A stretch of DNA of 64,000 nt from Psammoneis japonica (Eukaryota). The number at the start of each line of letters is the position of its first letter. The first letter of the stretch is position 1. The notes under the pieces were generated by a model. That model was not told the DNA's origin. It was given only the letters and a program-made list of their open reading frames with translations, and made no database searches. Location of the stretch: NCBI GenBank assembly GCA_008632985.1, contig QPGO01000175.1, positions 1-64,000 on the forward strand. Direction: 5' to 3'. Made by a program: the position numbers and the translations under genes. Positions 1-64,000 of the stretch are shown piece by piece.

Positions 1-3000
1 TTTGAATGCAACATTGGCAATCACCAAGAAAGCACAACTTAAAATCAAGAAATGGCCATCGATCAATCGGAGAATGTAGTCCTGTCCAATTTCTCTACGC
101 GTTTGCAATGGATGTGGCTCGAATGCGAGCAGATCGCGATTGCGTCAGCTCCGGATCCGCTGACGACGGCGACTCGACAAATGTGTCTGCTTCACTCTGC
201 ATTCTTCTCAGTTGACTCTCACCCCAGAGAGTCTCGATTTCTTCTTCTCTTCAGATAAATGTTCCGTTTTTCTATCTTCAATCTGTGTTCACTTGGACCT
301 TCATCATCATCTGATTCTGTGCTCTTCAACATCAAATTTGCTGTGGGGGACGATGGCGATTTTCAAATTTGGATTTCCAGATGGATTTGGAAATTTGAAG
401 ATTTTTCCGTCAGTCAGTCGCTCGGCAAGTCTTTTGCATTTTCGACGGTTACCGTAAGTGTACGTAGGAATTAGTAATAATTTGGAAAGTACCGAGTTCC
501 CACGAATCTTTTACATACGAAATCATGGTAGTAATTCTACAAAGATACACACAAAATGATAGTGATTGAGAAAATTAGCAACGGTCACGACACACAAAAT
601 CTCTCGAAAGCTTTTCCTTTCGCGCTCTTCTTTCGCTCACAACTCGTTGTCTCGCACGATGTGTTGTTGTTCGCCAAGCAACGATTGCCGCGATCGCCCA
701 GGATGGCTCGCCCTTCTTGCGGATAATAGAGAGCTAGCTCTTGTTTGGTGTTCCACAACTCATCATGCTTGTTGACGTGTTGTCTCCAGGTGGCGTAGGT
801 GTTGCCAGTTAAGTCCAGAGGTCGGGGCAAATCGAATGCGTCTCTCCGGCCTTGAGTCCATGTCACTCTCGTGTCTTTGAGCGTAGGAAGTTGCCTGTTC
901 GCTTGACCCGTCAGGTCACGGCTGTTGAAATAGGCAGCAGCGTTCGTCTGTGAAGCAGCAAAAGCTCGCCGAGCAGATCATGCCGTTGACGGAACACAGG
1001 TTTGGGGTTCTGTCGTATCAGGGACATGATACGGTAAGTCTTCACTCGTAGGGAGTGTTGATTTAGAACGCGGTTGACTCGCAAGTTTACTTGTTGTCTC
1101 CGTAGTACGTCCCCCCTTTTACATTTTTTAGAGTGATATTTTTCACTCTGAAGATACGTAAAAGCTTGAGCGCCATCAAATGATGGCGCTCTTGAGGCAA
1201 CGTTACCCTACGCAACCAATTTCAATAGCTACTTTTGATATTGGTGTGTTTCAAATCTTTGAAACACGCTTTGAACTTTACAATAGAAGTAGAAAGACTA
1301 ACAGTACCAGATAGTAATCCTTATTTGCGTGTAAGTTATTCCGTACGTACGTCAATGGACTGCGATGACGGTCGTAGCGATTGCGATGTCATTGCATACT
1401 GTGCTGTCGTTGTTTCTGCTTTAGTGCTACACCACTCTCCTCTTTCTTTCAGATGGGGTCCACGCTGGGGTGCTCGTTGCGGGATGCCCCAAGGCTTGTC
1501 ATTGATATGTGCTGGACTCTTGCGACGCTGATCGCTCGCTTGCCTGGGGTTTATTCGATCCAATTCAATTACGAAATAGGTCGCTACGATACTCTCTAGC
1601 CTACAAGCTACTAGTAGACAGAAACGAAATATTCGAAATTCGCGAGCGTTCTGGGTTTTGCTCGAGAATGAAAGGCATTAGAGAAAACAAATCTAGAGGT
1701 AGTGTTATGAGATAGCAGTCAAACGCCCGCGATACACCAAACTGAAAATAGACTACTGGAGTCACGCAACGTCGTGTCCACGCCGATTTCTAAATCCAAT
1801 GGATGTCGTCGTTACGCAACGCCAAACCAGAGCTATTTCCGATACCGGTATCACAACTGAGTTCTTGTCGACTACGCCAACCCGCTTTCGGAAGAGATGG
1901 TGGGCGATTCACAGATTCAGCTCGATGGGGTGCTCCATCAAACAAAGAAGGATGGAATCCTTTCAATTCACCAAAATAGAAACGAGTTAATAGCTCTTCT
2001 GAACCACTCTTTTGGCTACTCATAGAGTTGTTACGAGAGAGGCGGCCTGTACTGCTCATGTCCAGGTACCTTGAACACCGGTGCTTCCCAATCTAGTCCA
2101 ATGCGACAACATTCTGACTACATCTGTGAAGAGGTGGCCAGCCGCATATCCGACAAAGAGTTGCCACCAAAAAAAGCCCTCCAACTATGCCAGTGTCCAA
2201 GCTAAGGCCTGCAACAATGATTATTGCAAAGCTGTGTAAGCCGCACTGCGAACGCTGAACCTTGCTTCAAATGCAGCAGCATCTTGAGAATCAGTCAAGC
2301 AATAGCCAAAGGCAACGAGATCAGCGGTTGGTTCCCTTTCTTCTCCAAGTACAGGAAGCGGTGTCCTGCCCTTGTCGATGAGGGTCTGAAACTGGGCTTC
2401 TCCCCAAAAGAGTACGCTGTTGGAGCGTGCCTGTGACAAAAATACTCCAACTTGCGATTAGAGGGCGTATCGTCAAAGTCTACCGGTGCAGTGAAGGAGG
2501 CCGCCGCATTGTAACTGTAGCACTGCTTTTGAAGTAACTAGAGCAGTTAGAGGAGCTCCCTTTCGTCGATTTTGTAGCTGCTTGTCAAGTTTTCGTAGGG
2601 ATTTGAACTTCAACACTCACGACGACATTCCCCACCCGAGAGTCATCAGGACTGCCTAGCCCCCCGATAACGCATACCGCATCAGACTCCTCTGTGTCAC
2701 CCAAGACGCGTCACGGGGTGGGACCGAGAACAAAATATTACCGTACACTTTTGGAAACTCCGCTACTGTGCGTCCTTTCTTCCATGACGCTAAGACGGTT
2801 TTGTTTATCAGAATGCACCTGCAAATCGCCTCCGTCCTCATCTCTCCGCCAACTACGTTTTTGGAATCTGCCATTTGACCCAATATATCAGAATGTCGCT
2901 CTTAAAGTTGCTTTGCATTTCTCAAGGCGCCCCATTCAGTATAGAGCTCGTGAGCACGCGAAAGATAGGCACAAGCCCAATCTTCACCAGTCCGGTCCGC

Positions 3001-3394
3001 GCACAAGTTGGTATTGCCTTGTTCAACGTTGCCAAAGCCTAATCGAACGCCAACTTCATTGACGACAAACCAGCCTCAAGAACTAAAAGAAGATGGTGAC
3101 AATTGGCGTGGCCGGCCGCGACCAGCTTCTTGAGCGCACGCATTGATTGTGTTTCGTAGCTAGAATCAAACAACTGAGGCCAAAGTAGAATTCCGTAGCA
3201 GCATAGTAGTACAACGCCTTGATAGCAAATTCGTTTCCTGAATGACGAAACCACCTCGCAGAGAATTTGTAGCACCACTATTGCCTTTCCTGCCTTTCAC
3301 TTCAAAGCCAGCCTGTCTTGCACATGTGACATGCATGTAGAATGGACCGCGAGGTTGAGAATGATCTCGGCAACCCTCTTCGTCGCATTATTCT

Positions 3395-3988
3395 CTAACA
3401 CCACGAGCCTGGCAACAGAGAAGACATCTGTGATTCCCAAGAATATGCCCTCGCCCATTGCTCATGATACTGTTGATGCAATTGACTCTCCCGTTCTCGT
3501 CTACGCGAAGAGTATCGTTTTGCCACCTTCGTCAGCACGTCAACAGCATCAAGTGAGTGACACAAAAGCGCTGTTATCTTACAGAGGTCAACCCGAAAAA
3601 TACGTACATTGTGCAAAGAGGGTGATTCCAGAGCTTTTGGTAGTAAAAAGCGTTCTCGAATTCTTCTTGATTCCTCGCCCAGTGACCCTTCCTGGTAACA
3701 GGATCTGCGAACCCATCTCTCATCCATCCGCCTTTTTGAAAGCATATGACATTGTGGCGGTTGCATGTCTTCATCCCTTGCTTTCACAGCGCCGTCGGCA
3801 GGGAGCACGCATGATTCGCAATAAACCACAGAGCAAACGCGGCATCGCGTCAAGTTCAAGCCCTCGGGCTCGCATTGGTGGCACACCTCGCATCGAACTC
3901 CGTGCAACTTCTCCCCAAGAGGCTCTCGAGAAATCACTTTGTTGAAGTTTGGCGGACGTGGCGGGGGATCGGCTTCAGCTGGTACCAC
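3395..3988 (-). CDS. Hypothetical protein with a Cys-rich, zinc-finger-like segment
   Basis: 197-aa ORF containing CEVC...RCRVCSVVYCESC; true start uncertain; no family recognised. Confidence 0.3.
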   Translation of the reverse strand: MVPAEADPPPRPPNFNKVISREPLGEKLHGVRCEVCHQCEPEGLNLTRCRVCSVVYCESCVLPADGAVKARDEDMQPPQCHMLSKRRMDERWVRRSCYQEGSLGEESRRIRERFLLPKALESPSLHNVRIFRVDLCKITALLCHSLDAVDVLTKVAKRYSSRRRERESQLHQQYHEQWARAYSWESQMSSLLPGSWC

Positions 3989-6226
3989 TCGCGATTTCGC
4001 CGTGAGTCACGGTACACAGGCCAGTGCTCTTGCACAACTCACATGTAGTCAGTTTGAGCGACCCCCAACTCGGCACTGGTTGAATACACCACATTTGCCA
4101 AGGCGTAAAACACATTTCGGCCTTGGAGACAAATAGCGAAACGTTTCGCGTAACTCTTTCACACTCGCTCCACGAGTTTGTCCTTATTGACGAAGCGAGC
4201 GAGCCCTGTCATTTCGCGCAGAGCACGTGAACCCACTTGGCATCGACTTGGGTATGTCAACATCGTCACCTGCGTCTGGCTTTAGTGTGGTGTACGGCGA
4301 AAGGCTCCTACCTTGCTTTTGCACGCCGTTCTAGTTACTTAGCACCGGTTTGACCATACTTGTCCCAGTCAAAGCATTTGCATGCCACGAAGTAGTAGTC
4401 CTTCTGACACTTCTTTGACGCATAACATTTGGTGTACGGAAACAAGCTGTTCTTGTTGCTCTCTTTGAATTGAGCTTCTTGGGTCGCCACCGTTCCCTTT
4501 ACAGAAATACATTCCACTGGGGATCAGTCATAAAGGTACCATCTTGCTTCTTCCCGTTGTCGAGAACGTGCGTACAGCTCCAACGGCGGTGACTTTGGCG
4601 TTGGTAGGCAGGCGCGAACGCCAAAAGAAGACTCTCTCGCTTTCTGACTGGGAGCTGAATAGCATCTACCCCCTTTTTCTTGTCGCTTTCAGTTCGAGGA
4701 CAAGGGACTCTTGTGCGCTTCTGGCAGTGACGAAGCCAGCGCCTGGCACGCTTTGGCTTGGGCAACATTGGGAAGACGCACCAACATGCGCTCTCGTTGC
4801 ACCGCGCCTTGCACCGAAACAATTGGGCCCTCTTTTACAACCGCGGTATCATTTCCCGCTTTCTTTTGACAACGGACCAGAACAGGGTGTCGGTAGATAC
4901 ACTTGTGCAAATCACAAACAACCGGCAAACATGTCAGGCTCTTTTCTCGTCATGCATCTTGACTTCCGGACTTTATAGAGGACATACGGAAGTAGGATTG
5001 AAGCCTTGGAATAGACGCGCTTGGAATTTGTGAAACGCCATACCAAATGTTGCATCGTCTGACATGCTCCAACATCAATGTGGTGAGCACCAATGCGGCG
5101 GGATTCGCAAGCTCGTGTTCAAATGCCAAAAAAAGGATTCTTGAGAGGTCCCCTCGTCACTGGACTTGTCGTTGGAAGCTTCGGCTGCACCGGGTTTTGT
5201 CGATTTCTCCTTTTCCATCGCGTTCGTTGGACCGTTCTTCTGGTCCTCACTCGAGTCGGGATGCGGTGAGTCAGCACTTTCGGGATCAACTTAACGAGTC
5301 TGGCCAGGGCCTTTTGACACTTTACCCATTGATGACGTGTCATCACTCTGTTTGTTCATGTGGCTGGGTGGAGACTTCTCTGGTTGACCGTCGCCGGCTG
5401 GTTTGCCGCCACGACCGTTCGCGAACGATGCTGTCTCGGCGGGTGCTTTCGAGTCGTCCGTACCAATATTCTCTTGCTGATTTTCCTCCGTAACACCGTC
5501 TCTGGCTGGATCGCCCTTCGAGTCATCATCCTTGTTGGCCGCATCCGTACGCTGCTCCGTGTAAGGACAATACACACGCTCCACACTTTAACCACTTCCG
5601 ATACTTTGTTTCTCCTTTTCGTCACGGGATTAAATTCGTGCCTCGTGCCACGGGAGGATACTGGAACGTGTTCCACTGCTGCGGTAGAACTCGACCTGTT
5701 GCTGTTACATTTCTTACTATTGATCGTGATTGATTCTCCGTAATATTGTTGCTACTGTTTCTTTCGTTGTTGTACCCCACCTGCGGCCGCTCTGCGGTAT
5801 TTTGAATGAACGAAACACTCGGAGACGGCGCTACTTCCATTGCACTTCCGCTTGATGCTTGTATCGATTGAGATGTTCTAGAAGAGTCAGAGTATTGCGC
5901 GAAGGACTCGGGTGGTACCACAGACCTGGCGGCGGTTGTTCGCCGTTGCCGCTTGGCGGTGTGTCGTCATGGTCATGTCTTGGTCAACTTGAACGCATGT
6001 GAGATCCGAGATGCGACCCGAGCACGGAATCCGGAATTTCAAATCAAGCGAAAATAGTTTGCTTACGTCGTGGCTTCTGCATTCATCGTAGCATAGATAT
6101 TCATACTTGTAGCCTTTGATATATAACGCTCTCAGAAAGTGCGGTGGCAGGTCGTCAGATACATAGTGTGGGTAAACGCACATAAGGACCACGCTGACGT
6201 GGAAGGTCATTCCTTAAATGTGGTGC

Positions 6227-6263
6227 CCTTATGTGTGGTATAAATTTTATAACGCACATAAGG
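6227..6263. repeat. Imperfect subterminal hairpin within a cluster of GCACATA(A/T)GG motifs
   Basis: CCTTATGTGTGGTATAAA-T-TTTATAACGCACATAAGG; related motifs at 6175-6187 and 6290-6307. Confidence 0.75.
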
Positions 6264-6499
6264 CCTCGATGACAATCAAGAGTCATCAGTTTATACCGCA
6301 CATATGGTCCAGGTTGCATCACACTTAGGTGCAGTCATTTCAATGTGAGATTTGAATCAAATTGGTCAATTCACGTACTTTCCTAAATCGGCGGTCCAAA
6401 GATCGACCTTTGGCTACGGTACGATGAGAGTAATGGCAAAATAAGGGCATCGACACATTACTTGGATAAAATTTTATGACACTGTGGTGTAATAGAAGT

Positions 6500-9400
6500 G
6501 TTGTTATTGATGCTTGCTTGTTGTTTTCTGCTCCCTTTTTCTTCTTTCTGAGTTCTGCCATTCTCTCGGAAGACTGTTTTTTGTCGCACTCACGTTTCAA
6601 CATTTTCCGTTCACCTTCTGAGTCAGGTACATTCACTAGAGCACTCTTGCGTTTAACCAATGAGCAATGTTGCCATCCCCACCGTGAACAGTCCTTGGCA
6701 AGGTTGGGGCATCCAAAAGGAGCGGCGCTGCACCGTCGTCGATCTGCCCCGCGTCCGTCCCTGTCGGCGCTGACAATGCAGGCAGCTTGAGTGGGAGCAA
6801 CCAATGGTGCTGCTGGCAATGGGTTGGTTGAAATGTCATCAGCATTGTCAAATGCAGCCTCTGTGGCAGTCTGCTCCAACTCCACTTCCGCCAGCTCCAA
6901 GGGAGGCTTGCTGGAACGGTTGTGAAAAGCCGCGGCCGGATTCTTGCTCTGTTCTTCCCGACCTGGCCTTGCAAATTTTTCCAACAGGCCGCAGCAGTCC
7001 ACTCCCATGGTGTCCTCGAGCATCACCAACTCCTGTGTCACTTTCCACTTGTTGCAGCAGCTTCTGAGCATGGAAGGGAGCTTGGGAAAAATCGTGAGAC
7101 ATGGCCCGCTTTTAGTTTGAACAATCTTGCCAATTCAACCCAAGTTTTCCAGGTGGGTTTTGGATGATCCTCAAGAAAATCATTGTAAATCCGCTTTTCG
7201 TTTGGATGGCTAATGTGCAACGGGGGGCCTCTCAGTTTCATGCGTTCTTGCGAAAAAGCAAGAAGAGTCCCTTGTGTGAGATTTTGCATGTCAACATTGC
7301 ATCGAGTGCCAACACACGGCATGCAGGACTCACCAGCAAGAAACTTCAAGTCGCCTGTAAGCTTGGGATCTGGTGTGTCTTGGTGCTCAACAAACTTTTC
7401 ATCACAATTTAATGGCCCCACGCCAACCGCAACAAAATCATCTGCTGGTTTAAACAAGGACTGATTGGTGTGGTGGGGAAATGGATCGCAGCCAAACAAC
7501 TTGAGCATTCGAAGTTGTGTTGATCAATGACATCGTGACATGGCATGCCAAAGTCATGGCAACCACCGCATTGCATCCCAGCATTTGTGTTGTGTTGACA
7601 TGTGACAAGGAGAAGCAAGAAGTGCCCCACCTCTGCACCAACACCATGGGGTCCAAACGCCACCCGCATTTTCTGATGCAAATTCTCCGACCGATTTGAT
7701 CCCCGTCGACAGAGCCAAAGATTCAATCCATTCTTGTCCTTGCCATCCCACTGATGCATCACTGCATCTCAAGATTCCTCGAGTTGACCTTGCTCGTACA
7801 TTTCTTCCAAACGGTCAAAGTGTTGTTGGAGCTTGGTGCTCCAGCACTCTTTCAGCACAGGATTAGACTGGACCATGTTGTGGACAGCACGAATGTTGTC
7901 AGCTCCTTTGTTTGCTGGGGGGGGGGCACATCTGGACTCGCTGATGCCAAAATTCTTGGTTGAAGCAGAAGTGGTTGAGGACATCCTCCACAGAGGTGAT
8001 GCCACGATGGTCGGCAAGGAATCTTGTCATGTCGTCCCAACCCTCTGCATCAAACTCAATGGCAGCTTGAATCACCAACCGACGAACCAACTTTATCACG
8101 TTTTTTGTTTTGGGATTGGACAGGGATGGAATGTTGTCAAATGCGTGAAACCGATCCATCGATTGACGAGTTCTCGGGAGGTCGATCGCATCGTTCTCAT
8201 CATCAAAGTCCCCAGCATTGCAGAGCCACTCACCAGAATTTGTGTCATCCACCACAACAGCTTCCGAGTCACTGCTCTCCGGTGAATTGGCTGCCACAGT
8301 TGGTGCTCCCAAGTCACCACTCTCTGTCATGTTGGCTGCTGCAGTCGGTGCTCCCGAGTTGACACCCTCGGCCGATTCTTCCATTGATTCTTCTGTCACA
8401 TCTGCAGTCGGTGCTCCCGAGTCAACACCCTCTGCCAATTCTTCCATTGAATCTTCCGTCGCAGCATCGCGTCCAAAGCCGTTGTCCACCATGTCACTTG
8501 TGTTGTCGCTCCCAATTGCAGCTGGTTCCAACTGCACACGGATGCGATCGGTCGGCCATGCAACTGCCATGCCATCAAAGGTTTGGCATTTCTCAAATTC
8601 CTCGTACAAACTGCGCGCTCCTCTGCAGTGACATTGTGGCCAAATGCCGGACGGGCACTTCGCACAAGCACACGTTTGACTTTCACGATGCNTGCTGTTT
8701 CTTCCAATGGTCATTTGGCCCCACTTGCGAATCTCACCCCCTGTTCCACCCACAAAGACAAGCTCACCCGCAGCACAAACTTGATTGCAATGCATCAGGT
8801 GCACATTCTTGCCGTCCGACAACTCAGATGCTGGAATCTTTCCCGCACGCCTCGCATTTGCAATTTGGGCCTTCAAAACACTGCAAAGCCGCAAATGTAG
8901 ACAGGGATCCAACGCCGCATGCTCCTTTAAGTCCTTGCAGATTTTCATGATTCTCCAGTCTGCATTCTGGCTGAACTTGTCAACGTGTGCCTCAAGAAGT
9001 CGAGCGCAGAGCTTCTGCACACCGTGTCCCTCCAGATGATTGGGCTCCAGTTGTTTCGCTAACTCCATTGTTTCAATTGCTCGTGGCATGTTGATTCCAA
9101 GAGCGTGGCATCCACCAACATCAAATGAGACATTCACGGCAGTGGGAACAAGCTTTTTGTTTTCCAAAAGGTGCTTCAAAGCTGGCGGCACGTCAGATGC
9201 ATCAAAAAGACCCATTTCTGTCAAGCTGAGAATTGCAACTTTATCGTAGAGCTGGGGTGGAAAGCATGTCTGAAGCACCCGCATTGTCGATCGCATTTCA
9301 TCAAGATTGCACTCCGAGTCAATGCCACATGCAATCTCACCATCCAGAGAAGCGACTTTGGCTGCAAGACTGAGGGCCCAGTTCTGAGCCTCAGTGTGAG

Positions 9401-11143
9401 TCGAGAACTCAACATGTTTGTCTTTTGCAAGACAAGCTCAAGGGAGTCCATTGCAAGAATTCCTTTTCCACGGCTTCACTTTCTGTGGGAGCTCTTTGAA
9501 AACCTCTGGCCACAACCCACGGTCGCCACCACCATCACCTTCCACCCTTTTCAGTTCAGTGGCACCACTGTTGATTCTCACACTTTTGTGCTGATGAAAA
9601 AACGGCCTCAATTCATTGTCAGATTTGGCATGGGTCAAAAAGATTGAAGGTGACCACACCTCTGAGCGACACCGAGTCACACGTTGCAAGGAATGCTTTT
9701 CCGGATCGTTTCGATGCCGATGTCATTTTCGCGAACTTGAATGAATGATCACTGCTCTCCAACTCGTCTGGATGTGGTTGATGGCTGGCTTGAAAACATG
9801 GTTCTAGAGTGGCCATTGCCTGGTGACACACAAATGAAAGAGTTCAAATGAAAGAGTTGATGAGAATGACAGTGCAACGGCTGCGATTGACACCAGAGAC
9901 GAGAAACGCACCTGTGGATGAAGCGTCTTCAGGAGTCGTGGTTTCAGCAGCACACCATTGTGTTCACCCACAGAGTGAAAGGGAAAGAATGGCTGTGGGA
10001 CAAATGTGTCAGTTGCTGTGGCAGCGGACGAAAAAGCCGCACGACCGTCCACCTTGTCGGAAAGCACATCAAGATGCGAAAGGTCATCCTTCCAACACTG
10101 CGTGTGTTTTGGTTCATTGACGCTAGAGCAATGTGTGCCAAACAGTGTGCCCTTCACACACAAGTGAAGAAACTGGCACATCATTGACTCATGCATTCCG
10201 ATTCCACTGGCAGTGACAAGAAATGGAAATCGCTCCGAAACAACGTTTGGCAACTGCGACATGAACTTTGGATGGAACTCCGCAAACGTTCTGCCGCACC
10301 CCTGCTTGTTCCCATCCTCCCCTCTGCAACAAATTCTCCGATGAAGAACCCAAGCAGCAATCAAATGTAGATGCATTGGCCGACAACACCACCCATTGGA
10401 CTCAAGAGCACCACACTTGACGCAGTGGATGCATTTGTGCTCATTCAGAGCCAGTCTTGTGGATTTCCCATTGTGGCCAAATGAGTCAAAATGAAAAACC
10501 CATGCAGCCTCCTTTGCCCAATTAAAAGGATCAAGAGTTGGAAGTGACACAGCTGACAAATCAGGCGGATGCCACTGCTTGCCGTTCTTTCGTGCACTTG
10601 CATTGCTGGAGCTCATGACTGCACTCTTGACTCCTTCCAAGCAATTTGACAGCAGTGAGCCAGGCTGGGGTTTGCACTGAGATGACTCACGCTTCTTTTT
10701 TGTTGCTTCACTGATGTCATCTTCAGTGTCTTCATCGTAGTCTTCATCGTCGTCGCTAAAATGCGCCTCGTCATCGTCGTCGCCTTCCTCCTGTCCTCGC
10801 GCCAACCCAGCTCTGGCGATGTCTGCCGCTGCAGCGAGCCTCTCCAGCGCCTGAATTTGCTTTTCCTCATCACTCTTCTGTTTGTTAAGACGTTCTTGCT
10901 CCAGAGCCTCTTGTCTTTCCCTTGCTCTGGCTGCTTGCAGCTCCGCTGCTGCTGCTTTCTGCTGCTCGGCTTGTCGCTTGCGCCGAGCTTCTGCAACCGT
11001 CAACGCCGGCTCTGAGCATTCTGCTTTCGAGCCAATTCTTCACTTCGATCACACTTGGCTCCAAAAACAGTTCCTTGTCCTTTAATGTGGGAGACTGGCC
11101 TGCCAGATCCCTTTCTATTGCCGCCGCTACCGGTTCCGCCCAT
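6500..11143 (-). pseudogene. Frameshifted transposase-exonuclease fusion
   Basis: ORF pieces 9804-11003 (SQLPNVVSERFPFLVTASG, DUF6729-like), probable intron 9820-9911, then SDHSFKFAK, 7899-9296 (QKLCARLL..DKFSQNADW..LKEHAALD resembling the WRN/RNase D-type YAALD motif; DRFH) and 7409-7762 (LCRRGSNRSENLHQ); family assignment from motif memory. Confidence 0.65.
8341..8463. repeat. 63-bp in-frame tandem duplication inside the transposase
   Basis: GCAGTCGGTGCTCCCGAGT... at 8341 and 8404; protein repeats TEDSMEELAEGVDSGAPTA and TEESMEESAEGVNSGAPTA. Confidence 0.9.
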
Positions 11144-11343
11144 GGTGATGTTGTCTACGCACTGTAAACTGCGTGTGAGTCAACACTTAAACATCCGGGT
11201 TACTTTTGCGTGATGACTCTCGCTTCGCTCGAGTCGAGTTAATCAAAACGCTTTGCCCACACCAGGTGCAAAAATGCCCGAAAATCAACTCCACAACCCA
11301 CAACGCGAAAATCGCAAAAACAACGCTGCCCCCCCGCCTCACC

Positions 11344-11898
11344 ATGACGCCAACCTTCCTGTCCTTGTTGTTTGCCAGTGTTCTTGTTGTGTGGTGTATA
11401 ACCCCATCGGCATCGGAGTCTCTCTGGTTTGAAAAAGATGAATCCCAGGCCGACGTAAATTTGGTGGACAACGGACAACAGCGACAACAGCACAGAAGAA
11501 ATATTGTAGGCGGATACTTTCCTGCCGACTTGCATGACCCGAATGTCATCGAAGCAGCTACATTTGCAACAAAAGAATTGCTTGGAGAGGTGGACGAATC
11601 GGTGAAAGTGGAAGTACCCAATTACTCGTTTTTAGGTAGCGCGTCGGCAACAAGTGACATGAAGGTTCTCAAAGCTTCGCAACAAGTAGTGGCGGGAAGG
11701 AACTTTAAACTCACGATTGCCTTGACAGACATCTACAATAAGTGCATTGGGGCCTTTCACGTGACTGTTTGGGACCATTTCGGAGAAGTATCAATTACCC
11801 GATGGGGTAGCGAGTTGCCATGTGGCGAAGCCCATGCGATGATAAAGGAAGCTACTTTCGCTAAAGAAAGCGACGAGGAGTCAGATCCAGAGAATTGA
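11344..11898 (+). CDS. Secreted cystatin-family cysteine protease inhibitor
   Basis: Hydrophobic signal peptide, IVGGY, DPNVIEAATFA and QVVAG (QxVxG) motifs. Confidence 0.85.
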   Translation: MTPTFLSLLFASVLVVWCITPSASESLWFEKDESQADVNLVDNGQQRQQHRRNIVGGYFPADLHDPNVIEAATFATKELLGEVDESVKVEVPNYSFLGSASATSDMKVLKASQQVVAGRNFKLTIALTDIYNKCIGAFHVTVWDHFGEVSITRWGSELPCGEAHAMIKEATFAKESDEESDPEN

Positions 11899-12741
11899 AC
11901 CAATCTTCGTTTCGTGCTTTTGAAGGCGGTTGCGGGGATTGTAATGGGGCGTACGGGAAGAACACAGTCAGTTTTACTCCAGTAGGGAGAAGAAATGATT
12001 GGAAGGCGCGTGTAGTTTTTGTGGTCGTACTGTGTCATACCACAGCTTCACGAGCTGCGTGTAGAGCCGAGCGTCGTCGTTTCGTAGTACATATCTTGTC
12101 TAGGATTCCTAGGAGTTTTCGTTGTACTTGTCTTCAGTGCTTGTTTACGCCTAGAGAGACTTGACGCTTCTCTTCTTCGTATCCGTTCTTCTACAGTCTG
12201 TGGTGAAACAGCAAAATTTCATGTTAGGCTGAGTTTGCTACTTGATCTATTGTCTTTGGTATCTGTGACTTGATCTGTCATATGCATGTCTACGCCAATC
12301 ACTTGTGTACCTAAACAGGTTGGAAGGTCACTCTTGAGCAGAGTGACAAGACATCTACTACTTCGCTAGAGTGATCACACGCACTAGCAACTCGAGAGCA
12401 TTTTTGGCGGAACATGAATTGAATCATGGACACTTGGATTCTGATTTCCCTCTCTCTAGGCTAGGGCTAGAAAGAGATCCTTTCTCTATTAGAGAGTAGC
12501 TAGCTGGGGCCTAGAATGCCGGTGGAAAGAAGTCCAGGACGAAAAGAAGAGGCGCACTAGTGTGTAATTCCGAAGTCCCCGACTTGGAGGTTCCTCACCC
12601 CATGAATGGGCAGAGTATTACAATGAACTCTCTACGCCCGTACTGGTACCTGAGTAAATAACGTCTGATGCGAACAAATGCATGTTACTAATTAAGGATC
12701 TGTCTTGTGACCAACCTTGTTCTTTTCTAGCGATGTCCAGT

Positions 12742-13209
12742 TCAAAGAGCTCGCAGGACGCCTTTGCAATTCCAACAGTTGCCCGAGGTATTGCCAAGTC
12801 TGTAGAGCAATAAGTATGAGGCCACCACAACGCCGACGCGAAATCCATTCCATGCCGCAGGGGTTGGATAATTGGGTCGGTTGCAGTTGGCGCAAAACAC
12901 CAAACCAGAACCAACGAAGCCACAGAAGCTTTGCGCCAAGCAGCAAGCCACAAAATCGGACGTTTCTTGTGCTTCGTTGTTGTTGGACGTGGAGGTTTGG
13001 CTCACATCCATGGGCTCGAGTGGCGCTTTGGAGGACATTTTGCGCTTTGGGGTGCCCCTTTCCATTTCATCGACTTGAGCCGCATCGTCGACTTGACTCG
13101 TCATGACTTTATCGCAAACTACTTCAAGCTCCTCGTTCTTGGTGTCATCATCGCGGACGGGAACATCGGCGTAGATTTCGCCATCTTTCGTGGTGGTTTT
13201 CGTGGCCAT
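12742..13209 (-). CDS. Hypothetical protein with acidic N-terminus and hydrophobic, Cys-rich C-terminus
   Basis: 155-aa ATG-initiated ORF with normal composition. Confidence 0.5.
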   Translation of the reverse strand: MATKTTTKDGEIYADVPVRDDDTKNEELEVVCDKVMTSQVDDAAQVDEMERGTPKRKMSSKAPLEPMDVSQTSTSNNNEAQETSDFVACCLAQSFCGFVGSGLVFCANCNRPNYPTPAAWNGFRVGVVVASYLLLYRLGNTSGNCWNCKGVLRAL

Positions 13210-13619
13210 GATTTATCTTTTGTCGAAGGTCGATGTAGAAATATTGTAAGCCTTCCCTTGTCGTCGTGATTGTGATGACACAAGAGCAAGAAGTGAGTGT
13301 TGCGAAAGTGTGATGTGTGAGGGATGATGCCCATTGGTCACACCCAACATAAGTTGAAAGTCGGACATCGTGAGAAACACACAGCATCATCCGCGTTTCG
13401 TCGAGTCGTGCTTCAACGCAAGCTCGCGGATCTATCTGCGTTGTGCGGGACCGACTACACACATGAAGTGCCGGCATTGCTTGACGTCCGTCTCTCATTT
13501 ATGCCTCACGACATCTACGACATAAATTTATCTATGTTCGATCTCATGGCCCCCAATTGTTCACTCGCATGGCCCACAAATTGTTGAAGACATCTCAAAC
13601 ATGCGCGAAGTGAAACGAG

Positions 13620-15190
13620 AACGAACGGAAAAAGTAAAAACGCATGAGGAGACACTCAAATCAATCCTCAGGACTCCACCCAACATCAAGGCCAGAGCCA
13701 TGAAGCCTGGCACCAAAACTGGTGCGTTTCTGTCAGTGCACCCATGGAGGACACTGTGAACGGCATGGAGCTCTCACGCCAAGAGTTCTGCGATGCACTT
13801 GTGGTGGATGACGCGGGTGCAAATTCTCCATGACCATGCCCTCCAGTGCAAGATGGGCAATTTTGCAATGAACCTCTTGCCAACAGCCCTGTTGGTCACA
13901 TCTCCAGAATCCAAGCAACTCCATGACAGCGGCGGTCCGCCGAACAGCACAACAAACTCCAGTGTGTCCAAGGATGAAAGGGCAGACACGGCAACAGATG
14001 CTCAAGGTTCAAACATGGGCGCAAAGTCGTGCTCGTTGTGAATCATCTTTGCACAACACCAAAATGCATGAGCTCCCAGCAACACAATCACGCCAAACTT
14101 GTCGGGTCCAACCCAAGCAGCTCACTTTTTGTCGTTCTCATGGAGCTGTCGCTTTGTTGGAAAATTGAGCTTCTTGGAAAAGTTGGCATGCAGCAACAAC
14201 ATTGTGTGTGCTGCTCACCAACATGCCCACTTTGTGTCGAATCCCAAAGCTTCTGATGGCGCAGCTGTCAAACACGGACATTCTGCAGCACCCGCTTGCA
14301 GCAAGAAATGAAAAACACGTCATCAAACGAGATGACATGCAAGGCCTTGATTGCTGTGTGAACAATGATTTTTGTGACAACTGGTTCAACAAGGCCATTG
14401 CTTGAAATCATCCTGACATTGCATGCTCTCACTCTGGCTCTGCCATCAAATTTGCCAACCTGCCCCTCTTTGTTCTTGGGCTTCTTCCAAGCCATGTTTG
14501 CTGCCAGCAGTGCAGAATTTGAGTGCATGATGATTGCTCTCTCTGTGGCTGCCAGACATGCCAAGTCTGTCACACACCCACTGGATTAACAACAAGGAGA
14601 GAAACACGGATGTGAGGGCGGCTCCTGCCGTGCATTGCTGCGTGATGTTTTAAGACAACAACTCTGAACGCCACACTGGAGATGACACTCCTCACACCCA
14701 AGATGCATCTGGTGTGCAGCCATCACTTCAACATCACACTCCACCACTTTTGCAACAAGACCGCCAATGGCCATGTTCAAGCTCAACCTGTTCCCTGCTT
14801 GCCCCTCCGGTCAACAAGAAGCCAATGTCTTCGCAAAACAGCAGCCGCCAGCAGCACCTGCTGGCTGAGGAGGTTTTCTGCAAGCTCCATCATTTGCTTT
14901 TTGGCTGGTGATCCATCTCATTGAGTGAGCAACAAGTGTGACCATTGATGTCTGCATGGGCCTCATGACATCCGCAACAACCGTTTGTCAGCGCTGCCTC
15001 GACTTCCATCGCCCCAAGTTGTTTGCACTGCCCCTGCACCCTGCACGCCGCACACGGCTGGCCCACAAGCCATTGTTGTTTAAAAGCATCTAAAACATTT
15101 GTCAGGGAAACACTTGTTGAGGCATCTCTCTTCTCACCTTTTTGAGATTCAGAACAATCACAATTGGTTCATCTGTGTTCTTCACAAGGC
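13620..15190. mobile_element. Decayed TpA-depleted TE mosaic
   Basis: TpA nearly absent; Cys/His-rich, Tyr-free ORF fragments; contains a LINE-like piece. Confidence 0.6.
13715..13860 (+). pseudogene. Fragment of a CRE-like non-LTR retrotransposon C-terminal region
   Basis: Across frameshifts it reads TGAFLSV.P..NGMELSRQEFCDAL...DHALQCKMG, resembling the W-LS..P..NG..LS..EFRDAL / HAL.CK.GG pattern ahead of RLE-type endonucleases. Confidence 0.5.
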
Positions 15191-15496
15191 CAGTTGTCCC
15201 GGTTTAGGGCTGCCGTAGTTCTATGCTGAATTCCATGCGTCTGTTCTGTTGTCTGTTCCTTCCTCTTCCGGGTGAAGCCGGGGCGCGTCACTTGAGAGGA
15301 TAGGAAAACCGTTATTGACTCTACCTTGATGTACGCTAAATTTATCGATGCCGGCATTTTGCTACGTCCCGAAGATATCTTCCGGCGGGCCGTGGCCGCG
15401 CATCCATCGAAATCAACGCAAATCTTCACTTCAGCGAAACATCACCGTTGCGTTGTGTGTTGTGTTTTTATTTTGTTTATACTCCTATATTGCAAG

Positions 15497-17051
15497 ATGT
15501 TGTCACCATCCTCTAGAGCACTGAGCCATGGTATTCGCCGAACAGCTATTCCAGCTGTCGGAGCTGTGCGTAATCTGAATGTACACGAATACATCAGTAT
15601 GGAAATCATGAACAACCATCACATTGCGACGCCTGCGGGGTATGTTGCTCAAACTCCCGAAGAGGCGGAGAACCACTTTGTTCATCAGCTCAACAGAGGT
15701 AAGAAGGCTCATAGAAGACTTGCCCGATTGATATTGTGTCTCTGATGTCAACTGTATGCTTACACTTGTCATTCATACTCCTCTCTTGGCTGCATTCTCA
15801 CATTTCAGCCGGAGAACCAACCAAAGATGCAGTCATCAAGGCTCAGGTATTGTCGGGTGGTCGTGGGTTGGGAACATTCAAGAACGGCTTCAAGGGCGGC
15901 GTTCACATGGTTACCAAGGAGGGACAGGCGCGAGACTTTGCCAAGGAAATGCTGGGGCAAGAGCTCGTGACCAAGCAAGCTCCCAACGGAATCCTATGCT
16001 CCAAGGTGTTTCTTATGGAGCGTGTTTACATGAGACGAGAAATGTACCTTTCCATTCTTATGGACCGTGCTTCGCAGGGACCTCTCATGGTGGCGAGTCC
16101 TCGTGGTGGTACATCGATTGAGGACGTTGCTGCCACCAATCCAGAAGTCATTTTCACCGAACCGATTGATATCACGAAGGGACTTCAGGACGAGCAGTGT
16201 CATCGTATGGCTACCAATTTGGGATTGGAGGAAGGCGGCAAGGCTCACGAAAACACCGTGACACTCATGAAGAATCTTTACGACATGTTTGTCGGTTGTG
16301 ACTGCACTCAGGTGGAAGTCAACCCACTCGCAGAAACTCCCGAGGGTGACGTTATGGTTTGTGATGCCAAGGTTAATTTTGACGATAACGCGGAATTCCG
16401 TCAGTCGTCCATCTTTAAGCGCAGAGATTTTACACAAGAGGACTCACGTGAAGTGGAAGCGAGCAAGTTTGATCTGAATTACATTGGTTTGGACGGAACT
16501 ATTGGATGCATGGTCAACGGAGCAGGCTTGGCTATGAGTACGATGGATATTATTCAGCTCAAGGGCGGATCTCCCGCTAACTTTTTGGATGTCGGTGGCG
16601 GTGCCAATGAAGAGCAGGTACAAAAGGCCTTTGAGATTCTGAATTCCGATCCACACGTGAAGGCTATTCTTGTCAACATTTTTGGCGGTACGTTACACAA
16701 GAGAGTATGCTGAGGCTGTGACATACTTGTTGCGTTTGCTTACGATGTGTTTCCTCTACTTCAGGTATCATGCGCTGCGACGTTATCGCCACTGGTATCA
16801 TTAACGCCGCAAAAGAAATTGGCATTCAGAAACCCATTGTGATTCGGTTGCAGGGAACCAATGTCGACCAGGCCAAGACTCTTATTGAAGGTTGTGGGTT
16901 CCGTATGATTCTGGCAGACGACTTGGAAGATGCCGCCACAAAGGCTGTGGGTGTGGCTGAGATTGCCACACAAGCCGAAAACATCAAGGTTGGAGTCAAG
17001 TTTGATGGTTGGGGCTTTGAGTATCATACTTACAATCCCAGAGCTGTGTAA
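15497..17051 (+). CDS. sucC: Succinyl-CoA ligase beta subunit, mitochondrial; exons 15497-15698, 15809-16687, 16765-17051
   Basis: LNVHEY, KAQVLSGGRGLG, GCMVNGAGLAM, PANFLDVGGGA, VNIFGGIMRCD; two GT-AG introns restore the frame. Confidence 0.96.
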
Positions 17052-17424
17052 GTGGATTCAAAGTCAGGTGGTTTTCCTTTTGTGGTTGTACAGTAGAAAG
17101 ATGAGTTTGTGTTGAAGTACCAGTAGTCTGCATTGTATCAAAATAATAATAGAACTACTTATGTTGTAGACTGTACCCCTGGTACGGGATAGTTCCTTTA
17201 GCTCCATCCCATCGTCATCGCGTTGGTCACAGCTACACTTTCTTATGTGAAGCTCGACCCTTGATGGACAACCGAAAGCAGCACCATACCGAGACAACGA
17301 GTACACGAGGTCGCGTCGTTGAAATAGACTGATATATGAATGATTCAACCCTTGGTATCATTATTATATCCATAAGCATTACAATTACAAGCGCTCTGAG
17401 CTCTAAAGCATCTCGCGTTTGGCT

Positions 17425-18250
17425 CTACTCGAGATTACGGAGACTAATTGAGATGATGGTTGCACCCAACTGCAATACCATTCCCTCCGTGAGTTCAAGT
17501 GGCACGTTGTCTTCAAGCTCCTCTTCTCCATGAAGCGTCCCATTGGTAGATCCCATATCGGTATAATACATTTTCCCATTTTTGAATTCAAATTTGCCGT
17601 GCGTAGTGGACACTTCTGGGTCCTTTGGAAAGCTCATGCCCGTCTTGAACTTTTTACCGGCCGACCTCCCAACAAAGCACTTGTTACGAGTGGGAAACAA
17701 TTCAAAGGTTTTGCCCTCGTACGTTCCTCCGGTAACAGTCACGAAAATAGAAGGAGCAGGAGCTTCTTCTTTCTTGGCAGCTCGTTTTGTGCGCTTGGGT
17801 CGACCCGCTGGCTTGGAGCTGGCAGCTGCGGTTCTTTTGGAAGGTTGAGCGTCCTCTTCTTTTGGTTCCTCGTTTTTATTTCCTTCCTCCATAGTCACCT
17901 CTTGAAGCACGGAGTCTTCCAAAGACTTGACGTGCTGTTCGTGAAGCTTCCAGATCTCATCCTTTCCAGCTTGTGCTTGCTGGTTGAGAGCTGCAATCCT
18001 GTCATCGTGCTCTCCATCCAAGGTCTGATGAGCCCGTAGGCCGGACCATTTCATCAGGTCTTCAACAGCCCAATCTTCTGTGGGTTCTATTAATCGAGTC
18101 AAGAGCGAGCGGAAAAGACGTAAGAGAAATATGCCAGACGAAGAATAAGAACGTTGATCCAGAAGCAACCATCACGAGTTGATACGCAGATGCTCCTCAC
18201 TTACCCTCGTCAACATTATGCGGGAAATCGGGAAACATAGAATCATTCAT
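17425..18250 (-). CDS. FHA-domain protein; short first exon 18250-18205, intron to about 18087 or 18078
   Basis: CFVGRS...DPEVSTTHG...DMGSTNGT FHA signature; GTAAGT donor at 18204. Confidence 0.85.
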
Positions 18251-18851
18251 CGTCTTCCGTCTGATTTATCACGGCCAATCTACTTGTAAGAACGGCAATG
18301 TCACTCAAAGAAAGCCCTTCGTGTCATGGGCGACCGAAAAACCGAGAAGTCGAAGTCGCTGGCCAGTTTTTGAATTTGACCGTTAGAACGAGTATGAGAA
18401 TTTTGCGTAGGAAATACGTTAAAGTAGGATTTGTACTGCCTCCTACGTAGATCGCTATCGCGCACCTTTCGCGCGGTTCTTGGAGGGAGTTTCTGCGCCG
18501 CACAGCATTTTTCTCGAAGTGCACACCCGTTGGTTTCACCATGAGCGCTCCACAAGTGGCAAGCACCGGCCTTGTAAGTATACCAGTGTGTTATATTGTC
18601 GATACATGTAATATGAGAGGGAAATCTCAAAAAGAAATCTTGGACCAATGTGATGATGCACGGTTTTGTGTCGTGTGATCCTGCGTGAAGCCGAAGTCGT
18701 GTCGTAGATTTCTACGCGATTTCAGTACTGCGACGATTGGATCTTTGAGCTCACCTGCTCACAAGTTTAAGCTACCCTACACCTACAGTACTCCTAGCAA
18801 CGCGCTGTTTCTAATACCTTCTTTCTTGCTTCACTCCCACCGTATCTTCAG

Positions 18852-20513
18852 TTCTTGAACGGCCAACGAGAATCGGGTCAGGATGTGCGAGTCGGAAACG
18901 TGACTGCCGCATTGGCCGTAGCAAACATTGTCAAATCTTCGTTAGGTCCGGTTGGATTGGATAAGATGTTAGTGGATGACATTGGCGATGTCACCATTAC
19001 CAACGACGGCGCTACTATTCTACAGAATCTAGAGGTGGAACACCCGGCAGCACGTGTCTTGGTAGATTTGGCACAGCTACAAGATCAGGAAGTTGGCGAC
19101 GGGACCACGTCTGTGGTGATAGTTGCCTCTGAGCTATTGCGGAGGGGCAACGATCTAGTCAAGAACGGAATTCATCCGACTACAATTATCGCTGGATACC
19201 GTGCTGCTCTCAAGGCTGCCGTGGCATATCTAAAGAAGGAAATGGTTCTCCACGTGTCTACACTGAGTGATGAACATCTGCTCCAAGCTGCCAGGACGTC
19301 CATGTCTAGCAAGATTATCGGAAAGGAGGGAGATTTCTTTGCCAAACTAGCAGTGGATGCGGTCAAGTCGGTCCAGATGAACGCGTCCTCTTCTTTGGAT
19401 AATGGCGAAAAGAAACCCCGCTACAAGTATCCTCTATCGGCTATTCACATACTCAAGGCCCACGGCAAGTCTTCGTTGGAATCACACTTGATTGACGGCG
19501 GCTTTGCCCTCAATGCACAGCGCGCCGCTCAAGGCATGCCCACACAGATCGAGGGGTCCTCCGAGGAACCAATCAAGATCGCCATGCTGGACATGAATCT
19601 TCAACGGCACCGCATGGCCATGGGTGTCAGCGTCACAGTAAAGGACCCGGCCGAGATTGAGAATATCAAGAAACGGGAAATGGACATTACCAAGGAAAGG
19701 ATTCAAAAGATTCTCGATACCGGTGCCAAGGTTGTCCTCACTACCAAAGGCGTCGATGACTTGTGTATGAAGTACTTTGTGGAAGCCGGTGTCATATGCG
19801 CCAGGCGTTGCAACAAGGATGATCTCAAGCGTCTCGCCAAAGCATCGGGCGGCAAGGTGGTGACTACCATGGCCGATATGGAGGGGAACGAGACCTTTGA
19901 AGAGGAATGCCTTGGGCAATGTGAGGCCGTTCGAGAGGTGCGGGTTGGAGACGGGGAAATGCTCTACGTCTACAATTGCAAGGGACACGGGGCTTCCACC
20001 ATTGTGCTTAGGGGGGCTAACGAGTACATGCTGGATGAGATGGACAGGGCTCTTCATGATTCACTTTGTGTGGTCAAGCGTATGCTGGAAAGTAACACCC
20101 TTGTTGTTGGTGGAGGCTCGGTGGAGGCATCATTGTCAGTCTATCTGGAACACTACGCCACGACTCTTGACAAGAGAGAGCAGCTAGCTATTTCGGAATA
20201 CGCAGATGCTCTCTTAGTGATTCCTAAAACCCTCGCTGTCAATGCTGCCAAGGATAGTTCCGAACTCGTTGCTCAACTCCGTGCTGCTCATGCAAAGAGC
20301 CAAAAGGCGACTCGGGAGAACGACAATGGCGACTTGGTGCTCAAGCACACGGGCCTTGACCTGGTGGAGGGTACCATCAGGGACAACCTTGCTGCAGGCG
20401 TTGTTGAGCCTGCCATGTCCAAGATCAAGAGTCTCCGATTTGCTACGGAAGCTGCCATCACAATCCTGAGAATTGATGACCGCATTACGCTCAATGCAGA
20501 GCAACAGCAGTAA
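18852..20513 (+). CDS. TCP1: Chaperonin CCT/TRiC subunit alpha; short first exon probably near 18653-18667, unresolved
   Basis: SSLGPVGLDKMLVDDIGDVTITNDGATIL, GDGTTSVV, FATEAAITILRIDD; CAG acceptor at 18851. Confidence 0.96.
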   Translation, partial: FLNGQRESGQDVRVGNVTAALAVANIVKSSLGPVGLDKMLVDDIGDVTITNDGATILQNLEVEHPAARVLVDLAQLQDQEVGDGTTSVVIVASELLRRGNDLVKNGIHPTTIIAGYRAALKAAVAYLKKEMVLHVSTLSDEHLLQAARTSMSSKIIGKEGDFFAKLAVDAVKSVQMNASSSLDNGEKKPRYKYPLSAIHILKAHGKSSLESHLIDGGFALNAQRAAQGMPTQIEGSSEEPIKIAMLDMNLQRHRMAMGVSVTVKDPAEIENIKKREMDITKERIQKILDTGAKVVLTTKGVDDLCMKYFVEAGVICARRCNKDDLKRLAKASGGKVVTTMADMEGNETFEEECLGQCEAVREVRVGDGEMLYVYNCKGHGASTIVLRGANEYMLDEMDRALHDSLCVVKRMLESNTLVVGGGSVEASLSVYLEHYATTLDKREQLAISEYADALLVIPKTLAVNAAKDSSELVAQLRAAHAKSQKATRENDNGDLVLKHTGLDLVEGTIRDNLAAGVVEPAMSKIKSLRFATEAAITILRIDDRITLNAEQQQ

Positions 20514-20859
20514 TAGAACCATAGACTAGTGAAAACTAGAGGGCCCTTACTTTGTGTTGAGGGCATCGCCATTCTTTACTTTCATCGTGGTTGAGCTGTA
20601 AACAATCGCCTACTAGACAAGCCCATTCCAGCAGGCGAGCTCTTGCAGCGCGCATAAATTGTCCGGCAGCGCCACCGGTATCTGGTAGAGCACGATGTCG
20701 TCTTCCTTACTCAGTTCGTCAGAGCTCTTCTTCTAATTGATAGAGACTGCGGGGACATTACTTCGTTTGATTTTGCGGAGAGGATTCTTGTTGCGGTTTG
20801 ATTTGATTCCCGCAATATCGATACTGTAGACGAGTGCCACTTTTTCTTTTCGAATGAAG

Positions 20860-22260
20860 GACAATTTTACAAAAGGTTCGCCATGCCATGTCCCCCACAT
20901 GAAAATTAAAATTTCCAAATTAAGTGGGCGTACCACAGTTCTCGGCCCGTTCATTTTCTACGTGGCCTGGTACAACCCAAATCTGTGTAGATTCAGTACA
21001 TTTCGCCCTGTAGAACAGTTTTTGGGTGTGTTTTCTGGCTCGCGACGCAAAATAACACGCAAAATAACACGGACAATGGCGTTTCGCCGATTTCAAAAAT
21101 ACGGTTGTTTCTGAGGTACTTTGTAGTGTACTCTCAACGGAATATCACACGTCATAGCATAAGGTATGTGGTGAGCTCGAGAGTACACAGGTTCACATGG
21201 GTAGATCATGGTGAAATTTTGAGCTGAAGATTGGTGTTGACACCGCCGATTTTGTTGCATCAACACACAACTCATGCATCACCATTCATGCTGTGCATTT
21301 CGTTGAGTACTTGTACGCTCATATTCTTTCAACTTACACATATGTTGTCTTTCCTCATTGTTGTTTTGTTCTGTAGGGTCTCCCTTGCCATGGGCCATCC
21401 CTGAGAGAGAAATGCTTGCTTTGAATGTCACTTCTACCTTGCAACGGCCACGGCAGTCTGACGACAAGTCCAAGTCACAGATGCAGCATCCGGATGACTT
21501 CATAATAAATGTAGAAGCTTGGGTCTGTGGTGTCTGAAGATGTTCAAGCTCTTGGCAGCTCAGATTTGTCGTCGAGCAATTTTGACGCACATTTGACGTG
21601 CCTCCAGAAGGTGATGCGCAGTTTCATTCGACAGAGAAACGAGCCATGGCGATTGTGATGGCTTGCATTGAGTCTTACAGATACAAGGTAGTTTACAATG
21701 TGGAAATGTGTGACTCATTTGCCTCATCTGCTGAGCCTGTGCAACACATTTAGATGTCAAAGTCGGGGCAAATTGTGCACAATGCCAAGTCTCCAAAAAC
21801 AGCACAAGAGTGCAAGCCCAAAAGAAGAGTCAGCTTTGTAACTCATCATGGGAGTGTAGAGCTTATTTTTCTGGGGCATCATGTCTCTGTTGTTTTCATG
21901 GAGTGGACATTCCTGGTGTTGTTGCCGCCAACGTGCGAGCTTGCCTTGACAACATGTTGCACTGCACTCTGAGAGTTTGGAATGAAAAAACAACTTGCAT
22001 TTGCATCATTCTGTCATGGCAGAAATGCATGGGCTGTCCCTGGCCCTTTTGGAGAAATGGGGCAAGTGAAAGAGGAGCTACAGAAAGATGCGGACGATGC
22101 CATTTTGATGGATTGTCATCAGGTGGTGTGTCGAGAGGAGTCGTGATGGAGTGCCGCTTTGTGTTTTTGTGCTGCGTCCATGTGGGAATGTACGTGCTTG
22201 GCTCTCGTGTAGTTTCTACGTAAAAAGTGCACCAGGCGATCTCTGGACCGCCCTCTCAAT
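20860..22260. mobile_element. Unclassified decayed repeat-like segment with partial TpA loss
   Basis: TpA thins from about 21400 rightwards; TTCTACGT motif at 20956 and 22213 also occurs in the adjacent foldback; no recognisable protein. Confidence 0.35.
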
Positions 22261-22268
22261 GTTCTCTG

Positions 22269-22777
22269 ATGAGCCATGTGCAGGGGTTGTGAGTCCCGAA
22301 AAACAGGGTTTGGGCCGATTTCTGGTGCAAAACTCACGTAGAAAATTCGCGCAGAACATCTTGTTCGTCGTGCTTTTCCCGTGCTTTGCGAAAAATGGGC
22401 CACGACCTCAAGGAATCGATTTCAGTCACAATGGTTGGCACTTTGCGTACTTTCTTTTTGATGACAAACACAACGATGTCCACCGTTCGGCAAAATTCCA
22501 TCATTGGAAAATGTTTGCCGTGGTGGGACCGCAGTGAATTGTTGATCGAATTTCTGAAAATGGAGTTTTGAAGTGTTCACGCACAGAATCGTGTCACTCA
22601 TGTAAAAGTCATCATGCAAAGTGTCAATGGTTTCAGGGGAAAACGATTCCTTGAGGCGTCGGTGGAGCAGAGAAGCACGGCAGAAGCACGAGAAAAAAAT
22701 CGGCCCAAACCCTAATTTTTGTAATTTTTTCTACGCAGAATTTCTGCATGATTTTTGCACCAGTGCACATGGCTCAT
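22269..22777. repeat. Foldback or MITE-like imperfect inverted repeat (arms about 22269-22450 and 22613-22777)
   Basis: ATGAGCCATGTGCA/TGCACATGGCTCAT, AGGGTTTGGGCCGATTT/AAATCGGCCCAAACCCT, CCTCAAGGAATCG/CGATTCCTTGAGG and other mirrored blocks. Confidence 0.85.
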
Positions 22778-23299
22778 TGCATCCGATCGCCTTGATGAGG
22801 TTGGACAGTCGCAAGACCAGAGGTGCACAAATCATCTGTTGTCGTTCGCACACGCGCATTCGCACACTCAGCGCGCACGAACGACAAAACAATGAGGTGG
22901 ATCACGCTGGTGCTTCCGCCTGTCACGACGTGCTGCACCTCTAAGAATTTTTGTGGAGCGGAAAGCGGTTTCATGCCAAAATCTCACACAACAGCACGAC
23001 ACATCGAGAGGACTGCAGACAGCTCTGTGTCCACAGAAGAGCAGTGACACCTCAACCCAATGCTTCGCACCCAATCTGTTGCATCTGCTTCATTTGTGAT
23101 GGTGAGCAAAGATCAGCAGCACTCTGGGCAATGGAGAAAATTCACTGTTTGCACTCACACCTTCATCTTTTTTTTTTTGTGTTTGCCGTCATGCATTTCA
23201 GCGACAGCATCTCTCAGGATGAATGTTCCCCGGCAATTGTGCCTTCCCGGTGTCAAACATGTCCCAAGTGACAACACGTCAAAGGGGTCCTGCATTCTC

Positions 23300-23690
23300 A
23301 TGACTGTCAGTTGCTTGAGTGCGAATTGACTTGGTCGCATCCATCATTTCGGCAAAGCAAAATGGTGCGCATGTTTTGTCAGCGAGCTTGTCTTCTCTGC
23401 TTTCTGCGGTTTGTGGTTTGGAGCCACGTGTCAATGAAATGCTCTCATGGACTCCATTGTCCATTTCTTGCATCATTGCCACAGGACACAACTGCCAGTT
23501 GATTGAGTGCGAATTGGCTTGGTCGCATCCATCGCATTTCGGCATGACAAAATGGTGCGTTTTTCTCATGAGCAAGCTCGTCTTCTGTGCTGTTTGTGAT
23601 TTGTTGCTTGGATGGCATGGCTGCACATCAAGGAAATGTTCTCACAGACTCTGCTGTCTGCCACTTGTGCAATTGCCAAAGGAAACATCA
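23300..23690. repeat. About 188-bp tandem duplication in the 3' region of the P element
   Basis: TTGAGTGCGAATTG(A/G)CTTGGTCGCATCCATC at 23315 and 23503. Confidence 0.85.
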
Positions 23691-23864
23691 AGGCACCCAT
23701 TTGAAGTGGAGTGGGCTGTCTCGTGCATTTGTGGTCATGAGCAGGCGTCCACAGCATTGTGCTGTTCTTGCGGATGAGCTGTGGCATGGTTTGGACAGCC
23801 GTTTGTTGCTTCTTAATGTGTGACAATGAATGGCAAGGTGAGATTGAACTGTGCATTGTTGTCA

Positions 23865-26800
23865 TCATTTGTTCTTCTTTGCTGACATCGTCTTTTTTGT
23901 TTCCCCTTTTTGCCATGACTTTTGGTCCCTCCCGCAATGCAGTGTCCACGCTTTCGATGCACATCTGCTTGTGTGTTCCTCCCGAAACGAGTCAACCACT
24001 CGTGATGCTCGAGCTGCAAATGTTTTTTGGACAATGCAAACGAACAGTTGCTGCATGGCTTCATCATCACTTGCAGCATCACACACTGCATCAGGAATCA
24101 ACTCTGCGAAGTCGTTCCACAGCAATTCCATGGCCTCGTCTGCAAGTTTGTTGCATGCTGCAGTTGCGCTGTCCTCCCCCAGCTTCTTCATTGTGGCTTC
24201 ATTGAAGCAACCGCGAATTGCAGCAAGCAATGCAACCCGAATGCAAAAAACTTGGGGGACACCAACGTGCAATCCTCTTTTCCGGCGCGGCCGCGAGACT
24301 TGTCTTTGAGCTTGAGCATCTTGGGATGCACCATTTGTTGAATGGATGGCGCCACATTTCTCAACTCCATTTTGTCTGTCACCATCTCATCAAGCATTGC
24401 TGCTGCTTTCTTTCCACTCTCAGAGTCTGCTTCAAAATGATTGCGTGCGTTTGCTGTTGCCCAGCCTGGGAACCACATCACCTCCTTGTTTGCATCCTCC
24501 TGAGAAATGGCATTTGCAGATGAGGCAATTGCTCCCCATTTCTTGTTGTCTTTTGCTGTGGCTTTCTCGACTGCTTCATCAACGCTTCTGGGTTCTTGGA
24601 AGATTCCATCCTCCATGGCATCGTCCAGAGTTTGCACAAATTCTTCTGCAAACCAAGAGGCTGCGAAGTCGACAATCAGGGCGTGGAATGCCAACAGCTT
24701 TTTGGGCTTGCCATCTTCGGCCGTTTCTGCCTGCAGAGTGTTTGGGAGCCTGGAATGGCAAGTGTCCATCCTTTCCATGTCTGTTTGTAATTTGTGCACT
24801 TGAACCATGAAGGACCGCTCAACTCCGCGCCTTCCAAACTTCTTGCATCCTTTTCCATCTCTCCCCAAAGGCACTGACAGGCTTCATGGAAGGCTTTTTG
24901 TTCAGCTTTGTTCAGTCGACACAGCGCTTGAAAGTGATGTTCTTCTTCAGTGCCAACTGCCAACTTGGCATGCTCTGTGAAGTCAACATCGCTCAACATC
25001 ATGTCATCGCACCATGTCCTGCTTTCCGTGTTCATTCTGTCCAGCACCAACTTTGTGCCTTCACTGCCTTTTGATTTGTTTGTTTCGATTTGTTGTCCAG
25101 TGGACAAATCCAGGGTGTGAGTCGAGTTCCTGGCATTCCGATCCTGCAGCCATTGGTTCACCGTGGTGGCGTGTCTTTGTTTGTCTGTGCGATTGGTGAG
25201 GTCATCGCCCGTTGACTCGGCTCTGGTGACGTCTTCGCTGTCGCACATGGGATTTCCATCCAAGGCTGCAAATGCCTTTTGTGAGTCCACAATTCCTGTT
25301 GTGCTTGGGTGACTCAGTGGCGTGTCACCTTTGTGTTGCCGGACAAGGGAAAACAGTGCTTCCAGAATGCTGGTGTTGGAGTGCAAGAATGGGATGAAAA
25401 CCTTGTCTCCCGCCACCTTCCACACAGTTTCCGCATGAACCATGAAACCGCAAACACTCACACGCAGTGCGTGACAAGTTTGACTTGACAGAAACCACCT
25501 TTGCCACTCTTTAGACTTGGAGTCTTTCAACTTTAGCTCCTCTTTGCCCTTCAGTTGCTCTGCGCGCCAATCACGAAGGCACTCAAGTGTCACTGCCACC
25601 TTGTCCTGAATGTTCTTGGGGGTGATTCGTGCAAACCTGTTCATGGACATTTCTGTGTAGATGTTTGTCATGTGTGTGAGAAACTCAAGAGTCATCACGT
25701 CTGACGTTGCTGTCTCAAATTGAGGCAGCTGAGAGCTGGCCACAGTGGATGCATCAATCTTCACAAACTGGTCCTTCAAATCGGTCACAGTCTGCACCAT
25801 GGTCTTGTCTGCACTGCTGGCAAACTGAGCTTCTGGGTGGAAAATTTGAAGCTCCTCAGACAGGTGGTTTGTGAGCTCATTGATTGTGTCAGAGTGAAGG
25901 ACTTGCTTGACCAAGTTCACATTCATTTTGTTCCACCTGTCAGGCTGCTCTGACTCGCGAGTGAGGGGAGTGTCTTGGATGCTTTTCTTTTGTTCTCTTT
26001 TGTGAATCTGATTGATCGTTGGCCAGCCAAAGTGAGTGCCATGTCGCTTGAAACTTCTTGGCAAAGATGAGTTGTTGGGCACCTCGCTTGAGCTCAAGAG
26101 AGCATTCCTTGATCCTTTTGCATTGTGGACCGCGCAAAAGAAGATGCCCACTCTTCAAGTTGGGTCAGCAGGGTTGACAAATGAGCACATGCTGTCATCA
26201 AGCCAAGTGTCTGTGTCCTTGGGAACCTTGCCAAGACAGAACATTTTGACACACCTGGGGTTGCTTCCCCCTGCATCAAGCCCAAAGCCAGCCACAACAA
26301 GCCCAGCAAGCTCACACCCAAGGATGGTCTGCTTGGTCTGGCGCATGAGCTCATCTCCCATCATTGCGCCGTTGCTGAAGAAGAACTCAAGTGGGTGGGT
26401 TTTGTTTGTCTCAGAGCACCTGAAAAAAAAACTGGTTGACGCAGAGAGAGATGCTGAAGCTGGCCTCTTTTGTGCTCTCCTCCTTGCCGCTGTCCTTGGC
26501 ACTCTCTTGCTCAACCAGGTTGTCTTCTGGCTCAACGTTGGCAACCTCCTTGTCAGTTTTCTTCACCAACGCCAGAACCTCATCAGCCAGCTGGATCCTG
26601 TCTTGGTCATGAGCAACAACAACGCCAGTGCAGACAGAGGTCATTGGGTTGAAGCAGAAGTCAGATCTCAGCTTGAGTTGATCACAAAGAATTTGGCCAA
26701 CCACCTTCTTGCAACAGCCACCTGTGAAGGCATCTGCAGCCCATCTGCAGATGCTTGGGAACGTCCCCTCCTTGGGTGCCATGGCTTTCTTGACTCGCTT

Positions 26801-28300
26801 CAAATGTGGCACAGAAGGCATTGGCATGACTCCAGACTCACTCCAGTGTTTGCAGCCTTTTGGAGATTCAGCATGCAAAGCCAAGGCCATCCGCATGAGT
26901 TGGGGAGAGAAGCTGCATTGTTTTGGTTTTCCTGTGGCTCTCTTGGCAAAGTTGCAAATGGTGCCCATCAGCTCATCCACCATCTGTGATGCCTCGGCTT
27001 CCACCTGCTTTGACGGCAAAAGTGCACCCTCCATTTCTGCAATGTGCTTGACCACACACTCCAGGATCTTTTTGTGGACATCATTCTTGTTGTCTTCACA
27101 GCATTTTGCAGAGTCAAACAGCAAATCACGCAGACGGTCATCATTTGAGCCAATGTGGAGCCGGCTCTTGTCAGAGTGCATGAGTTTTCGCAAAGACTTT
27201 AATCTGCTTCTAACTTTCCTCAAGTTGGTTGCCAAGCTTGACATCTTGTTCTCCAGTTGCTCACGAGAACAGTGGCCGTGTCGGGTTGATGGGTGAATCT
27301 CTCCCACAGACTTGGAATCCATCTTACGACGCTTTGCGGATTTGTTGCATGTGCCACAGGACCCACAGTCACTGGTGTCTGTTTTTCTCCTTTGGACAAG
27401 GGAAAACATTGTGCAATTTGTTGTGTGCTCATTGAGACAACAAGATGAACACGGGCGCAAGTGCACTTGAGTGTTCTTTTTGTTTTTTCCAAGCGGCACC
27501 AAATCATTCTTGTCACAGCACTTGCAGCACAGTTTCACAATGGCCACAACATCTGGGTGGCACATGAACTCCTCATCACTGTCATTGTCCGTGGAGTCAC
27601 TGCTGTTGTTGATTATTTCTGTGTGCAAGGCACTCAGCTTGTGTGTGAGCTGCACAACAGAAGGCACCAATGGGCCAGTCCAACCGGCGGCTGCTGATGA
27701 AACCTCCTCCTCGGTTGCTTCTTCCATGTTGTTGCCTTCAATGGATTTCCTGATGATGGCACGAGCTGCTCGTTCTGAAGAAAACGAGTTTATGATGGCC
27801 TGCACATCCCCTCTGGAGGCAAGCGGCACTTGGACACATCCACACTTGTTGGTGCCATCCGTCATTTCCTCCAGCAACACACGCTCGGATTCATGCACAA
27901 TGCCCATGCTGCGGGCAGCATCCAAATCCATGGGAGCAGTGACATTTCGAAATGCACCCCCGGCACCAGGCAACGGATCCAACTCGATCTGCGCTCCATC
28001 CTCAGCAGCAAGTCGCACGGATTTTTTTACTCCACTCCTCTCCACCAACTTGAGGTAAAAATGGTGTCTCGCAATGACCATTTCACCTTTTCCCTTGAAT
28101 CCCTGTCCAAGCAACCGAATGAATGAAGCTCTCAAAGCAACAGCACCCGGCTTTTTCCCTTCTGGAACTCGACAATAACCCAACAACGGATGCGCAGCAT
28201 TGGTGGCAATGCAGTGCTGACCGATCTCTTTACAAAACAATCCGCAATCACTCCAATTGCATTGGCATTGATCACATGCAAGCAACTGTGACCTTGGCAT
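23865..28300 (-). pseudogene. P-element/THAP9-like transposase, frameshifted
   Basis: THAP-like N-terminus (CQCNWSDC...ARHHF), FSPQLMRMALALHAESPKGC...MPS, ILCDQLKL, GLDAGGSN, CAVHNAKGSRNAL, WNKMNVNLVKQVL, NTSILEALFSLVRQ across ORFs 26411-28477, 26155-26544, 24676-26151, 24188-24874 and 23865-24272. Confidence 0.85.
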
Positions 28301-28662
28301 GTTTTGGAGACAGTCTGATGTCAATGCGAGTGACAATGTTGTTGGGTGTGACAGAATGTGGATGCCGAGTGTGTTGTGCCGAAACGTTGCGTTGGAGGGA
28401 AATCGTGGAAATTTCGATTTCGCTCCATAAAATTTCTTACGGGTACAGCACGTCGTGACAGATCTTGCGTTGATCATCTACGCGCGTGATCCACCTCATC
28501 GTTTTGTCGACTGCGCGTTTGCGCGCATCGGGCGACAACAGACGATTTATGCACCGCTGCGTAAGATAGACCTCTCTAGGGCCTAGAGCAGGCTCTCCGG
28601 AGCCTGGGGGTTAGGGCCTCGGTGAGCGCCGGTTACCGCGTACATCAGTACCAAAACCTACG

Positions 28663-31252
28663 CAGGCCCTTTCTACTTAAGGGCAGGACATCATTCAATT
28701 ATAGACGATGAAAGAACATTTATTGATGACTTTTCAGTCACGATCAAAAAATGTCCGACAGTTTCACGTGACCCCTGACACTTAAGTGATCCGATGACGC
28801 GACGTTAAATGTTGTGAGACAACAAAAGCAGCGGCTTGACCGGCTTTTAGCCTTTCTTCTGGTACATTTTTCACTGGGGGTCTACACGGGAGGATGGAAA
28901 AATTGAAAACAAAAAATGCAGGGGCTATAGAGTTACAAAAACACAAAAAACACTCGACCTCCTTCAACCTCACGCATCTTCCGATGGGAGAGGTTGGATG
29001 CGACGCGATCTTTTCTTCGGTCCTTGGGAGCGGTCGACCTTACGGCGCTTGGTATCACTAGATTGAGCCTTGGAAGTATCATACAATTGTCTGAGTGACA
29101 TAGTACCTCTCTCCTCGTCAATCAGCCTTGCAGATTCCTGGAGTACAGCGGCACGGTCTGAAAAACCACGCACTCGCTCAGACCGTTTCAGAATCAAGCC
29201 ATACAGGTATGAACGACGACTGAGCTGCATAGTGACCCCACCCTGCCAATTCTTTTTGCTCACTCCTTTGTACTGTTCCAACTGAAACTCCAGGTGCTCC
29301 TCCAACAATTTGGTCATTGTCTTTGGCATTTCTTTTGGAAAGTATGGTTGAGTAGCACCTGACGGCGGCGGAGGCAGATGCTGAACGATGCGCGAGCGAG
29401 TTGGATTCGAATCCAATACGGTACGTGTCTGAATCGCATTCCGACTACTCACAGCCATTCTGATGCTCTGCATCTGCTCACGTTGCTGCTGTTGTTGCTG
29501 CTGGTTTTGCCTCAGAATAATGTTAGTGAAATTTTGAACTTCTGCTGACAGTCGATCCATTTTCCCAACCAGAACCTGTGTATCGGTACGAACCGAGGAG
29601 AAAGCTGTCTGCGCAGCAATGTTCAGATTTTGAATCTCGTCTTCTTCTGCAGTGTCCATATCAGCCAACTCTTGAAGCCTGTCCCTTGCCCACTCAATGT
29701 ACCTGCCGCCAAAAACACGAACCAATAGACGGGATACTTCGTGCTGCGGATACTCCGTGACCCAGTGGATACCGTCTTGGCACAGGACGCGAGCGAAAAA
29801 AGGTAAGGTCCCATATAAAAAGTTTGTACCGCATGGCCACTTACGACCAACATTGTGTTGCTGTTTCCATGCAGGCAGTCTTGGCCATATCATCTCTGCC
29901 AACTCAGTATCAGTGACGTTTGGTTTTCCGGGAACTAGTTCGCCGAAGGATATGTTGGTACGAGGGACGTAGTAAACCTTCTCCCATGCAGCTTAGAGAA
30001 CCCGGCGGCAATCAACTGCACTTGTGGAGGGATCTCAGGCAAGTATGAGACGTCAAGTGAATCTTTTCCATGCTTCGTCTGCTGCTCAATATTTTGCTTG
30101 GTCGCCCCGCCCATGTTGCTAGAATCGATGCCGGCGGTGCGAAGGTGAGCACACTTTGCCCACGACGTCTTTGTTGCCCTGTATACCCGTTGGTATGCCT
30201 TACGGTGCGTGTCTAATGTTTTCCAACCCACTAGTTCATACTTGTACCAGTCCGGGAAACCGTCATGTTGATGTATGAAGTGGATTTCCGTATCGCTATG
30301 AAACCTGCAGGCGGCGACGGCGGCGTTCATACCGGTTCCGCATCGCTTCCAGTCGCGGTGCCGCCACATGCCTGCAACTCTTTTTTTGTGGGAACCTCGT
30401 TTGCCTGTAAACCGTTGCTCAATCAGAGCTATCATTGGACGTGCGACCGATTCGTTTGGGTTGCCGGGGCCGTGAGTTTCGTCATAGTGAATATCCGCAT
30501 AGCGTGTAAGTCGGAGCTGATCGCCTCGTATCATGGTCTGGCTGCAGCTGGTCCATGACACTACCAAGTTCTTCCAAGCAGCAGATTGAATAATATAATT
30601 CAATATCTTATCCTCAGCAACACGAGACAGAGTATCCGTAGGCAGCTTGTCATGAGCTGATACAAACGTAGTGAGCAAATTTTGGGTGTATCGCTCCTTG
30701 TGTGCCACCAGAGCGACGTCAACTGCCTCTGATCTCACAACGAATTTTGGATTGGGAGGTTTGTGCTCCTCCCAAGATGAATAATGCTGCAGTGACCAAA
30801 TGACACGCTTGGCCGACTTCGGCGTGACGTCTCGTTTCGACACTACCTCCAAGAAGTACCGGTCGACCTGGTCTCGCGTCAAGTAAGGCGGCCCCGACAG
30901 AGCCGGCGATTCATCCACCCACCTTTTGTATGCATTCCACTCAGTGACATAAGTGCCATCCACCTTGGGTGGTGTGATGGTTTGGGCCAACAAGTCTCCT
31001 ATGGAGACCTGAGACGCCATCTTGGGTCTGTTCTGCTCATTATGATAGCCTCGAGGGATAATCTTTTGGGGTGCACCCACCTTACTATCAAAAGAAAAGA
31101 GGTTTTTGAAATCAAACGCTCACTTATGGCGTTCGATAAGTGGAGTCGTTTCGAATCATGTTGACATTCGAGTGGGAAGAAAGAACATTTCGATAAGTGG
31201 ATTTTACGTCTTGTCCTGTTCTGAAGGTTCTTATCTTCACTAACCACAGGCC
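28663..31252 (-). mobile_element. Crypton (tyrosine-recombinase DNA transposon); boundaries tentative
   Basis: Recombinase gene below; candidate 6-bp direct repeat CAGGCC at 28663 and 31247; normal TpA content. Confidence 0.7.
28970..31020 (-). CDS. Crypton tyrosine recombinase with GCR1_C-like C-terminal region; one frameshift near 29984
   Basis: IRGDQLR, CAHLRTAG, HGKDSLDVSYL, then AAGF...YYVPR...LAEMIWP once one base is restored, and PYFPKEMPKTMTKLLEEH. Confidence 0.8.
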
Positions 31253-31612
31253 TATCCGGGGTCCGGGAACCGGTTCCGGGGTGGTTCCGGCGCCGGCCTC
31301 CTACGGGCAGGAACCACTGAGGACTCCCCCGGTTAGCGCGGTTAACCCGTGACGTCAGGGGGAAGCGCGCCCCCCAATCAGCGGTGGTTATTCCTGTTAA
31401 CCGGTGTCGCGCGACTCTAGTATCCGAGGGTATCGCTGCATGTCATTGCGCTTGCCAATGCGCCTGGTGACCTTGAACCTGCTGCCTCCTATCGCGCGGT
31501 GTCGTGTGATCGTGCTTGAGTGCGTGTTGTCTTCTTGCTAGCTCTATACTTCTTCTCGTTGTCTGTCGTCTATTGTTCCGCTCTTTTGATTACAGTAGTC
31601 TCAATAAGCATT

Positions 31613-32803
31613 ATGGGATTGCTTGCAGACCTTATTATGTTTCGACTTTTTTCAATCTACCTTGCTCTGTCGTCGTGGAAAGATTTTGAGTCTATTCTTC
31701 CTGCTGCGCAACCGCCCGTCTACAACTCGATTCCTAGCGACATCCAAGATAAGCCCGTTTTGTTTCGTGACAAGGAGGGATTGTCTCCTTTTTGTCAACA
31801 AGTTTGGCTAGCTCTCGAACTAAAAGGTGTGGATTATGTTACTGTTCTGACTGAGGGGGGCGACAGGTTGATTCAGTGGCCTGACGGACAAGTTCATACT
31901 GATTCCTTGGAAGCTCTTGAACGCATCCAATCTGAATATGCTGATCGCGGACCAGATTTGTTTAAGAGAATATCGAAAGCAGTTGACAATGTGCGATGTA
32001 ATATTCAGCGATTCAAGGGCGTCTTCCCTCGAAACACTGATCCTAGCCTTTATGCGCCTTTTATTTTTCGAAAAGGAGAGTTGGTGTCTATCAGCAGTCA
32101 TATGGTGAGCTTGGAAGAGACAGATGAGGTCATGGAGGAATACGATGACGGGCCGTTTCTGTGTGGAGACTTTATTTCTGCCGCCGATGTTGTTTGGGCT
32201 CCATTTCTAGAGCGCTATGCTGCTCAACTCCCTCTTACCTATGATGGAGATTCTTTGGAACCTAGATATGGCGGGGAGTACGAGGCGTTGGAAGCTTGGT
32301 TCGATGCGATGGAGTCTGTCCCTAGTTATGCTTGTGCCGTTGCCGGTGACCGGGTATCGTGGGAAAATGTTCTAAGGGATGCAGTACAGGATAAGGTTGT
32401 TCCCGTTGTGGATCTGCTTCCGCCACGTAGTCCTCGGGTTTCCACAAATCGTAAGGGATACGATCCTTCAGCTCTATGGCAGGAATATGCCAAGGAGAAA
32501 GCGTACCTTTGCTCAACCCCAGAGGAAGAATGCGTTGCTCACATTGTTCGCAATCGTGAGTTTATCGTGGAAAGTGCAGCTGAAAAGCTGAGTATTGGTG
32601 AAATAGATATTGACTCGGCTCTTCTGGAAGTCCTAAACTCTCTGCTGGGCAAAATGGACAGATCGAAGCTTTCAGGAAATGCTCGAGACGTGGCAGCCTA
32701 TGTTGACAAAGAATTGCGGGTGCCTCGAGATATGGGGATGATCCCCGCTGCCACTCTCCGCATGCTCGTTTCTGTCGCACCAAAACCACGAATCAAGGGT
32801 TGA
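31613..32803 (+). CDS. Glutathione S-transferase-like protein
   Basis: SPFCQQVWLALELKGVDY and GPFLCGDFISAADVVWAPFLERY; start uncertain (31613 or 31637). Confidence 0.85.
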   Translation: MGLLADLIMFRLFSIYLALSSWKDFESILPAAQPPVYNSIPSDIQDKPVLFRDKEGLSPFCQQVWLALELKGVDYVTVLTEGGDRLIQWPDGQVHTDSLEALERIQSEYADRGPDLFKRISKAVDNVRCNIQRFKGVFPRNTDPSLYAPFIFRKGELVSISSHMVSLEETDEVMEEYDDGPFLCGDFISAADVVWAPFLERYAAQLPLTYDGDSLEPRYGGEYEALEAWFDAMESVPSYACAVAGDRVSWENVLRDAVQDKVVPVVDLLPPRSPRVSTNRKGYDPSALWQEYAKEKAYLCSTPEEECVAHIVRNREFIVESAAEKLSIGEIDIDSALLEVLNSLLGKMDRSKLSGNARDVAAYVDKELRVPRDMGMIPAATLRMLVSVAPKPRIKG

Positions 32804-34209
32804 CAAGTCGCAGCTCCAGACCGAAATAACTATTTCAAACGAGTTTTCTTCATTGCTTCCATTTTCATTGGTTTCGAATGTTTGATCCGAGGAGACTATC
32901 TCCGGCATACAAGTACCGGTGGAACTATGAAGAGGAGCGCATGCCAGTCAATCACAGCTTTTCTTCTGCCTGTTCTTGCTATTGCCAAGATTTTTTTCGT
33001 CACACCAACCCAATTTTCGCCGACGCATGGCGCAGTTGGTTTTCCACGAACACGAATGGCATTTTCCAGACGCTGCACTCTCTGAATTAGTTTGAATTCA
33101 ATACTGCTTCATCCGGTATTGAACGTTTCATACGATAATGCAGCCATCAAGCTCGCCCCCTTCCGGAAAGGGGCCAACGTAGCGTCGGCGATCTCATGTT
33201 GGGATATTTTTAATACCTTTGAGGCACCCTACGAATACGAAACCAAAAGAGTTGGATTTGCGAGTGCCTCTCCACAATTCAAGTGAGCTGTGGCACCCGA
33301 CAATTACGCGCTTCAACGGCTTGGTGAACGCAAACTCACGGCGTCTGTGAATAGTCTATGCCTGCGACTGCGGCTGGCACGATATCGCGGATACCACGCA
33401 GTTTGTGGTTCAAGTAGCTTTGAATCATTTAATACGCTGGAGTGAAATGGAGGAATCCAACTTTTGCTGGCCCAACGACTGGCTAGTATATGATCTTACC
33501 CTGTTGCACAGCCTGAAACCAGGAGAAGGCTTTGGCGCGGCAACGATTTCTGTTCACAATCATCTCCCAAAAGGTACTTATCCTTCGAGACCTCTGTCGC
33601 AAGGTCTTCACCCGCACTGGCGGTTCCCATGCAACACCAAATGGCAGACACATGTATCCACCGAGCGTGCACGTTATGACCCAACAACTAATTTTGTACC
33701 ATCCGAACCATATGATACAGAAATTGCAACATTGGACAATGTAAGCAAAGCATAGACTGTTCGTGGTTCTGCACGAATATCGGCAGAGAAACTGTTCTCA
33801 ATGCGTATCTCGAAGCATGGACAAGATGACGCGGTCGGATCGTTTTGAGGGGTCTTTTTCGTTCCAGGATGGCGCATTTGTACCGTAATCGTCTTGAAGG
33901 AAAGCTCTGACATTTCCAATATGCAAAAGGACTGCCGGCATGCATAGCTTCTAACAAAAATCCTCGATTAGAGAGAGAACAAAGCAGTGATGGTTAGGAT
34001 GCGTACGCTTTGTCAGAATCAATGCAGTGCCGTTGTCGTATCTGGTTCTGTCGTAACATTCTTGACACCACTGAGAAGATGTTGGAATGATCACTGAGGG
34101 CGCTCAATTACAGTTACCCTACTTGAGGATTTTCTTGCGGCTTCCAGCTCTTGCGGTCAATTAAAATCTAACGCCTTCCATCACAAAGAAAGTGTTCTTA
34201 AAAATGGTT

Positions 34210-37200
34210 ACTCGTTTGACAGCATGTTGCGCAAACTCCATCGAACACAGTTTCAAATCGGAATTCAGCAGGCACAAACGAAGAGAATCTGTGCTTTGTG
34301 CTTGATTCAGCAGCTCGCAATTCCTCTTGTGCATCAGTCAAGTTCACGTTGTGCGCGTGCCGAGGGCCGAGATGCATCAAGGGAGGGCACAGCGAGTCTC
34401 CATCGTCTTGCACAGGGTTTGTGAATGCTGCACCTCAGCTCATGCTGGCCACCATTGGAGATGGCACCACAAAGGGGCACCCAACTCCAAAGAGAAAGGC
34501 AGCTTGTTCTGTCAAGGTGACACACTGTCTGGGAGACAAGTTTGGATGATTGGTTGTTCATGGAACAATTCCCATCATGACAAGTGCTGGAGCACAGGGT
34601 GAAATTGTGGTGGAGCAGCACCTCCAAGATCTGCAACATGTTTCTTCACACAGGACAAGTCAAATGCTGCATCTGTCCCCGGCATTGTGCCAACCCTTTC
34701 TCACTCTGCCACAGCAGACATCCAGCAAGTCATGAATGGATGTTTTTCTTGTTGAAAGACTCCTTTTGGTTTGCAGAGCCAGTGTGCATTTTTGTTCAAC
34801 AAACCCCGGCCCAAGATTTGTGGGGAATTCAATGTTGACTGGGCTTCAGCCATCAGGTCATGTCATCCCTTCTTGTTCAGGGAAAAATTCGGTGTTGACT
34901 CAGCTTCAGCCATCAGGTCATTTCATTCTTTTGAGAACATTGGTTGCCAAATGATGAGGCCATTGCTCTTGTCTTCATCCAATGCATCTTGTTGTTGTGT
35001 CATGTCAGCCCGGGCTAGAGACCATTCCAGAACTGCAGTGAGCTTGTCAACACCCCCTCTTGCAACGACACTTTTGGCCCAAGAAGACAGTGTCTCCTGA
35101 CCCTGCCAACATCACTCGCCAATGTTTTTGCTGTGTGGACATTGTGATGGCAGGGTCTTGCCTTGCTCTGGTGCAACATGGCAGAGCATGCTGAAAATTA
35201 AAGCCAGCTTGTTTTCTCTTTGCTGCCATTCACCTTGGCACACAACACGCTCATGCTCATGTTTTTCCTGCCCCACCACATCTTGTTGTGTGGCAAGACT
35301 CAGCCACAGAGCATCATCTTGCACCAATGCGGTGCTCTCAGCCATGGCAGCAGCAAAGGCTCTCACATCTTTTGCTTTGCACAAGCAAGGTGTGGCATTT
35401 TTGATGTGCTGCACTCACCACCTCATTTCAGCCATGCTGGTGCACCTGGTGCAAAAAAAATGCCTTTCTCATGCACAATGGATTGCCCTTGTGGCCATTG
35501 CAAGCCAGTCTTGTCAGTCTCAACCTTGTTGCTTGGGCCCTTTCTCTCATCTGGAGCAGCCAGCCAAACTGACTGGTGTGGCCAATCCTCAGCTGGCTGT
35601 GTCAAGTTGCAGGTGTCTTGATGCATCAACGAGGTTGCTGCACTCTTGCAGTGTCAGGGCAAGTTGTCATTTTGAGCACCAAGCTGGAGAAAAAACTCTT
35701 TGCTGTTTTTTTTCATTTTCTTTGCTCTGCTCATTGTCTGGCAAATCTCCAACACAATGATTTGCTGTGTTTGTCATGCCCACACTTGCACCCTCTGCTT
35801 CCAAGGAGTCAAAATGCAGAAAACAAGCTGTTGTTTGCAAGAAGCTGAGGAAGATTGCATGGCAAAATCATCTTTCTCTTGCTGAGTTCATGATTTGCCA
35901 CCTTTCCTGTTGTCAAAATTTGCCTGTGCTGCTTGGCTGACTGGCGAAGAGCCAGTTGCAGGGCATGATCTAACAGTGTGGTTGTTGCTCTGTTGTTTTG
36001 GGGTGCTGGAACAAGGGCCACTGCACCATTTTGAGCATCAAGCAAAGAAATGCCAAAACAGTCTGCCACTTTGCACATTTTCTGCTCTGCTTGTTTTGTG
36101 GCAGTCAAATTTCCAGCAGCATGGTCATTTGCTGCACTCAGTTTGCTCTGTGCACACCGCACATTCGCTGCTCTCATCCAAGAACAAACTGAAATTTGGG
36201 GAGCACACATCAAAAATCAGCCAGGTGGCTCCGTGCAATGTTCACTCCACTGACTCTGGCAAGTGCTGTGCCTGCAGATGCACGTGTGGTGGTTGTCTCT
36301 CAGGTGACAACAAGGTGCATGTGACCCAAGAAGAAGTGCACGTGCAAGACTCACCATGATGCTCCTCACTGTGCTGAGTGCAGGAGGCTGGCGCAACCCA
36401 GCCACATGAGGTTTGGTGTTGTCTGCAGCTCTGCAAATGAGCCAACCATGATCATTGCCAGCAAGACTGGCTCAGGAGGATTTCCAGGCTGGCAGCATCA
36501 GTGTCTGAGCATCAGCGCAGGGCAAGGGAAGTTGGCTTGTGCAATTTTCTGCATGTCGAGTGCCGCAGCACAAAGGTGCATGTCAAAGAAACAAAAAGGC
36601 AATGTGCGCAACCATGTCAAGATGTCACATCATGGCATCATGACCAAAACTTCTTCTGCCATGCATCACATTTTTGTTTGTGCCTTTTGGTCAGAAGCAG
36701 CTTCCACTTCTTGAGGCACAGCACGCAATTTTTCTGTCCAATGGAGCTGCAAGGCAGAGTCTTGAATGTGAGAAGAGAGAGCCAAAAGCCAGCTCTGTGC
36801 ACAGCAGCAGCAGCAGCAGCAGATGAGGGCCAGCGGGCAGAAGCAAGCTGGGGGGGGCTCAGCTCAAGACAACATTCCTGTGTTGTTGCACATGCTTTGT
36901 GCCAACATTTGTCCAGTGTGTGAATGAATGTCAGGAGGGCCAATGTTGTTTGCTCCACACCAGCATTTATGTGGGCTCCTCACTCAGAGAGAGACACACA
37001 CAGCAAGGTGCCCCCCCCCCCCCCCTCTGTTCCATGTGGAGCTCTCATGTGGCCTTTTGATCATCGTCTTTGTCAGCATTGTTGTTGTTGTTGCAGCATG
37101 ATGTGCTGGGACACTGCCACCATGGTCAACACAAGCTGTTGTGGTTGCTGCTGCTGGTTGCCGAAGAGGTTGCAACGATTTTGAGGGCACGGCAATGCGT

Positions 37201-37300
37201 CTGAGCCTGTGGGCAAGCGGCGTGCTGGATGGACGAGTCAGTCGTCGAAGTGCCTGAATCAGAATCATTCGACTAATCAGGTGGCTCACGACTGAAAAAA
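34210..37300. other. Heavily decayed tract lacking TpA and most CpG (old TE or duplicated gene relic)
   Basis: TG/CA-rich sequence; 60-bp tandem duplication at 34826-34930; no recognisable domain. Confidence 0.6.
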
Positions 37301-37517
37301 AGTCCTCGACAGACGTACTGACACATTACCAGAGGCCGCGTAGATCGCACATACATAGATTTGTAGTTGTTGTCCAGTACAAACACGCGATGGTGAGTGC
37401 ATCACCAACGAAGCACGAGAGAGGCCAAAACAGCAGGTTGTTGTTTCCAAGAAGCACTCTGACGGTACTGTCAATGATCCATCCCATGAAAGAGCATCAC
37501 ACACAGAACGTCTAAAT

Positions 37518-40500
37518 ATGCCTCAATCAGACCTTCCAGAAGAAGATGAAAGACCGATCGTTGACGCTGTTCCAATACAGGAAGAGCAATATCAGCCGCC
37601 ATCACGCGCACTGATGCGCAGAACAATTTGGTTGCCTACTTTTTTGCTGCTTACTTGGGCGTTGGCAATGCAACAAGAGCATGCAGCTGCAGTAGCGGTG
37701 GCAAATAATGCAGATGTTGACAGAACACTTCCTAGAGAAAGCGAAAGGAACGACAAAAATTACCATGAGACGGAAGCATGGCGATCTGGCAACGAATTGG
37801 AAGAGTATCACGATTTCAGCGATGAATACAGACGAGGCGGAAACGACAAATTGATGAACGACGACAGTGACGGAGACAAAAATGAGGACTCTGTTATTGT
37901 TGTGTCAATGGTGGATGGTTCTATGGCGGGGCTTTCGAGAAAGACAGGAGCAACGATATGGAAGCAAGCGCCTACGGCAGGCAATGAACAGCCGAGCTCC
38001 TCGTCCCCAGCTGCCTCCGGTGATCGTCCTGACGAATCATCATCACAACACATGCGCCCAAACAAAGAAAGCAGAAAGAAGCATGAGAAATCAGACCCAG
38101 ATAGAGGACAGATCCTCAAACCACTGGTATCAACGTCAACAACTACAACCTCCTCCTCCAGCGGACAAGATTGGAAAACAGGCAAGTGGACTAGCGAAGT
38201 GACGGAGCTTGTAACCGTGTCTCTCAAAAGTGCCTCACATCTTCCATGTTTATATACTTCTTATACAATAGCGGCGGTTCCGTCGGTGGATGGACGGGTA
38301 TACTTGACGGCCGGTCGAGACGCCAGTAGTGCTCCATCTTCAACCGAAGTTCACGGCACAACAACTGTGCGGGAGCTTGTCTCGAGAGCTCCTTTCGCTG
38401 ACGAGCGAGGCAGATTTTATGTTGGTTCTCGTCAAGCCATCGCTGCAGCTTTAGACCGTGACACGGGTGAAGTACTGCGAGTAGTTTCTGGATCCACAGC
38501 AGGCAGTGAAACTCAAAGCAATGTCCTGGAGGGTCGCAATGTACTGTGGGTGGGGCGTGTAGATTACAGCGTCTCAGTCTATGACGCGCGCACGGGAGAG
38601 ACAGATGTTCACTTCTCAGCATCGGAAATCATGAGTGTTAATGACATGATCCATGGGAAAACTGAATTGGCGAGCAACCAAGAAATGCGACCTGCAGGTG
38701 CGCATGGTAGCTCCCAGCACGCACCTCGGCTGCTGCTTCCCAGCGGCGGTGGGACCGAATCGTTTCTGTCCAAGGCAAAGACTTCGCTCATAGTGGCGAC
38801 TCCCAATGGAAATGTAGCGCTTCGAAATCCTGATACCGGACAGATCGAATGGATTGCCAACGAGACGTTTGACAGTGCCATTGCTTTTGCTGTGGAATCA
38901 TCAAGCGGTTCATCACTTGGTGTAGACATTTTACCTGATGCTACTGTCCCCAGTTCGTCTACAGAATATTTATCACGGGAGTTGGAGCGACAGGCAGAAG
39001 CACTAGACAACCGAGGTAGCAATGATAGTTTTGATAACGAAGAACAAACTATTGTGGGATCGCTGGCAAGTGGTGAGCTGTTTGCCATGCCACTAGGCAG
39101 AAGACAGACGTCGGTTTCGTGGGCCTCGACCCTAGGCTTACCGCAGTCTCACTCCATCGCCTCTTCGTCATCGGCGGTGGGAAATACCAAGCAGATGGTC
39201 ACAGTGCCGAATATTCTAGGGCGTCAGCACTCGCAGAACTTGCAGCAGCAGCAGCAGCAACACGACCCATTCCAAGGCAACCGACAGAACCGGAAGGGGT
39301 GCAACCCATCCAGTTTGGGATTCCCTGGCTGTCTTGTTGGCAACAGCTATCAAAAGAGAGACGATTTTGCGAATGCGTTTTTACACCAAGCGACACATCA
39401 AGCAAGACCTTTAGCCGACAACTCGGTTGCCCTTCCTTACCATCCCGGGGTGGGCTTCATACCACCCGAGGAATACGCTCAGAATATCGCACATCAGAGT
39501 CTCATTCGTACTTTTCTCCGCATCATGGCATCGTGGTTACCGCCCACAATGGCATTGATTTTCGTGTTGTCATTTGAACTCGGACGTCGTCAGCGAATCA
39601 AGGAAGACAGGAAAAAGGAAAAGAAGGAACGAGAGAGTGCAAGTTTGGCAGCTCAGCGTTCGTTGCCTAGCAATGGCACAACAGATGAACACGAAGGACT
39701 CGCAGAGAAAACTACTAGAAGTATCGGGGTGATTCAAGTTACAGAGGAAGTGTTGGGCTATGGTGGACATGGTACGGTTGTCTACAAGGGAATGCTTGAT
39801 GGACGCAAGGTTGCGGTGAAACGCATGCTTGAGGCCTATCACGCAAGTGCCGATCGAGAGATATCCCTTCTAATTGAAAGCGATGGCCATCCAAATGTCG
39901 TTCGATACTTTTTGAAGGAAGTCCGAGGAGATTTTGTGTATTTGGCACTTGAGTTGTGTGACATGTCTCTTCATGACTTGATTTGCGCGCTGGCTTCTCG
40001 GAGGCCTAGTAGTGACGACGAGGACGATGTTATTTCTTCTGCGACAAAGACGACATTGCATCAAGTTGCGTCCGGTGTGCGACACCTACATTCCCTGCGC
40101 ATCGTTCATCGAGACCTCAAACCAATGAACATTTTGATGCAAGCCCAGTCAAAAGGAGAAACGGAGGAAACAAACGCGTCTACTGACGATTTCTTCCCTC
40201 TTTTTGAGAAAGGCGAATACATCGCCAAAATATCTGACATGGGACTCGGGAAACAACTGGCAGGACAAAGTAGCTTCGGAATCAGTACGCTCGCTAACAC
40301 CTCAATCCAGGGCGCCGCCAACGGAGGAGCCGAGGGCGCGAACATTGTTGGTGCTGGGCCCGGTAGTGTTGGATGGCAAGCACCTGAAGTTATGGCCCTA
40401 CGCTGGTCTCCGGAATCGGTTCCTTCTAGGACCGACGGAAGCTCGATGGGCGGTACAGACTCGCTTGCAGAGGCCTCTCCTATTGAGGGAGGGATGGCCA

Positions 40501-42017
40501 ATCGAACCAGTAGATCAGTTGACATCTTTTCTCTTGGCTGCATCTTCTACTGCACTCTAGTCCCAGGATCGCACCCATTTGGTGAATGGTACGAGCGAGA
40601 GGCAAACATCATGAGAAACAAGCCAAATGTGGAACCTCTTTTGAAGCTATCAGCCGAGGCCTACGATCTAGTTCGGTCTATGATTCACCGTGATCCCAAG
40701 TCCCGCCCCACAGCAAAAGAAATATGCGAGCACCCTTTCTTTTGGAAGCCTTCGAGGCGTCTTTCTTTTCTATGTGACGTCTCTGATCGACTGGAATGCG
40801 ACGCTCTGCGAGAGAGCAACGAAGAAAGTTCAACGCCCGATTCGTGTTTCAAAGCGCTAGCAATTGAAAGGAATGCGACACAGGTTGTTGGTACTGCGTG
40901 GGACAAGAAGATTGATCAAGACCTCAACAACAACGTTTCGCGTTTCAGGACGTACGATCCATCATCTGTTCGTGATTGCCTTCGAATGATTCGGAACAAG
41001 CATCATCACTATGATGAACTCCCTGCTGAAGTCAAGGAACGAGTTGGCTCCAACCCTGATGGTCTTTTGCTCTACTTCGAGAGGAGATTTCCACGTCTTC
41101 TTATGCACTGCTACTCTACTTGCCGTGAATACTTGTCATCAGAAGATTCACTATCGACAAAGTACAAGATACCACAACGGAAAGGAAGAGAGAGAGGGGA
41201 GGCGGTAACAAAAGTTCCACGCGCAGATCTTGACGAAAAAGAGAAACGGAACGAGAAGGATGAGGTTCCAGAGATATCGGGAACCTACGTGCTACTGGCG
41301 GAAGAAACGACTACCGAGGAGAATTTGACATTGGTAGAAAACGTGTCCGGCGATGAAGATAGAGAGTCATTACTCGCCGGTAGCTCTCCTCGGGGGGGCC
41401 TAACAGACAAGGAGCACATTCTTTCCGAAGCAGAACCTCGATGCAACACGCCGATTCTAGTACCTTCTGCGACGTTATTGCCATCCACATCTGACGACGA
41501 GCACAAACAAGATAGAGCGTCTAGCTCTTTGGATGAGCCTATGCCTGCAATTGTCGAATATCCTCAAGACATCATAGTTTGGGAAGCTAGTACTGCTGCA
41601 AAAACTCTGAACTGCCGTGGATGGATGCGATCAACTGATGAATGGGTGCGAAGAACCGACGCGAACCTTAGAAAGCGCGACGCGAACGTTACAAGATGCG
41701 CAGGAGATGCAAAATTTCGTACTCGATTGTGCAATCACTGGGACGTGAGCATGGGCACATTCTGTCCCATGAGAAGAAAGAACAAGTGTGTTTTTGCGCA
41801 TGGTCCTGTAGAGCTTCGAGTTAAAGATGGCAAGAGACAACGATGGGGCAAGCTAGTTGACAAGAACGGAAACAACTCAAATCCAAACCATTCAGGCGGC
41901 GAGGACACGTACGGTGCAGCACGTTCGATTGAAACAGTTCGAAAAGAAGAAGGCAAATGGAAAACAGATAGAAGAGGGAAAAACAAAGGGAGACAAGGGG
42001 CGGCGAAGAAGAAATGA
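37518..42017 (+). CDS. IRE1: IRE1 kinase/endoribonuclease with C-terminal CCCH zinc finger; probable 90-nt GC-AG intron 38182-38271
   Basis: Signal-like segment from Met at 37614, luminal domain, TM, LGYGGHGTVVYKG, DGHPNVVRY, HRDLKPMN, ISDMGLGK, KEN domain (DCLRMIRNKHHHY). Confidence 0.93.
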   Translation: MPQSDLPEEDERPIVDAVPIQEEQYQPPSRALMRRTIWLPTFLLLTWALAMQQEHAAAVAVANNADVDRTLPRESERNDKNYHETEAWRSGNELEEYHDFSDEYRRGGNDKLMNDDSDGDKNEDSVIVVSMVDGSMAGLSRKTGATIWKQAPTAGNEQPSSSSPAASGDRPDESSSQHMRPNKESRKKHEKSDPDRGQILKPLVSTSTTTTSSSSGQDWKTGKWTSEVTELVTVSLKSASHLPCLYTSYTIAAVPSVDGRVYLTAGRDASSAPSSTEVHGTTTVRELVSRAPFADERGRFYVGSRQAIAAALDRDTGEVLRVVSGSTAGSETQSNVLEGRNVLWVGRVDYSVSVYDARTGETDVHFSASEIMSVNDMIHGKTELASNQEMRPAGAHGSSQHAPRLLLPSGGGTESFLSKAKTSLIVATPNGNVALRNPDTGQIEWIANETFDSAIAFAVESSSGSSLGVDILPDATVPSSSTEYLSRELERQAEALDNRGSNDSFDNEEQTIVGSLASGELFAMPLGRRQTSVSWASTLGLPQSHSIASSSSAVGNTKQMVTVPNILGRQHSQNLQQQQQQHDPFQGNRQNRKGCNPSSLGFPGCLVGNSYQKRDDFANAFLHQATHQARPLADNSVALPYHPGVGFIPPEEYAQNIAHQSLIRTFLRIMASWLPPTMALIFVLSFELGRRQRIKEDRKKEKKERESASLAAQRSLPSNGTTDEHEGLAEKTTRSIGVIQVTEEVLGYGGHGTVVYKGMLDGRKVAVKRMLEAYHASADREISLLIESDGHPNVVRYFLKEVRGDFVYLALELCDMSLHDLICALASRRPSSDDEDDVISSATKTTLHQVASGVRHLHSLRIVHRDLKPMNILMQAQSKGETEETNASTDDFFPLFEKGEYIAKISDMGLGKQLAGQSSFGISTLANTSIQGAANGGAEGANIVGAGPGSVGWQAPEVMALRWSPESVPSRTDGSSMGGTDSLAEASPIEGGMANRTSRSVDIFSLGCIFYCTLVPGSHPFGEWYEREANIMRNKPNVEPLLKLSAEAYDLVRSMIHRDPKSRPTAKEICEHPFFWKPSRRLSFLCDVSDRLECDALRESNEESSTPDSCFKALAIERNATQVVGTAWDKKIDQDLNNNVSRFRTYDPSSVRDCLRMIRNKHHHYDELPAEVKERVGSNPDGLLLYFERRFPRLLMHCYSTCREYLSSEDSLSTKYKIPQRKGRERGEAVTKVPRADLDEKEKRNEKDEVPEISGTYVLLAEETTTEENLTLVENVSGDEDRESLLAGSSPRGGLTDKEHILSEAEPRCNTPILVPSATLLPSTSDDEHKQDRASSSLDEPMPAIVEYPQDIIVWEASTAAKTLNCRGWMRSTDEWVRRTDANLRKRDANVTRCAGDAKFRTRLCNHWDVSMGTFCPMRRKNKCVFAHGPVELRVKDGKRQRWGKLVDKNGNNSNPNHSGGEDTYGAARSIETVRKEEGKWKTDRRGKNKGRQGAAKKK

Positions 42018-43034
42018 TAAATGGTGCTTAGAGTGTCTTAGACGAATTCCACGCTAGCTCTCCAGGCACTGTGGCCCTACCGGTAAAACTATGTTGTGCA
42101 GTACGGGAAAGGATGCTGAATCACCAATGATGCTCGCAGTAGTCGGTTAATGACCCCCTTATGTACTCTGCGGGGTAAACTCGTCCATCTTGGGGTTCAC
42201 AGACAAGGACAACAGTAAACGGCAGTTACCGTCGGAGGGGAAGAGCTTATTCGTAGTTCGGTGCCAGCGGACAAAAAGAACTCTACCATGACTTTGTTAG
42301 GACGAAGGAGAAATGACCGGTACCACTATCCTGCATGCTAACCTCATAGTCCTGTAGTTCGTAATCTTCAGATTCAACGAACTTCCGGCAACATCCGTGC
42401 GTCACAAAAAATCTTGACAAAGACTTTCGTGTTTCGTGGCGGCACAGTGGGCACAAAACGTGGCATAATTTTTCAGACTTCACTGAACCACGTACTATGA
42501 CTTCGGACAGGTCATCATCTAGAGTTAAAATGTATACAATTCTGTAAAATAATTTATGTCGTAAGATGGTCATTCGGAGTTTTATGACCTCCTCGAAATT
42601 TGACGGGAAAAAGTCAACGGAAAATATTTAAGCCCAAATTGGACGGGGCTTAGTTGTTCATTTCCGTTCTCGTGCAGAAAAGCCGATACTTCCAGAATCC
42701 ACTAAATGCTGAGGTAGAAAACCACCTGCTCTTCTTCTATCATTTCTACAGGATTGATCGTAGAAAATCTAATTCGAAACTATGATCAATTTACGACCAC
42801 CATTTTTCTCTACGTATCCGTAGGCGTTGATTGTAAGGTCATGAATGACTCCTATCAATGCGGTATCACTTTACTTAAGAAAAGGTCATTGTCATACTTC
42901 CTCCCTCTTTTCGGATGTTTTGAGTGACGAAACCGACTTCGTCGCGACCACAAAACTCAAAACTCCCTTTTCAATCAGCACACAATTTCTTCAACAAGAT
43001 CTTTGTTCCGACATCTCTTTCTTTGGCCAAAAAC

Positions 43035-43553
43035 ATGAACGTCTCTATGATGAACTACGCACCCAAGTCTCTCGAAGAGAACTCCATTATTGAGAGCACG
43101 CACGTCAAGACTATCATGAACGACGACCTTGAGTTGATGGACAGCATCGACCTTGAAGACGATTTCCTGCTAGATCTCGACACCAAGCTTCCCCACATTG
43201 CTGACAGCTTCTGTGACCCCCTGAAACAGGAAGCATGCAGCTTTGACGTCTTGGGAGAGCCACAAGATCCGATGGACCTCGACGATATGCCACCAATGGA
43301 TACCCACTTCTCCGGCTCCAACGACCTCCAAGATCTTCAACAACAATACAAGATTGCGTTGAAGCAGCTCGCCACTGCCATGAAAAGATCCGAGGTCACG
43401 CGCAATAACATCATCCGCCTCAGACAGAAAAGTGACGAGCCCATCCCCGAAAAGCATGTCATGGGCTTCCTGAACGGATCAAGAACAACTTTGACGTCCG
43501 GGTTGGAGCATTCAAGAAGCATGCTTCAGGCTCTTGCTACTCAGACCGTATAG
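43035..43553 (+). CDS. Hypothetical acidic protein with C-terminal coiled segment
   Basis: ATG-initiated ORF with coding-like codon use; LATAMKRSEVTR helix. Confidence 0.7.
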   Translation: MNVSMMNYAPKSLEENSIIESTHVKTIMNDDLELMDSIDLEDDFLLDLDTKLPHIADSFCDPLKQEACSFDVLGEPQDPMDLDDMPPMDTHFSGSNDLQDLQQQYKIALKQLATAMKRSEVTRNNIIRLRQKSDEPIPEKHVMGFLNGSRTTLTSGLEHSRSMLQALATQTV

Positions 43554-44161
43554 TGTCGTTGTGCATATCTACAGAGGTTGCCATAGTTAAAACCTCAAAG
43601 ACGCACGCCTGAATAATTCGTTAAAGAAGTAGAGATCCATTTGTACATACTTATCCTTTTGATTCTTTACCATACGTTCGTTCCTCCACAGTCAAAGATA
43701 CCCTTTGCATTTTTCGTCAATCGATCGCCACCGTGAAATAACGACTTGGTCGCTGTTTGAGGGGAATCAAATCGCTTCCCAATTCAGTTGAATAAGTACA
43801 GGAGGTAAATGCGAAGGGATGAAGGAGTTGTTCTCTACACTCTACACCATATTGAATACTGTATCGTTCTTTGGCGTTGCTTGGTCGATCATCGTCTTGA
43901 ATCATCATCGGCGGTGCGCCTGGTCATCAGGTTCTGTCGCGCGGTCGCGCTTTGGGTCGCGCAAATCCCCTTGAGCTGTCCGTCGTCAGGGTGTCGATTT
44001 GGCGCGCGAACGCTCAGCTCCGATGATCGATCTTCGCGTCACAATGCTCAAGATAATGCGGGTGGCGGCGACACGTTGCGGCAACCAGAGTAAAGGAAAG
44101 CTGCAGTATTCTTTTGGCGACTGCACTTCACAGCCAGTTTATTCGTAATAGAAAAATAGAG

Positions 44162-45763
44162 ATGAAAGGGTGGTCGTATTTCCTTTCACTTTTCATGTTG
44201 TTGAGCCATGGCTTCGCATATTCTCCCCTGCATCATTCAAGACAAATGAGACCAGAAAAGCAAATGGGGTCAGAGCGAAGAGTTGCCAGTGCACTGTCGT
44301 ATGACGCAGTGACAGATCTACCAGTGGACAAAGAAGAATCTAAGGTCGGAGTTTTGCTCTTGAACCTTGGGGGACCGGAAACCGGAGATGATGTCGAAGG
44401 TGCGTGGTTCTGGTTCCATGTTGAACTTATTTTTAATTGAAGTCAATGGAAATACCTTATTCAAATGCATTGCTGAATAGAACAACTCATGGTTAGGATT
44501 CGCCCGACTGACTCATTGCGCTTTTTTTGAATTGCGTTTTGAACAGGCTTCCTGTACAACCTGTTTGCCGACCCTGACATTATTCGACTGCCGGGACCAC
44601 TAGCACCATTACAGTCACTAATTGCATGGATAATATCGAAACGGCGAGCACCCAAATCGAGGGCTGCCTACGAATCAATCGGCGGGGGGTCTCCAATCCT
44701 GAAGTATTCCAATGCGCAGGCGAAGCTCATGAGTCACTCTTTGAAGGAACGATATGGCCTAGATGTTAAGGCGTATATTGGGATGAGGTACTGGCACCCG
44801 TTTACTGAGGATGCTTTAGAACAGATTCAAAAGGATGGTATAAATGCTCTGGTCATTCTCCCGCTATATCCTCAGTTCAGCATATCCACGTCTGGGAGCA
44901 GTCTGCGAGTTTTGCAGGAGATCTTCGCCAAGAACACAGATCGGTTTGGAGCTAATAAAATGGTTCACACGGTGGTCCCCTCGTGGTACGATAGGCCGGG
45001 TTATGTCAAGGCAATGGCAGACCTTATTCAGAAAGAGCTTGAGTCCTTCACACCTGAAGAAATTGCGGAGGGCACGGCAGCGGGGCAGAAATGTGCCCGC
45101 CATGTACTGTTTTCTGCACATGGGGTGCCAAAATCTTACATCGACGCGGGGGATCCATATCAAGAACAGATAAAGGATTGCGTTAGAAAAATATCCGAGT
45201 TGCTTCCCGGGCCCGAGGCCGGCGTCGAAATCCATCTGAGCTACCAAAGTCGGGTGGGTCCCATCGAATGGCTTCGTCCGTACACTGACGATGTGCTTCC
45301 GGAGCTTGGGGCTAGTGGTGTTAGAAACTTAGTTGTTGTGCCAATTAGCTTTGTCAGCGAACACATCGAAACGCTTGAAGAAATCGACATTGAATATAGA
45401 GAGTTGGCTGAAGAAAGCGGCATTACGAACTGGAGAAGGTCTCCCGCCTTGAATACTGATGGTACCTTTATTGATGACATGGCTGACATGGTTGTGGATG
45501 CTCTTACTGAACCTGCTCAGACGGTCACGGAGGCATGCGTGGCCAACAATTGCGGGGATGTGGACTTACTACCAATCGACGAGCGAGTAGGAATAAACAG
45601 CGCAGGAGTGGGCGGTGTTGGCGCAGAGGCTGACCTGATTGCTACCGAGAGGTTGAAAGATAAGGAAAGGATAAACGGGAGAGTGGCGATGTTTGGTGTG
45701 GCGGCTACGCTCTTAGTGGAGCTTCTGAGTGGAAAACCTCTGACGCACATGCTGGGTTTCTAA
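44162..45763 (+). CDS. hemH: Ferrochelatase with C-terminal CAB motif; exons 44162-44399 and 44547-45763
   Basis: GVLLLNLGGPET, FLYNLFADPDIIRLP, LFSAHGVP, YQSRVGPIEWLRPYT, SFVSEHIETLEEID, ERINGRVAMFG. Confidence 0.96.
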
Positions 45764-45894
45764 GATACGTCGAAGAATAGGTATTGACACCCAAACGTAA
45801 CATATCAAAGTTGATCATTGCCACAACCTCAGTTTGAACTCAGTTGCAGTTGTTATCGAATACTTGTAGACGTTCGAAAGTCTTACTGCATCTC

Positions 45895-46160
45895 GCTGCC
45901 CTCTCTTGTAGCTACTCTCTAGAGCTACAACTATGGCCTACCCTCTACTACCATAGAGTTGAGCTATCTACTTAGCTACTACTTCCTAGCTAGAGAGCAA
46001 GGTTTGTGGGTCTAGAGTGAGAGAGATACCTTGTACCGGTACCGTAGTGCCGCTCCCGCTCGGAACCGTAGGCCTAGTCTACTCTTCTACTAGTCTCTTT
46101 CTAGTAGAGAGAGTACCGGTACTCTCTACTGTAGGGTTCCTACCGGTAGCTACTTATGGA
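45895..46160. repeat. CTAG/CTAC/GTAG-rich low-complexity tract
   Basis: Dense TA-containing words (TAGCTA, CTCTAG, CTACT, TACCGGTA). Confidence 0.8.
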
Positions 46161-46162
46161 GT

Positions 46163-46669
46163 TACGACTAGCACAATGTGAACTGTAAAAAACGTCCCGA
46201 ACACCCGTATCGCATTTTTTGTATACCGATATTTAACGATAACGGCTTTTAGCAAATAATTAGGGCATTTTTACAGATGTAACCCATACAATTTGTACTC
46301 AAAAATCTATACTCGAAACACAATTAGAAGATTTTTTGAATGTTTCCTATTCAAATTATGACTCAAATTTTGATATTACTTTTTCAACTCCGACTGCTTC
46401 ATAATCAATAAACAAGTTCGAATATTTTATTAAAAGACGTGGCCGGCGTTTCGGTCCATTTTGGCGGCTCCGACATTTGAGTTTACTTAACACCAGACAT
46501 TTCTATAGGACTTCAGTTCGTAGAGCAATAAATACGTAGACTGGTACAAATTCTACAGCAGGAGTCATGTGCAGTCATTTTACATACCAATCATCCAGAC
46601 ATTTACTATATATTTAAATACAAAATATCCAGTTTGTTATAGTCTATTTTGCACATTGTGCTAGTCGTA
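46163..46669. mobile_element. MITE-like non-autonomous element
   Basis: Perfect 18-bp inverted repeat TACGACTAGCACAATGTG (46163-46180 and 46652-46669) around an AT-rich non-coding interior. Confidence 0.8.
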
Positions 46670-46985
46670 GCCTCATAGAGTAGAGAGAGTAGATGCTTTT
46701 TCATTTGTGAGATAGAGGGCCTAAAATCTGTCTGTCAGGGCACATGCGCAGGCGCCAGACGTGGTTCTCATCTACATCATCATTGCGTCACGCGGCCAAA
46801 GATGTTTACATTCGTTGCCGTAGACTACGTTCTCACGTTGACACCGCTTCTCACAAAATCTTTGAAACAGAACACTCGCATCACACCAAACCCAATCACA
46901 AATCAGCAAACACACAAAACATCAAACGAACGAAGACAAATTGCCGATCACCTCTACAAAAGATACCCTGTGTGAAATCTCTACC

Positions 46986-47339
46986 ATGACGAAAACATTT
47001 CTTCTAATCTGTCTTGCTTTGATTGCAGTGACATCCTCCAAGAAAGCCGTGCAGCCGGCTGCGGACGTCAAGTCTCGCGGCTTTGGAAAGAAGGCATTTG
47101 TGACTGACAAGGACAAGACCAAGGAGGTCGTGAACGTATCTAGCAAGAAAGGCGATGGTCAAGGTGAGATCTAGACGATCCTTCGTGCAGTGAACGTACT
47201 ACGTCACACTCAACCTACATTCTTTCCCGCTTCTTGCACTCTCGACACTCTAGCTTCGCATTCGCGAAGGGCGTTCGTTCACCGTCCACATGGGAGTGAT
47301 AGCTTCTGCGTCGATTTTGCTTCCCATATTGACGAATAA
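46986..47339 (+). CDS. Small putatively secreted protein; probable intron 47164-47253
   Basis: MTKTFLLICLALIAVTSS signal-like start; GTGAG donor and pyrimidine-rich TAG acceptor. Confidence 0.45.
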
Positions 47340-48149
47340 GCTGCTCAGCTTTTTCGTGGCAGCTTTCATGGTTGCCTCAAGAGAGATTTTCAAGCCTAGA
47401 GATTGTTCGCAAGAATCACAGAAAGCAAACGCGTGACATGGAATTTTCTTTGCTTGTCAGCTCAACTTCATATTATTATGTCTTTTTTATTTCACGCTAG
47501 CAATTAAGATTCGTGGACAAGGAGCAGCAAGATGTAGCAAGTAAATGATAGCTGCAAAGTAGTCCAACCTTCCTACACAAGTAGTTGCGCCAAAGAATAG
47601 AAGTTAGAGTTGGGGGTGGGGGTGGGGAATCCGTTCCACCATGGTATGCTCCATAGAACATAAGAATAAGCATTGCACGGGTAAAAACGCCCGACGCAGC
47701 AGCTTGTTTATCTTGCATCATTGTAACGCGTGTCGAGTGTATTTGTTTTTGAGCTCATCTTTCGATGAGTATCAGCTTTCACGTTGAGGAACGCCCATGG
47801 CGGCTTGTCGCGCCATTCGCTCCCAGATTCCAACGTTGATTCAGACTCTGGGTTTAAAAGAAGAGACATAATATGAGAACAAGTGACTGTATATTCGTGC
47901 ACGAGTGGGACAGTGGGTAAATCACTGACTGCCCGGGACATATATTTCATCACCACCGCTCGAGGTGCACTCACCGTAGTTTTGTCGACGGCCATTCTCA
48001 ACGATCCAGACTACGATGGGGACTCCGTCAAGGTATTGTGAACGACTACCGATCAGTATAACCACACAAAGAGCCGCACGATCAGCACACTCGACTTCGC
48101 GAAGCTGACAATGAACCGGTTGTTTCGCCCCCCTCATAATACTTCCAGT

Positions 48150-49800
48150 CATGTTCAATCGCGTCTTTGAATTCTGTCCACATTGTCATGCAATCCCCCC
48201 ATTCTAATACCTCCATTTTTCAATCATGGGTTGAGGCTCTAAATCAGGCATATCAACCTTTGACATATCGCCAGCCAAGTTCCGCACTATCGCCACGTTT
48301 CGCAAGGATGGATCTCCACTTTCATTGTTTCCACGAGCATCTGCAGCACTTGATGGCGGCCGACATTCACAGACATTTTCTCAAGGTCGGGCATGATTAT
48401 TGCTTCACCGCTGCCCCATCTGCCACATGCTGCAGGGAGGAGCCATTTGTCATCGGAATAAGCCATGTCCCAGTAAGCAACCGCCTTGCGTGCAACTCTT
48501 TCCGCATCAGCTTCTACACGCTTCCCATTTAGTAGGACATACTGACTCTTGATAAAGTACTTGAGCACGCAAAGATTTCCATTCTTACTCATGACACAAT
48601 ATTCCCCCCGTGATGATGGTGGCCCAGCTCTTATACAGGATGCGTTGTTCGACCTCGGCATTCGCCCTTTGTAGTTCGAGCTTTTCGTAGCCCCCCGAAA
48701 CCATCCTTTTGCGCAACATAGAGATAATCACGTTCATGGGCGAATACACAGTGAAAGGGGGGTGGGTTAATTTCTCCCAATACCCATGCAAGCATGCCCA
48801 ATGCCCGCGGCCCATCCAACAAAACTTCTGATGCTTGTAGTGTCCCACGTCGGAAATCGGTAGGGGACTCGTTTTCTTGTTTTCCCTCGTCTTCATGTTG
48901 GAAGAGTCGCAAACTGGTTGGGAGTACATTGGAGGAGAGTCCCGTGCTTTCTTTCCAGCCAGTTCCAACTGCGCTCTACGCGGTGCTTGATAGACGTTAT
49001 CGTCCATAGTGTTTTTCTTCTTTGGCGCTGAAACGTGAAGGTCCGCTGGCATTTATGTAGTCACATCCGATCAATCAATAACGTCGCCCTCTGGTACCCA
49101 CTTGAAGAAATGCCAAGAGGCGCAGGTGGAAAGAATTCCGCAGACATTTCTGACACCGTAATGGTGCGAAGTGGTATCATCTGAGACAAGACTTGGGTCA
49201 AGACCTTGGGATGGGTTGATGGATCTGGATCAGGTGGTTTGACGTTGTTTCGTCAAGGCTGTTTTACCTGCATCGTCCCGCAAATAGAATCATTCACATT
49301 ACGAAATATCCCAATTTCGTATATGAAAACACTTTTTCGATCTGGAGTGATTCCCGCTCTATGGGGACAGATCCATCTATCTTGAGGCCATTCAGAGCGC
49401 CTCTGTGTCCGTCACGAGGCTGTAGTTGCAACTTTCGATAGCATCTTTGACTACGTTCTCAAAAACATGTTGCTGCACTTGTATCTATCGGAAGTAAAAG
49501 ACCTTCCCATCCTTGACACTCTGATAGAAACTGAAAACGCTGAATAAGAGGTTCGCTGTTCGCTGCAATGATGTGTTGGAAATAATAGTTTCAATCGCTT
49601 CATCGTATCGGGAAGTCGTCAAGGTGTTTGAGAACATGGGACGACTGTTTATACGAAAATCAAGTTCGAAAGGAGCAAATAGTGCCGCGGTGCGACGTAT
49701 TCAAAAAGGAGGTTGTTGCAGATAGCAGGTCCGCCTCGCTTTGACACGCCGTACAGCATGAATACGTGCGATGAGTCGTCCGGTCGCAGCTACCACGCCA
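48150..49800 (-). pseudogene. Broken kinase-like (Crinkler/DUF5898-type) gene relic
   Basis: Fragment LCVLKYF..AERVARKAVAYWDMAY..GEAIIMPDL with stops and frameshifts nearby; family assignment weak. Confidence 0.3.
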
Positions 49801-49989
49801 CTTCTTCGACGAAATCCGTCCAATTTCTTTCACTTCAAGTTTCCCCAATTTCTGCTCGACTTAAGCCTGGATCGTGGCGGCAGCGGGGTTTAGTCGTTGT
49901 CATGGTTCATGGTCGGGGTCGGTCCGGTCGATTTTCAAGAATTTGAGATTCCAGATTTGCCAGTCTGCTATCAGTCTGGTGGGGGTCTT

Positions 49990-50147
49990 CGAGGTCCTTG
50001 CGAGGTCTAATAGTTTTCTCAGAAAGCAGCATTAGACCTCAAATAGTATTTTATCTAGACCTCAGACCTCGAGGTCTAATGGTTTTGTGTAAAAAAGTAT
50101 GAGACTCTGAAGACTCTAATGGTTTTTCTCTGGACCTCAGACCTCGC
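49990..50147. repeat. Cluster of AGACCTC/GAGGTCT motifs upstream of the CRAL-TRIO gene
   Basis: Copies at about 49991, 50002, 50034, 50057, 50064, 50071, 50132 and 50139; palindrome AGACCTCGAGGTCT at 50064-50077. Confidence 0.8.
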
Positions 50148-50204
50148 GACTTTTGGCGAAACGCATGCCGCGATACCATACACTGTACGGTACGTAACAC
50201 AGCA

Positions 50205-51226
50205 ATGACCATGGTGGCCGCAGCGCAAGACAGTGTCGATCAACCGGCCAACATCGTAGAAGAGCGCATCGAGAAAGAAGATGAAGACCATGTTGCTGTT
50301 TTGATTGAGAGCGTCCAGAAACGTATTCAGGAGGATAACGAGCAGTTTCCTGAAGCCCAGAGCGTGTCTTCGTTTTGGGAAAGAAAGGTTGACGCATCGC
50401 ACGTGGCGGAAGCGATTCGTGTGAGTGATTCGATGCTTGGTGATACAGATCATCTTAATCGCATACTGGTAGCGAGAAAATTCAGGATTGAGAAAGCGAC
50501 CGACTTGTTCTTTGAGCAGGTTCGCTTCCGTGCCGAGTGGAGGCCCAGCGAAATTACGCCCGATTTGATTCCTAATGCATTGCCATGTAAGTGTGACAGT
50601 TTCGACTTATCGAGGTGAATACAGTACGTCGAAGTGCCAGCTCTCATTCGTATTTCTCTTTCTTGACTTATGTGTCAGCTGGGGCTTGGAGGCTTTGCGG
50701 GTATTCACGAGAGGGCTGTGTGGTTTCCAACTACAAATTGGAGTACTGGAACCCTGACGAATACGAGAAGGAAGATGGCAAGGGGCTCGAGGATGCTTGT
50801 GCAGAATACACTCGATATATCCTGTATATGATTGAACTCATGATGAGAAACAGAAAACCGGAACCTGTGTCTCAACAGTTTGTTGTTCTTTTTGACCTGA
50901 CGGGTTTTTCAACGAGGCTCGTCTTTCGAAGCAATGTCAGGCTCATGATTGAAAACCTCATTTATGTTGCACAGGCTCAATACCCGGAGCTTCTACACAA
51001 GGTGTTGCTTGTCAATGCACCATATGGCTTTTCTACGGCCTGGAAGCTAATAACACTGTTGTTGGACGAGAAAACCGCATCCAAGATTCACTTTGTTACC
51101 CCTGAGCAAATTTTGGACGACATTGCCCCCGAGGTTTTGAGTACGGAATATGGCGGATCGCACCCAGAATACCCTATTCTACCAGACACACTTGATCAAG
51201 CGGAGGAGGAACCGATTGATAATTAG
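50205..51226 (+). CDS. CRAL-TRIO/Sec14-like lipid-binding protein; exons 50205-50586 and 50679-51226
   Basis: RILVARKFRIEKA, VVLFDLTGFS, QAQYPELLHKVLLVNAP, EYGGS; GTAAGT..CAG intron restores the frame. Confidence 0.92.
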
Positions 51227-51964
51227 GAAAGTTGGGGGATTAAAATAGTTTTTGACTACCGGGTAAGAGTCAAGAACAAAGTCTATCGCCAGTTACACAG
51301 TGTACTGTATGGCAGAATGCTGAGCACGGGCCAGAATCCACCACTGAACAGATCGAAGCCTGCAGACCTTTTGAATATTTTAAGCTAATGAGTTACGGTA
51401 GCCAACGTTGATCCCAGCACTTGAGTAGCGCAAGGTTACCCAGTGGAAGGGAAAGGGGATGAAATGCGGACTCGGGGGTGACCAACGAACAATGATATGT
51501 CGCCCAAGTTTGGTCTGATATTCAACATTGAATTTTACACCTTCTTTGAAATCATAGTCATGCCGTTTGCATCTCTCATCAAATTCTTCCACACATCCGT
51601 ATCGGCACCATGGCAGATTTTGGAGCAACCACACAACCATCTCTCAATCTCTTCAACAAACACAGGAGCCTCTATAACTGTAGCACAGTTTTAGGACAAC
51701 TGCTAACATGAGACAAACTTAAGAATTATATCAAAAGAGTCTCTAAAACTGAGCTGGTGTGCGAATACAGTGGCTTTGATTCCTATACAGTCGGGATAGA
51801 ACGAAATACCATGTACGACATTTCTCAGCTTCTCGCATCCCGATTTGCAGCTTTGTCGTTCGCATTCTATCATGAAGTGGCATGGCTTCTTCCTATACTT
51901 GAGCTCCGTGATACGTTATACGTACAGGGTCCTCTAGTCTCTGCTTTTTCATCCTTGGTTTTTT

Positions 51965-52636
51965 CTACACATCAATTGTGATGTGTGTCGTGGCGGGTCG
52001 CAAAGGAGACGCTGGAGCTGCATCAGACGCAACCTCATGCGAGACTGCCTCAGAAGTCTCGTTGCTTGAGCTGACTGACATCATTCTGGCAAATACGATT
52101 GGTGGATTCAATTCGTTGTTGACAGGAACCCCTTCTGAAGAAACACCAATAGGAACCGCCCTCACGGTTTGAACAGTCGACCTTGCTACTCTCAGGTTTC
52201 CTGATTCACCAGATTGCTTCTTCGCTCGCTTAACAACGAAGTAGCTATAAACCAAACCACAAAAAACACAGATTAAAAGTACACCGACTGCAATACCTTT
52301 GTTAGGAGAAGGCGCCGATTCGGTGGAGTCGTCAATGAATAATTCGTCGTCATCATTGGTGTCGACCAGTTCATTGCATTCGAATGTCGAATTCAGAGCT
52401 TCGTCAAGAAAGAAGGAATAGTTGAGGCAGCTTTTGCTTAGATCGATGGATGAATTATTGCGCCCATTGCAAACGCAAACGTCTTCCGTATAGAACGCAT
52501 AGTAGGGAAGGCTATTCGTGCAGAAGGTGCAACCTTGGTTGACGCAAGAAAGACACTCATCCTTCTGAGAGATTGCGATTGTTCTGACAATGAAACCTGT
52601 AGAGTAAGATACAAGGAGAACAAATGACAGTTGCAT
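51965..52636 (-). CDS. Single-pass membrane protein with Cys-rich extracellular part
   Basis: Signal-like start MQLSFVLLVSY, CLSCVNQGCTFC, TM GIAVGVLLICVFCGLVYSYFVV followed by KRAKK. Confidence 0.7.
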   Translation of the reverse strand: MQLSFVLLVSYSTGFIVRTIAISQKDECLSCVNQGCTFCTNSLPYYAFYTEDVCVCNGRNNSSIDLSKSCLNYSFFLDEALNSTFECNELVDTNDDDELFIDDSTESAPSPNKGIAVGVLLICVFCGLVYSYFVVKRAKKQSGESGNLRVARSTVQTVRAVPIGVSSEGVPVNNELNPPIVFARMMSVSSSNETSEAVSHEVASDAAPASPLRPATTHITIDV

Positions 52637-54932
52637 CAATAAGCCAGTGGAACTTGAGTGTTGTTTTCGAAGAAAAATGTGAGCGCAGTCATAACCTCCC
52701 ACCTCGGTTGCCAGCATGCAGGTAAGTCCCGCGCGACCCTTGCGTGACTCAAAACTGCTTGAGCAATGTTGTGGCGTGACATCGTGAGGGTGAAAGCCAC
52801 AGCAAGCTGTCGCATTTGCTGCCCAGCCATTCCCAACTACAGTGAAGCTCCACCTCCAGTTCCTTCATCCCATTGATCCTGCTGACAAGCCTGACACCCG
52901 TGTCTCTCCTTCCGACATCTGCTCTCCTCCATCACTCCTCCTGCTGTTGATGCAGTGTCCTGCTCTCTCAAGAGAGACGCTTCCTTCCAGCTTTTGGACG
53001 ACCTTTTCTGGAGCCAAGTGCTGTGCCAAGCCTTGCTAAAAGCAGTGATTGTCATGCTGTGATGTCACCTTCTTGCTGGAACCCTTCTCTCTGATGCCTT
53101 CAACTTTTGCCTCTTTGGTGGTTCTCAAGCCACCTTTGCCTTTTGATGAAAAAAAAGGCACCCCTGCAAGCTCCCCCAGACCTCTCCAAAACTGTTTTCC
53201 AACTTCCACTCACCTGACTTCCTTTTCCCAACTCTCCTGCATCCCAGCACACTTGTGAGTTCCTCCTTGATGAGATCCACAACCCCGCCAAGAGGCTTGC
53301 CTTGTCCCTCCCACTCTTCTGGCCCAAGCTTTGCCCTTTTGTCCAAGTTCCACCTTCCTTGATCATGTTGGTCTCCTCACCTCCCCCAGATTCCTTTCTT
53401 GGCTCATCTGTGTTCACTGCCCATCTGCCCAACAAGCTTTGAAAGCCAATGCCAAGTTGCTTGTCTTGCATGCCATGAGCTTGTCTTTGACCCAAGCTGT
53501 TTCAAATGAACAACAAAGATCATCTTGGCTGCTGCCTTTGCCCAAGTGACATTTGCCGCATCAGCCATCAATCAGCCACCTGCACAGGAAAGTGACAAAC
53601 CTGTGCTGAATCTCTCCAGTTTGTCTGGAAAATGTCATGGCTTTTGTTCAGAGCTCACATTCTCTTGTTCAGAATCGTGTGTTTTTAACAAGTCCTCAAT
53701 GATTGTCAACAAAGGGAGTTTGATTGCTGTTTCAACCTTCCAAGTGGGATTCAATGGTTGATGCAAATCAGTCGCATGACACACACACTCTTGTCAATTT
53801 TTCACATCTGCTTGTTTTGACATTGTTTTTGCATCTGTCCATTGTCAGGTTAAACTGACCTTCCAAGGAGGAAATCACAGTTGACAAACTTGCCACTTGC
53901 ATTTGTTTCCATCTTGACAACCGTTTGTTCACAACAATTTTCTGACATTGTTCATTTCTGACAACGATGATGTTCAATTGTCTTGTTAACCTGATTGCAC
54001 ATCGGCTGTGTGCTGCTTGTCATCTGATTTGCCAAAATGTTCCATTTTGTCATTTCTGCACTGCACACCAAACAACAAACAATGCCCCCTTTTTTTCCAC
54101 TCTTGCTTTCTCCTGCATTCCACCAGCTCCTGTTGTCCTTCTCAGTTCCCACATGATGGGTGTGATGTTTTGGTTCTCATGTCCTCCCTTGCAACCACTC
54201 TTGCTCTTTTTGCCAATGTTTGCACCAGGGAACGACACTGTCCTGCAATCATCTGTCTTGTGTTCCTTCTGTTTGGCAGGCCAAAGTGTTGCCTGCAAAA
54301 AGAGAAAACTCAGCAGCACCAATGATCAGGTTTTGTGCATGTCTTGTGTTTCTTTTGATCTTGTCTCACACACTGCTTCTGATTGCCTTTGTGCTCTTCC
54401 CCATTGCCTGTCTTCCATTGCAGCTCAGGTCATGCACCCAGATGCTTGTGTGCAAAGATGTGCGCAAGTGCCAGTCATTTGCATTGTGCACCCGATCTCC
54501 ATCCATTCACCACTTGTTTTCTCACCTTGTGTCTTGCATTTTATTCCATCCCATCCACAATGCCGCTGCCTGTCCCCACTGCTCTCATTGTCAGATGTCA
54601 GATGTGACTTGAGTTTGCATTTTTTGTGTCTTGTGAGGGAGTGACAGTTCATGCTTTTTGCCAAAATGCAAGCCTGACCATCAGTTGACACCTGCCAGCA
54701 TCTCTTTTTCAGCAACAATTTTGTTTTAAAAATCAATGATTTCATTGCACACAATGGTTCAAATGATTTGAAACCACCTCAATGAATCATTCAGTCATTG
54801 ATGTCACACATGGATTCAACAAGTGTGATTTTGTCACACAAATGTGTTCTTAAGATTGAAATTTTCACACTCATGCTGCACACTCCCAGCTCCAGAACCT
54901 CAATCAACACCTTTTTGCCATTTGGTGTGTTC

Positions 54933-56295
54933 AAAAATTGCCACTGCCAGCAAGACAATCATCTCTCTTGAGAAAGCTCAGAAACAGGCCCTTCATGCTG
55001 GTGAAACAACAACTTTGGAAACCCACCTTGTAAAGAAAGTGGGCAACTTGAAGGTGGGTTGGTCTTGCTCTTCTGTTGTTCTTTCTTGGTTTTCCATCCA
55101 AACAAGAGACAGGGAATGCCATGATTTCCATTCAGTGACTCCCTGCCCTGGTTGTTGTTGTTGGCGCCTCTGGGACACAATGGAGGCACCCAAAAGGCCA
55201 TCCAAAGACAACTGGGCACTTGCACTCTCACACCTGTCACACGGCACACAAAGCTCCATTGTCTCATCTGTGCGACAGCTTGCACTGGGCCAAACCCAGC
55301 CATGATGTCAGAGAGACAAGGTGCTGCATTGACACAAGACAAGGCTTTTTCTTTGCTTCCCAACAACCGTTGTTGTTGTTCAATCAACACCTTTTTGCCA
55401 TTCAGCCCTTTTTTGCCATTTGGTGTGTGTTCATTGACCATGCCGCCAAGAAAAATGAAGAAGCAGAACCCACAAGGTGCTGGCCACAACAATGCCAGTT
55501 GCGCCAATGCCATTGGCAGCCATGGTGGAGGTGGTGGCCATGGCGGAGGTGGTGTGCTTGCAGTGCTCAAGTGCAAGGTTGAGGTCCTCCCAGGCAAGGC
55601 TCCAGGACAAGACCTTGGTGACCTCAAGGCTCTTTGTCCAGAGCTGCTCCAGGAGCAGCCGGTGACCCAGGATCTGCCGCCACCGCTGCAGCCTCCAACA
55701 ATGAAAAAGCTGATGCCTTTGACAATGTGTCAGACAGCTGCTCCCCTGCAGTTCAACAAGAAGATCTTGACTTTCTCAAGGAGCACAAGAATGAAGTCCC
55801 TTCCTGCAAGACTCCCTTGCTGCTTGGAGCCTCCAAGCACCAGCCACCTGCAGAATCAACCCAAAAGAAATGTCTGGCAATGAGTGCAGAGTGTGGCTGT
55901 TGTTTTGCTGGCAGATGCACAGCCTTTGCAAAATTCAAAACAAAAAGATGTGCAAGCAGCTGCAGCAAAAGTGTAAAGCCTGCAATGCAAAAATTGCCAC
56001 TGCCAAAAACAAAACTGCTTCTCTCCAGAAAGCTCAGAAACAGACCCTTTGTGCCAGTGAAATGACAACTTTGGAGACCAACCTTGCAAAGAAAGTGGGC
56101 AACTTGAAGGTGGGTCATGCTCTTCTGTTCTCTCTTGGCTTTCCACCCAAGCAAGAGACAGGGAACACAATGAATTTCCATCAACTGACCCCCTGCCCTG
56201 GTTGTTGTTGGCTCCTCTGGGACACAATTGGGGCACCCAAGGCCATCCAAAGACAACTGGGCACTTGCGCTGCTGTCACACCTGTCACACGGCAC
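54933..56295. repeat. About 300-bp direct duplication (54933-55250 and 55990-56295)
   Basis: AAAATTGCCACTGCCA...AGAAAGTGGGCAACTTGAAGGTGGGT...CCATCCAAAGACAACTGGGCACTTGC in both copies. Confidence 0.9.
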
Positions 56296-56945
56296 AGAAA
56301 GCTCCCTTGTCTCTGCAGGTGAGGTGGCTGGGCCAAAGCAAGCCAATCACATCAGACAGGAAAGTGGCTGTGTTGGCCCAAGATCAGGCTTTTTCTTCCA
56401 GCTGTTGTTGTTCTTGCCTCCTCAGGGTTCCAATGAAATCTCTTGTGCCCACTCCAAGACAAGTGAGTGCTTGTGCTGTCACACAGATGGCTGGTTCTTG
56501 GCTGGGCCAAACCCCCAGTCATGTCAGACAGACAAGGTGCCTGCATTGACACAAGACAAGGCCTTTGCTTCCCAACCATTGTTGTTGTTGCATCTTCTGG
56601 GACCCAGCAGAGTCATCAAATGCCATCCCAAGACAATGAGCACTTGCATCATCACACAGATGGTTTTCTTGTCTCTTGGGTTGGCTGGCTGGGCCAAAGC
56701 CAGTCATGTCAGAGAGACAAGGTGCTGCATTGACACAAGCCAAGGCATTTGCTCCCCAACGATGGCTGTTGACATGTCCCTGGCAACCCACTGGAGTCCT
56801 CCAATGCCATCCCAAGACAACCCGCACCTTCTTTGCCACATCTGTGGGCTTCGTGCTTGCACACCTCCTTGTGCAGAGCTGGGCATCTTCTTGTTTGTGG
56901 AGGAATTGCACAACGGGGCTGCTGCTGCCCAAGACAAGGCTTGCA
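56240..56945. repeat. Degenerate tandem array with period about 175-205 bp
   Basis: GGGCCAAA..ATGTCAGA(C/G)AGACAAGGTGC..CATTGACACAAG at about 55288, 56504 and 56691, weaker at 56330; CCATCC(A/C)AAGACAA-type block at about 56243, 56450, 56623 and 56807. Confidence 0.8.
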
Positions 56946-59900
56946 GGCAGGTTCCCAAATCAGAGTGCAAAGCCCACACAATTTGGCCAACCCACTCAAA
57001 AAATGCAGACTGAGTGCATTTGGGTTGTGTGTCATGCAGGGAGCAACTCAAACAAATGTTCATTTGTGGCGATGATGATGATCTGGCTTGGCATTTGTCA
57101 AATGTTTGCTGGGACATGGGGACACCACCACATGCTCCATTTTAGCCACTCAAGTGGCACTGGCCTGTGCAGCATGCACCATCCACCCGGCAAGCCTGTT
57201 AGTTCAGAAGATGAGTTGCACAGTGCCCAGCAGGAAAAAAGGACAGGTGCAGCAGAGACAGAGCAAAGCAAAGGCAGAGAGTTGACAAGGTGGAAGGAAA
57301 AGGAAACAAACAAAGCTGTCCTTGAGAGGTTGCAAACTGAGGACAAAATGAGCCACACACAAGCAACTAAAACAAAGGCAGAGATCTGACAGATGGAGGG
57401 GGCAAAAATAAAGCTGTTCTCAACAAGAGCTTAAAATGAGGACAAAATGAGCCACACAGTTGACCCATTTGATGGAACCCCCCGCAAGTCCACACGACCA
57501 TCCAACAGAGCATTTTTTGTGAGTGAAACACAACCCTTCTCATGTTGTCACCACAACAATTTCTGTTTCAGTCTGTTGCATGCCAACCTTGTTGTGGCTG
57601 TCCTGCTGGCAATTGTTTTCAACAAGCTGTTTGTTCCACTCCTCTTGGCGAGGTTTGGTCACAGTGATCACCAGCAGAAAGTGCTTTTGTGACAATGACA
57701 ACAACTGTGTGTTGCAACATGGGACTCTGGACTTGTTGTGAAGTCCCAGAAAAGCCACCATGCTGCAGTGCCTTGTGCACAAGGTGAGGATCCATCCACA
57801 CACCTTGCAAGCCAGCCAGAAATGCAGCAACAAGAAGCGTTGTGGCCTCCTCAATCTTCATGGTTGGTTTGATGCTTTTGTGATGGGAAACACATCACTC
57901 AAGTGCCTTTCAGAAACATGTTGCCAAGCTCACTTCTTCCCTTTGCCACAACAGATTGAACTGGCAAACTGCACACACAGAGAAAACACTTGTGTGAGCC
58001 ATGCAGGCAACTTGAGCAAAGGCAGAGATCTGACAAATGGAAGGATGAAAACAAATGAAACTGTCCCCAACAAGTGTTTAAAATGTGGACAGAATGAGCC
58101 ACACAGGTGGCTTGAAATGAGCAAAAAAGATTTGTTTGTTTGTCACTTCATGACTGCCAAGAAACAAAACCAACAATTGAGTGTGTTGAAGATCTGTGGA
58201 TGCAATCAGTGTGCATGTGACAAATTTTGCTCATTGACAAGTTGTGCTCTTGTCAAGCACAGAAACATGTCACAGACGTTGGATGTTGAGTCAGCAGTCT
58301 GTGATTGTTTGGATTTTTTTGTTGCACCTCTTTCAATGCGTGGTGTCATCATTCACAGTTGTGGCTTTGCACTGAAAATTGTGCAGGATCCACCTCTGCA
58401 CAGGAGAGATCACACAGAAATGTTTGCTGGGCAGGTGAAAAACATGCAACAATCCTGGGGAATGGGGTTTTCTTGCAAAGCTCTGCCTCAAGATGTTCAA
58501 ATGGCGCTGCAGGAGGTTGACTGCCACCCAATTGCTTGACTTCTGTCACATGGCTTGAACAGCTCAAGCTGGTGCAGTTTTCCCCACTTGGCTTGCGTGG
58601 GCACCACTCTTTGATCCATCACCACCAGAGGCATCATTGTTCATTGTGCTCACACTGCTCCTCTCCAATCTCTTGAGAGATGACATCTCTTCTGACACAT
58701 GGATTGCAGCCTGGTGCTTGTGCCTGTCTGCCTCTGTTCTGACATGCCCATGCTGTCGACACTGCCTGCTGCTGCCTGCAAGACATCTGTTGTCGTTGCC
58801 TTCAGCATCTCTCTGTCATCTCATTGGAGTGAGATGAAGACACCAGTGCTCCAGGGCTGTGTTCCATGTCTGCTGTGTGACAAACATGTGGCCAGCAGTG
58901 CAGTCTCAACTTCCACCTCCTGCATCTGTGCACATGTCCACCATGATGAGAGTTGCCACTGGCCTGTCTGCTTGGAGATTTCCCCATGTCAAAACTGCTG
59001 CCAGTGACTTCCTCTCTCTGACCCACAGAGTTTACATTGTGATCATCAGCCAAGGCAGATTCAAGAGCAGGAGGGTCTGCTGTGGGATCTCTCATTGTGG
59101 CTGAACAAGAGCCCAGGTGCCCAACATGTTGTGGAGCAATCACAACAAGCAGCACAAGAAAGCAGCTCAGATCTGACATCGAGCCTGCCACCTTGTTGTC
59201 AGAGTGCTCTGGCCCTGGCCCCACAGGCAAGATCACTTCTGGATGTCTCTTGTCATCAAGCAAACCTGCTGCAGACCAGGATGGCCCCACACAAAGCAGT
59301 GCAGCAGCTGTGTTGGACAGCTGTGCCATCACAGCAACAGGCAGAGAAGCCTGGACACCTTGAGGTGAGCTTTCTGAGGTTAGATTGCCAACACATGACC
59401 CTTGCAGACTGCCCAAGCACCAAGCTGAGCAGGTGCACATTGATTGTTCTCCCATGGTCAGTTGTTTTGCAAACCATTGTTGATGTCTTTTTTAGTGCAC
59501 CACTGCTTGTCAGCACAACTTGTTGCGATTCAGTCATGAACTGATCAAGTTTTTGACTTGACTGCTTTCTCTCCAGTCTTTCATTTCATCAGTCATCAAC
59601 TTTGATTGCCATCAGTCAATTTTTTGGTTGGTGATTGCTTTTCATTGCATCCTTTGAGCACGAGTCCAATGGACAACCACTGTGATTTCCTCAACACATT
59701 TCCACTCAGATTTCAAATGTGTGAATGAATGCCAGCACCAGCGGGTGTTTGCAGATGGTGCTGGGACCTCCCACTGACATCATCCCTTTGCAGAGACATG
59801 CACTGTCATCTTTTGTTGAACCTGTGGCTGATCTCACTGTCCACCCTGAAGTCAATGCTGGCACCACTCACTTCCTCGGTTGGTCAACCTGCCAGATCTC

Positions 59901-60596
59901 CCGATTTTGCCCCTGAGTTTCTCATCACCACAAAGCTGCCTCCTTCACCCAAGAGATCTCCTTTGCCTTGCAATCCAGCTCACTGACAACAAACCCAAAG
60001 CAGCACTCTCTTCTGCAAATGCACAGTTCTTTTCATCATGCACCTCCTTTCCACTGGCTGATGTCCATTTCAACCTGCTGTTCCTTGGTGAACCCCTGAC
60101 CTTTTCCATTGGGCACCTCACCTTTCACAGATGAAGTTGTCAGTCCCTCTCTTTGCCTCAGTTCCTGTCTCATGCTGCAACTTCTCTGCCTGTTCCAACT
60201 GTGACCCAACTCATTGCTCTCATCTCCCTGTGCCTCCCTTGGCAGGTCTAGCCACAGTGTGGTGCATTGCAGAGTTGAGTGTTGAAACACTGCAGTTGCC
60301 CAGGTTATCTCCCAATGTTGTGTCACGGAAAACAGCAGTTTGAGCACTAACTTAAAACACCTTCTAGCTGTGCAATAAACTAAAAAGAACTGAATCCTAG
60401 CTAGGAAATGATCGGGCTCACTATAAACAGAGAATAGAAAAAGACTGCACCTTCCCCATTGAGTGTTTGAGGCGAAAAACAATGGCGACAGTTCACGGCA
60501 CCAATCGAAATGCCTGCGCCGAAATCAACCGGCACCAGCCATTAGTTGGGTGATGCACAACTGCATTATTGTGATCTATCATCATTATTTGTTACT

Positions 60597-61892
60597 CTAT
60601 GCGGCATCACTAATGGCGGAAGGTTCTGCCGAGCTCTCTACAGTCTCAAACATTATAGCATGCTTCCTCAACTGCCGGTAGACTTCATCACATTGACCAA
60701 ATAAAGCTGCTGGGAGCATGACGCCGCCCTTGAAGGCAAGCTTGTCACGATGCTCTAGCAAAGTTGTTGCCAGTGCGACAATTATTTGCGGCGTTGCTAC
60801 GTAACCCGGCTCTGGTCCATGGCACTTGACTCTGACATAGTCCTTTTCGCTGCTGCCGTATGCTGTAGTGAAAGTTGTAAAGCACGCACTGGCAAGCTCC
60901 TGTTCTGTTGGCCCCCCTTGTCGGAAGAAACCACCCGAAAATGATTCTGGGTGGTCATGAAGAACCTTGCAGCCCCAGCCAAATCTGGCTAGAAACGAAA
61001 ATACAGCCCCAAATGCCAAGAGCTGCAGTGCGTGTGATTTCTCTTTTAGTCCAATACTTACGGCTAGTCGAGGTTGAGGTGTGTCCACATATTGGGACGG
61101 ATTCCGCAAACGAAGGTACCTATCGGAGGCCAATATTGCTGCAGCATCTGCGCCCATGAATTTGATAATGTAGGTATTGGTGGCCTCGTGATACTGTGGG
61201 ATGGCACCGGGCGCTGCTGGTACCTTCGGCCAGTCCTCTGGTCTTGTAGGTGGTTTCTGCACTTTGAATTTTTCTTTAACAGCTTGACGACTTTGCTTAA
61301 GCTCTCCAGTAATGGCAGCACGAAAGCCATCGACAGCTGCGTGAAATGTTGTTGGGTTTCCACACGCAATACCATCAAAAGTATGAACAATTTCGATTCC
61401 AGTCAATGGTGCAGAATCAAAGCGACGACTGAGCTCTCTTGCAGCAAAGGTAGCAGAGAGCTCTGCTGGAACACAATCGAATGCGCATGCACTCACAATC
61501 AGTGTATCAGCCGAACGAGCAGCAGCATCGTGCTGAACCAATACGTCATCGAAAAATTGCGGTTCCCCGCACAAATCAAGGTAATCCGTCTTGGTTTCGA
61601 TTGCGGCCCGGACAATCTCAATTCCAACGTGACGATACGGTCCGGCACAAGCAAGAACAACCCGAGCCTTTTCCAATGCACCCTTTAGGGCATCCAGATC
61701 ATCGACTGGAGCCACCAAGATAGCGTCTTGCTTGAGGTCAATCTCTGTTGCGACTTGCTCCAACTTTTCTCGGGAACGCCCAGAGATCGCCAGTTTGTGC
61801 TCTGTCGATTCTTTGATGTACTTGGCAACCTTCTTACCCGTAAAGCCTGTTGCACCGTATACAATAATGTCAAACTCTCTCGTTCCCGTCAT
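60597..61892 (-). CDS. SCCPDH: Saccharopine dehydrogenase-like oxidoreductase
   Basis: FDIIVYGATGFTG, ACAGPY, YLDLCGEP, AFDCVPAE, GPEPGYVAT. Confidence 0.9.
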   Translation of the reverse strand: MTGTREFDIIVYGATGFTGKKVAKYIKESTEHKLAISGRSREKLEQVATEIDLKQDAILVAPVDDLDALKGALEKARVVLACAGPYRHVGIEIVRAAIETKTDYLDLCGEPQFFDDVLVQHDAAARSADTLIVSACAFDCVPAELSATFAARELSRRFDSAPLTGIEIVHTFDGIACGNPTTFHAAVDGFRAAITGELKQSRQAVKEKFKVQKPPTRPEDWPKVPAAPGAIPQYHEATNTYIIKFMGADAAAILASDRYLRLRNPSQYVDTPQPRLAVSIGLKEKSHALQLLAFGAVFSFLARFGWGCKVLHDHPESFSGGFFRQGGPTEQELASACFTTFTTAYGSSEKDYVRVKCHGPEPGYVATPQIIVALATTLLEHRDKLAFKGGVMLPAALFGQCDEVYRQLRKHAIMFETVESSAEPSAISDAA

Positions 61893-62290
61893 GGTCGCAC
61901 GTCGTCCTTGATGTGTATAATGTACCGGTATGCGACCTCTTGACCTCTTGATCGCGTCGGAGGGAGTTTTTGATTTTTTAGTTTTGAGATTCCGAATTCC
62001 GCACCTTTCTTTTCATCTGAGACTTTTCACTTGACTTGTTTTGGCCATGGCCTGAACGAGCACCGCCGGGGACTGACGCCGTTCTTCAACAACGATAGCG
62101 ACGGCGCGATTGACATTAGAGCAAGAATACACATCGTAAGTATACAGAATATACCAGAAGTTATTGATAGACCGGATGGGTGACGAGAATATCCCGCTGC
62201 AACGCCATTTTCGACGCGTCAGCAGATTGAGTTTTCTCTTCTCTCTAACGGTACTTTTCTGCTTTGTTCGAATTGCAATTGTGGTAGGAG

Positions 62291-63250
62291 ATGTCTTGTC
62301 GTCACGTTGTTTTGTTAAAGAGAAGAATAGCTCCTCGTTGTGGGACTTTTGCCCGACGATGTCTGTCTACTGCTAAGGACAGTAGTCCATCAAACGATGA
62401 TACGGAATTGTTGGTGGTTGAGTCAGCCTTGAAACAGGTGCCCGAGTATGGCTGGACCAACGATGCAATTGCCGCTGGCGTCTTGGAAGCAAAATTGCCA
62501 CCTACACTGGCAGGATTGGTGTCTCCTGAAGCTCTTGTGGCACACGTGATGGAGAGTGGTAATGCTCATTTACGATCCGAACTGGAGCGAAAAAAGGAGG
62601 TATGGAGCAAAGAAGAAGCGGCGACGATTTCCATTCGCTCTCGCCTTGTCGAATGTTTAAAAACAAGACTGGAATATATATTTCCCTACATTGAGGCTCA
62701 GAGGTGGCATCAAGCCATGGCTCTAGGCGCCATGCCTCCCAACAATGTAACTCTGACGGCGAAACAGTTGAATGAGTTAGTAACGATGATTTCGGAGGCC
62801 ATTCTTGTGGGGACAACTCACGCTCCTCTTGGACCGTTGGAGCAAACCGCCATTGGAGCTGTCTACGCGTCAACAGAGTTATTTCTCTTGACAGATAAAA
62901 GCCAAGATTATGCAGACTCGTGGGAATTTTTGGAAGACCGCGTGAGAGAACTAGATGTGCTTGCATCCAGCAACATTCTAACTTCACCACAGTCTCTCGT
63001 GAATGGTGATACAGCTGTTGCAATGTCTGCAGTAGCCATGTCGTTGGGTGGAGCTGTGCTGAGCTTGGTACAGCCTACAGCGAAAGGAGCGGCCGCTTTT
63101 ATTCCCGGTAATCCAGTGACGCAGTTCGCCAACAGCATGTTTTCATCTACCATAAACGATACAGCACCCGCCGGCACGAGTCCGAGTGACTACGAAGCTA
63201 CTACACCAGACACAAAAGATCTTCCGCCCTTCCCGAGTGACATCAAATAG
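62291..63250 (+). CDS. COQ9: Ubiquinone biosynthesis protein COQ9, mitochondrial
   Basis: Transit peptide, ALKQVPEYGWT, WHQAMAL, VYASTELFLLTDKSQDYADSWEFLEDRV. Confidence 0.88.
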   Translation: MSCRHVVLLKRRIAPRCGTFARRCLSTAKDSSPSNDDTELLVVESALKQVPEYGWTNDAIAAGVLEAKLPPTLAGLVSPEALVAHVMESGNAHLRSELERKKEVWSKEEAATISIRSRLVECLKTRLEYIFPYIEAQRWHQAMALGAMPPNNVTLTAKQLNELVTMISEAILVGTTHAPLGPLEQTAIGAVYASTELFLLTDKSQDYADSWEFLEDRVRELDVLASSNILTSPQSLVNGDTAVAMSAVAMSLGGAVLSLVQPTAKGAAAFIPGNPVTQFANSMFSSTINDTAPAGTSPSDYEATTPDTKDLPPFPSDIK

Positions 63251-63350
63251 CTATAGGATGAAAATTGCAAGGTAATAAGAGAGCCTGTCTCTGCCATGAT
63301 TCTACAATACTTTTATTTATCATTATCCTCTACTACTGGAGAGAGACAAG

Positions 63351-64000
63351 CTAAGCCAGCATGGGTGTCTGTTTTCCCATGTAGTCTCTAGTTTGACTGA
63401 CCTTCACTGCCCATTCCCCAAAGCGAGTGGACAAGCTTGATAGTTGAGCATTGTCGAGAACCCTCGGCATGACCCACGTGACTTGCACTGTTTCGTCCAC
63501 TTGGTCCATACTTCCCTGAATCAATCCCAAGCTTAGAGCCCTCATGATAACCAACTCGACCTGATCCTTGGGTATGTGGATGCGCTCCGCTACATCCTCA
63601 AAGGACAGAGTCCGGTCAGAACTAGGTCGCTCAAACACCATATTGACCAAGGCCAGAAGGGTAATTTTTTCTTGCAAAAAAGAGGCCCGATTGGAGAGAG
63701 CGGGCTGCTGTGCAATTTCAGAAGCGTGCTTCTCCGAAATGGCCTGAAACTGCAGCACGTCTCCCTTGGCACTGGCGTGCATAAGTTCCATGAGCCAAGC
63801 GTTCGGAGTGTTTTCCAACTCCTTGAGAATTGGCGTCGTGACGACTTGGCCAAAGTTGTAGACACCGTCTCCCGTTAAGGCTGCCAAACTGAGATTGGTA
63901 GCCAACTGGAATCGCTCTTGTTGTGAGAGCGTGTCGAGAGCCGTGTAGTTCAAGTAACTGAGCGCTTCGTGATAATACGCTTCCGGTGGACCAACCGCCT
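63351..64000 (-). CDS. PSMD13: 26S proteasome regulatory subunit Rpn9, 3' part; continues beyond the window
   Basis: AALTGDGVYNFG and PCI domain VELVIMRALSLGLIQGSMDQVDETVQVTWVMPRVL. Confidence 0.92.
   Translation of the reverse strand, partial: AVGPPEAYYHEALSYLNYTALDTLSQQERFQLATNLSLAALTGDGVYNFGQVVTTPILKELENTPNAWLMELMHASAKGDVLQFQAISEKHASEIAQQPALSNRASFLQEKITLLALVNMVFERPSSDRTLSFEDVAERIHIPKDQVELVIMRALSLGLIQGSMDQVDETVQVTWVMPRVLDNAQLSSLSTRFGEWAVKVSQTRDYMGKQTPMLA

Follow-up and report, generated by a model that had tools for sequence, protein, structure and literature searches.

The window (the whole 64-kb stretch of DNA analysed here) holds five segments, hereafter tracts, that are nearly free of the TA dinucleotide, as seen in 500-nt windows, in the positions of individual TAs and in the totals. 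Tract 3 is the body of a DNA transposon, and tract 1 can be identified, by its predicted proteins, as the probable relic of an unnamed multi-copy gene family with a 3'-5' exonuclease. A Pfam scan of the ORFs in tracts 2, 4 and 5 yielded no credible family, and for these three a mobile-element origin is an assumption based on composition and setting. The window also contains a Crypton-like element and host DNA that includes an IRE1 gene with one intron, whose first RNA-like contig begins ~150 nt beyond the end of tract 4. The features are as follows.

6655..11083, unstranded: tract 1, putative TA-depleted mobile-element relic (22 TA, rho 0.08; CpG rho 0.65)
7899..9437, minus: ORF P0002, predicted DEDDy-type 3'-5' exonuclease domain (PF01612, E 1.6e-10)
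9807..11039, minus: ORF P0156, unnamed gene family found on several contigs (1 Tyr in 411 aa)
13636..15081, unstranded: tract 2, putative TA-depleted relic (2 TA, rho 0.02; CpG rho 0.45)
21513..22942, unstranded: partly converted high-copy repeat block (19 TA, rho 0.20; CpG rho 0.82)
22818..28559, minus: P-element-superfamily DNA transposon with ~145-nt terminal inverted repeats (TIRs) at 22818-22963 and 28418-28559
22943..28428: tract 3, the transposon body (14 TA, rho 0.04; CpG rho 0.49)
24865..27568, minus: degenerate transposase coding region, in two frames (tblastn) with a break near 26420-26430
25435..25437, minus: codon at a conserved Tyr/Phe column, CAT (His) here and TGT (Cys) in other genomic copies
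28970..31119, minus: Crypton-like tyrosine-recombinase element (85 TA, rho 0.65; CpG rho 0.91)
34210..37274, unstranded: tract 4, putative TA-depleted relic at single-copy depth (4 TA, rho 0.02; CpG rho 0.24)
52839..60249, unstranded: tract 5, the oldest-looking putative relic, with internal duplications (18 TA, rho 0.04; CpG rho 0.115)

Depth relative to single copy, obtained by summing contig word depths for one sample, from which past copy number can differ, was ~75x for the repeat block, ~5-10x for the tract 3 element and 15-30x for the Crypton-like element.

Composition of the tracts

Pooled, the tracts contain 60 TA in 21,836 nt (rho 0.04), against 1583 in 37,595 nt of host DNA in the same window (rho 0.63); at the host rate ~919 would be expected, which leaves a deficit of 859. 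The longest run without TA spans 1542 nt (25658-27200), and the window-wide median TA spacing is 15 nt. The original prediction, made from the letters of this stretch, had described five almost TA-free tracts beside host genes of normal TA content, with a single TA in positions 7921-8580, and the counts bear this out, with the limits of the tracts refined and the lone TA placed at 8094. AT, AA and TT do stay common, as it had also stated (tract rho 0.83, 1.27 and 1.19, respectively; host AA 1.09, TT 1.15). These values bear on one of the sources it had put forward, Pol-eta-like error-prone repair synthesis in heterochromatin, which yields A:T->G:C changes with a hotspot at WA motifs. Because AA and TT are not depleted the WA signature does not fit, the loss being limited to TA, where it goes to near zero, and we regard this source as very unlikely.

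TG and CA are enriched ~1.7-fold in the tracts (rho 1.72 and 1.75), in even counts within each tract and with no clustering into runs, and the tract edges are sharp to about 100-200 bp. CpG is low as well (pooled rho 0.36 versus 0.97 in the host), a point absent from the original prediction. Using host tetramer frequencies as a proxy for the ancestral composition of the elements, here and in the context calculations below, the combined TG and CA excess of 1587 comes close to the TA deficit of 859 plus a CG deficit of 739 (sum 1598), and the deficit of TA plus CG set against the excess of TG plus CA was 229/225, 98/120, 362/365, 250/276 and 659/602 for tracts 1 to 5, respectively. Deamination of methylated CpG had been set aside in the original prediction as unable to remove TpA; that argument holds, but ~46% of the TG/CA excess is supplied by a CpG loss that had gone unnoticed.

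The TAs that remain are not a random remnant, since 50 of the 60 lie inside TTA or TAA, versus 539 of 1583 in the host (Fisher p 2e-14), and their flanks also differ from those of the tract CA and TG sites (p 3e-8). The best-surviving sites are TTAA, together with TA preceded by a 5' T or followed by a 3' A.

Direction and timing of the change

Both ORFs of tract 1 are poor in tyrosine. P0156, aligned with five homologs of 42-56% identity, retains Tyr in 0 of 11 conserved Tyr columns, which now read His (CAY) in five cases, Cys (TGY) in three, and Ser, Leu and Phe in one each; other conserved residues are kept (S 11/11, G 16/17), and Arg->Gln is found at 3 of 19 conserved Arg columns. At 92 columns of this alignment the window departs from a residue shared by the two closest homologs, and a single TG/CA->TA reversion explains 14 of them, compared with 3.7 on average, and never more than 11, in 2000 shuffles. 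P0002, a 512-aa stop-to-stop ORF with 0.4% Tyr, has His in place of the motif Tyr of its exonuclease domain: the HAALD that had been reported for YAALD at about 8920 occupies 8907-8921, opposite EYAASD in an alignment with NanoRNase C.

The transposase of tract 3 has 95 homologs. Its window copy falls below every Pfam threshold, and the intact homologs P0003 and P0008 match PF21787 (TNP-like RNase H), which together with the TIRs places the element in the P-element (THAP9/TNP) superfamily. Over 230 conserved columns the window copy retains F at 16/21, N at 12/14, G at 13/15 and C at 6/6, and Tyr at 0 of 9, where four columns now read Cys (TGY), two His (CAY) and three Phe (TTC). The 688-aa ORF at 26411-28477, in which Tyr scarcity had been noted, has 0.4% Tyr, and the LHAESPKGC string ascribed to the P-transposase was found. 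Across these two unrelated elements, 0 of 20 conserved Tyr columns are thus retained and 14 of 20 are now His (CAY) or Cys (TGY); this, with the balance of TG and CA, agrees with the strand-symmetric change in 5'-TA context that had been proposed. A TA->TG/CA change cannot yield the phenylalanine found at 3/9 transposase and 1/11 P0156 columns. The homologs are not equally Tyr-poor, which had been named as a check: intact homologs have 2-4% Tyr versus <=0.4% in the window copies. Tyr-poor, Cys/His-rich relatives of both element families are present in unrelated public metagenome assemblies, in addition to a relative (L001) of normal TA content (rho 0.56).

Differences between copies place the change in time. 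At codon 25435-25437, in a column where homologs have Y in five and F in three, the window has CAT against TGT in other genomic copies, which points to an ancestral TAT that mutated independently on opposite strands, and therefore to a DNA-level change after insertion, on both strands. At 21554 and 21625, in the repeat block, other copies carry TA where the window copy carries CA or TG; this copy comparison covers the best-supported 40 of 1538 copy-to-copy differences, a small and non-random sample. Within tract 5, adjacent TG<->CA doubles make up 6/52 and 8/52 of the mismatch events between duplicate pairs. In the tract 3 element, the left TIR has CA or TG at 3/3 sites where TA persists in the right TIR, and CpG loss likewise affected the left TIR and spared the right. 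Because the right TIR retains 5 TA in 142 nt, the limits of conversion and those of the element are not quite the same. Judged from these copies, the mutations can be shown to have arisen after the copies had diverged, and the sequence evidence as a whole supports a footprint in the tracts of a strand-symmetric TA->TG/CA process acting on inserted mobile DNA.

On composition alone, the elements could have been TA-poor from the start, through a TA-poor donor or selection against TA, or the tracts could be an artefact of assembly or base calling. Such an origin is hardly credible, given that the state is common to unrelated elements, that conserved Tyr has become His or Cys with a catalytic motif broken, that copies differ by TG<->CA doubles, and that Tyr is normal in intact homologs and TA in the metagenome relative. 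The artefact part is further opposed by a short-read-like contig (X1) from an independent contig set, which spans 34268-37027 (2760 nt of tract 4) with no letter differences. We give equally little credence to ADAR-like A-to-I RNA editing whose products were then reverse-transcribed and reinserted. ADAR and TadA/ADAT act on A after U, and a 5' U preference would indeed give UA->UG. However, the element with the clearest definition, a DNA transposon between TIRs, contradicts an RNA route for tract 3, both strands are affected equally, non-coding parts and one TIR are converted, and ADAR is to our knowledge confined to animals.

A probable TpA-directed process and a slower loss of CpG

We consider it likely that mobile DNA left the five tracts as relics and that a TpA->TpG/CpA process hit it after insertion, accompanied by a separate, slower CpG loss. 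Mobile DNA would have inserted into the nuclear genome of a diatom-like alga, where a DNA-level process would turn nearly every TpA into TpG or CpA by an A:T->G:C transition of the adenine in 5'-TA, on one strand or the other, reaching saturation and halting within ~100-200 bp of neighbouring host genes. A second process, deamination of methylated CpG (CG->TG/CA), would act more slowly on the same DNA, and the two would jointly cover the whole TG/CA excess. The first would be of the kind seen in Bigelowiella natans, where TpA-specific hypermutation has been measured. TpA->TpG/CpA hypermutation has in fact already been described, in the integrated viruses of that alga (bioRxiv 10.64898/2026.01.13.699255), so the possibility raised in the original prediction that the process was undescribed does not stand.

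For the CpG loss, the best reading is a separate decay of methylated sites: the CpG deficit comes with a matching gain of TpG and CpA, Arg->Gln/Cys changes occur at conserved Arg columns, and methylation in diatoms is reported to be predominantly at CpG (PMC5124317). TpA loss is ahead of CpG loss in every block, and arithmetic on the rho values puts it at ~4-7 times faster in the same DNA. A single dual-specificity process, e.g., one deaminase whose targets are both the A of TpA and the C of CpG, would account for TA and CG losses that share segments, down to the affected left and spared right TIR, and the B. natans preprint cites ADAT2 enzymes for which activity on both A and C in DNA has been reported. 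It is nevertheless quite improbable. The degrees are uncoupled (TA ~90% or more gone, CpG rho from 0.82 to 0.115 across blocks), the required neighbour is a 5' T for an edited A and, on the other side, a 3' G for an edited C, the main text of the preprint reports no excess of C->T for the hypermutable regions of B. natans (A->G or T->C in 230/231 changes), and methylated-CpG decay is a sufficient and ordinary explanation in diatoms (PMC5124317).

With regard to chemistry, our leading guess, by analogy, is a polynucleotide adenine deaminase of TadA/ADAT2 type. None was found among the window ORFs scanned, in keeping with the earlier expectation that the enzyme lies outside the window. The T of TpA could instead carry a modification, by oxidation or otherwise (TET/JBP-type 5hmU or 5fU, or a hypermodified base), and mispair with G, giving T->C. 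5-Formyluracil mispairs with G, dinoflagellate 5hmU is placed preferentially in TpA, and A->G and T->C are indistinguishable here because the footprint is symmetric. The natural tRNA substrate of TadA/ADAT2 is U33-A34, which the TpA context fits, without this deciding the matter. Adenine deamination is itself only a hypothesis of the authors in the main text of the B. natans preprint, and overall we think thymine chemistry unlikely.

The Crypton-like element serves as an untouched internal control. Its ORF, with a weak NDC10_II match and atlas clusters of Phage_integrase/ALOG/NDC10_II, has 16 Tyr in 394 aa, the number originally given, and both TA and CpG are normal in the element despite its 15-30x depth, while tract 4 is fully converted despite its single-copy depth. 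The description of the process as repeat-targeted is therefore not supported, and silenced or methylated chromatin, not copy number, may be what guides targeting. The footprint could also be ancient and the process extinct. More tentatively, and with somewhat more doubt than confidence, we suggest that TpA editing may be a widespread, perhaps ancestral defence of the SAR lineage, diatoms included, directed at silenced mobile DNA of any copy number, coupled to CpG methylation and carried out by a flank-sensitive adenine deaminase with TTAA as its poorest substrate. If so, the Tyr-poor, Cys/His-rich metagenome relatives would be further footprints of TpA editing, such editing would not be peculiar to one chlorarachniophyte, and the enzyme would be a natural DNA A->G editor, findable by knockout because diatoms are genetically tractable.

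Relation to known systems

The tracts resemble the products of fungal RIP, in which transition hypermutation of DNA at a specific dinucleotide likewise destroys mobile elements and produces tracts of skewed composition with sharp limits. RIP, however, changes C->T mostly at CpA and creates TpA, whereas here TpA is destroyed and CpA and TpG are created; we rejected RIP on this composition, which is the reverse of its signature, and the contrast drawn in the original prediction stands. RIP also needs duplication, whereas here a multi-copy element was spared and a single-copy-depth tract converted, as judged from present copies and single-sample depth. Decay of methylated CpG in silenced transposons matches the CpG deficit of 739 and cannot remove TpA; as sole cause it was rejected, TpA loss exceeding CpG loss in every block. 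Animal restriction by deaminases (APOBEC, ADAR) is likewise editing against selfish nucleic acids, but APOBEC makes C->T changes on retroelement DNA and ADAR acts on RNA, whereas the change here is A:T->G:C in a chromosomal DNA transposon.

The closest likeness is to B. natans, for which the preprint reports that 230/231 de novo mutations in two integrated viral regions of mutation-accumulation lines were A->G or T->C, all on TpA, at a rate ~1000-fold over background (Mettrop et al., bioRxiv 10.64898/2026.01.13.699255). As described there, change is TA->TG/CA only, strand-symmetric and limited to inserted foreign or mobile DNA, TpA-poor, CpA+TpG-rich windows cluster, and TpA-poor CDS are enriched in transposase and RT domains; confinement is seen here too, in the sharp edges, the normal host rho and the mobile-element genes in two tracts. 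The two cases differ in that de novo mutations were counted in B. natans, whereas the tracts are a footprint, and in saturation (rho 0.02-0.08 versus 0.45 in the B. natans NCLDV region). Here it is DNA transposons and relics, as opposed to integrated viruses, that are affected, and a search for viral relatives found none. CpG co-depletion and the flank effect are features of the tracts; the terms 'CpG', 'context' and 'TTAA' are absent from the main text of the preprint.

The hosts also belong to different clades, diatom-like (Stramenopila) here and chlorarachniophyte (Rhizaria) in B. natans. Genes of B. natans have a mean of 8 introns (PMC13746701); the IRE1 gene in the window has one. The host looks like a diatom on the two named relatives among the 55 matches of the IRE1 protein, both of which are nearest and both diatoms, so this would be a second lineage with the process, on DNA transposons and at saturation. 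The footprint would then mark a targeted defence by DNA editing, previously reported from a single, unrelated alga.

Dinucleotide composition of the TA-poor tracts

All five predicted TA-poor tracts were recovered, both in 500-nt windows, where the observed/expected ratio (rho) of TA was 0-0.17 inside the tracts vs. 0.4-1.1 in host DNA and those of TG and CA rose within tracts to 1.4-2.2, and in the positions of every TA, from which the limits below were taken. Over their combined 21,836 nt the tracts contain 60 TA (rho 0.04), compared with 1583 TA in 37,595 nt for the remainder of the window (host DNA, rho 0.63). The longest stretch without TA spans 1542 nt, the median distance between TA sites being 15 nt. 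As claimed, AT, AA and TT are not depleted in the tracts, and 7921-8580 contains exactly one TA. The original prediction overlooked a parallel shortage of CpG in the tracts (rho 0.36 overall vs. 0.97 in host DNA).

Table. TA-poor blocks ranked by CpG rho, with limits from the positions of every TA and, for the tracts, the deficit of TA plus CG against the surplus of TG plus CA
21513-22942, partly TA-depleted block: CpG 0.82, TA 0.20
6655-11083, tract 1: CpG 0.65, TA 0.08, deficit/surplus 229/225
22943-28428, tract 3: CpG 0.49, TA 0.04, deficit/surplus 362/365
13636-15081, tract 2: CpG 0.45, TA 0.02, deficit/surplus 98/120
34210-37274, tract 4: CpG 0.24, TA 0.02, deficit/surplus 250/276
52839-60249, tract 5: CpG 0.115, TA 0.04, deficit/surplus 659/602

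With host frequencies scaled to tract lengths as the expectation, a deficit of 859 TA and 739 CG (1598) over the five tracts faces a TG plus CA surplus of 1587, and the balance closes in each tract. Since one conversion raises G+C and the other lowers it, tract G+C stays near 0.5. TG equals CA in each tract (binomial p 0.14-0.77) and neither is clustered into runs in any tract (z between -1.8 and +2.3), thus no strand-biased or processive signature is visible at saturation.

Along the ranking by CpG rho, TA is nearly all gone before CpG has halved, and by our own arithmetic TA has been lost, on a log scale, ~4-7 times as strongly as CpG in the 21513-22942 block and tracts 1 and 3. A single enzyme of dual specificity, responsible for both the TA and the CpG losses, is possible but less likely than two processes, in which TpA conversion would be accompanied by a separate decay of methylated CpG in silenced DNA. 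We read the CpG loss as such ordinary decay because diatom methylation is described as mainly CpG (PMC5124317). An assembly artefact is argued against by one contig that matches 34268-37027 of tract 4 with zero letter differences and that may itself derive from the assembly's own source data.

Coding remains and the direction of change

The features on which the comparisons draw are as follows.
7899-9437, minus strand: ORF P0002, tract 1
9807-11039, minus strand: ORF P0156 (411 aa), tract 1
22818-28559, minus strand: P-element-superfamily DNA transposon, whose body is tract 3, bounded by terminal inverted repeats (TIRs) of ~145 nt (22818-22963 and 28418-28559)
26411-28477: 688-aa ORF of this transposon
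28970-31119, minus strand: Crypton-like element (tyrosine recombinase), the unconverted internal control

The tracts represent an end state in which TA, Tyr codons and the TAA and TAG stops have all been lost. TGA is their sole remaining stop. The window has 68 stop-to-stop ORFs of 150 aa or more, and by our own count roughly half of them fall in tracts, where they occur on both strands and overlap each other. Pfam recognises almost nothing in the tracts, and gene prediction will probably return orphan genes from them. Tracts 2, 4 and 5 gave nothing recognisable, a Pfam search of 104 tract ORFs adding one chance-level match (Anti-TRAP, E 0.004). The process has the strength to erase elements past recognition.

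A search of 1.84 billion representatives with the 688-aa ORF of tract 3 gave 95 relatives (E<=1e-3), and the transposase coding region extends in a second frame to about 24865. Two intact relatives matched PF21787 (TNP-like RNase H domain of P-element/THAP9 transposases), and the window copy scored below every Pfam threshold. Tract 1 encodes a 3'-5' exonuclease domain (PF01612, E 1.6e-10), in whose ORF lies the window's only ambiguous base, a single N at 8692, as well as P0156, whose five relatives are 42-56% identical, sit on as many as 9 contigs and lack a Pfam domain. No match was returned by a word-based homolog search with P0002, no meaningful one by a PDB search with the protein P0001, and no relatives by a scan of a viral contig collection with both element families; a metagenome scan for DNA of relatives yielded a single locus (L001, 1129 nt), in which TA is normal.

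Tyr makes up 2-4% of intact relatives vs. 0.4% or less of the window copies, and the Tyr counts reported for the tract 1, tract 3 and Crypton-like ORFs (2, 3 and 16) were reproduced. For the transposase, we aligned to the window the 78 of 98 relatives with at least 2% Tyr, giving 230 columns with a majority residue. None of nine Tyr columns is retained (four TGY Cys, two CAY His, three TTC Phe), compared with 16/21 for F, 12/14 for N, 13/15 for G, 8/9 for D and 6/6 for C. Likewise, P0156 retains 0/11 Tyr columns (five CAY His, three TGY Cys, one Ser, one Leu, one Phe), keeps S in 11/11 and G in 16/17, and carries Gln at 3/19 Arg columns. The claim that Tyr positions now read His or Cys through TAY->CAY/TGY was therefore borne out at 6/9 transposase and 8/11 P0156 columns and in the exonuclease motif: HAALD is present at 8907-8921, and the EHAALD of tract 1 aligns to EYAASD of the solved NanoRNase C. 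LHAESPKGC was also found in the 688-aa ORF. Among the 92 columns in which P0156 departs from a residue shared by its two closest relatives, a single TG/CA -> TA reversion accounts for 14 (2000 shuffles: mean 3.7, maximum 11), and reversion to CG for 6 further columns, all Arg->Gln or Arg->Cys.

Differences between copies date the change. Codon 25435-25437 is CAT in the window copy and TGT in three contigs from other copies, relatives having Y (5) or F (3), which means that an ancestral TAT was struck on one strand in this copy and on the other strand in those copies. The pairing recurs at codon 24934-24936 (CAC/TGC). Within tract 5, 54932-56820 and 57265-58109 contain several internal direct duplications of 73-85% identity. 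In two duplicate pairs, adjacent TG<->CA doubles make up 6/52 and 8/52 differences against a roughly estimated chance expectation of <1, and the duplications are older than at least part of the hypermutation. The left TIR of the tract 3 element has CA or TG at all three sites where the right TIR retains TA, and CA at two or three sites where it retains CG. Opposite-strand codon hits, tract 5 doubles and TIR differences thus place these hits after copy divergence. Copy-to-copy differences in run X1 comprised 1093 transitions vs. 438 transversions, and among the best-supported 40 of 1538 differing places, a small sample, 23866-26133 shows 21 letter differences in 17 events, 13 of them in the TA/CG/TG/CA set, 2 other transitions and 2 transversions. 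We conclude that this footprint is genuine, large and directional and that it arose in place.

Boundaries, targeting and flanking bases

The tracts are as sharply bounded as originally described, with TA density changing over about 100-200 nt at every edge; tract 4 extends to 37274, and by 37425 an RNA-like contig of the host gene IRE1 has begun. The left TIR of the tract 3 element is converted, whereas the right TIR (28418-28559) is CpG-rich and keeps a host-like 5 TA in 142 nt, and the hypermutated domain therefore stops ~130 nt inside the element on the right side. For this element, the converted zone and the element limits are not identical.

Table. Copy numbers from summed word depth in contigs of the only sample containing the window
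Host genes and tract 4: depth 59-66, ~1 copy
Tract 3: depth 260-630, ~5-10 copies
Repeat block 21001-23001: depth about 4500-4900, ~75 copies
Crypton-like element, 29005-31005: depth 900-1900, ~15-30 copies

Repeat targeting is the part of the original prediction that we do not accept, because copy number, as estimated from depth in this one sample, does not predict conversion: the multi-copy Crypton-like element is untouched and tract 4, at single-copy depth, is fully converted. Though multi-copy, the Crypton-like element shows a TA rho of 0.65 and a CpG rho of 0.91, and its 394 aa include 16 Tyr; its class assignment is tentative, coming from an NDC10_II match and from integrase, ALOG and NDC10_II clusters reached through a protein atlas. 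Targeting would instead follow the silenced state, and an untouched multi-copy element beside converted single-copy DNA offers an entry point to targeting that depends on silencing state and not on repetition. With TA partially lost (rho 0.20) and CpG near normal (0.82), the ~75-copy block 21001-23001 may be a young target. It also contains a MITE-like inverted repeat pair of 35 nt (22322-22356 and 22729-22763).

Run X2, which shows GT..AG joints and RNA-like behaviour, covers the neighbouring genes and the Crypton-like element and gives little or no cover of tracts 3 and 4, a gap that is not evidence on expression. RNA-like contigs over the Crypton-like element have plus-strand GT..AG joints at 29203-29291, 29800-29873 and 30142-30233; as its long ORFs are on the minus strand, transcription may be antisense or more complex.

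Survival of TA depended on the flanking bases.

Table. TA survival by tetramer, both strands pooled, relative to the host-scaled expectation (60 survivors)
TTAA: 0.315
CTAA/TTAG: 0.135
GTAA/TTAC: 0.055
ATAA/TTAT: 0.042
CTAG: 0.033
CTAC/GTAG: 0.018
GTAC: 0.016
ATAT, ATAC/GTAT, ATAG/CTAT: 0

A TTA or TAA context holds 50/60 surviving TA vs. 539/1583 host TA (p 2e-14), and the enrichment persists against a back-mutation null built from the flanks of tract CA/TG (p 3e-8). By our own arithmetic, an additive model in which each strand's A is struck at a rate set by one flanking base fits roughly. Because the TA site is palindromic, this base may lie 5' of T or 3' of A; product tetramers in which the new G is followed by A are scarcer than expected, which hints at the 3' side of A, but CpG-derived products share these classes and the baseline is a proxy.

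Host, mechanism and the Bigelowiella natans precedent

Among the host genes in the window are IRE1, TCP-1 and a ferrochelatase with a chlorophyll-binding tail, which make the host a photosynthetic eukaryote. The tail of the ferrochelatase ORF (44543-45763) is a weak match to the chlorophyll a/b-binding motif PF00504 (E 0.0012), a feature shared with plastid-type ferrochelatases. IRE1 has 55 relatives, the two named ones being diatoms (Attheya sp., 48% identity; Seminavis robusta, 43%) and the best unnamed ones reaching 52% identity; a protein atlas gave no information on host taxonomy. Across 3.6 kb of RNA-like contig, IRE1 has one intron of 90 nt (38180-38269), skipped within the 1552-aa frame and in appearance in-frame and stop-free, so long uninterrupted ORFs here can conceal short introns.

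TadA/ADAT2-like deaminases follow a U-A substrate rule. The fit to this rule makes such an adenine deaminase our leading candidate, a tentative choice as we infer everything beyond the footprint; a modified-thymine chemistry may lie behind the footprint instead. Identifying the enzyme would provide a natural editor that makes sequence-specific A:T->G:C changes in double-stranded chromosomal DNA. Tyr-poor, Cys/His-rich relatives of the two element families occur in other public metagenomes and assemblies (P0024, P0038/P0100, P0069, P0092, P0160), with 0 Tyr in the 326 aa of P0024, 3 in the 495 aa of P0092 and His at 3/7 covered Tyr columns of P0160. Their protein sequences hint that the same conversion may operate in other organisms and be more widespread.

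Full-text literature searches for further reports of such hypermutation returned only the preprint on the alga B. natans (Mettrop et al., bioRxiv 10.64898/2026.01.13.699255). According to its text, two regions of integrated viral DNA received 231/302 de novo mutations, and 230 of the 231 were A->G or T->C, all on TpA per the authors, at ~6e-7 per site per generation (~1000-fold over background). It also describes 124 clusters of TpA-poor, CpA+TpG-rich windows and 324 TpA-poor CDS enriched in DDE and RT domains, and proposes ADAT2 as the candidate enzyme (bioRxiv 10.64898/2026.01.13.699255). The footprint in our window is the same kind of process. The genomes differ in that B. natans is described as having a mean of 8 introns per gene and abundant (AC)n arrays (PMC13746701), compared with one intron in IRE1 and no (AC)n array in this 64 kb. 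These differences, together with the diatom relatives of IRE1, make B. natans itself an unlikely source of the window. The words "CpG", "context" and "TTAA" are absent from the preprint's main text (Mettrop et al., bioRxiv 10.64898/2026.01.13.699255). The mutations listed for B. natans would allow a check of the flank effect and of its companion, the link to CpG decay. As far as the literature searched shows, a diatom-like host, DNA-transposon targets, saturation, co-occurring CpG decay and the flank effect are new. If true, TpA hypermutation, described so far for a single alga in one preprint, would extend to a second lineage that is ecologically dominant, which raises the question of the age and breadth of such a defence.

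Follow-up and report, generated by a model that had tools for sequence, protein, structure and literature searches.

Locus and element features

The window, i.e. the whole stretch of DNA that was analysed, comprises 64,000 nucleotides of a contig of the diatom Psammoneis japonica (QPGO01000175.1, GenBank assembly GCA_008632985.1). It encodes a ferrochelatase, the best named relatives of which were all from diatoms (closest, 84% identity). A decayed DNA transposon of the P superfamily, 5.7 kb in length, occupies positions 22818-28559. Its left end (22818..22963, forward strand) comprises a 27-bp terminal inverted repeat (22818-22844), a small hairpin (repeat I9, 22839-22887) and a subterminal repeat. 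Its right end (28418..28559, reverse strand), with 28533-28559 as the terminal 27 bp, overlaps the start of the transposase frame. A 23-nt degenerate pattern of the termini was found only at 22822-22844 (forward strand) and 28533-28555 (reverse strand), with no matches in 100 shuffles. The family is multi-copy, because in 10 contigs of the public run X1 the likeness starts exactly at 22818 with a different flank in each, and because the same run contains an internal-deletion derivative in which 22872 is joined to 27417.

The transposase gene is broken and lies on the reverse strand. Its first long open frame, P0001 (26414..28477), encodes 688 aa and its second, P0002 (24679..26154), 492 aa. 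P0002 has 170 relatives at E≤1e-3, 52 of them at E≤1e-10; in a local phmmer search against a small database, P0001 matched the same long homologs (e.g., P0079 at 4.8e-58). PF21787 (TNP-like RNase H N-terminal domain) scored above cut-off in 13 of the 26 long homologs scanned, which had been found with P0002, and one of these 13 also carries PF12017. A match of PF21788 (TNP-like GTP-binding insertion domain) to P0002 residues 36-105 (E=0.2, 12.5 bits) stayed below the cut-off of 24.8. P0001 gave no direct Pfam match, THAP included; a Cys pair and an F-P-R-F-P stretch in its first 30 residues were noted by eye only. Judged by its homologs, the predicted transposase belongs to the P superfamily, the RNase H domain being assigned through these relatives and not by a direct Pfam match.

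Directly before the left terminal repeat lies the left copy of the target-site duplication (TSD), CGCAAGAC (22810..22817); the right copy, CGTAAGAT, is at 28560..28567. The geometry of the element demands a duplication of 8 bp, not the 7 bp originally predicted; the P superfamily is characterized by target-site duplications of 7-8 bp. The two copies match at 6 of 8 positions (probability of at least 6 matches by chance: 0.004 analytically, 0.005 empirically); at each of the two mismatches the left copy has C and the right copy T.

The TA-depleted zone

TA dinucleotides have been almost completely erased around the element: 20 are present, compared with about 249 expected, over an interval that starts some 1.3 kb to the left of the element and stops some 130 bp short of its right terminus. 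The core of this zone (22733..28028) contains 12 TA in 5.3 kb, with TA-free gaps of up to 1542 bp, and observed/expected ratios of 0.26-0.55 for CG and 1.65-1.84 for CA/TG. The left shoulder (21512..22732) is flanking DNA from which TA is partly lost (from 10-12 to 1-5 per 200 bp) and in which CG is near normal. Depth in run X1 was 2000-6300 over the left shoulder versus 640-780 over the right flank, from which it follows that the left flank consists of repeated DNA; its loss of TA may therefore reflect separate targeting instead of spread from the element. A MITE-like foldback element with nested inverted repeats (I1, I3, I5, I6) lies there at 22269..22777, about 40 bp from the insertion site, and shows the highest X1 depth of the stretch (4600-6300). 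On the right, the zone tapers off inside the element (28029..28427), where three TA (28056, 28176 and 28231) remain in about 400 bp. TA density is normal again from 28428, the position at which the last long TA-free gap ends, and the right end thus lies outside the depleted zone, as originally predicted. Five such zones are present in the window. Together they hold 2.9 TA per kb versus 43.4 per kb in the background, which contains ordinary genes; TA observed/expected is 0.00-0.12 in the zones versus 0.5-0.9 in the background, and CA/TG in the zones is 1.55-1.99. The loss of TA amounts to about 92% for the element and 93% across the five zones.

The direction of change in the element body can be read from composition and from codons. 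Relative to the background, the zones have 40.5 TA and 33.6 CG fewer and 40.0 CA and 35.5 TG more per kb, so that a loss of 74 TA plus CG is balanced by a gain of 75.5 CA plus TG. In the alignment of transposase homologs, 10 columns have Tyr as the plurality residue (at least 35%). Tyr is retained in the element in none of them; the residues are now His (CAY) in three, Cys (TGY) in four and Phe in three, whereas 186 of the 302 other conserved columns are retained (Fisher p = 9e-5). Tyr makes up 0.4% of the residues of P0002, compared with about 3% in the homologs. Position arithmetic assigns the three Tyr codons of P0001 to the TA of 28428, 28176 and 28056, each of which falls in the right-hand taper. 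Taken together, these observations establish the signature, i.e. TA and CG replaced by CA and TG, and its direction in the body of the element.

The opposite direction, in which a RIP-like conversion of C to T at CpA/TpG would have produced the TA found beyond the zones, the right end of the element included, is very improbable: the third copy described below does make the right end appear to have gained TA at 28445 and 28428, but the conserved Tyr codons read His or Cys inside the zone, the background ratio of TA gives no excess, and the TA-normal DNA holds ordinary genes. Equally remote is an artefact by which modified bases in silent DNA were misread in sequencing or polishing, since, despite the palindromic nature of TA and CG, either of which could bear base modifications, contigs of run X1 (in which 64% of the 31-mers sampled from the stretch occur, and which may be the assembly's own sample, hence not independent) are equally TA-poor across the zone, and of the 31 difference rows shown for the element just one restores a TA.

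Survival of TA depends on the flanking bases. Within the zones, 0.7% of TA survive in the context RTAY, 3.9% in one-sided contexts and 27% in YTAR (chi-square p = 7e-22), and a model with an independent rate for each strand, at a ratio of 3.8 to 1, predicts 4.4% survival at one-sided sites. All three one-sided sites among the pairs of the original prediction carry the product expected under this rule (CA at 22828 and 22812, TG at 22952). As an exception, the three Tyr-to-His replacements are all preceded by T, where the rule favours Cys; the rule accordingly predicts the product only statistically.

As to timing, the gradient of TA density crosses the left boundary of the element and the zone stops inside the right end, which supports change in place after insertion. 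Among the 31 in-element differences shown between the window and the X1 contigs, 16 form eight doubles with CA in one copy and TG in the other at a single dinucleotide, as would be expected if the copies had independently resolved the same ancestral TA or CG. The divergent contigs represent other copies or possibly the other haplotype. An alternative is that the element lost its TA elsewhere and reached this site by means of a transposase provided in trans, with the TA loss to its left belonging to the neighbouring repeats themselves. High-copy DNA with a foldback element is indeed present on that side, and non-autonomous derivatives of the family exist. We nevertheless consider prior decay improbable: neither transition falls at an end of the element, as TA density declines gradually over the left boundary and comes back within the right end; the left copy of the TSD, host DNA duplicated at insertion, has CA versus TA in the right copy; and the CA-versus-TG doubles among related contigs indicate changes that postdate the separation of the copies.

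Comparison of the two ends

Every pair of sites named in the original prediction was present when both ends were read and then aligned left against right. CA at 22828-9 and 22936-7 and TG at 22952-3 are opposed by TA at 28548-9, 28444-5 and 28428-9, respectively, and CA at 22833-4 and 22890-1 by CG; in the TSD, CA at 22812-3 is opposed by TA at 28562-3. The four in-element sites beyond the terminal repeat sit in well-aligned blocks and are independent of gap placement. A further pair, 22911-2 TG versus 28479 TA, had not been listed and depends on the alignment. The polarity of the TA differences is 4 to 0, with TA always on the right (sign test, about 0.06 one-sided). The right end has five TA (28428, 28438, 28444, 28479 and 28548), all of fast-erased or one-sided classes, so that their survival is attributable to position and not to sequence context. 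In the left end only one TA remains (22942); its context, CTAA, is of the slowly erased YTAR type.

The prediction that the ends were near-identical at insertion finds support in the terminal 27 bp, where 24 of 27 positions are identical, and not beyond them: in self-blastn, 22818-22963 aligns with 28559-28418 at 71.8% identity over 156 columns, with indels and many transversions over these approximately 150 bp. A single third copy, L001, was found to polarize the differences; it is a low-coverage metagenome contig, the remainder of which is unrelated to the element. The ends differ in 34 of the columns in which none of the three aligned copies has a gap. Signature changes (at TA or CG) account for 5 of 10 changes unique to the left end versus 1 of 13 unique to the right (p = 0.05). 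Polarized by L001, the left end changed from TA to CA at 22828, from TA to TG at 22912 and from CG to CA at 22834, 22877 and 22891, which establishes the predicted direction at these five sites. With the majority of the three copies taken as ancestor of the terminal 27-mer, the left end shows exactly one TA-to-CA and one CG-to-CA change, and the right end one transversion.

For 22936 and 22952 the outcome was the one that the original prediction had itself named as a refutation: L001 has the left state at both (C and TG, respectively), and these differences are better read from the aligned copies as probable older asymmetry between left and right or as ordinary transitions that affected the right end. 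Parallel loss of the same TA in L001 would spare the original reading, but is unlikely because L001 retains a TA of the fastest-erased class.

It could be argued more generally that the differences between the ends, and likewise those between the TSD copies, mainly reflect old left/right asymmetry and ordinary drift, so that the pairs would be silent on direction while the process acting on the zone would still be real. Several observations fit: the low identity of the ends and their indels, the non-signature character of 26 of the 34 differing columns, and the agreement of L001 with the left end at 22936 and 22952 and in two indels (it has the longer hairpin and is without the 10-bp insert of the right end). 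In addition, the right end is under a coding constraint absent from the left end, since its TA at 28428 belongs to a Tyr codon of the transposase frame. Against this, the left end departs from the majority only twice within the terminal 27 bp, once by TA to CA and once by CG to CA, signature changes are concentrated among the left-unique differences, and the surviving and converted sites obey the flank rule measured across the window. We regard old asymmetry as the less likely main source of these differences, though not a remote one.

Within the TSD, the pair CA/TA suggests that the difference arose through the same TA-erasing process as in the element. The second mismatch (22817 C versus 28567 T) does not fit the conversion of TA to CA/TG in either direction and would need a non-signature transition. 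A search for the empty site of this insertion yielded none, and the TSD difference is accordingly without an outgroup.

Proposed history of the locus

Insertion of a P-superfamily element with an 8-bp duplication, followed by degradation in place through two context-specific transition processes, is our preferred reading, at a probability of about 0.78. Direction and in-place timing, both parts of the original prediction, stand, mostly on evidence other than the terminal repeats and the TSD, namely the Tyr codons, the mass balance, the edges of the zone and the CA-versus-TG doubles. According to this reading, the 5.7-kb cut-and-paste transposon would have inserted into the diatom genome and generated the duplication. 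One process would then have converted T:A into C:G at TpA, yielding CpA or TpG, and the other would be ordinary decay of CpG to TpG or CpA. Both would target a silenced domain of DNA and not the element as a unit. The observed geometry is that of a domain that includes repeated DNA on the left side of the element together with the left TSD copy and, within the element, its left end and the greater part of its body; such a silenced domain would fade 130-530 bp inside the right end, adjoining an apparently expressed gene. The left end and left TSD copy would carry CA/TG where their right counterparts carry TA/CG because the domain ends inside the right end.

An adenine deaminase acting on DNA, faster with a pyrimidine after the A, would be the presumed agent, and chromatin state rather than sequence presumably sets the zone edges. 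Extended beyond this locus, and only tentatively, a diatom mutator may act on whole domains of silent chromatin rather than on elements that it recognizes, converting TpA to TpG/CpA in place, strand by strand and about 3.8 times faster with a 3' pyrimidine, possibly through a TadA/ADAT2-like adenine deaminase acting on DNA, and so recently that copies, or possibly the two haplotypes, of a single transposon have come to differ by several percent via independent choices of CA or TG. If this is true, a transposon that straddles the edge of a domain, like the one in the window, amounts to a natural before-and-after experiment.

Comparison with known systems

The terminal inverted repeats of the element and its putative 8-bp target duplication are in keeping with the P-element/THAP9 superfamily (PF21787, PF21788, PF12017), which also has internal-deletion derivatives, as found in this family, and TNP-like RNase H N-terminal and P-transposase HTH domains, as found on relatives of the transposase. 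The label 'P element' given in the original prediction is thus appropriate at the superfamily level, on account of the homologs with PF21787. From the Drosophila element the present one is very distant: neither frame reaches any Pfam model directly. The intact gene would encode about 1200 aa. Its ends begin CAGAGG and extend over 27 bp, plus about 150 bp of looser inverted similarity; those of the Drosophila P element are 31 bp.

TadA edits the U-A-C of the tRNA-Arg anticodon loop, and the faster target in the window, an A with 5' T and 3' pyrimidine, resembles this site. Enzymes of the ADAR type act on double-stranded RNA and prefer a 3' G. ADAR-type editing of an RNA intermediate was rejected here, as the element is a cut-and-paste DNA transposon, flanking DNA outside it was hit as well, and the fast context has a 3' pyrimidine.

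RIP is known from Neurospora and other fungi (PMC7296669). It converts CpA into TpA and leads to enrichment of TA. Fungal RIP shares with the process in the window that repeated or mobile sequences are inactivated through context-specific transitions, with leakage into neighbouring DNA and sharp compositional domains; it is ruled out by the mirror-image outcome in the zones, where TA is lost and CA/TG is in excess.

Among known processes, the nearest is TpA-restricted hypermutation in Bigelowiella natans, reported in a 2026 preprint (Mettrop et al., bioRxiv 10.64898/2026.01.13.699255). In the abstract, Results and Discussion of that preprint, which contain no mention of diatoms, integrated viral DNA is described as changing from T:A to C:G only at TpA, giving TpG/CpA, with the changes restricted to foreign or transposon-like DNA and neighbouring genes spared. 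The long-term signature is described there as clustered windows of low TpA and high CpA plus TpG, and the TpA-poor coding sequences as enriched in reverse transcriptase and DDE endonuclease domains; the tRNA adenosine deaminases TadA/ADAT2 are proposed as the DNA editors (bioRxiv 10.64898/2026.01.13.699255). TpA-specific T:A to C:G change, clustered low TpA with high CpA plus TpG, and the sparing of neighbouring genes are common to B. natans, a chlorarachniophyte, and to the zones of the diatom window. As far as these sections of the preprint go, the systems differ in that new mutations were measured in mutation-accumulation lines of B. natans, whereas the process in the window is deduced from sequence. 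Erasure is partial in B. natans (TpA 1.8-fold low in the giant-virus region), in contrast to 2.9 versus 43.4 TA per kb in the window, where, in addition, CpG decay accompanies TA loss in most zones, the zone edges are not aligned with the ends of the element, and an effect of the flanking bases (fast at TAY, slow at YTAR) can be measured.

Element structure and family

The decayed DNA transposon at 22818-28559 is delimited by inverted-repeat ends and a probable target site duplication (TSD). In a self-comparison, the left end (22818-22963) aligned with the right end (28559-28418) over 156 columns with 71.8% identity, and in the terminal 27 bp the two ends are identical at 24 of 27 positions. 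A 23-nt degenerate pattern of the terminus yielded two matches within the window, both of them the element's own ends, and none in 100 shuffles. The 8-bp TSD copies, CGCAAGAC abutting the left end (22810-22817) and CGTAAGAT abutting the right end (28560-28567), agree at six of eight positions; at least six identities would arise by chance with a probability of 0.004 (analytical) or 0.005 (empirical). In its non-coding left portion the element carries a sequence of roughly 190 bp duplicated in tandem (23303-23490 and 23491-23687, with 75% identity). A 19-nt inverted match between 21353-21371 and 22879-22897 was judged to be due to chance.

Two long open frames on the minus strand, P0001 (28477-26414) and P0002 (26154-24679), are fragments of a single broken transposase gene. 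A direct Pfam scan of the element's frames gave no match at E<=0.01 and two weak rows at E<=10, the best being PF21788 (E=0.2). A representative library yielded 170 relatives of P0002 at E<=1e-3, and a local search matched P0001 to the same long relatives; a word-index protein search with P0001 gave no match, a PDB sequence search with the homolog P0023 gave none at E<=1, and the cluster names looked up for 10 homologs were uninformative. PF21787 (TNP-like RNase H N-terminal domain) was found above the cut-off in 13 of the 26 long relatives scanned, one of which additionally carries PF12017 (P-transposase HTH domain). Because the long relatives carry these domains, the label 'P element' in the original prediction is correct at superfamily level, the relationship being very distant.

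Sequencing run X1 is the only public DNA sample listed as containing the stretch and may itself be the source of the assembly. Ten of its contigs, all with different flanks, begin to resemble the element exactly at 22818. One further contig represents an internal-deletion derivative, in which 22872 is joined to 27417 through 21 extra letters, and another a short derivative in which 22876 is followed directly by the inverted terminal repeat; the family thus comprises multiple copies, deletion derivatives among them. None of the joints seen in X1 (15 of 31 listed) skips 22818-28559, as an empty-site allele would, and no RNA run containing the stretch is listed among public sequencing runs. Among metagenome contigs, a two-block pattern had no match and the degenerate terminal pattern a single one (L001); the latter pattern had no match in prokaryote genome contigs or viral contigs.

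Extent and composition of the zone

The five TA-erased zones of the window contain 62 TA in 21,647 bp (2.9 per kb), as compared with 1207 TA in 27,801 bp (43.4 per kb) of background at a distance of over 1.5 kb from every zone. Relative to this background the zones differ per kb by -40.5 TA, -33.6 CG, +40.0 CA and +35.5 TG, so that losses and gains balance, and the element itself retains 20 TA versus approximately 249 expected. From about 21500, TA density declines gradually across the left element boundary; it is near zero at 22733-28028, then tapers and is normal again at 28428. The limits of the zone therefore differ from those of the element. Since the mutated domain ignores the element boundaries, extending into host and repeat DNA to the left and sparing the last 130 bp of the element to the right, the pattern argues for targeting by chromatin state rather than by sequence homology.

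The left flank is repeated DNA, with a read depth of 2000-6300 in X1 versus 640-780 in the right flank. Repeat analysis and depth define within it a MITE-like foldback element with nested inverted repeats (22269-22777), where read depth reaches its maximum for the stretch (4600-6300 versus about 650 in single-copy flank). In its repeat I1, compared by eye, each arm has TA opposite CA in the other arm, and different TA sites appear to have been lost in each. CG is not depleted in the left flank and left end despite the depletion of TA. At 22001-22965 the observed/expected ratios are 0.18 for TA and 0.98 for CG, indicating that the two losses are uncoupled; 14 CG remain in 148 bp of the left element end, in contrast to the zone at 53-60 kb, where the CG ratio is about 0.1.

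Direction of change

The original prediction took the left end as the changed copy, with TA converted to CA or TG, from six left/right site pairs in the ends and the TSD. All six pairs are present at the positions given, and the direction is right; it is supported by conserved tyrosine columns of the transposase and, at some of the sites, by a third copy of the element end.

The protein outgroup consisted of homologs, whose alignment has 10 columns with Tyr as the most frequent residue (at least 35%). The element has kept Tyr in none of the 10, carrying His (CAY) in three, Cys (TGY) in four and Phe in three, versus 186 of 302 residues kept in other conserved columns (Fisher p = 9e-5). Position arithmetic matches the three surviving Tyr codons of P0001 with TA at 28428, 28176 and 28056, each of which lies within the taper on the right.

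The DNA outgroup was L001, a 1132-bp sediment-metagenome contig and the sole third copy found, used to polarise a three-way alignment. Resemblance to the element end is limited to about 170 bp of this contig; its positions 292-990 hold an open frame that is richer in GC, has no relation to the transposase and by eye looks like a glutamate-synthase-type FMN domain. The contig is of low coverage and may be chimeric or represent a solo end. In comparison with the right end and L001, 10 changes are unique to the left end, five of them non-signature; the signature changes are TA to CA at 22828, TA to TG at 22912 (overlooked in the original prediction) and CG to CA at 22834, 22877 and 22891. For the CA/CG pairs noted at about 22833 and 22890, L001 thus supports the left end as the changed copy. 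A further 13 changes are unique to the right end, including those at 28445 and 28428, the partners of 22936 and 22952. At these two positions L001 has the left-end state, and two indels are likewise common to L001 and the left end. A parallel loss of TA in L001 is unlikely because this contig retains GTAC, the fastest-erased class. Prior presence of CA/TG in the left end of the family had been named as grounds for refutation, and this is what the one extra copy indicates at 22936 and 22952, two of the three in-element TA sites, whereas at 22828 it supports a change in the left end.

The premise that the ends were near-identical at insertion agrees with the terminal 27 bp, where the only departures from the majority sequence are one TA to CA and one CG to CA in the left end and one transversion in the right end, but is not supported for the subterminal repeats, given their overall divergence. 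The TIR/TSD pair is accordingly a weak witness: it is clean in the terminal 27 bp only, is contradicted at two subterminal sites, and has no outgroup for the TSD. Subterminal repeats of a DNA transposon make a poor molecular clock; here, behaviour consistent with identity at insertion is confined to the terminal 27 bp. The right end lies outside the depleted zone, as originally stated, and contains five TA, all of fast-erased classes; the single TA of the left end, CTAA at 22942, belongs to a slowly erased class.

Timing of change

That the change occurred in place after insertion is upheld by the TA gradient across the left boundary, by the zone stopping inside the right end, and by the TSD, whose copies were made at insertion and now read CA on the left and TA on the right. 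Read in either direction, the second TSD mismatch (22817 C versus 28567 T) falls outside the signature. A further line of evidence comes from contigs of X1 that differ from the element, with roughly 95% identity, and may be other copies or the other haplotype. Of 31 in-element difference rows (from 40 of 666 rows listed), 16 form eight adjacent CA-versus-TG doubles, 10 are CG versus CA or TG, and one is CA versus TA. Such doubles are what separate copies independently resolving the same ancestral TA or CG would give.

Flanking context and candidate mechanism

TA survival in the zones depends on the flanking purine (R) or pyrimidine (Y), amounting to 0.7% in RTAY, 3.9% where only one of the strands is favourable and 27% in YTAR (chi-square p = 7e-22). 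A model with independent rates per strand gives a 3.8-fold faster rate where a pyrimidine follows the A and predicts 4.4% for one-sided sites. The one-sided sites among the TIR/TSD pairs show the predicted product in three of three cases, but the three His-for-Tyr replacements all follow T, where the rule favours Cys; because these go against prediction, the rule was dropped as a predictor of product and is regarded as a rate preference. Tables of 4-mer flanks are confounded by mutation at neighbouring sites and were used solely for the excess of TG over CA in pyrimidine-flanked contexts.

The pattern fits a candidate deaminase that would act on the A of T-A-pyrimidine in DNA, a context preferred by TadA. 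A process targeting the T in R-T-A could equally produce it. The preference of ADAR for a 3' G does not fit the observed pattern. The fit of TA survival to separate, independent rates for the two strands, together with the flank rule, provides a biochemical fingerprint for testing candidate deaminases.

Genes and other zones

Genes outside the zones are ordinary eukaryotic ones; the best named relatives of the ferrochelatase are all from diatoms, the closest being from Asterionellopsis glacialis (84% identity), whereas a protein-atlas look-up for the chaperonin gene yielded no informative taxon. In another run, X2, one contig lacks 87 bases bounded by GT..AG (29203-29291). The coverage of X2 is mainly in the right flank (29.0-29.5 kb), with one additional bin at 21.5-21.8 kb and almost nothing in the element. 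Both features suggest that X2 resembles cDNA and that the DNA directly to the right of the zone edge contains a spliced, expressed gene. A second case of a zone edge adjoining a gene is found at 37274-37359, where about 85 bp separate the end of the zone at 34210-37274 from the open frame of an IRE1-like kinase/RNase gene (37359-42017). The zone at 6655-11083 contains a 512-aa open frame on the minus strand (7899-9437) with a 3'-5' exonuclease domain (PF01612, E=1.6e-10), which may be the remnant of another mobile or viral element.

Comparison with known systems

Full-text literature searches for published TpA-erasing hypermutation yielded a single match, a 2026 preprint on the chlorarachniophyte Bigelowiella natans. 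Its abstract, Results and Discussion, in which diatoms are not mentioned, report de novo T:A to C:G changes exclusively at TpA in integrated viral DNA and a genome-wide class of TpA-poor, CpA/TpG-rich windows (Mettrop et al., bioRxiv 10.64898/2026.01.13.699255). If shared by a diatom, TpA erasure would be a widespread algal genome defence and not a curiosity. Compared with those sections of the preprint, the diatom window shows the same signature with far more complete erasure, and compared with fungal RIP the process here is a mirror image.

Follow-up and report, generated by a model that had tools for sequence, protein, structure and literature searches.

TpA dinucleotides are rewritten faster than CpG dinucleotides decay in mobile DNA of the diatom Psammoneis japonica

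In presumably silenced mobile DNA of the diatom Psammoneis japonica, TA dinucleotides are rewritten tens of times faster than CG dinucleotides decay. The analysis started from a window of 64,000 nucleotides (assembly GCA_008632985.1, contig QPGO01000175.1, positions 1 to 64,000), in which a sequence-only reading had distinguished elements lacking TA but keeping many CG and long reading frames (tier 1) from tracts lacking both (tier 2). The explanation that we hold to be likely is that two post-insertion processes of very different speeds act in the same silenced domains, that the tiers form a continuum from young to old rather than separate classes, and that CpG loss provides a rough clock. 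The fast process is an A:T>G:C change at TpA, converting TA to TG or CA on either strand and preferring TAY over TAR approximately twofold; 70–90% of TpA can be converted while neutral transversions are <0.2%, as the copies described below show. The slow process would change CpG to TpG or CpA and, judging from a correlation, would approach a floor near an observed/expected ratio (o/e) of 0.1 at 1–3% transversions. Tier-1 elements would be young residents of silenced domains and tier-2 tracts old ones, and a further element, E3, would not have started. The share of ancestral CpG sites lost serves as a rough clock of silenced time. The raw CpG o/e dates poorly, being distorted by starting content and chromatin position.

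The rates were determined using the window copy of E3 (28587–31415, reverse strand; tier 0) as the unconverted reference. This probable tyrosine-recombinase (Crypton-like) element, with o/e values of 0.66 for TA and 0.95 for CG, is a very recent, unconverted insertion; a public contig carries its empty site (joint 28586–31416) and also GT..AG joints inside E3, and its copies range from 100% to 72% identity. Its Atlas neighbours carry phage-integrase/ALOG/NDC10_II families (score 0.97–0.98), its own profile match (PF16787) was weak, and no terminal inverted repeat (TIR) was found among the five longest pairs listed. In six young copies (0.04–0.17% transversions), 308 of 623 TpA had been lost, compared with 22 of 922 CpG, or 11 of 911 after two sites at which the reference alone differs were dropped. 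The TpA/CpG hazard ratio was 44 from the raw counts and 92 after this correction (Poisson range 52–185), and four E3 copies showed 57–90% TpA conversion at 0.04–0.17% transversions, which would imply a rate orders of magnitude above background. At larger divergences, the losses of TpA and CpG were 72/83 and 34/123 at 1.06% transversions, 57/63 and 35/100 at 1.48%, 62/70 and 52/91 at 1.73%, 101/107 and 105/146 at 2.64%, and 30/33 and 41/57 at 5.2%. The E3 divergences contain a component of drift in the active lineage. CpG loss was correlated with transversions (rho 0.84, p 1.7e-4, 14 of 24 rows; 0.82 with all 24 rows). The 14 rows exclude L100–L105, which hardly differ from L099; L108, which shares its alignment with L109; L106, the second fragment of copy L095; and L110 and L111, both <300 bp. 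In the amplified group L099–L105, at 2.3% transversions, approximately 85% of CpG was still present. Copies L092 and L093, tandem neighbours sharing the direction of change at 57 of 75 sites, may not be independent.

A second family gave the same order of rates. The 511-bp MITE at 22269–22779 has TIRs, and the window copy, with 2 transversions, was converted at 18 of 25 TpA and 3 of 30 CpG. In the best 30 of 42 matches, a selection that favours young copies, 299 of 746 TpA and 112 of 898 CpG were lost, a ratio of approximately 5. CpG loss exceeded TpA loss in one of the 30 copies (CpG 2/30, TpA 1/25), and five copies showed no conversion. CpG loss was correlated with transversions (rho 0.56, 30 copies); in partial correlations, it followed TpA conversion (r 0.75) more closely than transversions, the link with transversions weakening when TpA conversion was fixed (r 0.23, p 0.22). 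Both conversion (rho −0.60) and the CpG decay clock (rho −0.59) depended on the flanks. The proposals that TpA conversion saturates well ahead of CpG decay, and that CpG loss follows an independent measure of age, were thus upheld with unconverted references in two families. The rate ratio differed by family, being 5 for the MITE and 44–92 for E3, and the CpG hazard per unit transversion ranged from approximately 6 to 220 across copies.

Dinucleotide counts in the window gave 23 TA (o/e 0.09) and 182 CG (o/e 0.65) at 6700–11100, 15 TA (0.04) and 168 CG (0.50) at 22800–28300, 4 TA (0.02) and 40 CG (0.22) at 34210–37200, and 20 TA (0.04) and 49 CG (0.11) at 52900–60345. In the background, the o/e values of TA and CG were 0.65 and 0.97 at 28500–34000 and 0.67 and 0.97 at 42000–52800. 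The earlier observation of these four tracts was partly confirmed. TA is indeed gone from the tier-1 elements, but their CpG is not intact (0.50–0.65 vs 0.97); the tracts at 34.2–37.2 and 52.9–60.3 kb are poor in both, and convergence on TG and CA was borne out by o/e values of 1.55–2.05 in the four tracts compared with 1.1–1.2 in the background, at unchanged GC content (0.48–0.51). The long readable frames of tier 1 were also real, the longest stop-free frames of 512 and 671 aa exceeding the maxima of 360 and 475 aa (mean 213 and 217 aa) from 200 composition-matched simulations per tract. Two-state segmentation of the window placed the TA-void tracts at 6655–11082, 13534–15080, 21865–28427, 34210–37273, and 52724–60248. 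The tract at 13534–15080, which the sequence-only reading had not listed, has a TA o/e of 0.03 and an intermediate CG o/e of 0.50. It sits between two pieces that are contiguous at other loci and may represent an LTR-like remnant. The host genes were unconverted, namely, an IRE1-like kinase/RNase gene (37359–42017, forward strand; TA 0.52, CG 0.98) adjoining the tier-2 tract T3 and a saccharopine-dehydrogenase-like gene (60597–62012, reverse strand) whose top named homologues are from diatoms. TA o/e was 0.52–0.67 in genes and 0.02–0.09 in the tracts, which are presumably silenced.

Both tier-1 elements have short branches. E1 (6414–11280, reverse strand) contains an ORF for a 3'-5' exonuclease (PF01612, E 1.6e-10) and is multi-copy, with further copies at 92–93%, 83%, 85–89%, 70%, and 66% identity; an Atlas search with its upstream ORF gave no usable match. 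It is TA-void at 6655–11082, and its terminal ~200 bp on both sides retain TpA (margins o/e 0.54 and 0.71). The E1 branch carries 8 transversions in 3879 columns (0.21%), and 135 of the 169 CpG of the nearest sister (80%) are retained. One E1 copy (C116) is of tier 2 and has the longer branch (26 vs 12 transversions), with 12 of 75 CpG kept vs 52 of 75. E2 (22818–28559, reverse strand) is a putative P-element-like DNA transposon with a broken transposase and ~140-bp TIRs, of which the left one is converted and the right one (28428–28559) spared (right margin TA o/e 0.68). Its P-type assignment draws on the TIR arms and on Pfam support through homologues, as PF21787 was matched by 14 of 24 scanned homologues of the E2 ORF, 9 of them reaching the curated cut-off, and PF12017 by one; a homologue search with the N-terminal ORF gave no match. 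The E2 branch has 6 transversions in 4249 columns (0.14%), and 73% of CpG is kept. A 1.55-kb segment within E2 (25575–27128) has a CpG o/e of 0.25, and the same segment in other copies has 0.17–0.31, including one copy at 7% transversions; taken together, close copies have 32 CpG sites, compared with 24 in the window. The low CpG of this segment is inherited and does not reflect age. With o/e values of 0.25–0.64 within one element of a single age, the suggested use of the raw CpG ratio for dating failed.

The tier-2 tracts had been called unrecognisable. None of their 16 + 22 ORFs reached a curated Pfam cut-off, in line with that description, but they contain a repeat family and a glycosyltransferase pseudogene. 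T3 (34210–37273; TA 0.02) is mostly single-copy and has a CpG-void core (34405–37161, o/e 0.14) between margins of 195 and 112 bp with TA-only loss (CpG 0.94 and 1.20). An assembly artefact was excluded by a matching public short-read contig, probably from the same sample, with 0 substitutions and 8 gaps over 34.2–37.0 kb. A second public run did not cover E2 or T3, which was not taken as a sign of silence. At 34228–34826 on the reverse strand, T3 contains a broken GT18 glycosyltransferase copy, and the comparison of T3 was made through a paralogous gene. The copy matches an intact TA-normal ORF on C62 (71% aa identity, E 5e-46, tblastn; PF15024, E 3.6e-26). The homology extends beyond the T3 boundary to 33736, where the flank is far less converted; inside the boundary, 17 of 20 TpA were converted and 0 kept, and outside, 9 of 28 were converted and 14 kept.

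T4/T5 (52724–60248; TA 0.04, CG 0.13) is a composite of a repeat-family copy and decayed flanking DNA, of which 58300–60400 (T5) is practically single-copy, with one 100-bp match in the copy search. The ~4.65-kb repeat copy (53624–58278), probably a non-autonomous DNA element, belongs to a dispersed family with 132 matches. The ends of the family are fixed, with 12 and 8 copies agreeing on them, the termini are short and inverted, and arrays of ~190 bp lie inside. The window copy is old, differing from the majority sequence of 21 rows by 1.64% transversions, and has kept 6 of 54 CpG (11%), with 101 of 919 kept in the family; CpG retention in E1 and E2 differs from that of this copy (Fisher p 5e-11). 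The adjoining margin at 60249–60472 shows the reverse pattern, with 12 TpA (o/e 0.67) and 2 CpG (o/e 0.19), and is the sole local counter-example in which TpA is kept and CpG nearly gone. None of its TpA lies in the most sensitive context, RTAY.

The two tiers were not discrete in a wider sample of 190 kb, comprising 19 stretches of 10 kb, all on the largest contigs, so that small repeat-rich contigs are under-represented. In this sample, 69 of 190 1-kb bins were TA-void, and their CpG o/e was continuous (<0.3 in 39, 0.3–0.7 in 20, and >0.7 in 10). The opposite combination, TpA kept and CpG lost, was absent, as none of 108 TA-normal bins had a CpG o/e <0.3. A second tally of 625 bins contained 257 CpG-poor bins, all TA-void; it serves as a consistency check only, its loci having been fetched for other reasons and being overlapping and biased. 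Look-alike stretches were sought in the other genomes compared, and none were found.

A>G changes per opportunity were 0.14–0.32 at TAN compared with 0.000–0.038 at other adenines, and C>T changes were about ten times faster at NCG (0.026–0.096) than elsewhere (0.001–0.016), with 0.005–0.016 at NCA. In E3, 365 of 1146 TAY and 103 of 675 TAR were converted. Among 63 surviving TpA, 36 were YTAR and 2 RTAY, compared with 188 and 380 of 1187 in the background. Adenines outside TpA showed the same 3'-pyrimidine bias (1.6% vs 0.4%). The changes were pure transitions graded as TAY > TAR >> VAY > VAR. Strand-coordinated editing of the APOBEC type, on a single-stranded intermediate, was rejected, as no significant runs were found in five copies (P 0.10–0.91). 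Targeting follows the local domain and not sequence homology, because element ends are spared and conversion depends on the flanks; the basis of this targeting is presumably chromatin.

For TpA, we mildly favour a TadA/ADAT-type enzyme that deaminates adenine to hypoxanthine. TadA/ADAT-like and C5-methyltransferase genes are present in the genome, and NF008113 scores were 133 bits for L137 (cut-off 150), 46 bits for L140, and 37 bits for L139; the presence of TadA/ADAT-like genes is expected anyway for tRNA editing, and all could be tRNA or housekeeping enzymes. DNMT5 was not identified among 27 PF00145 matches. Alternatively, no adenine deaminase would be involved, and the lesion could lie on thymine, as a modified T pairing with G, or synthesis or repair at TpA could be error-prone, through a mutagenic polymerase acting in heterochromatin. 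Consistent with this, TA>TG and TA>CA are strand-symmetric, RTA>RCA fits equally with TAY>TGY, and no dedicated fusion of a chromatin reader with a deaminase was found among nine PF00383 matches. From sequence alone, lesions on A and on T look the same. We regard this alternative as the less probable one, as pure transitions with graded context resemble TadA-derived editors, which reportedly prefer YAC (PMC12703980), and the Bigelowiella preprint favours A-deamination as a proposal (bioRxiv 10.64898/2026.01.13.699255); if it were true, neither the order of the rates nor the conclusions on the clock would change.

The tiers could also be two chromatin states, all silenced DNA losing TpA and only a 5mC-marked subset losing CpG, in which case tracts short of TpA alone could be old but unmethylated. 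The TA-only margins around the T3 core, the MITE partial correlations, and the outlier E3 group L099–L105 agree with such states. This is nevertheless rather improbable, as the tier-1 elements carry branch transversions at a level 8- to 12-fold below that of the family copy in T4 (tier 2), have ORFs exceeding chance length, and are already short of 20–27% of their CpG, and the TA-void bins are continuous in CpG o/e. Chromatin state modulates the CpG clock and does not replace it. Homology-sensing, RIP-like marking of duplicated sequence for TpA mutation would fit the fact that converted tracts are mostly repeats, including a duplicated host gene. It is quite improbable given that 2.8-kb E3 copies of 99–100% identity are almost unconverted (2/115), that unconverted MITE copies exist and conversion tracks the flanks, and that one TIR and the ends of elements escaped conversion despite equal homology. 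That the elements arrived TA-poor and CG-poor through ancestral composition or selection, with nothing happening after insertion, applies to the CpG-poor segment of E2 but is scarcely credible in general. Converted and unconverted copies coexist within families, which already refutes it for TpA, and sister copies at 0.5% transversions have TG in one and CA in the other at 60 sites over 4.4 kb.

Fungal RIP likewise hypermutates particular dinucleotides, destroying repeats and producing sharply bounded tracts of altered composition; its change is C>T at CpA, by which TpA arises. The process preferred here, post-insertion conversion of TpA, shares the dinucleotide specificity and the damage to repeats and is opposite in removing TpA, raising GC, and ignoring homology. 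To our knowledge, natural enzymes for editing adenine within genomic DNA have scarcely been described. Decay of CpG through 5mC deamination is a known process. In P. japonica, the CpG loss is probably due to spontaneous 5mC deamination, judging from the methylation of transposable elements (TEs) in diatoms. It is confined to the same presumably silenced tracts. In Phaeodactylum, DNMT5-dependent CG methylation targets TEs (PMC9998398), and the word "deamination" does not occur in the available text of that article.

The closest known case is the TpA hypermutation of Bigelowiella natans, with which TpA-centred A:T>G:C change, the sparing of genes, and foreign or silent DNA as the target are common. 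According to the main text of the preprint, TpA>TpG/CpA transitions occur there on both strands and only in silent foreign-derived regions, at a TpA rate about 1000-fold over background; TpA-depleted CDS are enriched for transposon domains, and Mettrop et al. propose ADAT-type deamination (bioRxiv 10.64898/2026.01.13.699255). The same text gives a TpA o/e of 0.45 for a viral region, compared with 0.02–0.09 here, near saturation, and contains neither "CpG" nor "diatom". Unlike Bigelowiella, Psammoneis is a diatom (stramenopile), the targets are DNA transposons, MITEs, and a host pseudogene, and the 3'-pyrimidine preference and the timing relative to CpG decay were measured. Early TadA-derived adenine base editors, which make A>G changes in DNA, reportedly prefer YAC (PMC12703980); these are engineered and guide-directed, and the best contexts here are TAC and TAT, followed by TAA and TAG. 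Within the literature covered, outside subscription journals, TpA-specific hypermutation appeared in one preprint, on another SAR lineage.

In this diatom, TpA hypermutation has come close to saturation across transposon classes, and its speed, context, and targeting rule could be read from graded copies. As a tentative proposal, a chromatin-guided, TAY-preferring TadA/ADAT-like DNA adenine deaminase may serve as a genome defence in this diatom lineage, erasing TpA from transposons soon after their silencing and approximately a hundred times faster than 5mC decays. If true, Psammoneis and Bigelowiella together would indicate that a natural A-to-G DNA editor operates across SAR, and silencing could be timed over two orders of magnitude by combining the TpA and CpG marks. 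A TAY-preferring mutator would be a knock-out target and possibly a new base-editor scaffold. Repeat ages are inflated in such genomes unless TpA and CpG sites are masked. The loss of TAA and TAG stops also leads to chance ORFs of 200 aa, by which gene annotation is misled; the longest stop-free frames of the tier-2 tracts, 219 and 274 aa, were near chance (simulated mean 212 and 219 aa).

In the window, the first 64 kb of contig QPGO01000175.1 in a 91.4-Mb assembly, the host genes are compact (IRE1-like kinase/RNase, TCP-1, ferrochelatase, GST and CRAL/TRIO); one of them had its best named homologues in Odontella, Cylindrotheca, Fragilariopsis, Thalassiosira and Skeletonema, which points to a diatom host. 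In the tracts at 6.7–11.1, 22.8–28.3, 34.2–37.2 and 52.9–60.3 kb, TpA observed/expected (o/e) was 0.09, 0.04, 0.02 and 0.04, respectively, compared with 0.65–0.67 in gene-rich DNA, and CpG o/e was 0.65, 0.50, 0.22 and 0.11, compared with 0.97. TG and CA were raised to 1.55–2.05 in all four with GC unchanged. The longest frames of the first two, E1 (6414–11280, reverse strand) and the P-element-like E2 (22818–28559, reverse strand), were 512 and 671 aa, above 200 of 200 matched simulations each; those of T3 (34210–37273) and T4/T5 (52724–60248) were 219 and 274 aa, equal to the simulated means. The sequence-only reading was thus correct that E1 and E2 are TA-poor with long ORFs and that T3 and T4/T5 have lost both dinucleotides, but CpG is already partly lost in E1 and E2. 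Moreover, the latter tracts, described as unrecognisable, proved partly recognisable from a dispersed repeat-family copy with ends fixed across the family (53624–58278) and a broken GT18 gene copy inside T3 (34228–34826). A public short-read contig, probably from the same sample, matched 34268–37027 with 0 substitutions.

The two tiers of decay that had been proposed dissolved into a continuum. Nineteen large contigs, sampled at fixed positions, gave 190 bins of 1 kb, 69 of them TA-void; CpG o/e in these was <0.3 in 39, 0.3–0.7 in 20 and >0.7 in 10. Loss of CpG with TpA kept was not seen among the TA-normal bins sampled: CpG was <0.3 in 0/108 of them and in 1/13 intermediate bins. Furthermore, an E1 copy on another contig (C116) belonged to the CpG-void class and had the longer branch (26 vs. 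12 transversions; CpG kept 12/75 vs. 52/75); therefore, one family covers both tiers.

The relative speed of the two losses was determined using E3 (28587–31415, reverse strand), an unconverted element, probably of tyrosine-recombinase (Crypton-like) type, with 115 TpA and 170 CpG that served as a control within the window. In six copies at 0.04–0.17% transversions from it, two of them tandem neighbours that may share history, TpA lost was 12/115, 14/113, 65/114, 83/115, 88/115 and 46/51, while CpG lost was 4/170, 2/164, 4/168, 7/169, 4/169 and 1/82. As two CpG differences were common to five of the six closest copies, they were assigned to the reference; on their removal, 11/911 CpG and 308/623 TpA were lost, and the hazard ratio rose from 44 to 92 (52–185). 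In the case of a 511-bp MITE family (best 30 of 42 matches), the ratio was 5.2 (TpA 299/746, CpG 112/898), and one copy was nominally reversed (1/25 vs. 2/30); this lower ratio would be expected partly from saturation and conversion-escaping copies. Both sets of counts support the proposed ordering; the conversion process is real, and its margin over CpG decay is larger than composition alone implies. E3 is likely an active element and offers a ready reporter for the mutator. Its empty site was present in a public contig; it is multi-copy, and GT..AG joints were seen in a second public run.

A>G change per opportunity in E3 was 0.32 (TAY) and 0.15 (TAR); the corresponding MITE values were 0.26 and 0.14, and non-TpA adenines changed at 1.6% (VAY) and 0.4% (VAR). 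Of the 63 TpA surviving in the window tracts, 36 were YTAR and 2 were RTAY (background 188/1187 and 380/1187). This ladder resembles the YAC preference described for an early TadA-derived editor (PMC12703980), which suggests that a TadA/ADAT-type enzyme may deaminate adenine at TpA; a lesion on the thymine side would fit the sequence data equally. TadA/ADAT-like ORFs are present in the genome, as expected anyway for tRNA editing. Both strands were affected, with no significant strand runs in the five copies tested, a pattern more in keeping with several rounds acting on chromosomal DNA than with editing of one single-stranded intermediate. RIP was excluded, since it mutates in the opposite direction and homology does not trigger the conversion seen here. 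One process of this kind has already been reported: in Bigelowiella natans, TpA-only A:T>G:C hypermutation about 1000-fold over background affects two integrated viral regions, with ADAT2 proposed (Mettrop et al., bioRxiv 10.64898/2026.01.13.699255); neither "CpG" nor "diatom" occurs in the main text of that preprint, and no report of TpA hypermutation in diatoms was found in the openly accessible literature. A single frame at L139:313–1785 (contig C79) joins a TadA-like deaminase domain to a 2OG-Fe(II) dioxygenase domain; it may represent a housekeeping fusion of the guanine-deaminase type.

Which DNA is converted depends on the domain: E3 copies that are nearly identical remain almost clean, element ends adjoining genes are spared, one E2 terminal inverted repeat is converted and the other is not, and the T3 boundary runs through a gene homology. 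Conversion extends beyond transposons, as a duplicated host GT18 glycosyltransferase gene (33736–34826; related L022/L023 on C62) was converted, its tyrosine codons appearing as Cys/His in alignment. CpG loss is attributed to 5mC at putatively methylated CG sites, given that CG methylation of TEs depends on DNMT5 in the diatom Phaeodactylum (PMC9998398) and that C5-methyltransferase genes were found in this genome. C5-methyltransferase ORFs, some with stops, also lie within TA-void, CpG-retaining DNA at L149–L151 (C301, C297), possibly methyltransferase-carrying mobile elements.

CpG loss followed transversions, an independent age proxy. In E3, the lost fraction was 0.28, 0.35, 0.57, 0.72 and 0.72 at 1.06, 1.48, 1.73, 2.64 and 5.2% transversions (rho 0.84 for 14/24 rows, 0.82 for all 24). 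E1 and E2, with 8/3879 and 6/4249 own-branch transversions, retained 135/169 and 93/127 CpG of their nearest sisters, while the T4 family copy, at 1.64%, kept 6/54 (family median 1.9%, 101/919; contrast p 5e-11). Across 1404 columns, this family has 139 hot YR sites, in agreement with the estimate for an unconverted ancestor (~94 per kb), so the decay is post-insertion.

The raw CpG ratio nevertheless failed as a date. Along the single E2 insertion it was 0.64, 0.58, 0.25 and 0.60, the poor part being equally poor in diverged copies, and an amplified E3 group, L099–L105, had lost only 11–12 of 80–82 CpG at 2.3% transversions. In the MITE, CpG loss had a partial r of 0.75 with TpA conversion and 0.23 (not significant) with transversions, and the two losses depended on the flanks (rho about −0.6), unlike transversions (−0.20). 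The T3 margins of 195 and 112 bp are TA-only, and a short edge at 60249–60472 is the reverse, with 12 TpA kept, mostly in resistant contexts, and 2 CpG. Residual CpG of old copies is mostly unshared (0–5 common per pair), and CpG can be re-created where A>G leakage affects CAY, so the signal levels off at an o/e of about 0.1. The fraction of ancestral CpG sites lost gives a rough date, namely for the period of residence in a silenced domain. L099–L105 (C387, C438, C487, C233) are seven near-identical fragments in a ~15-kb repeated unit, and several of their TpA sites read CG, which requires two successive changes.

Other features were also observed in the window. At 13497–15199, the 13.5–15.1 kb tract lies between two pieces that adjoin each other at other loci, and relatives at 67–69% range from unconverted to converted. 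High read depth and partly lost TpA (o/e 0.2–0.5) at 20828–22155, the edge of the 21.9–28.4 kb domain, point to another high-copy repeat. The E1 exonuclease ORF contains short tandem repeats of 45 and 63 bp at 8260–8460, and a single N occurs at 8692.
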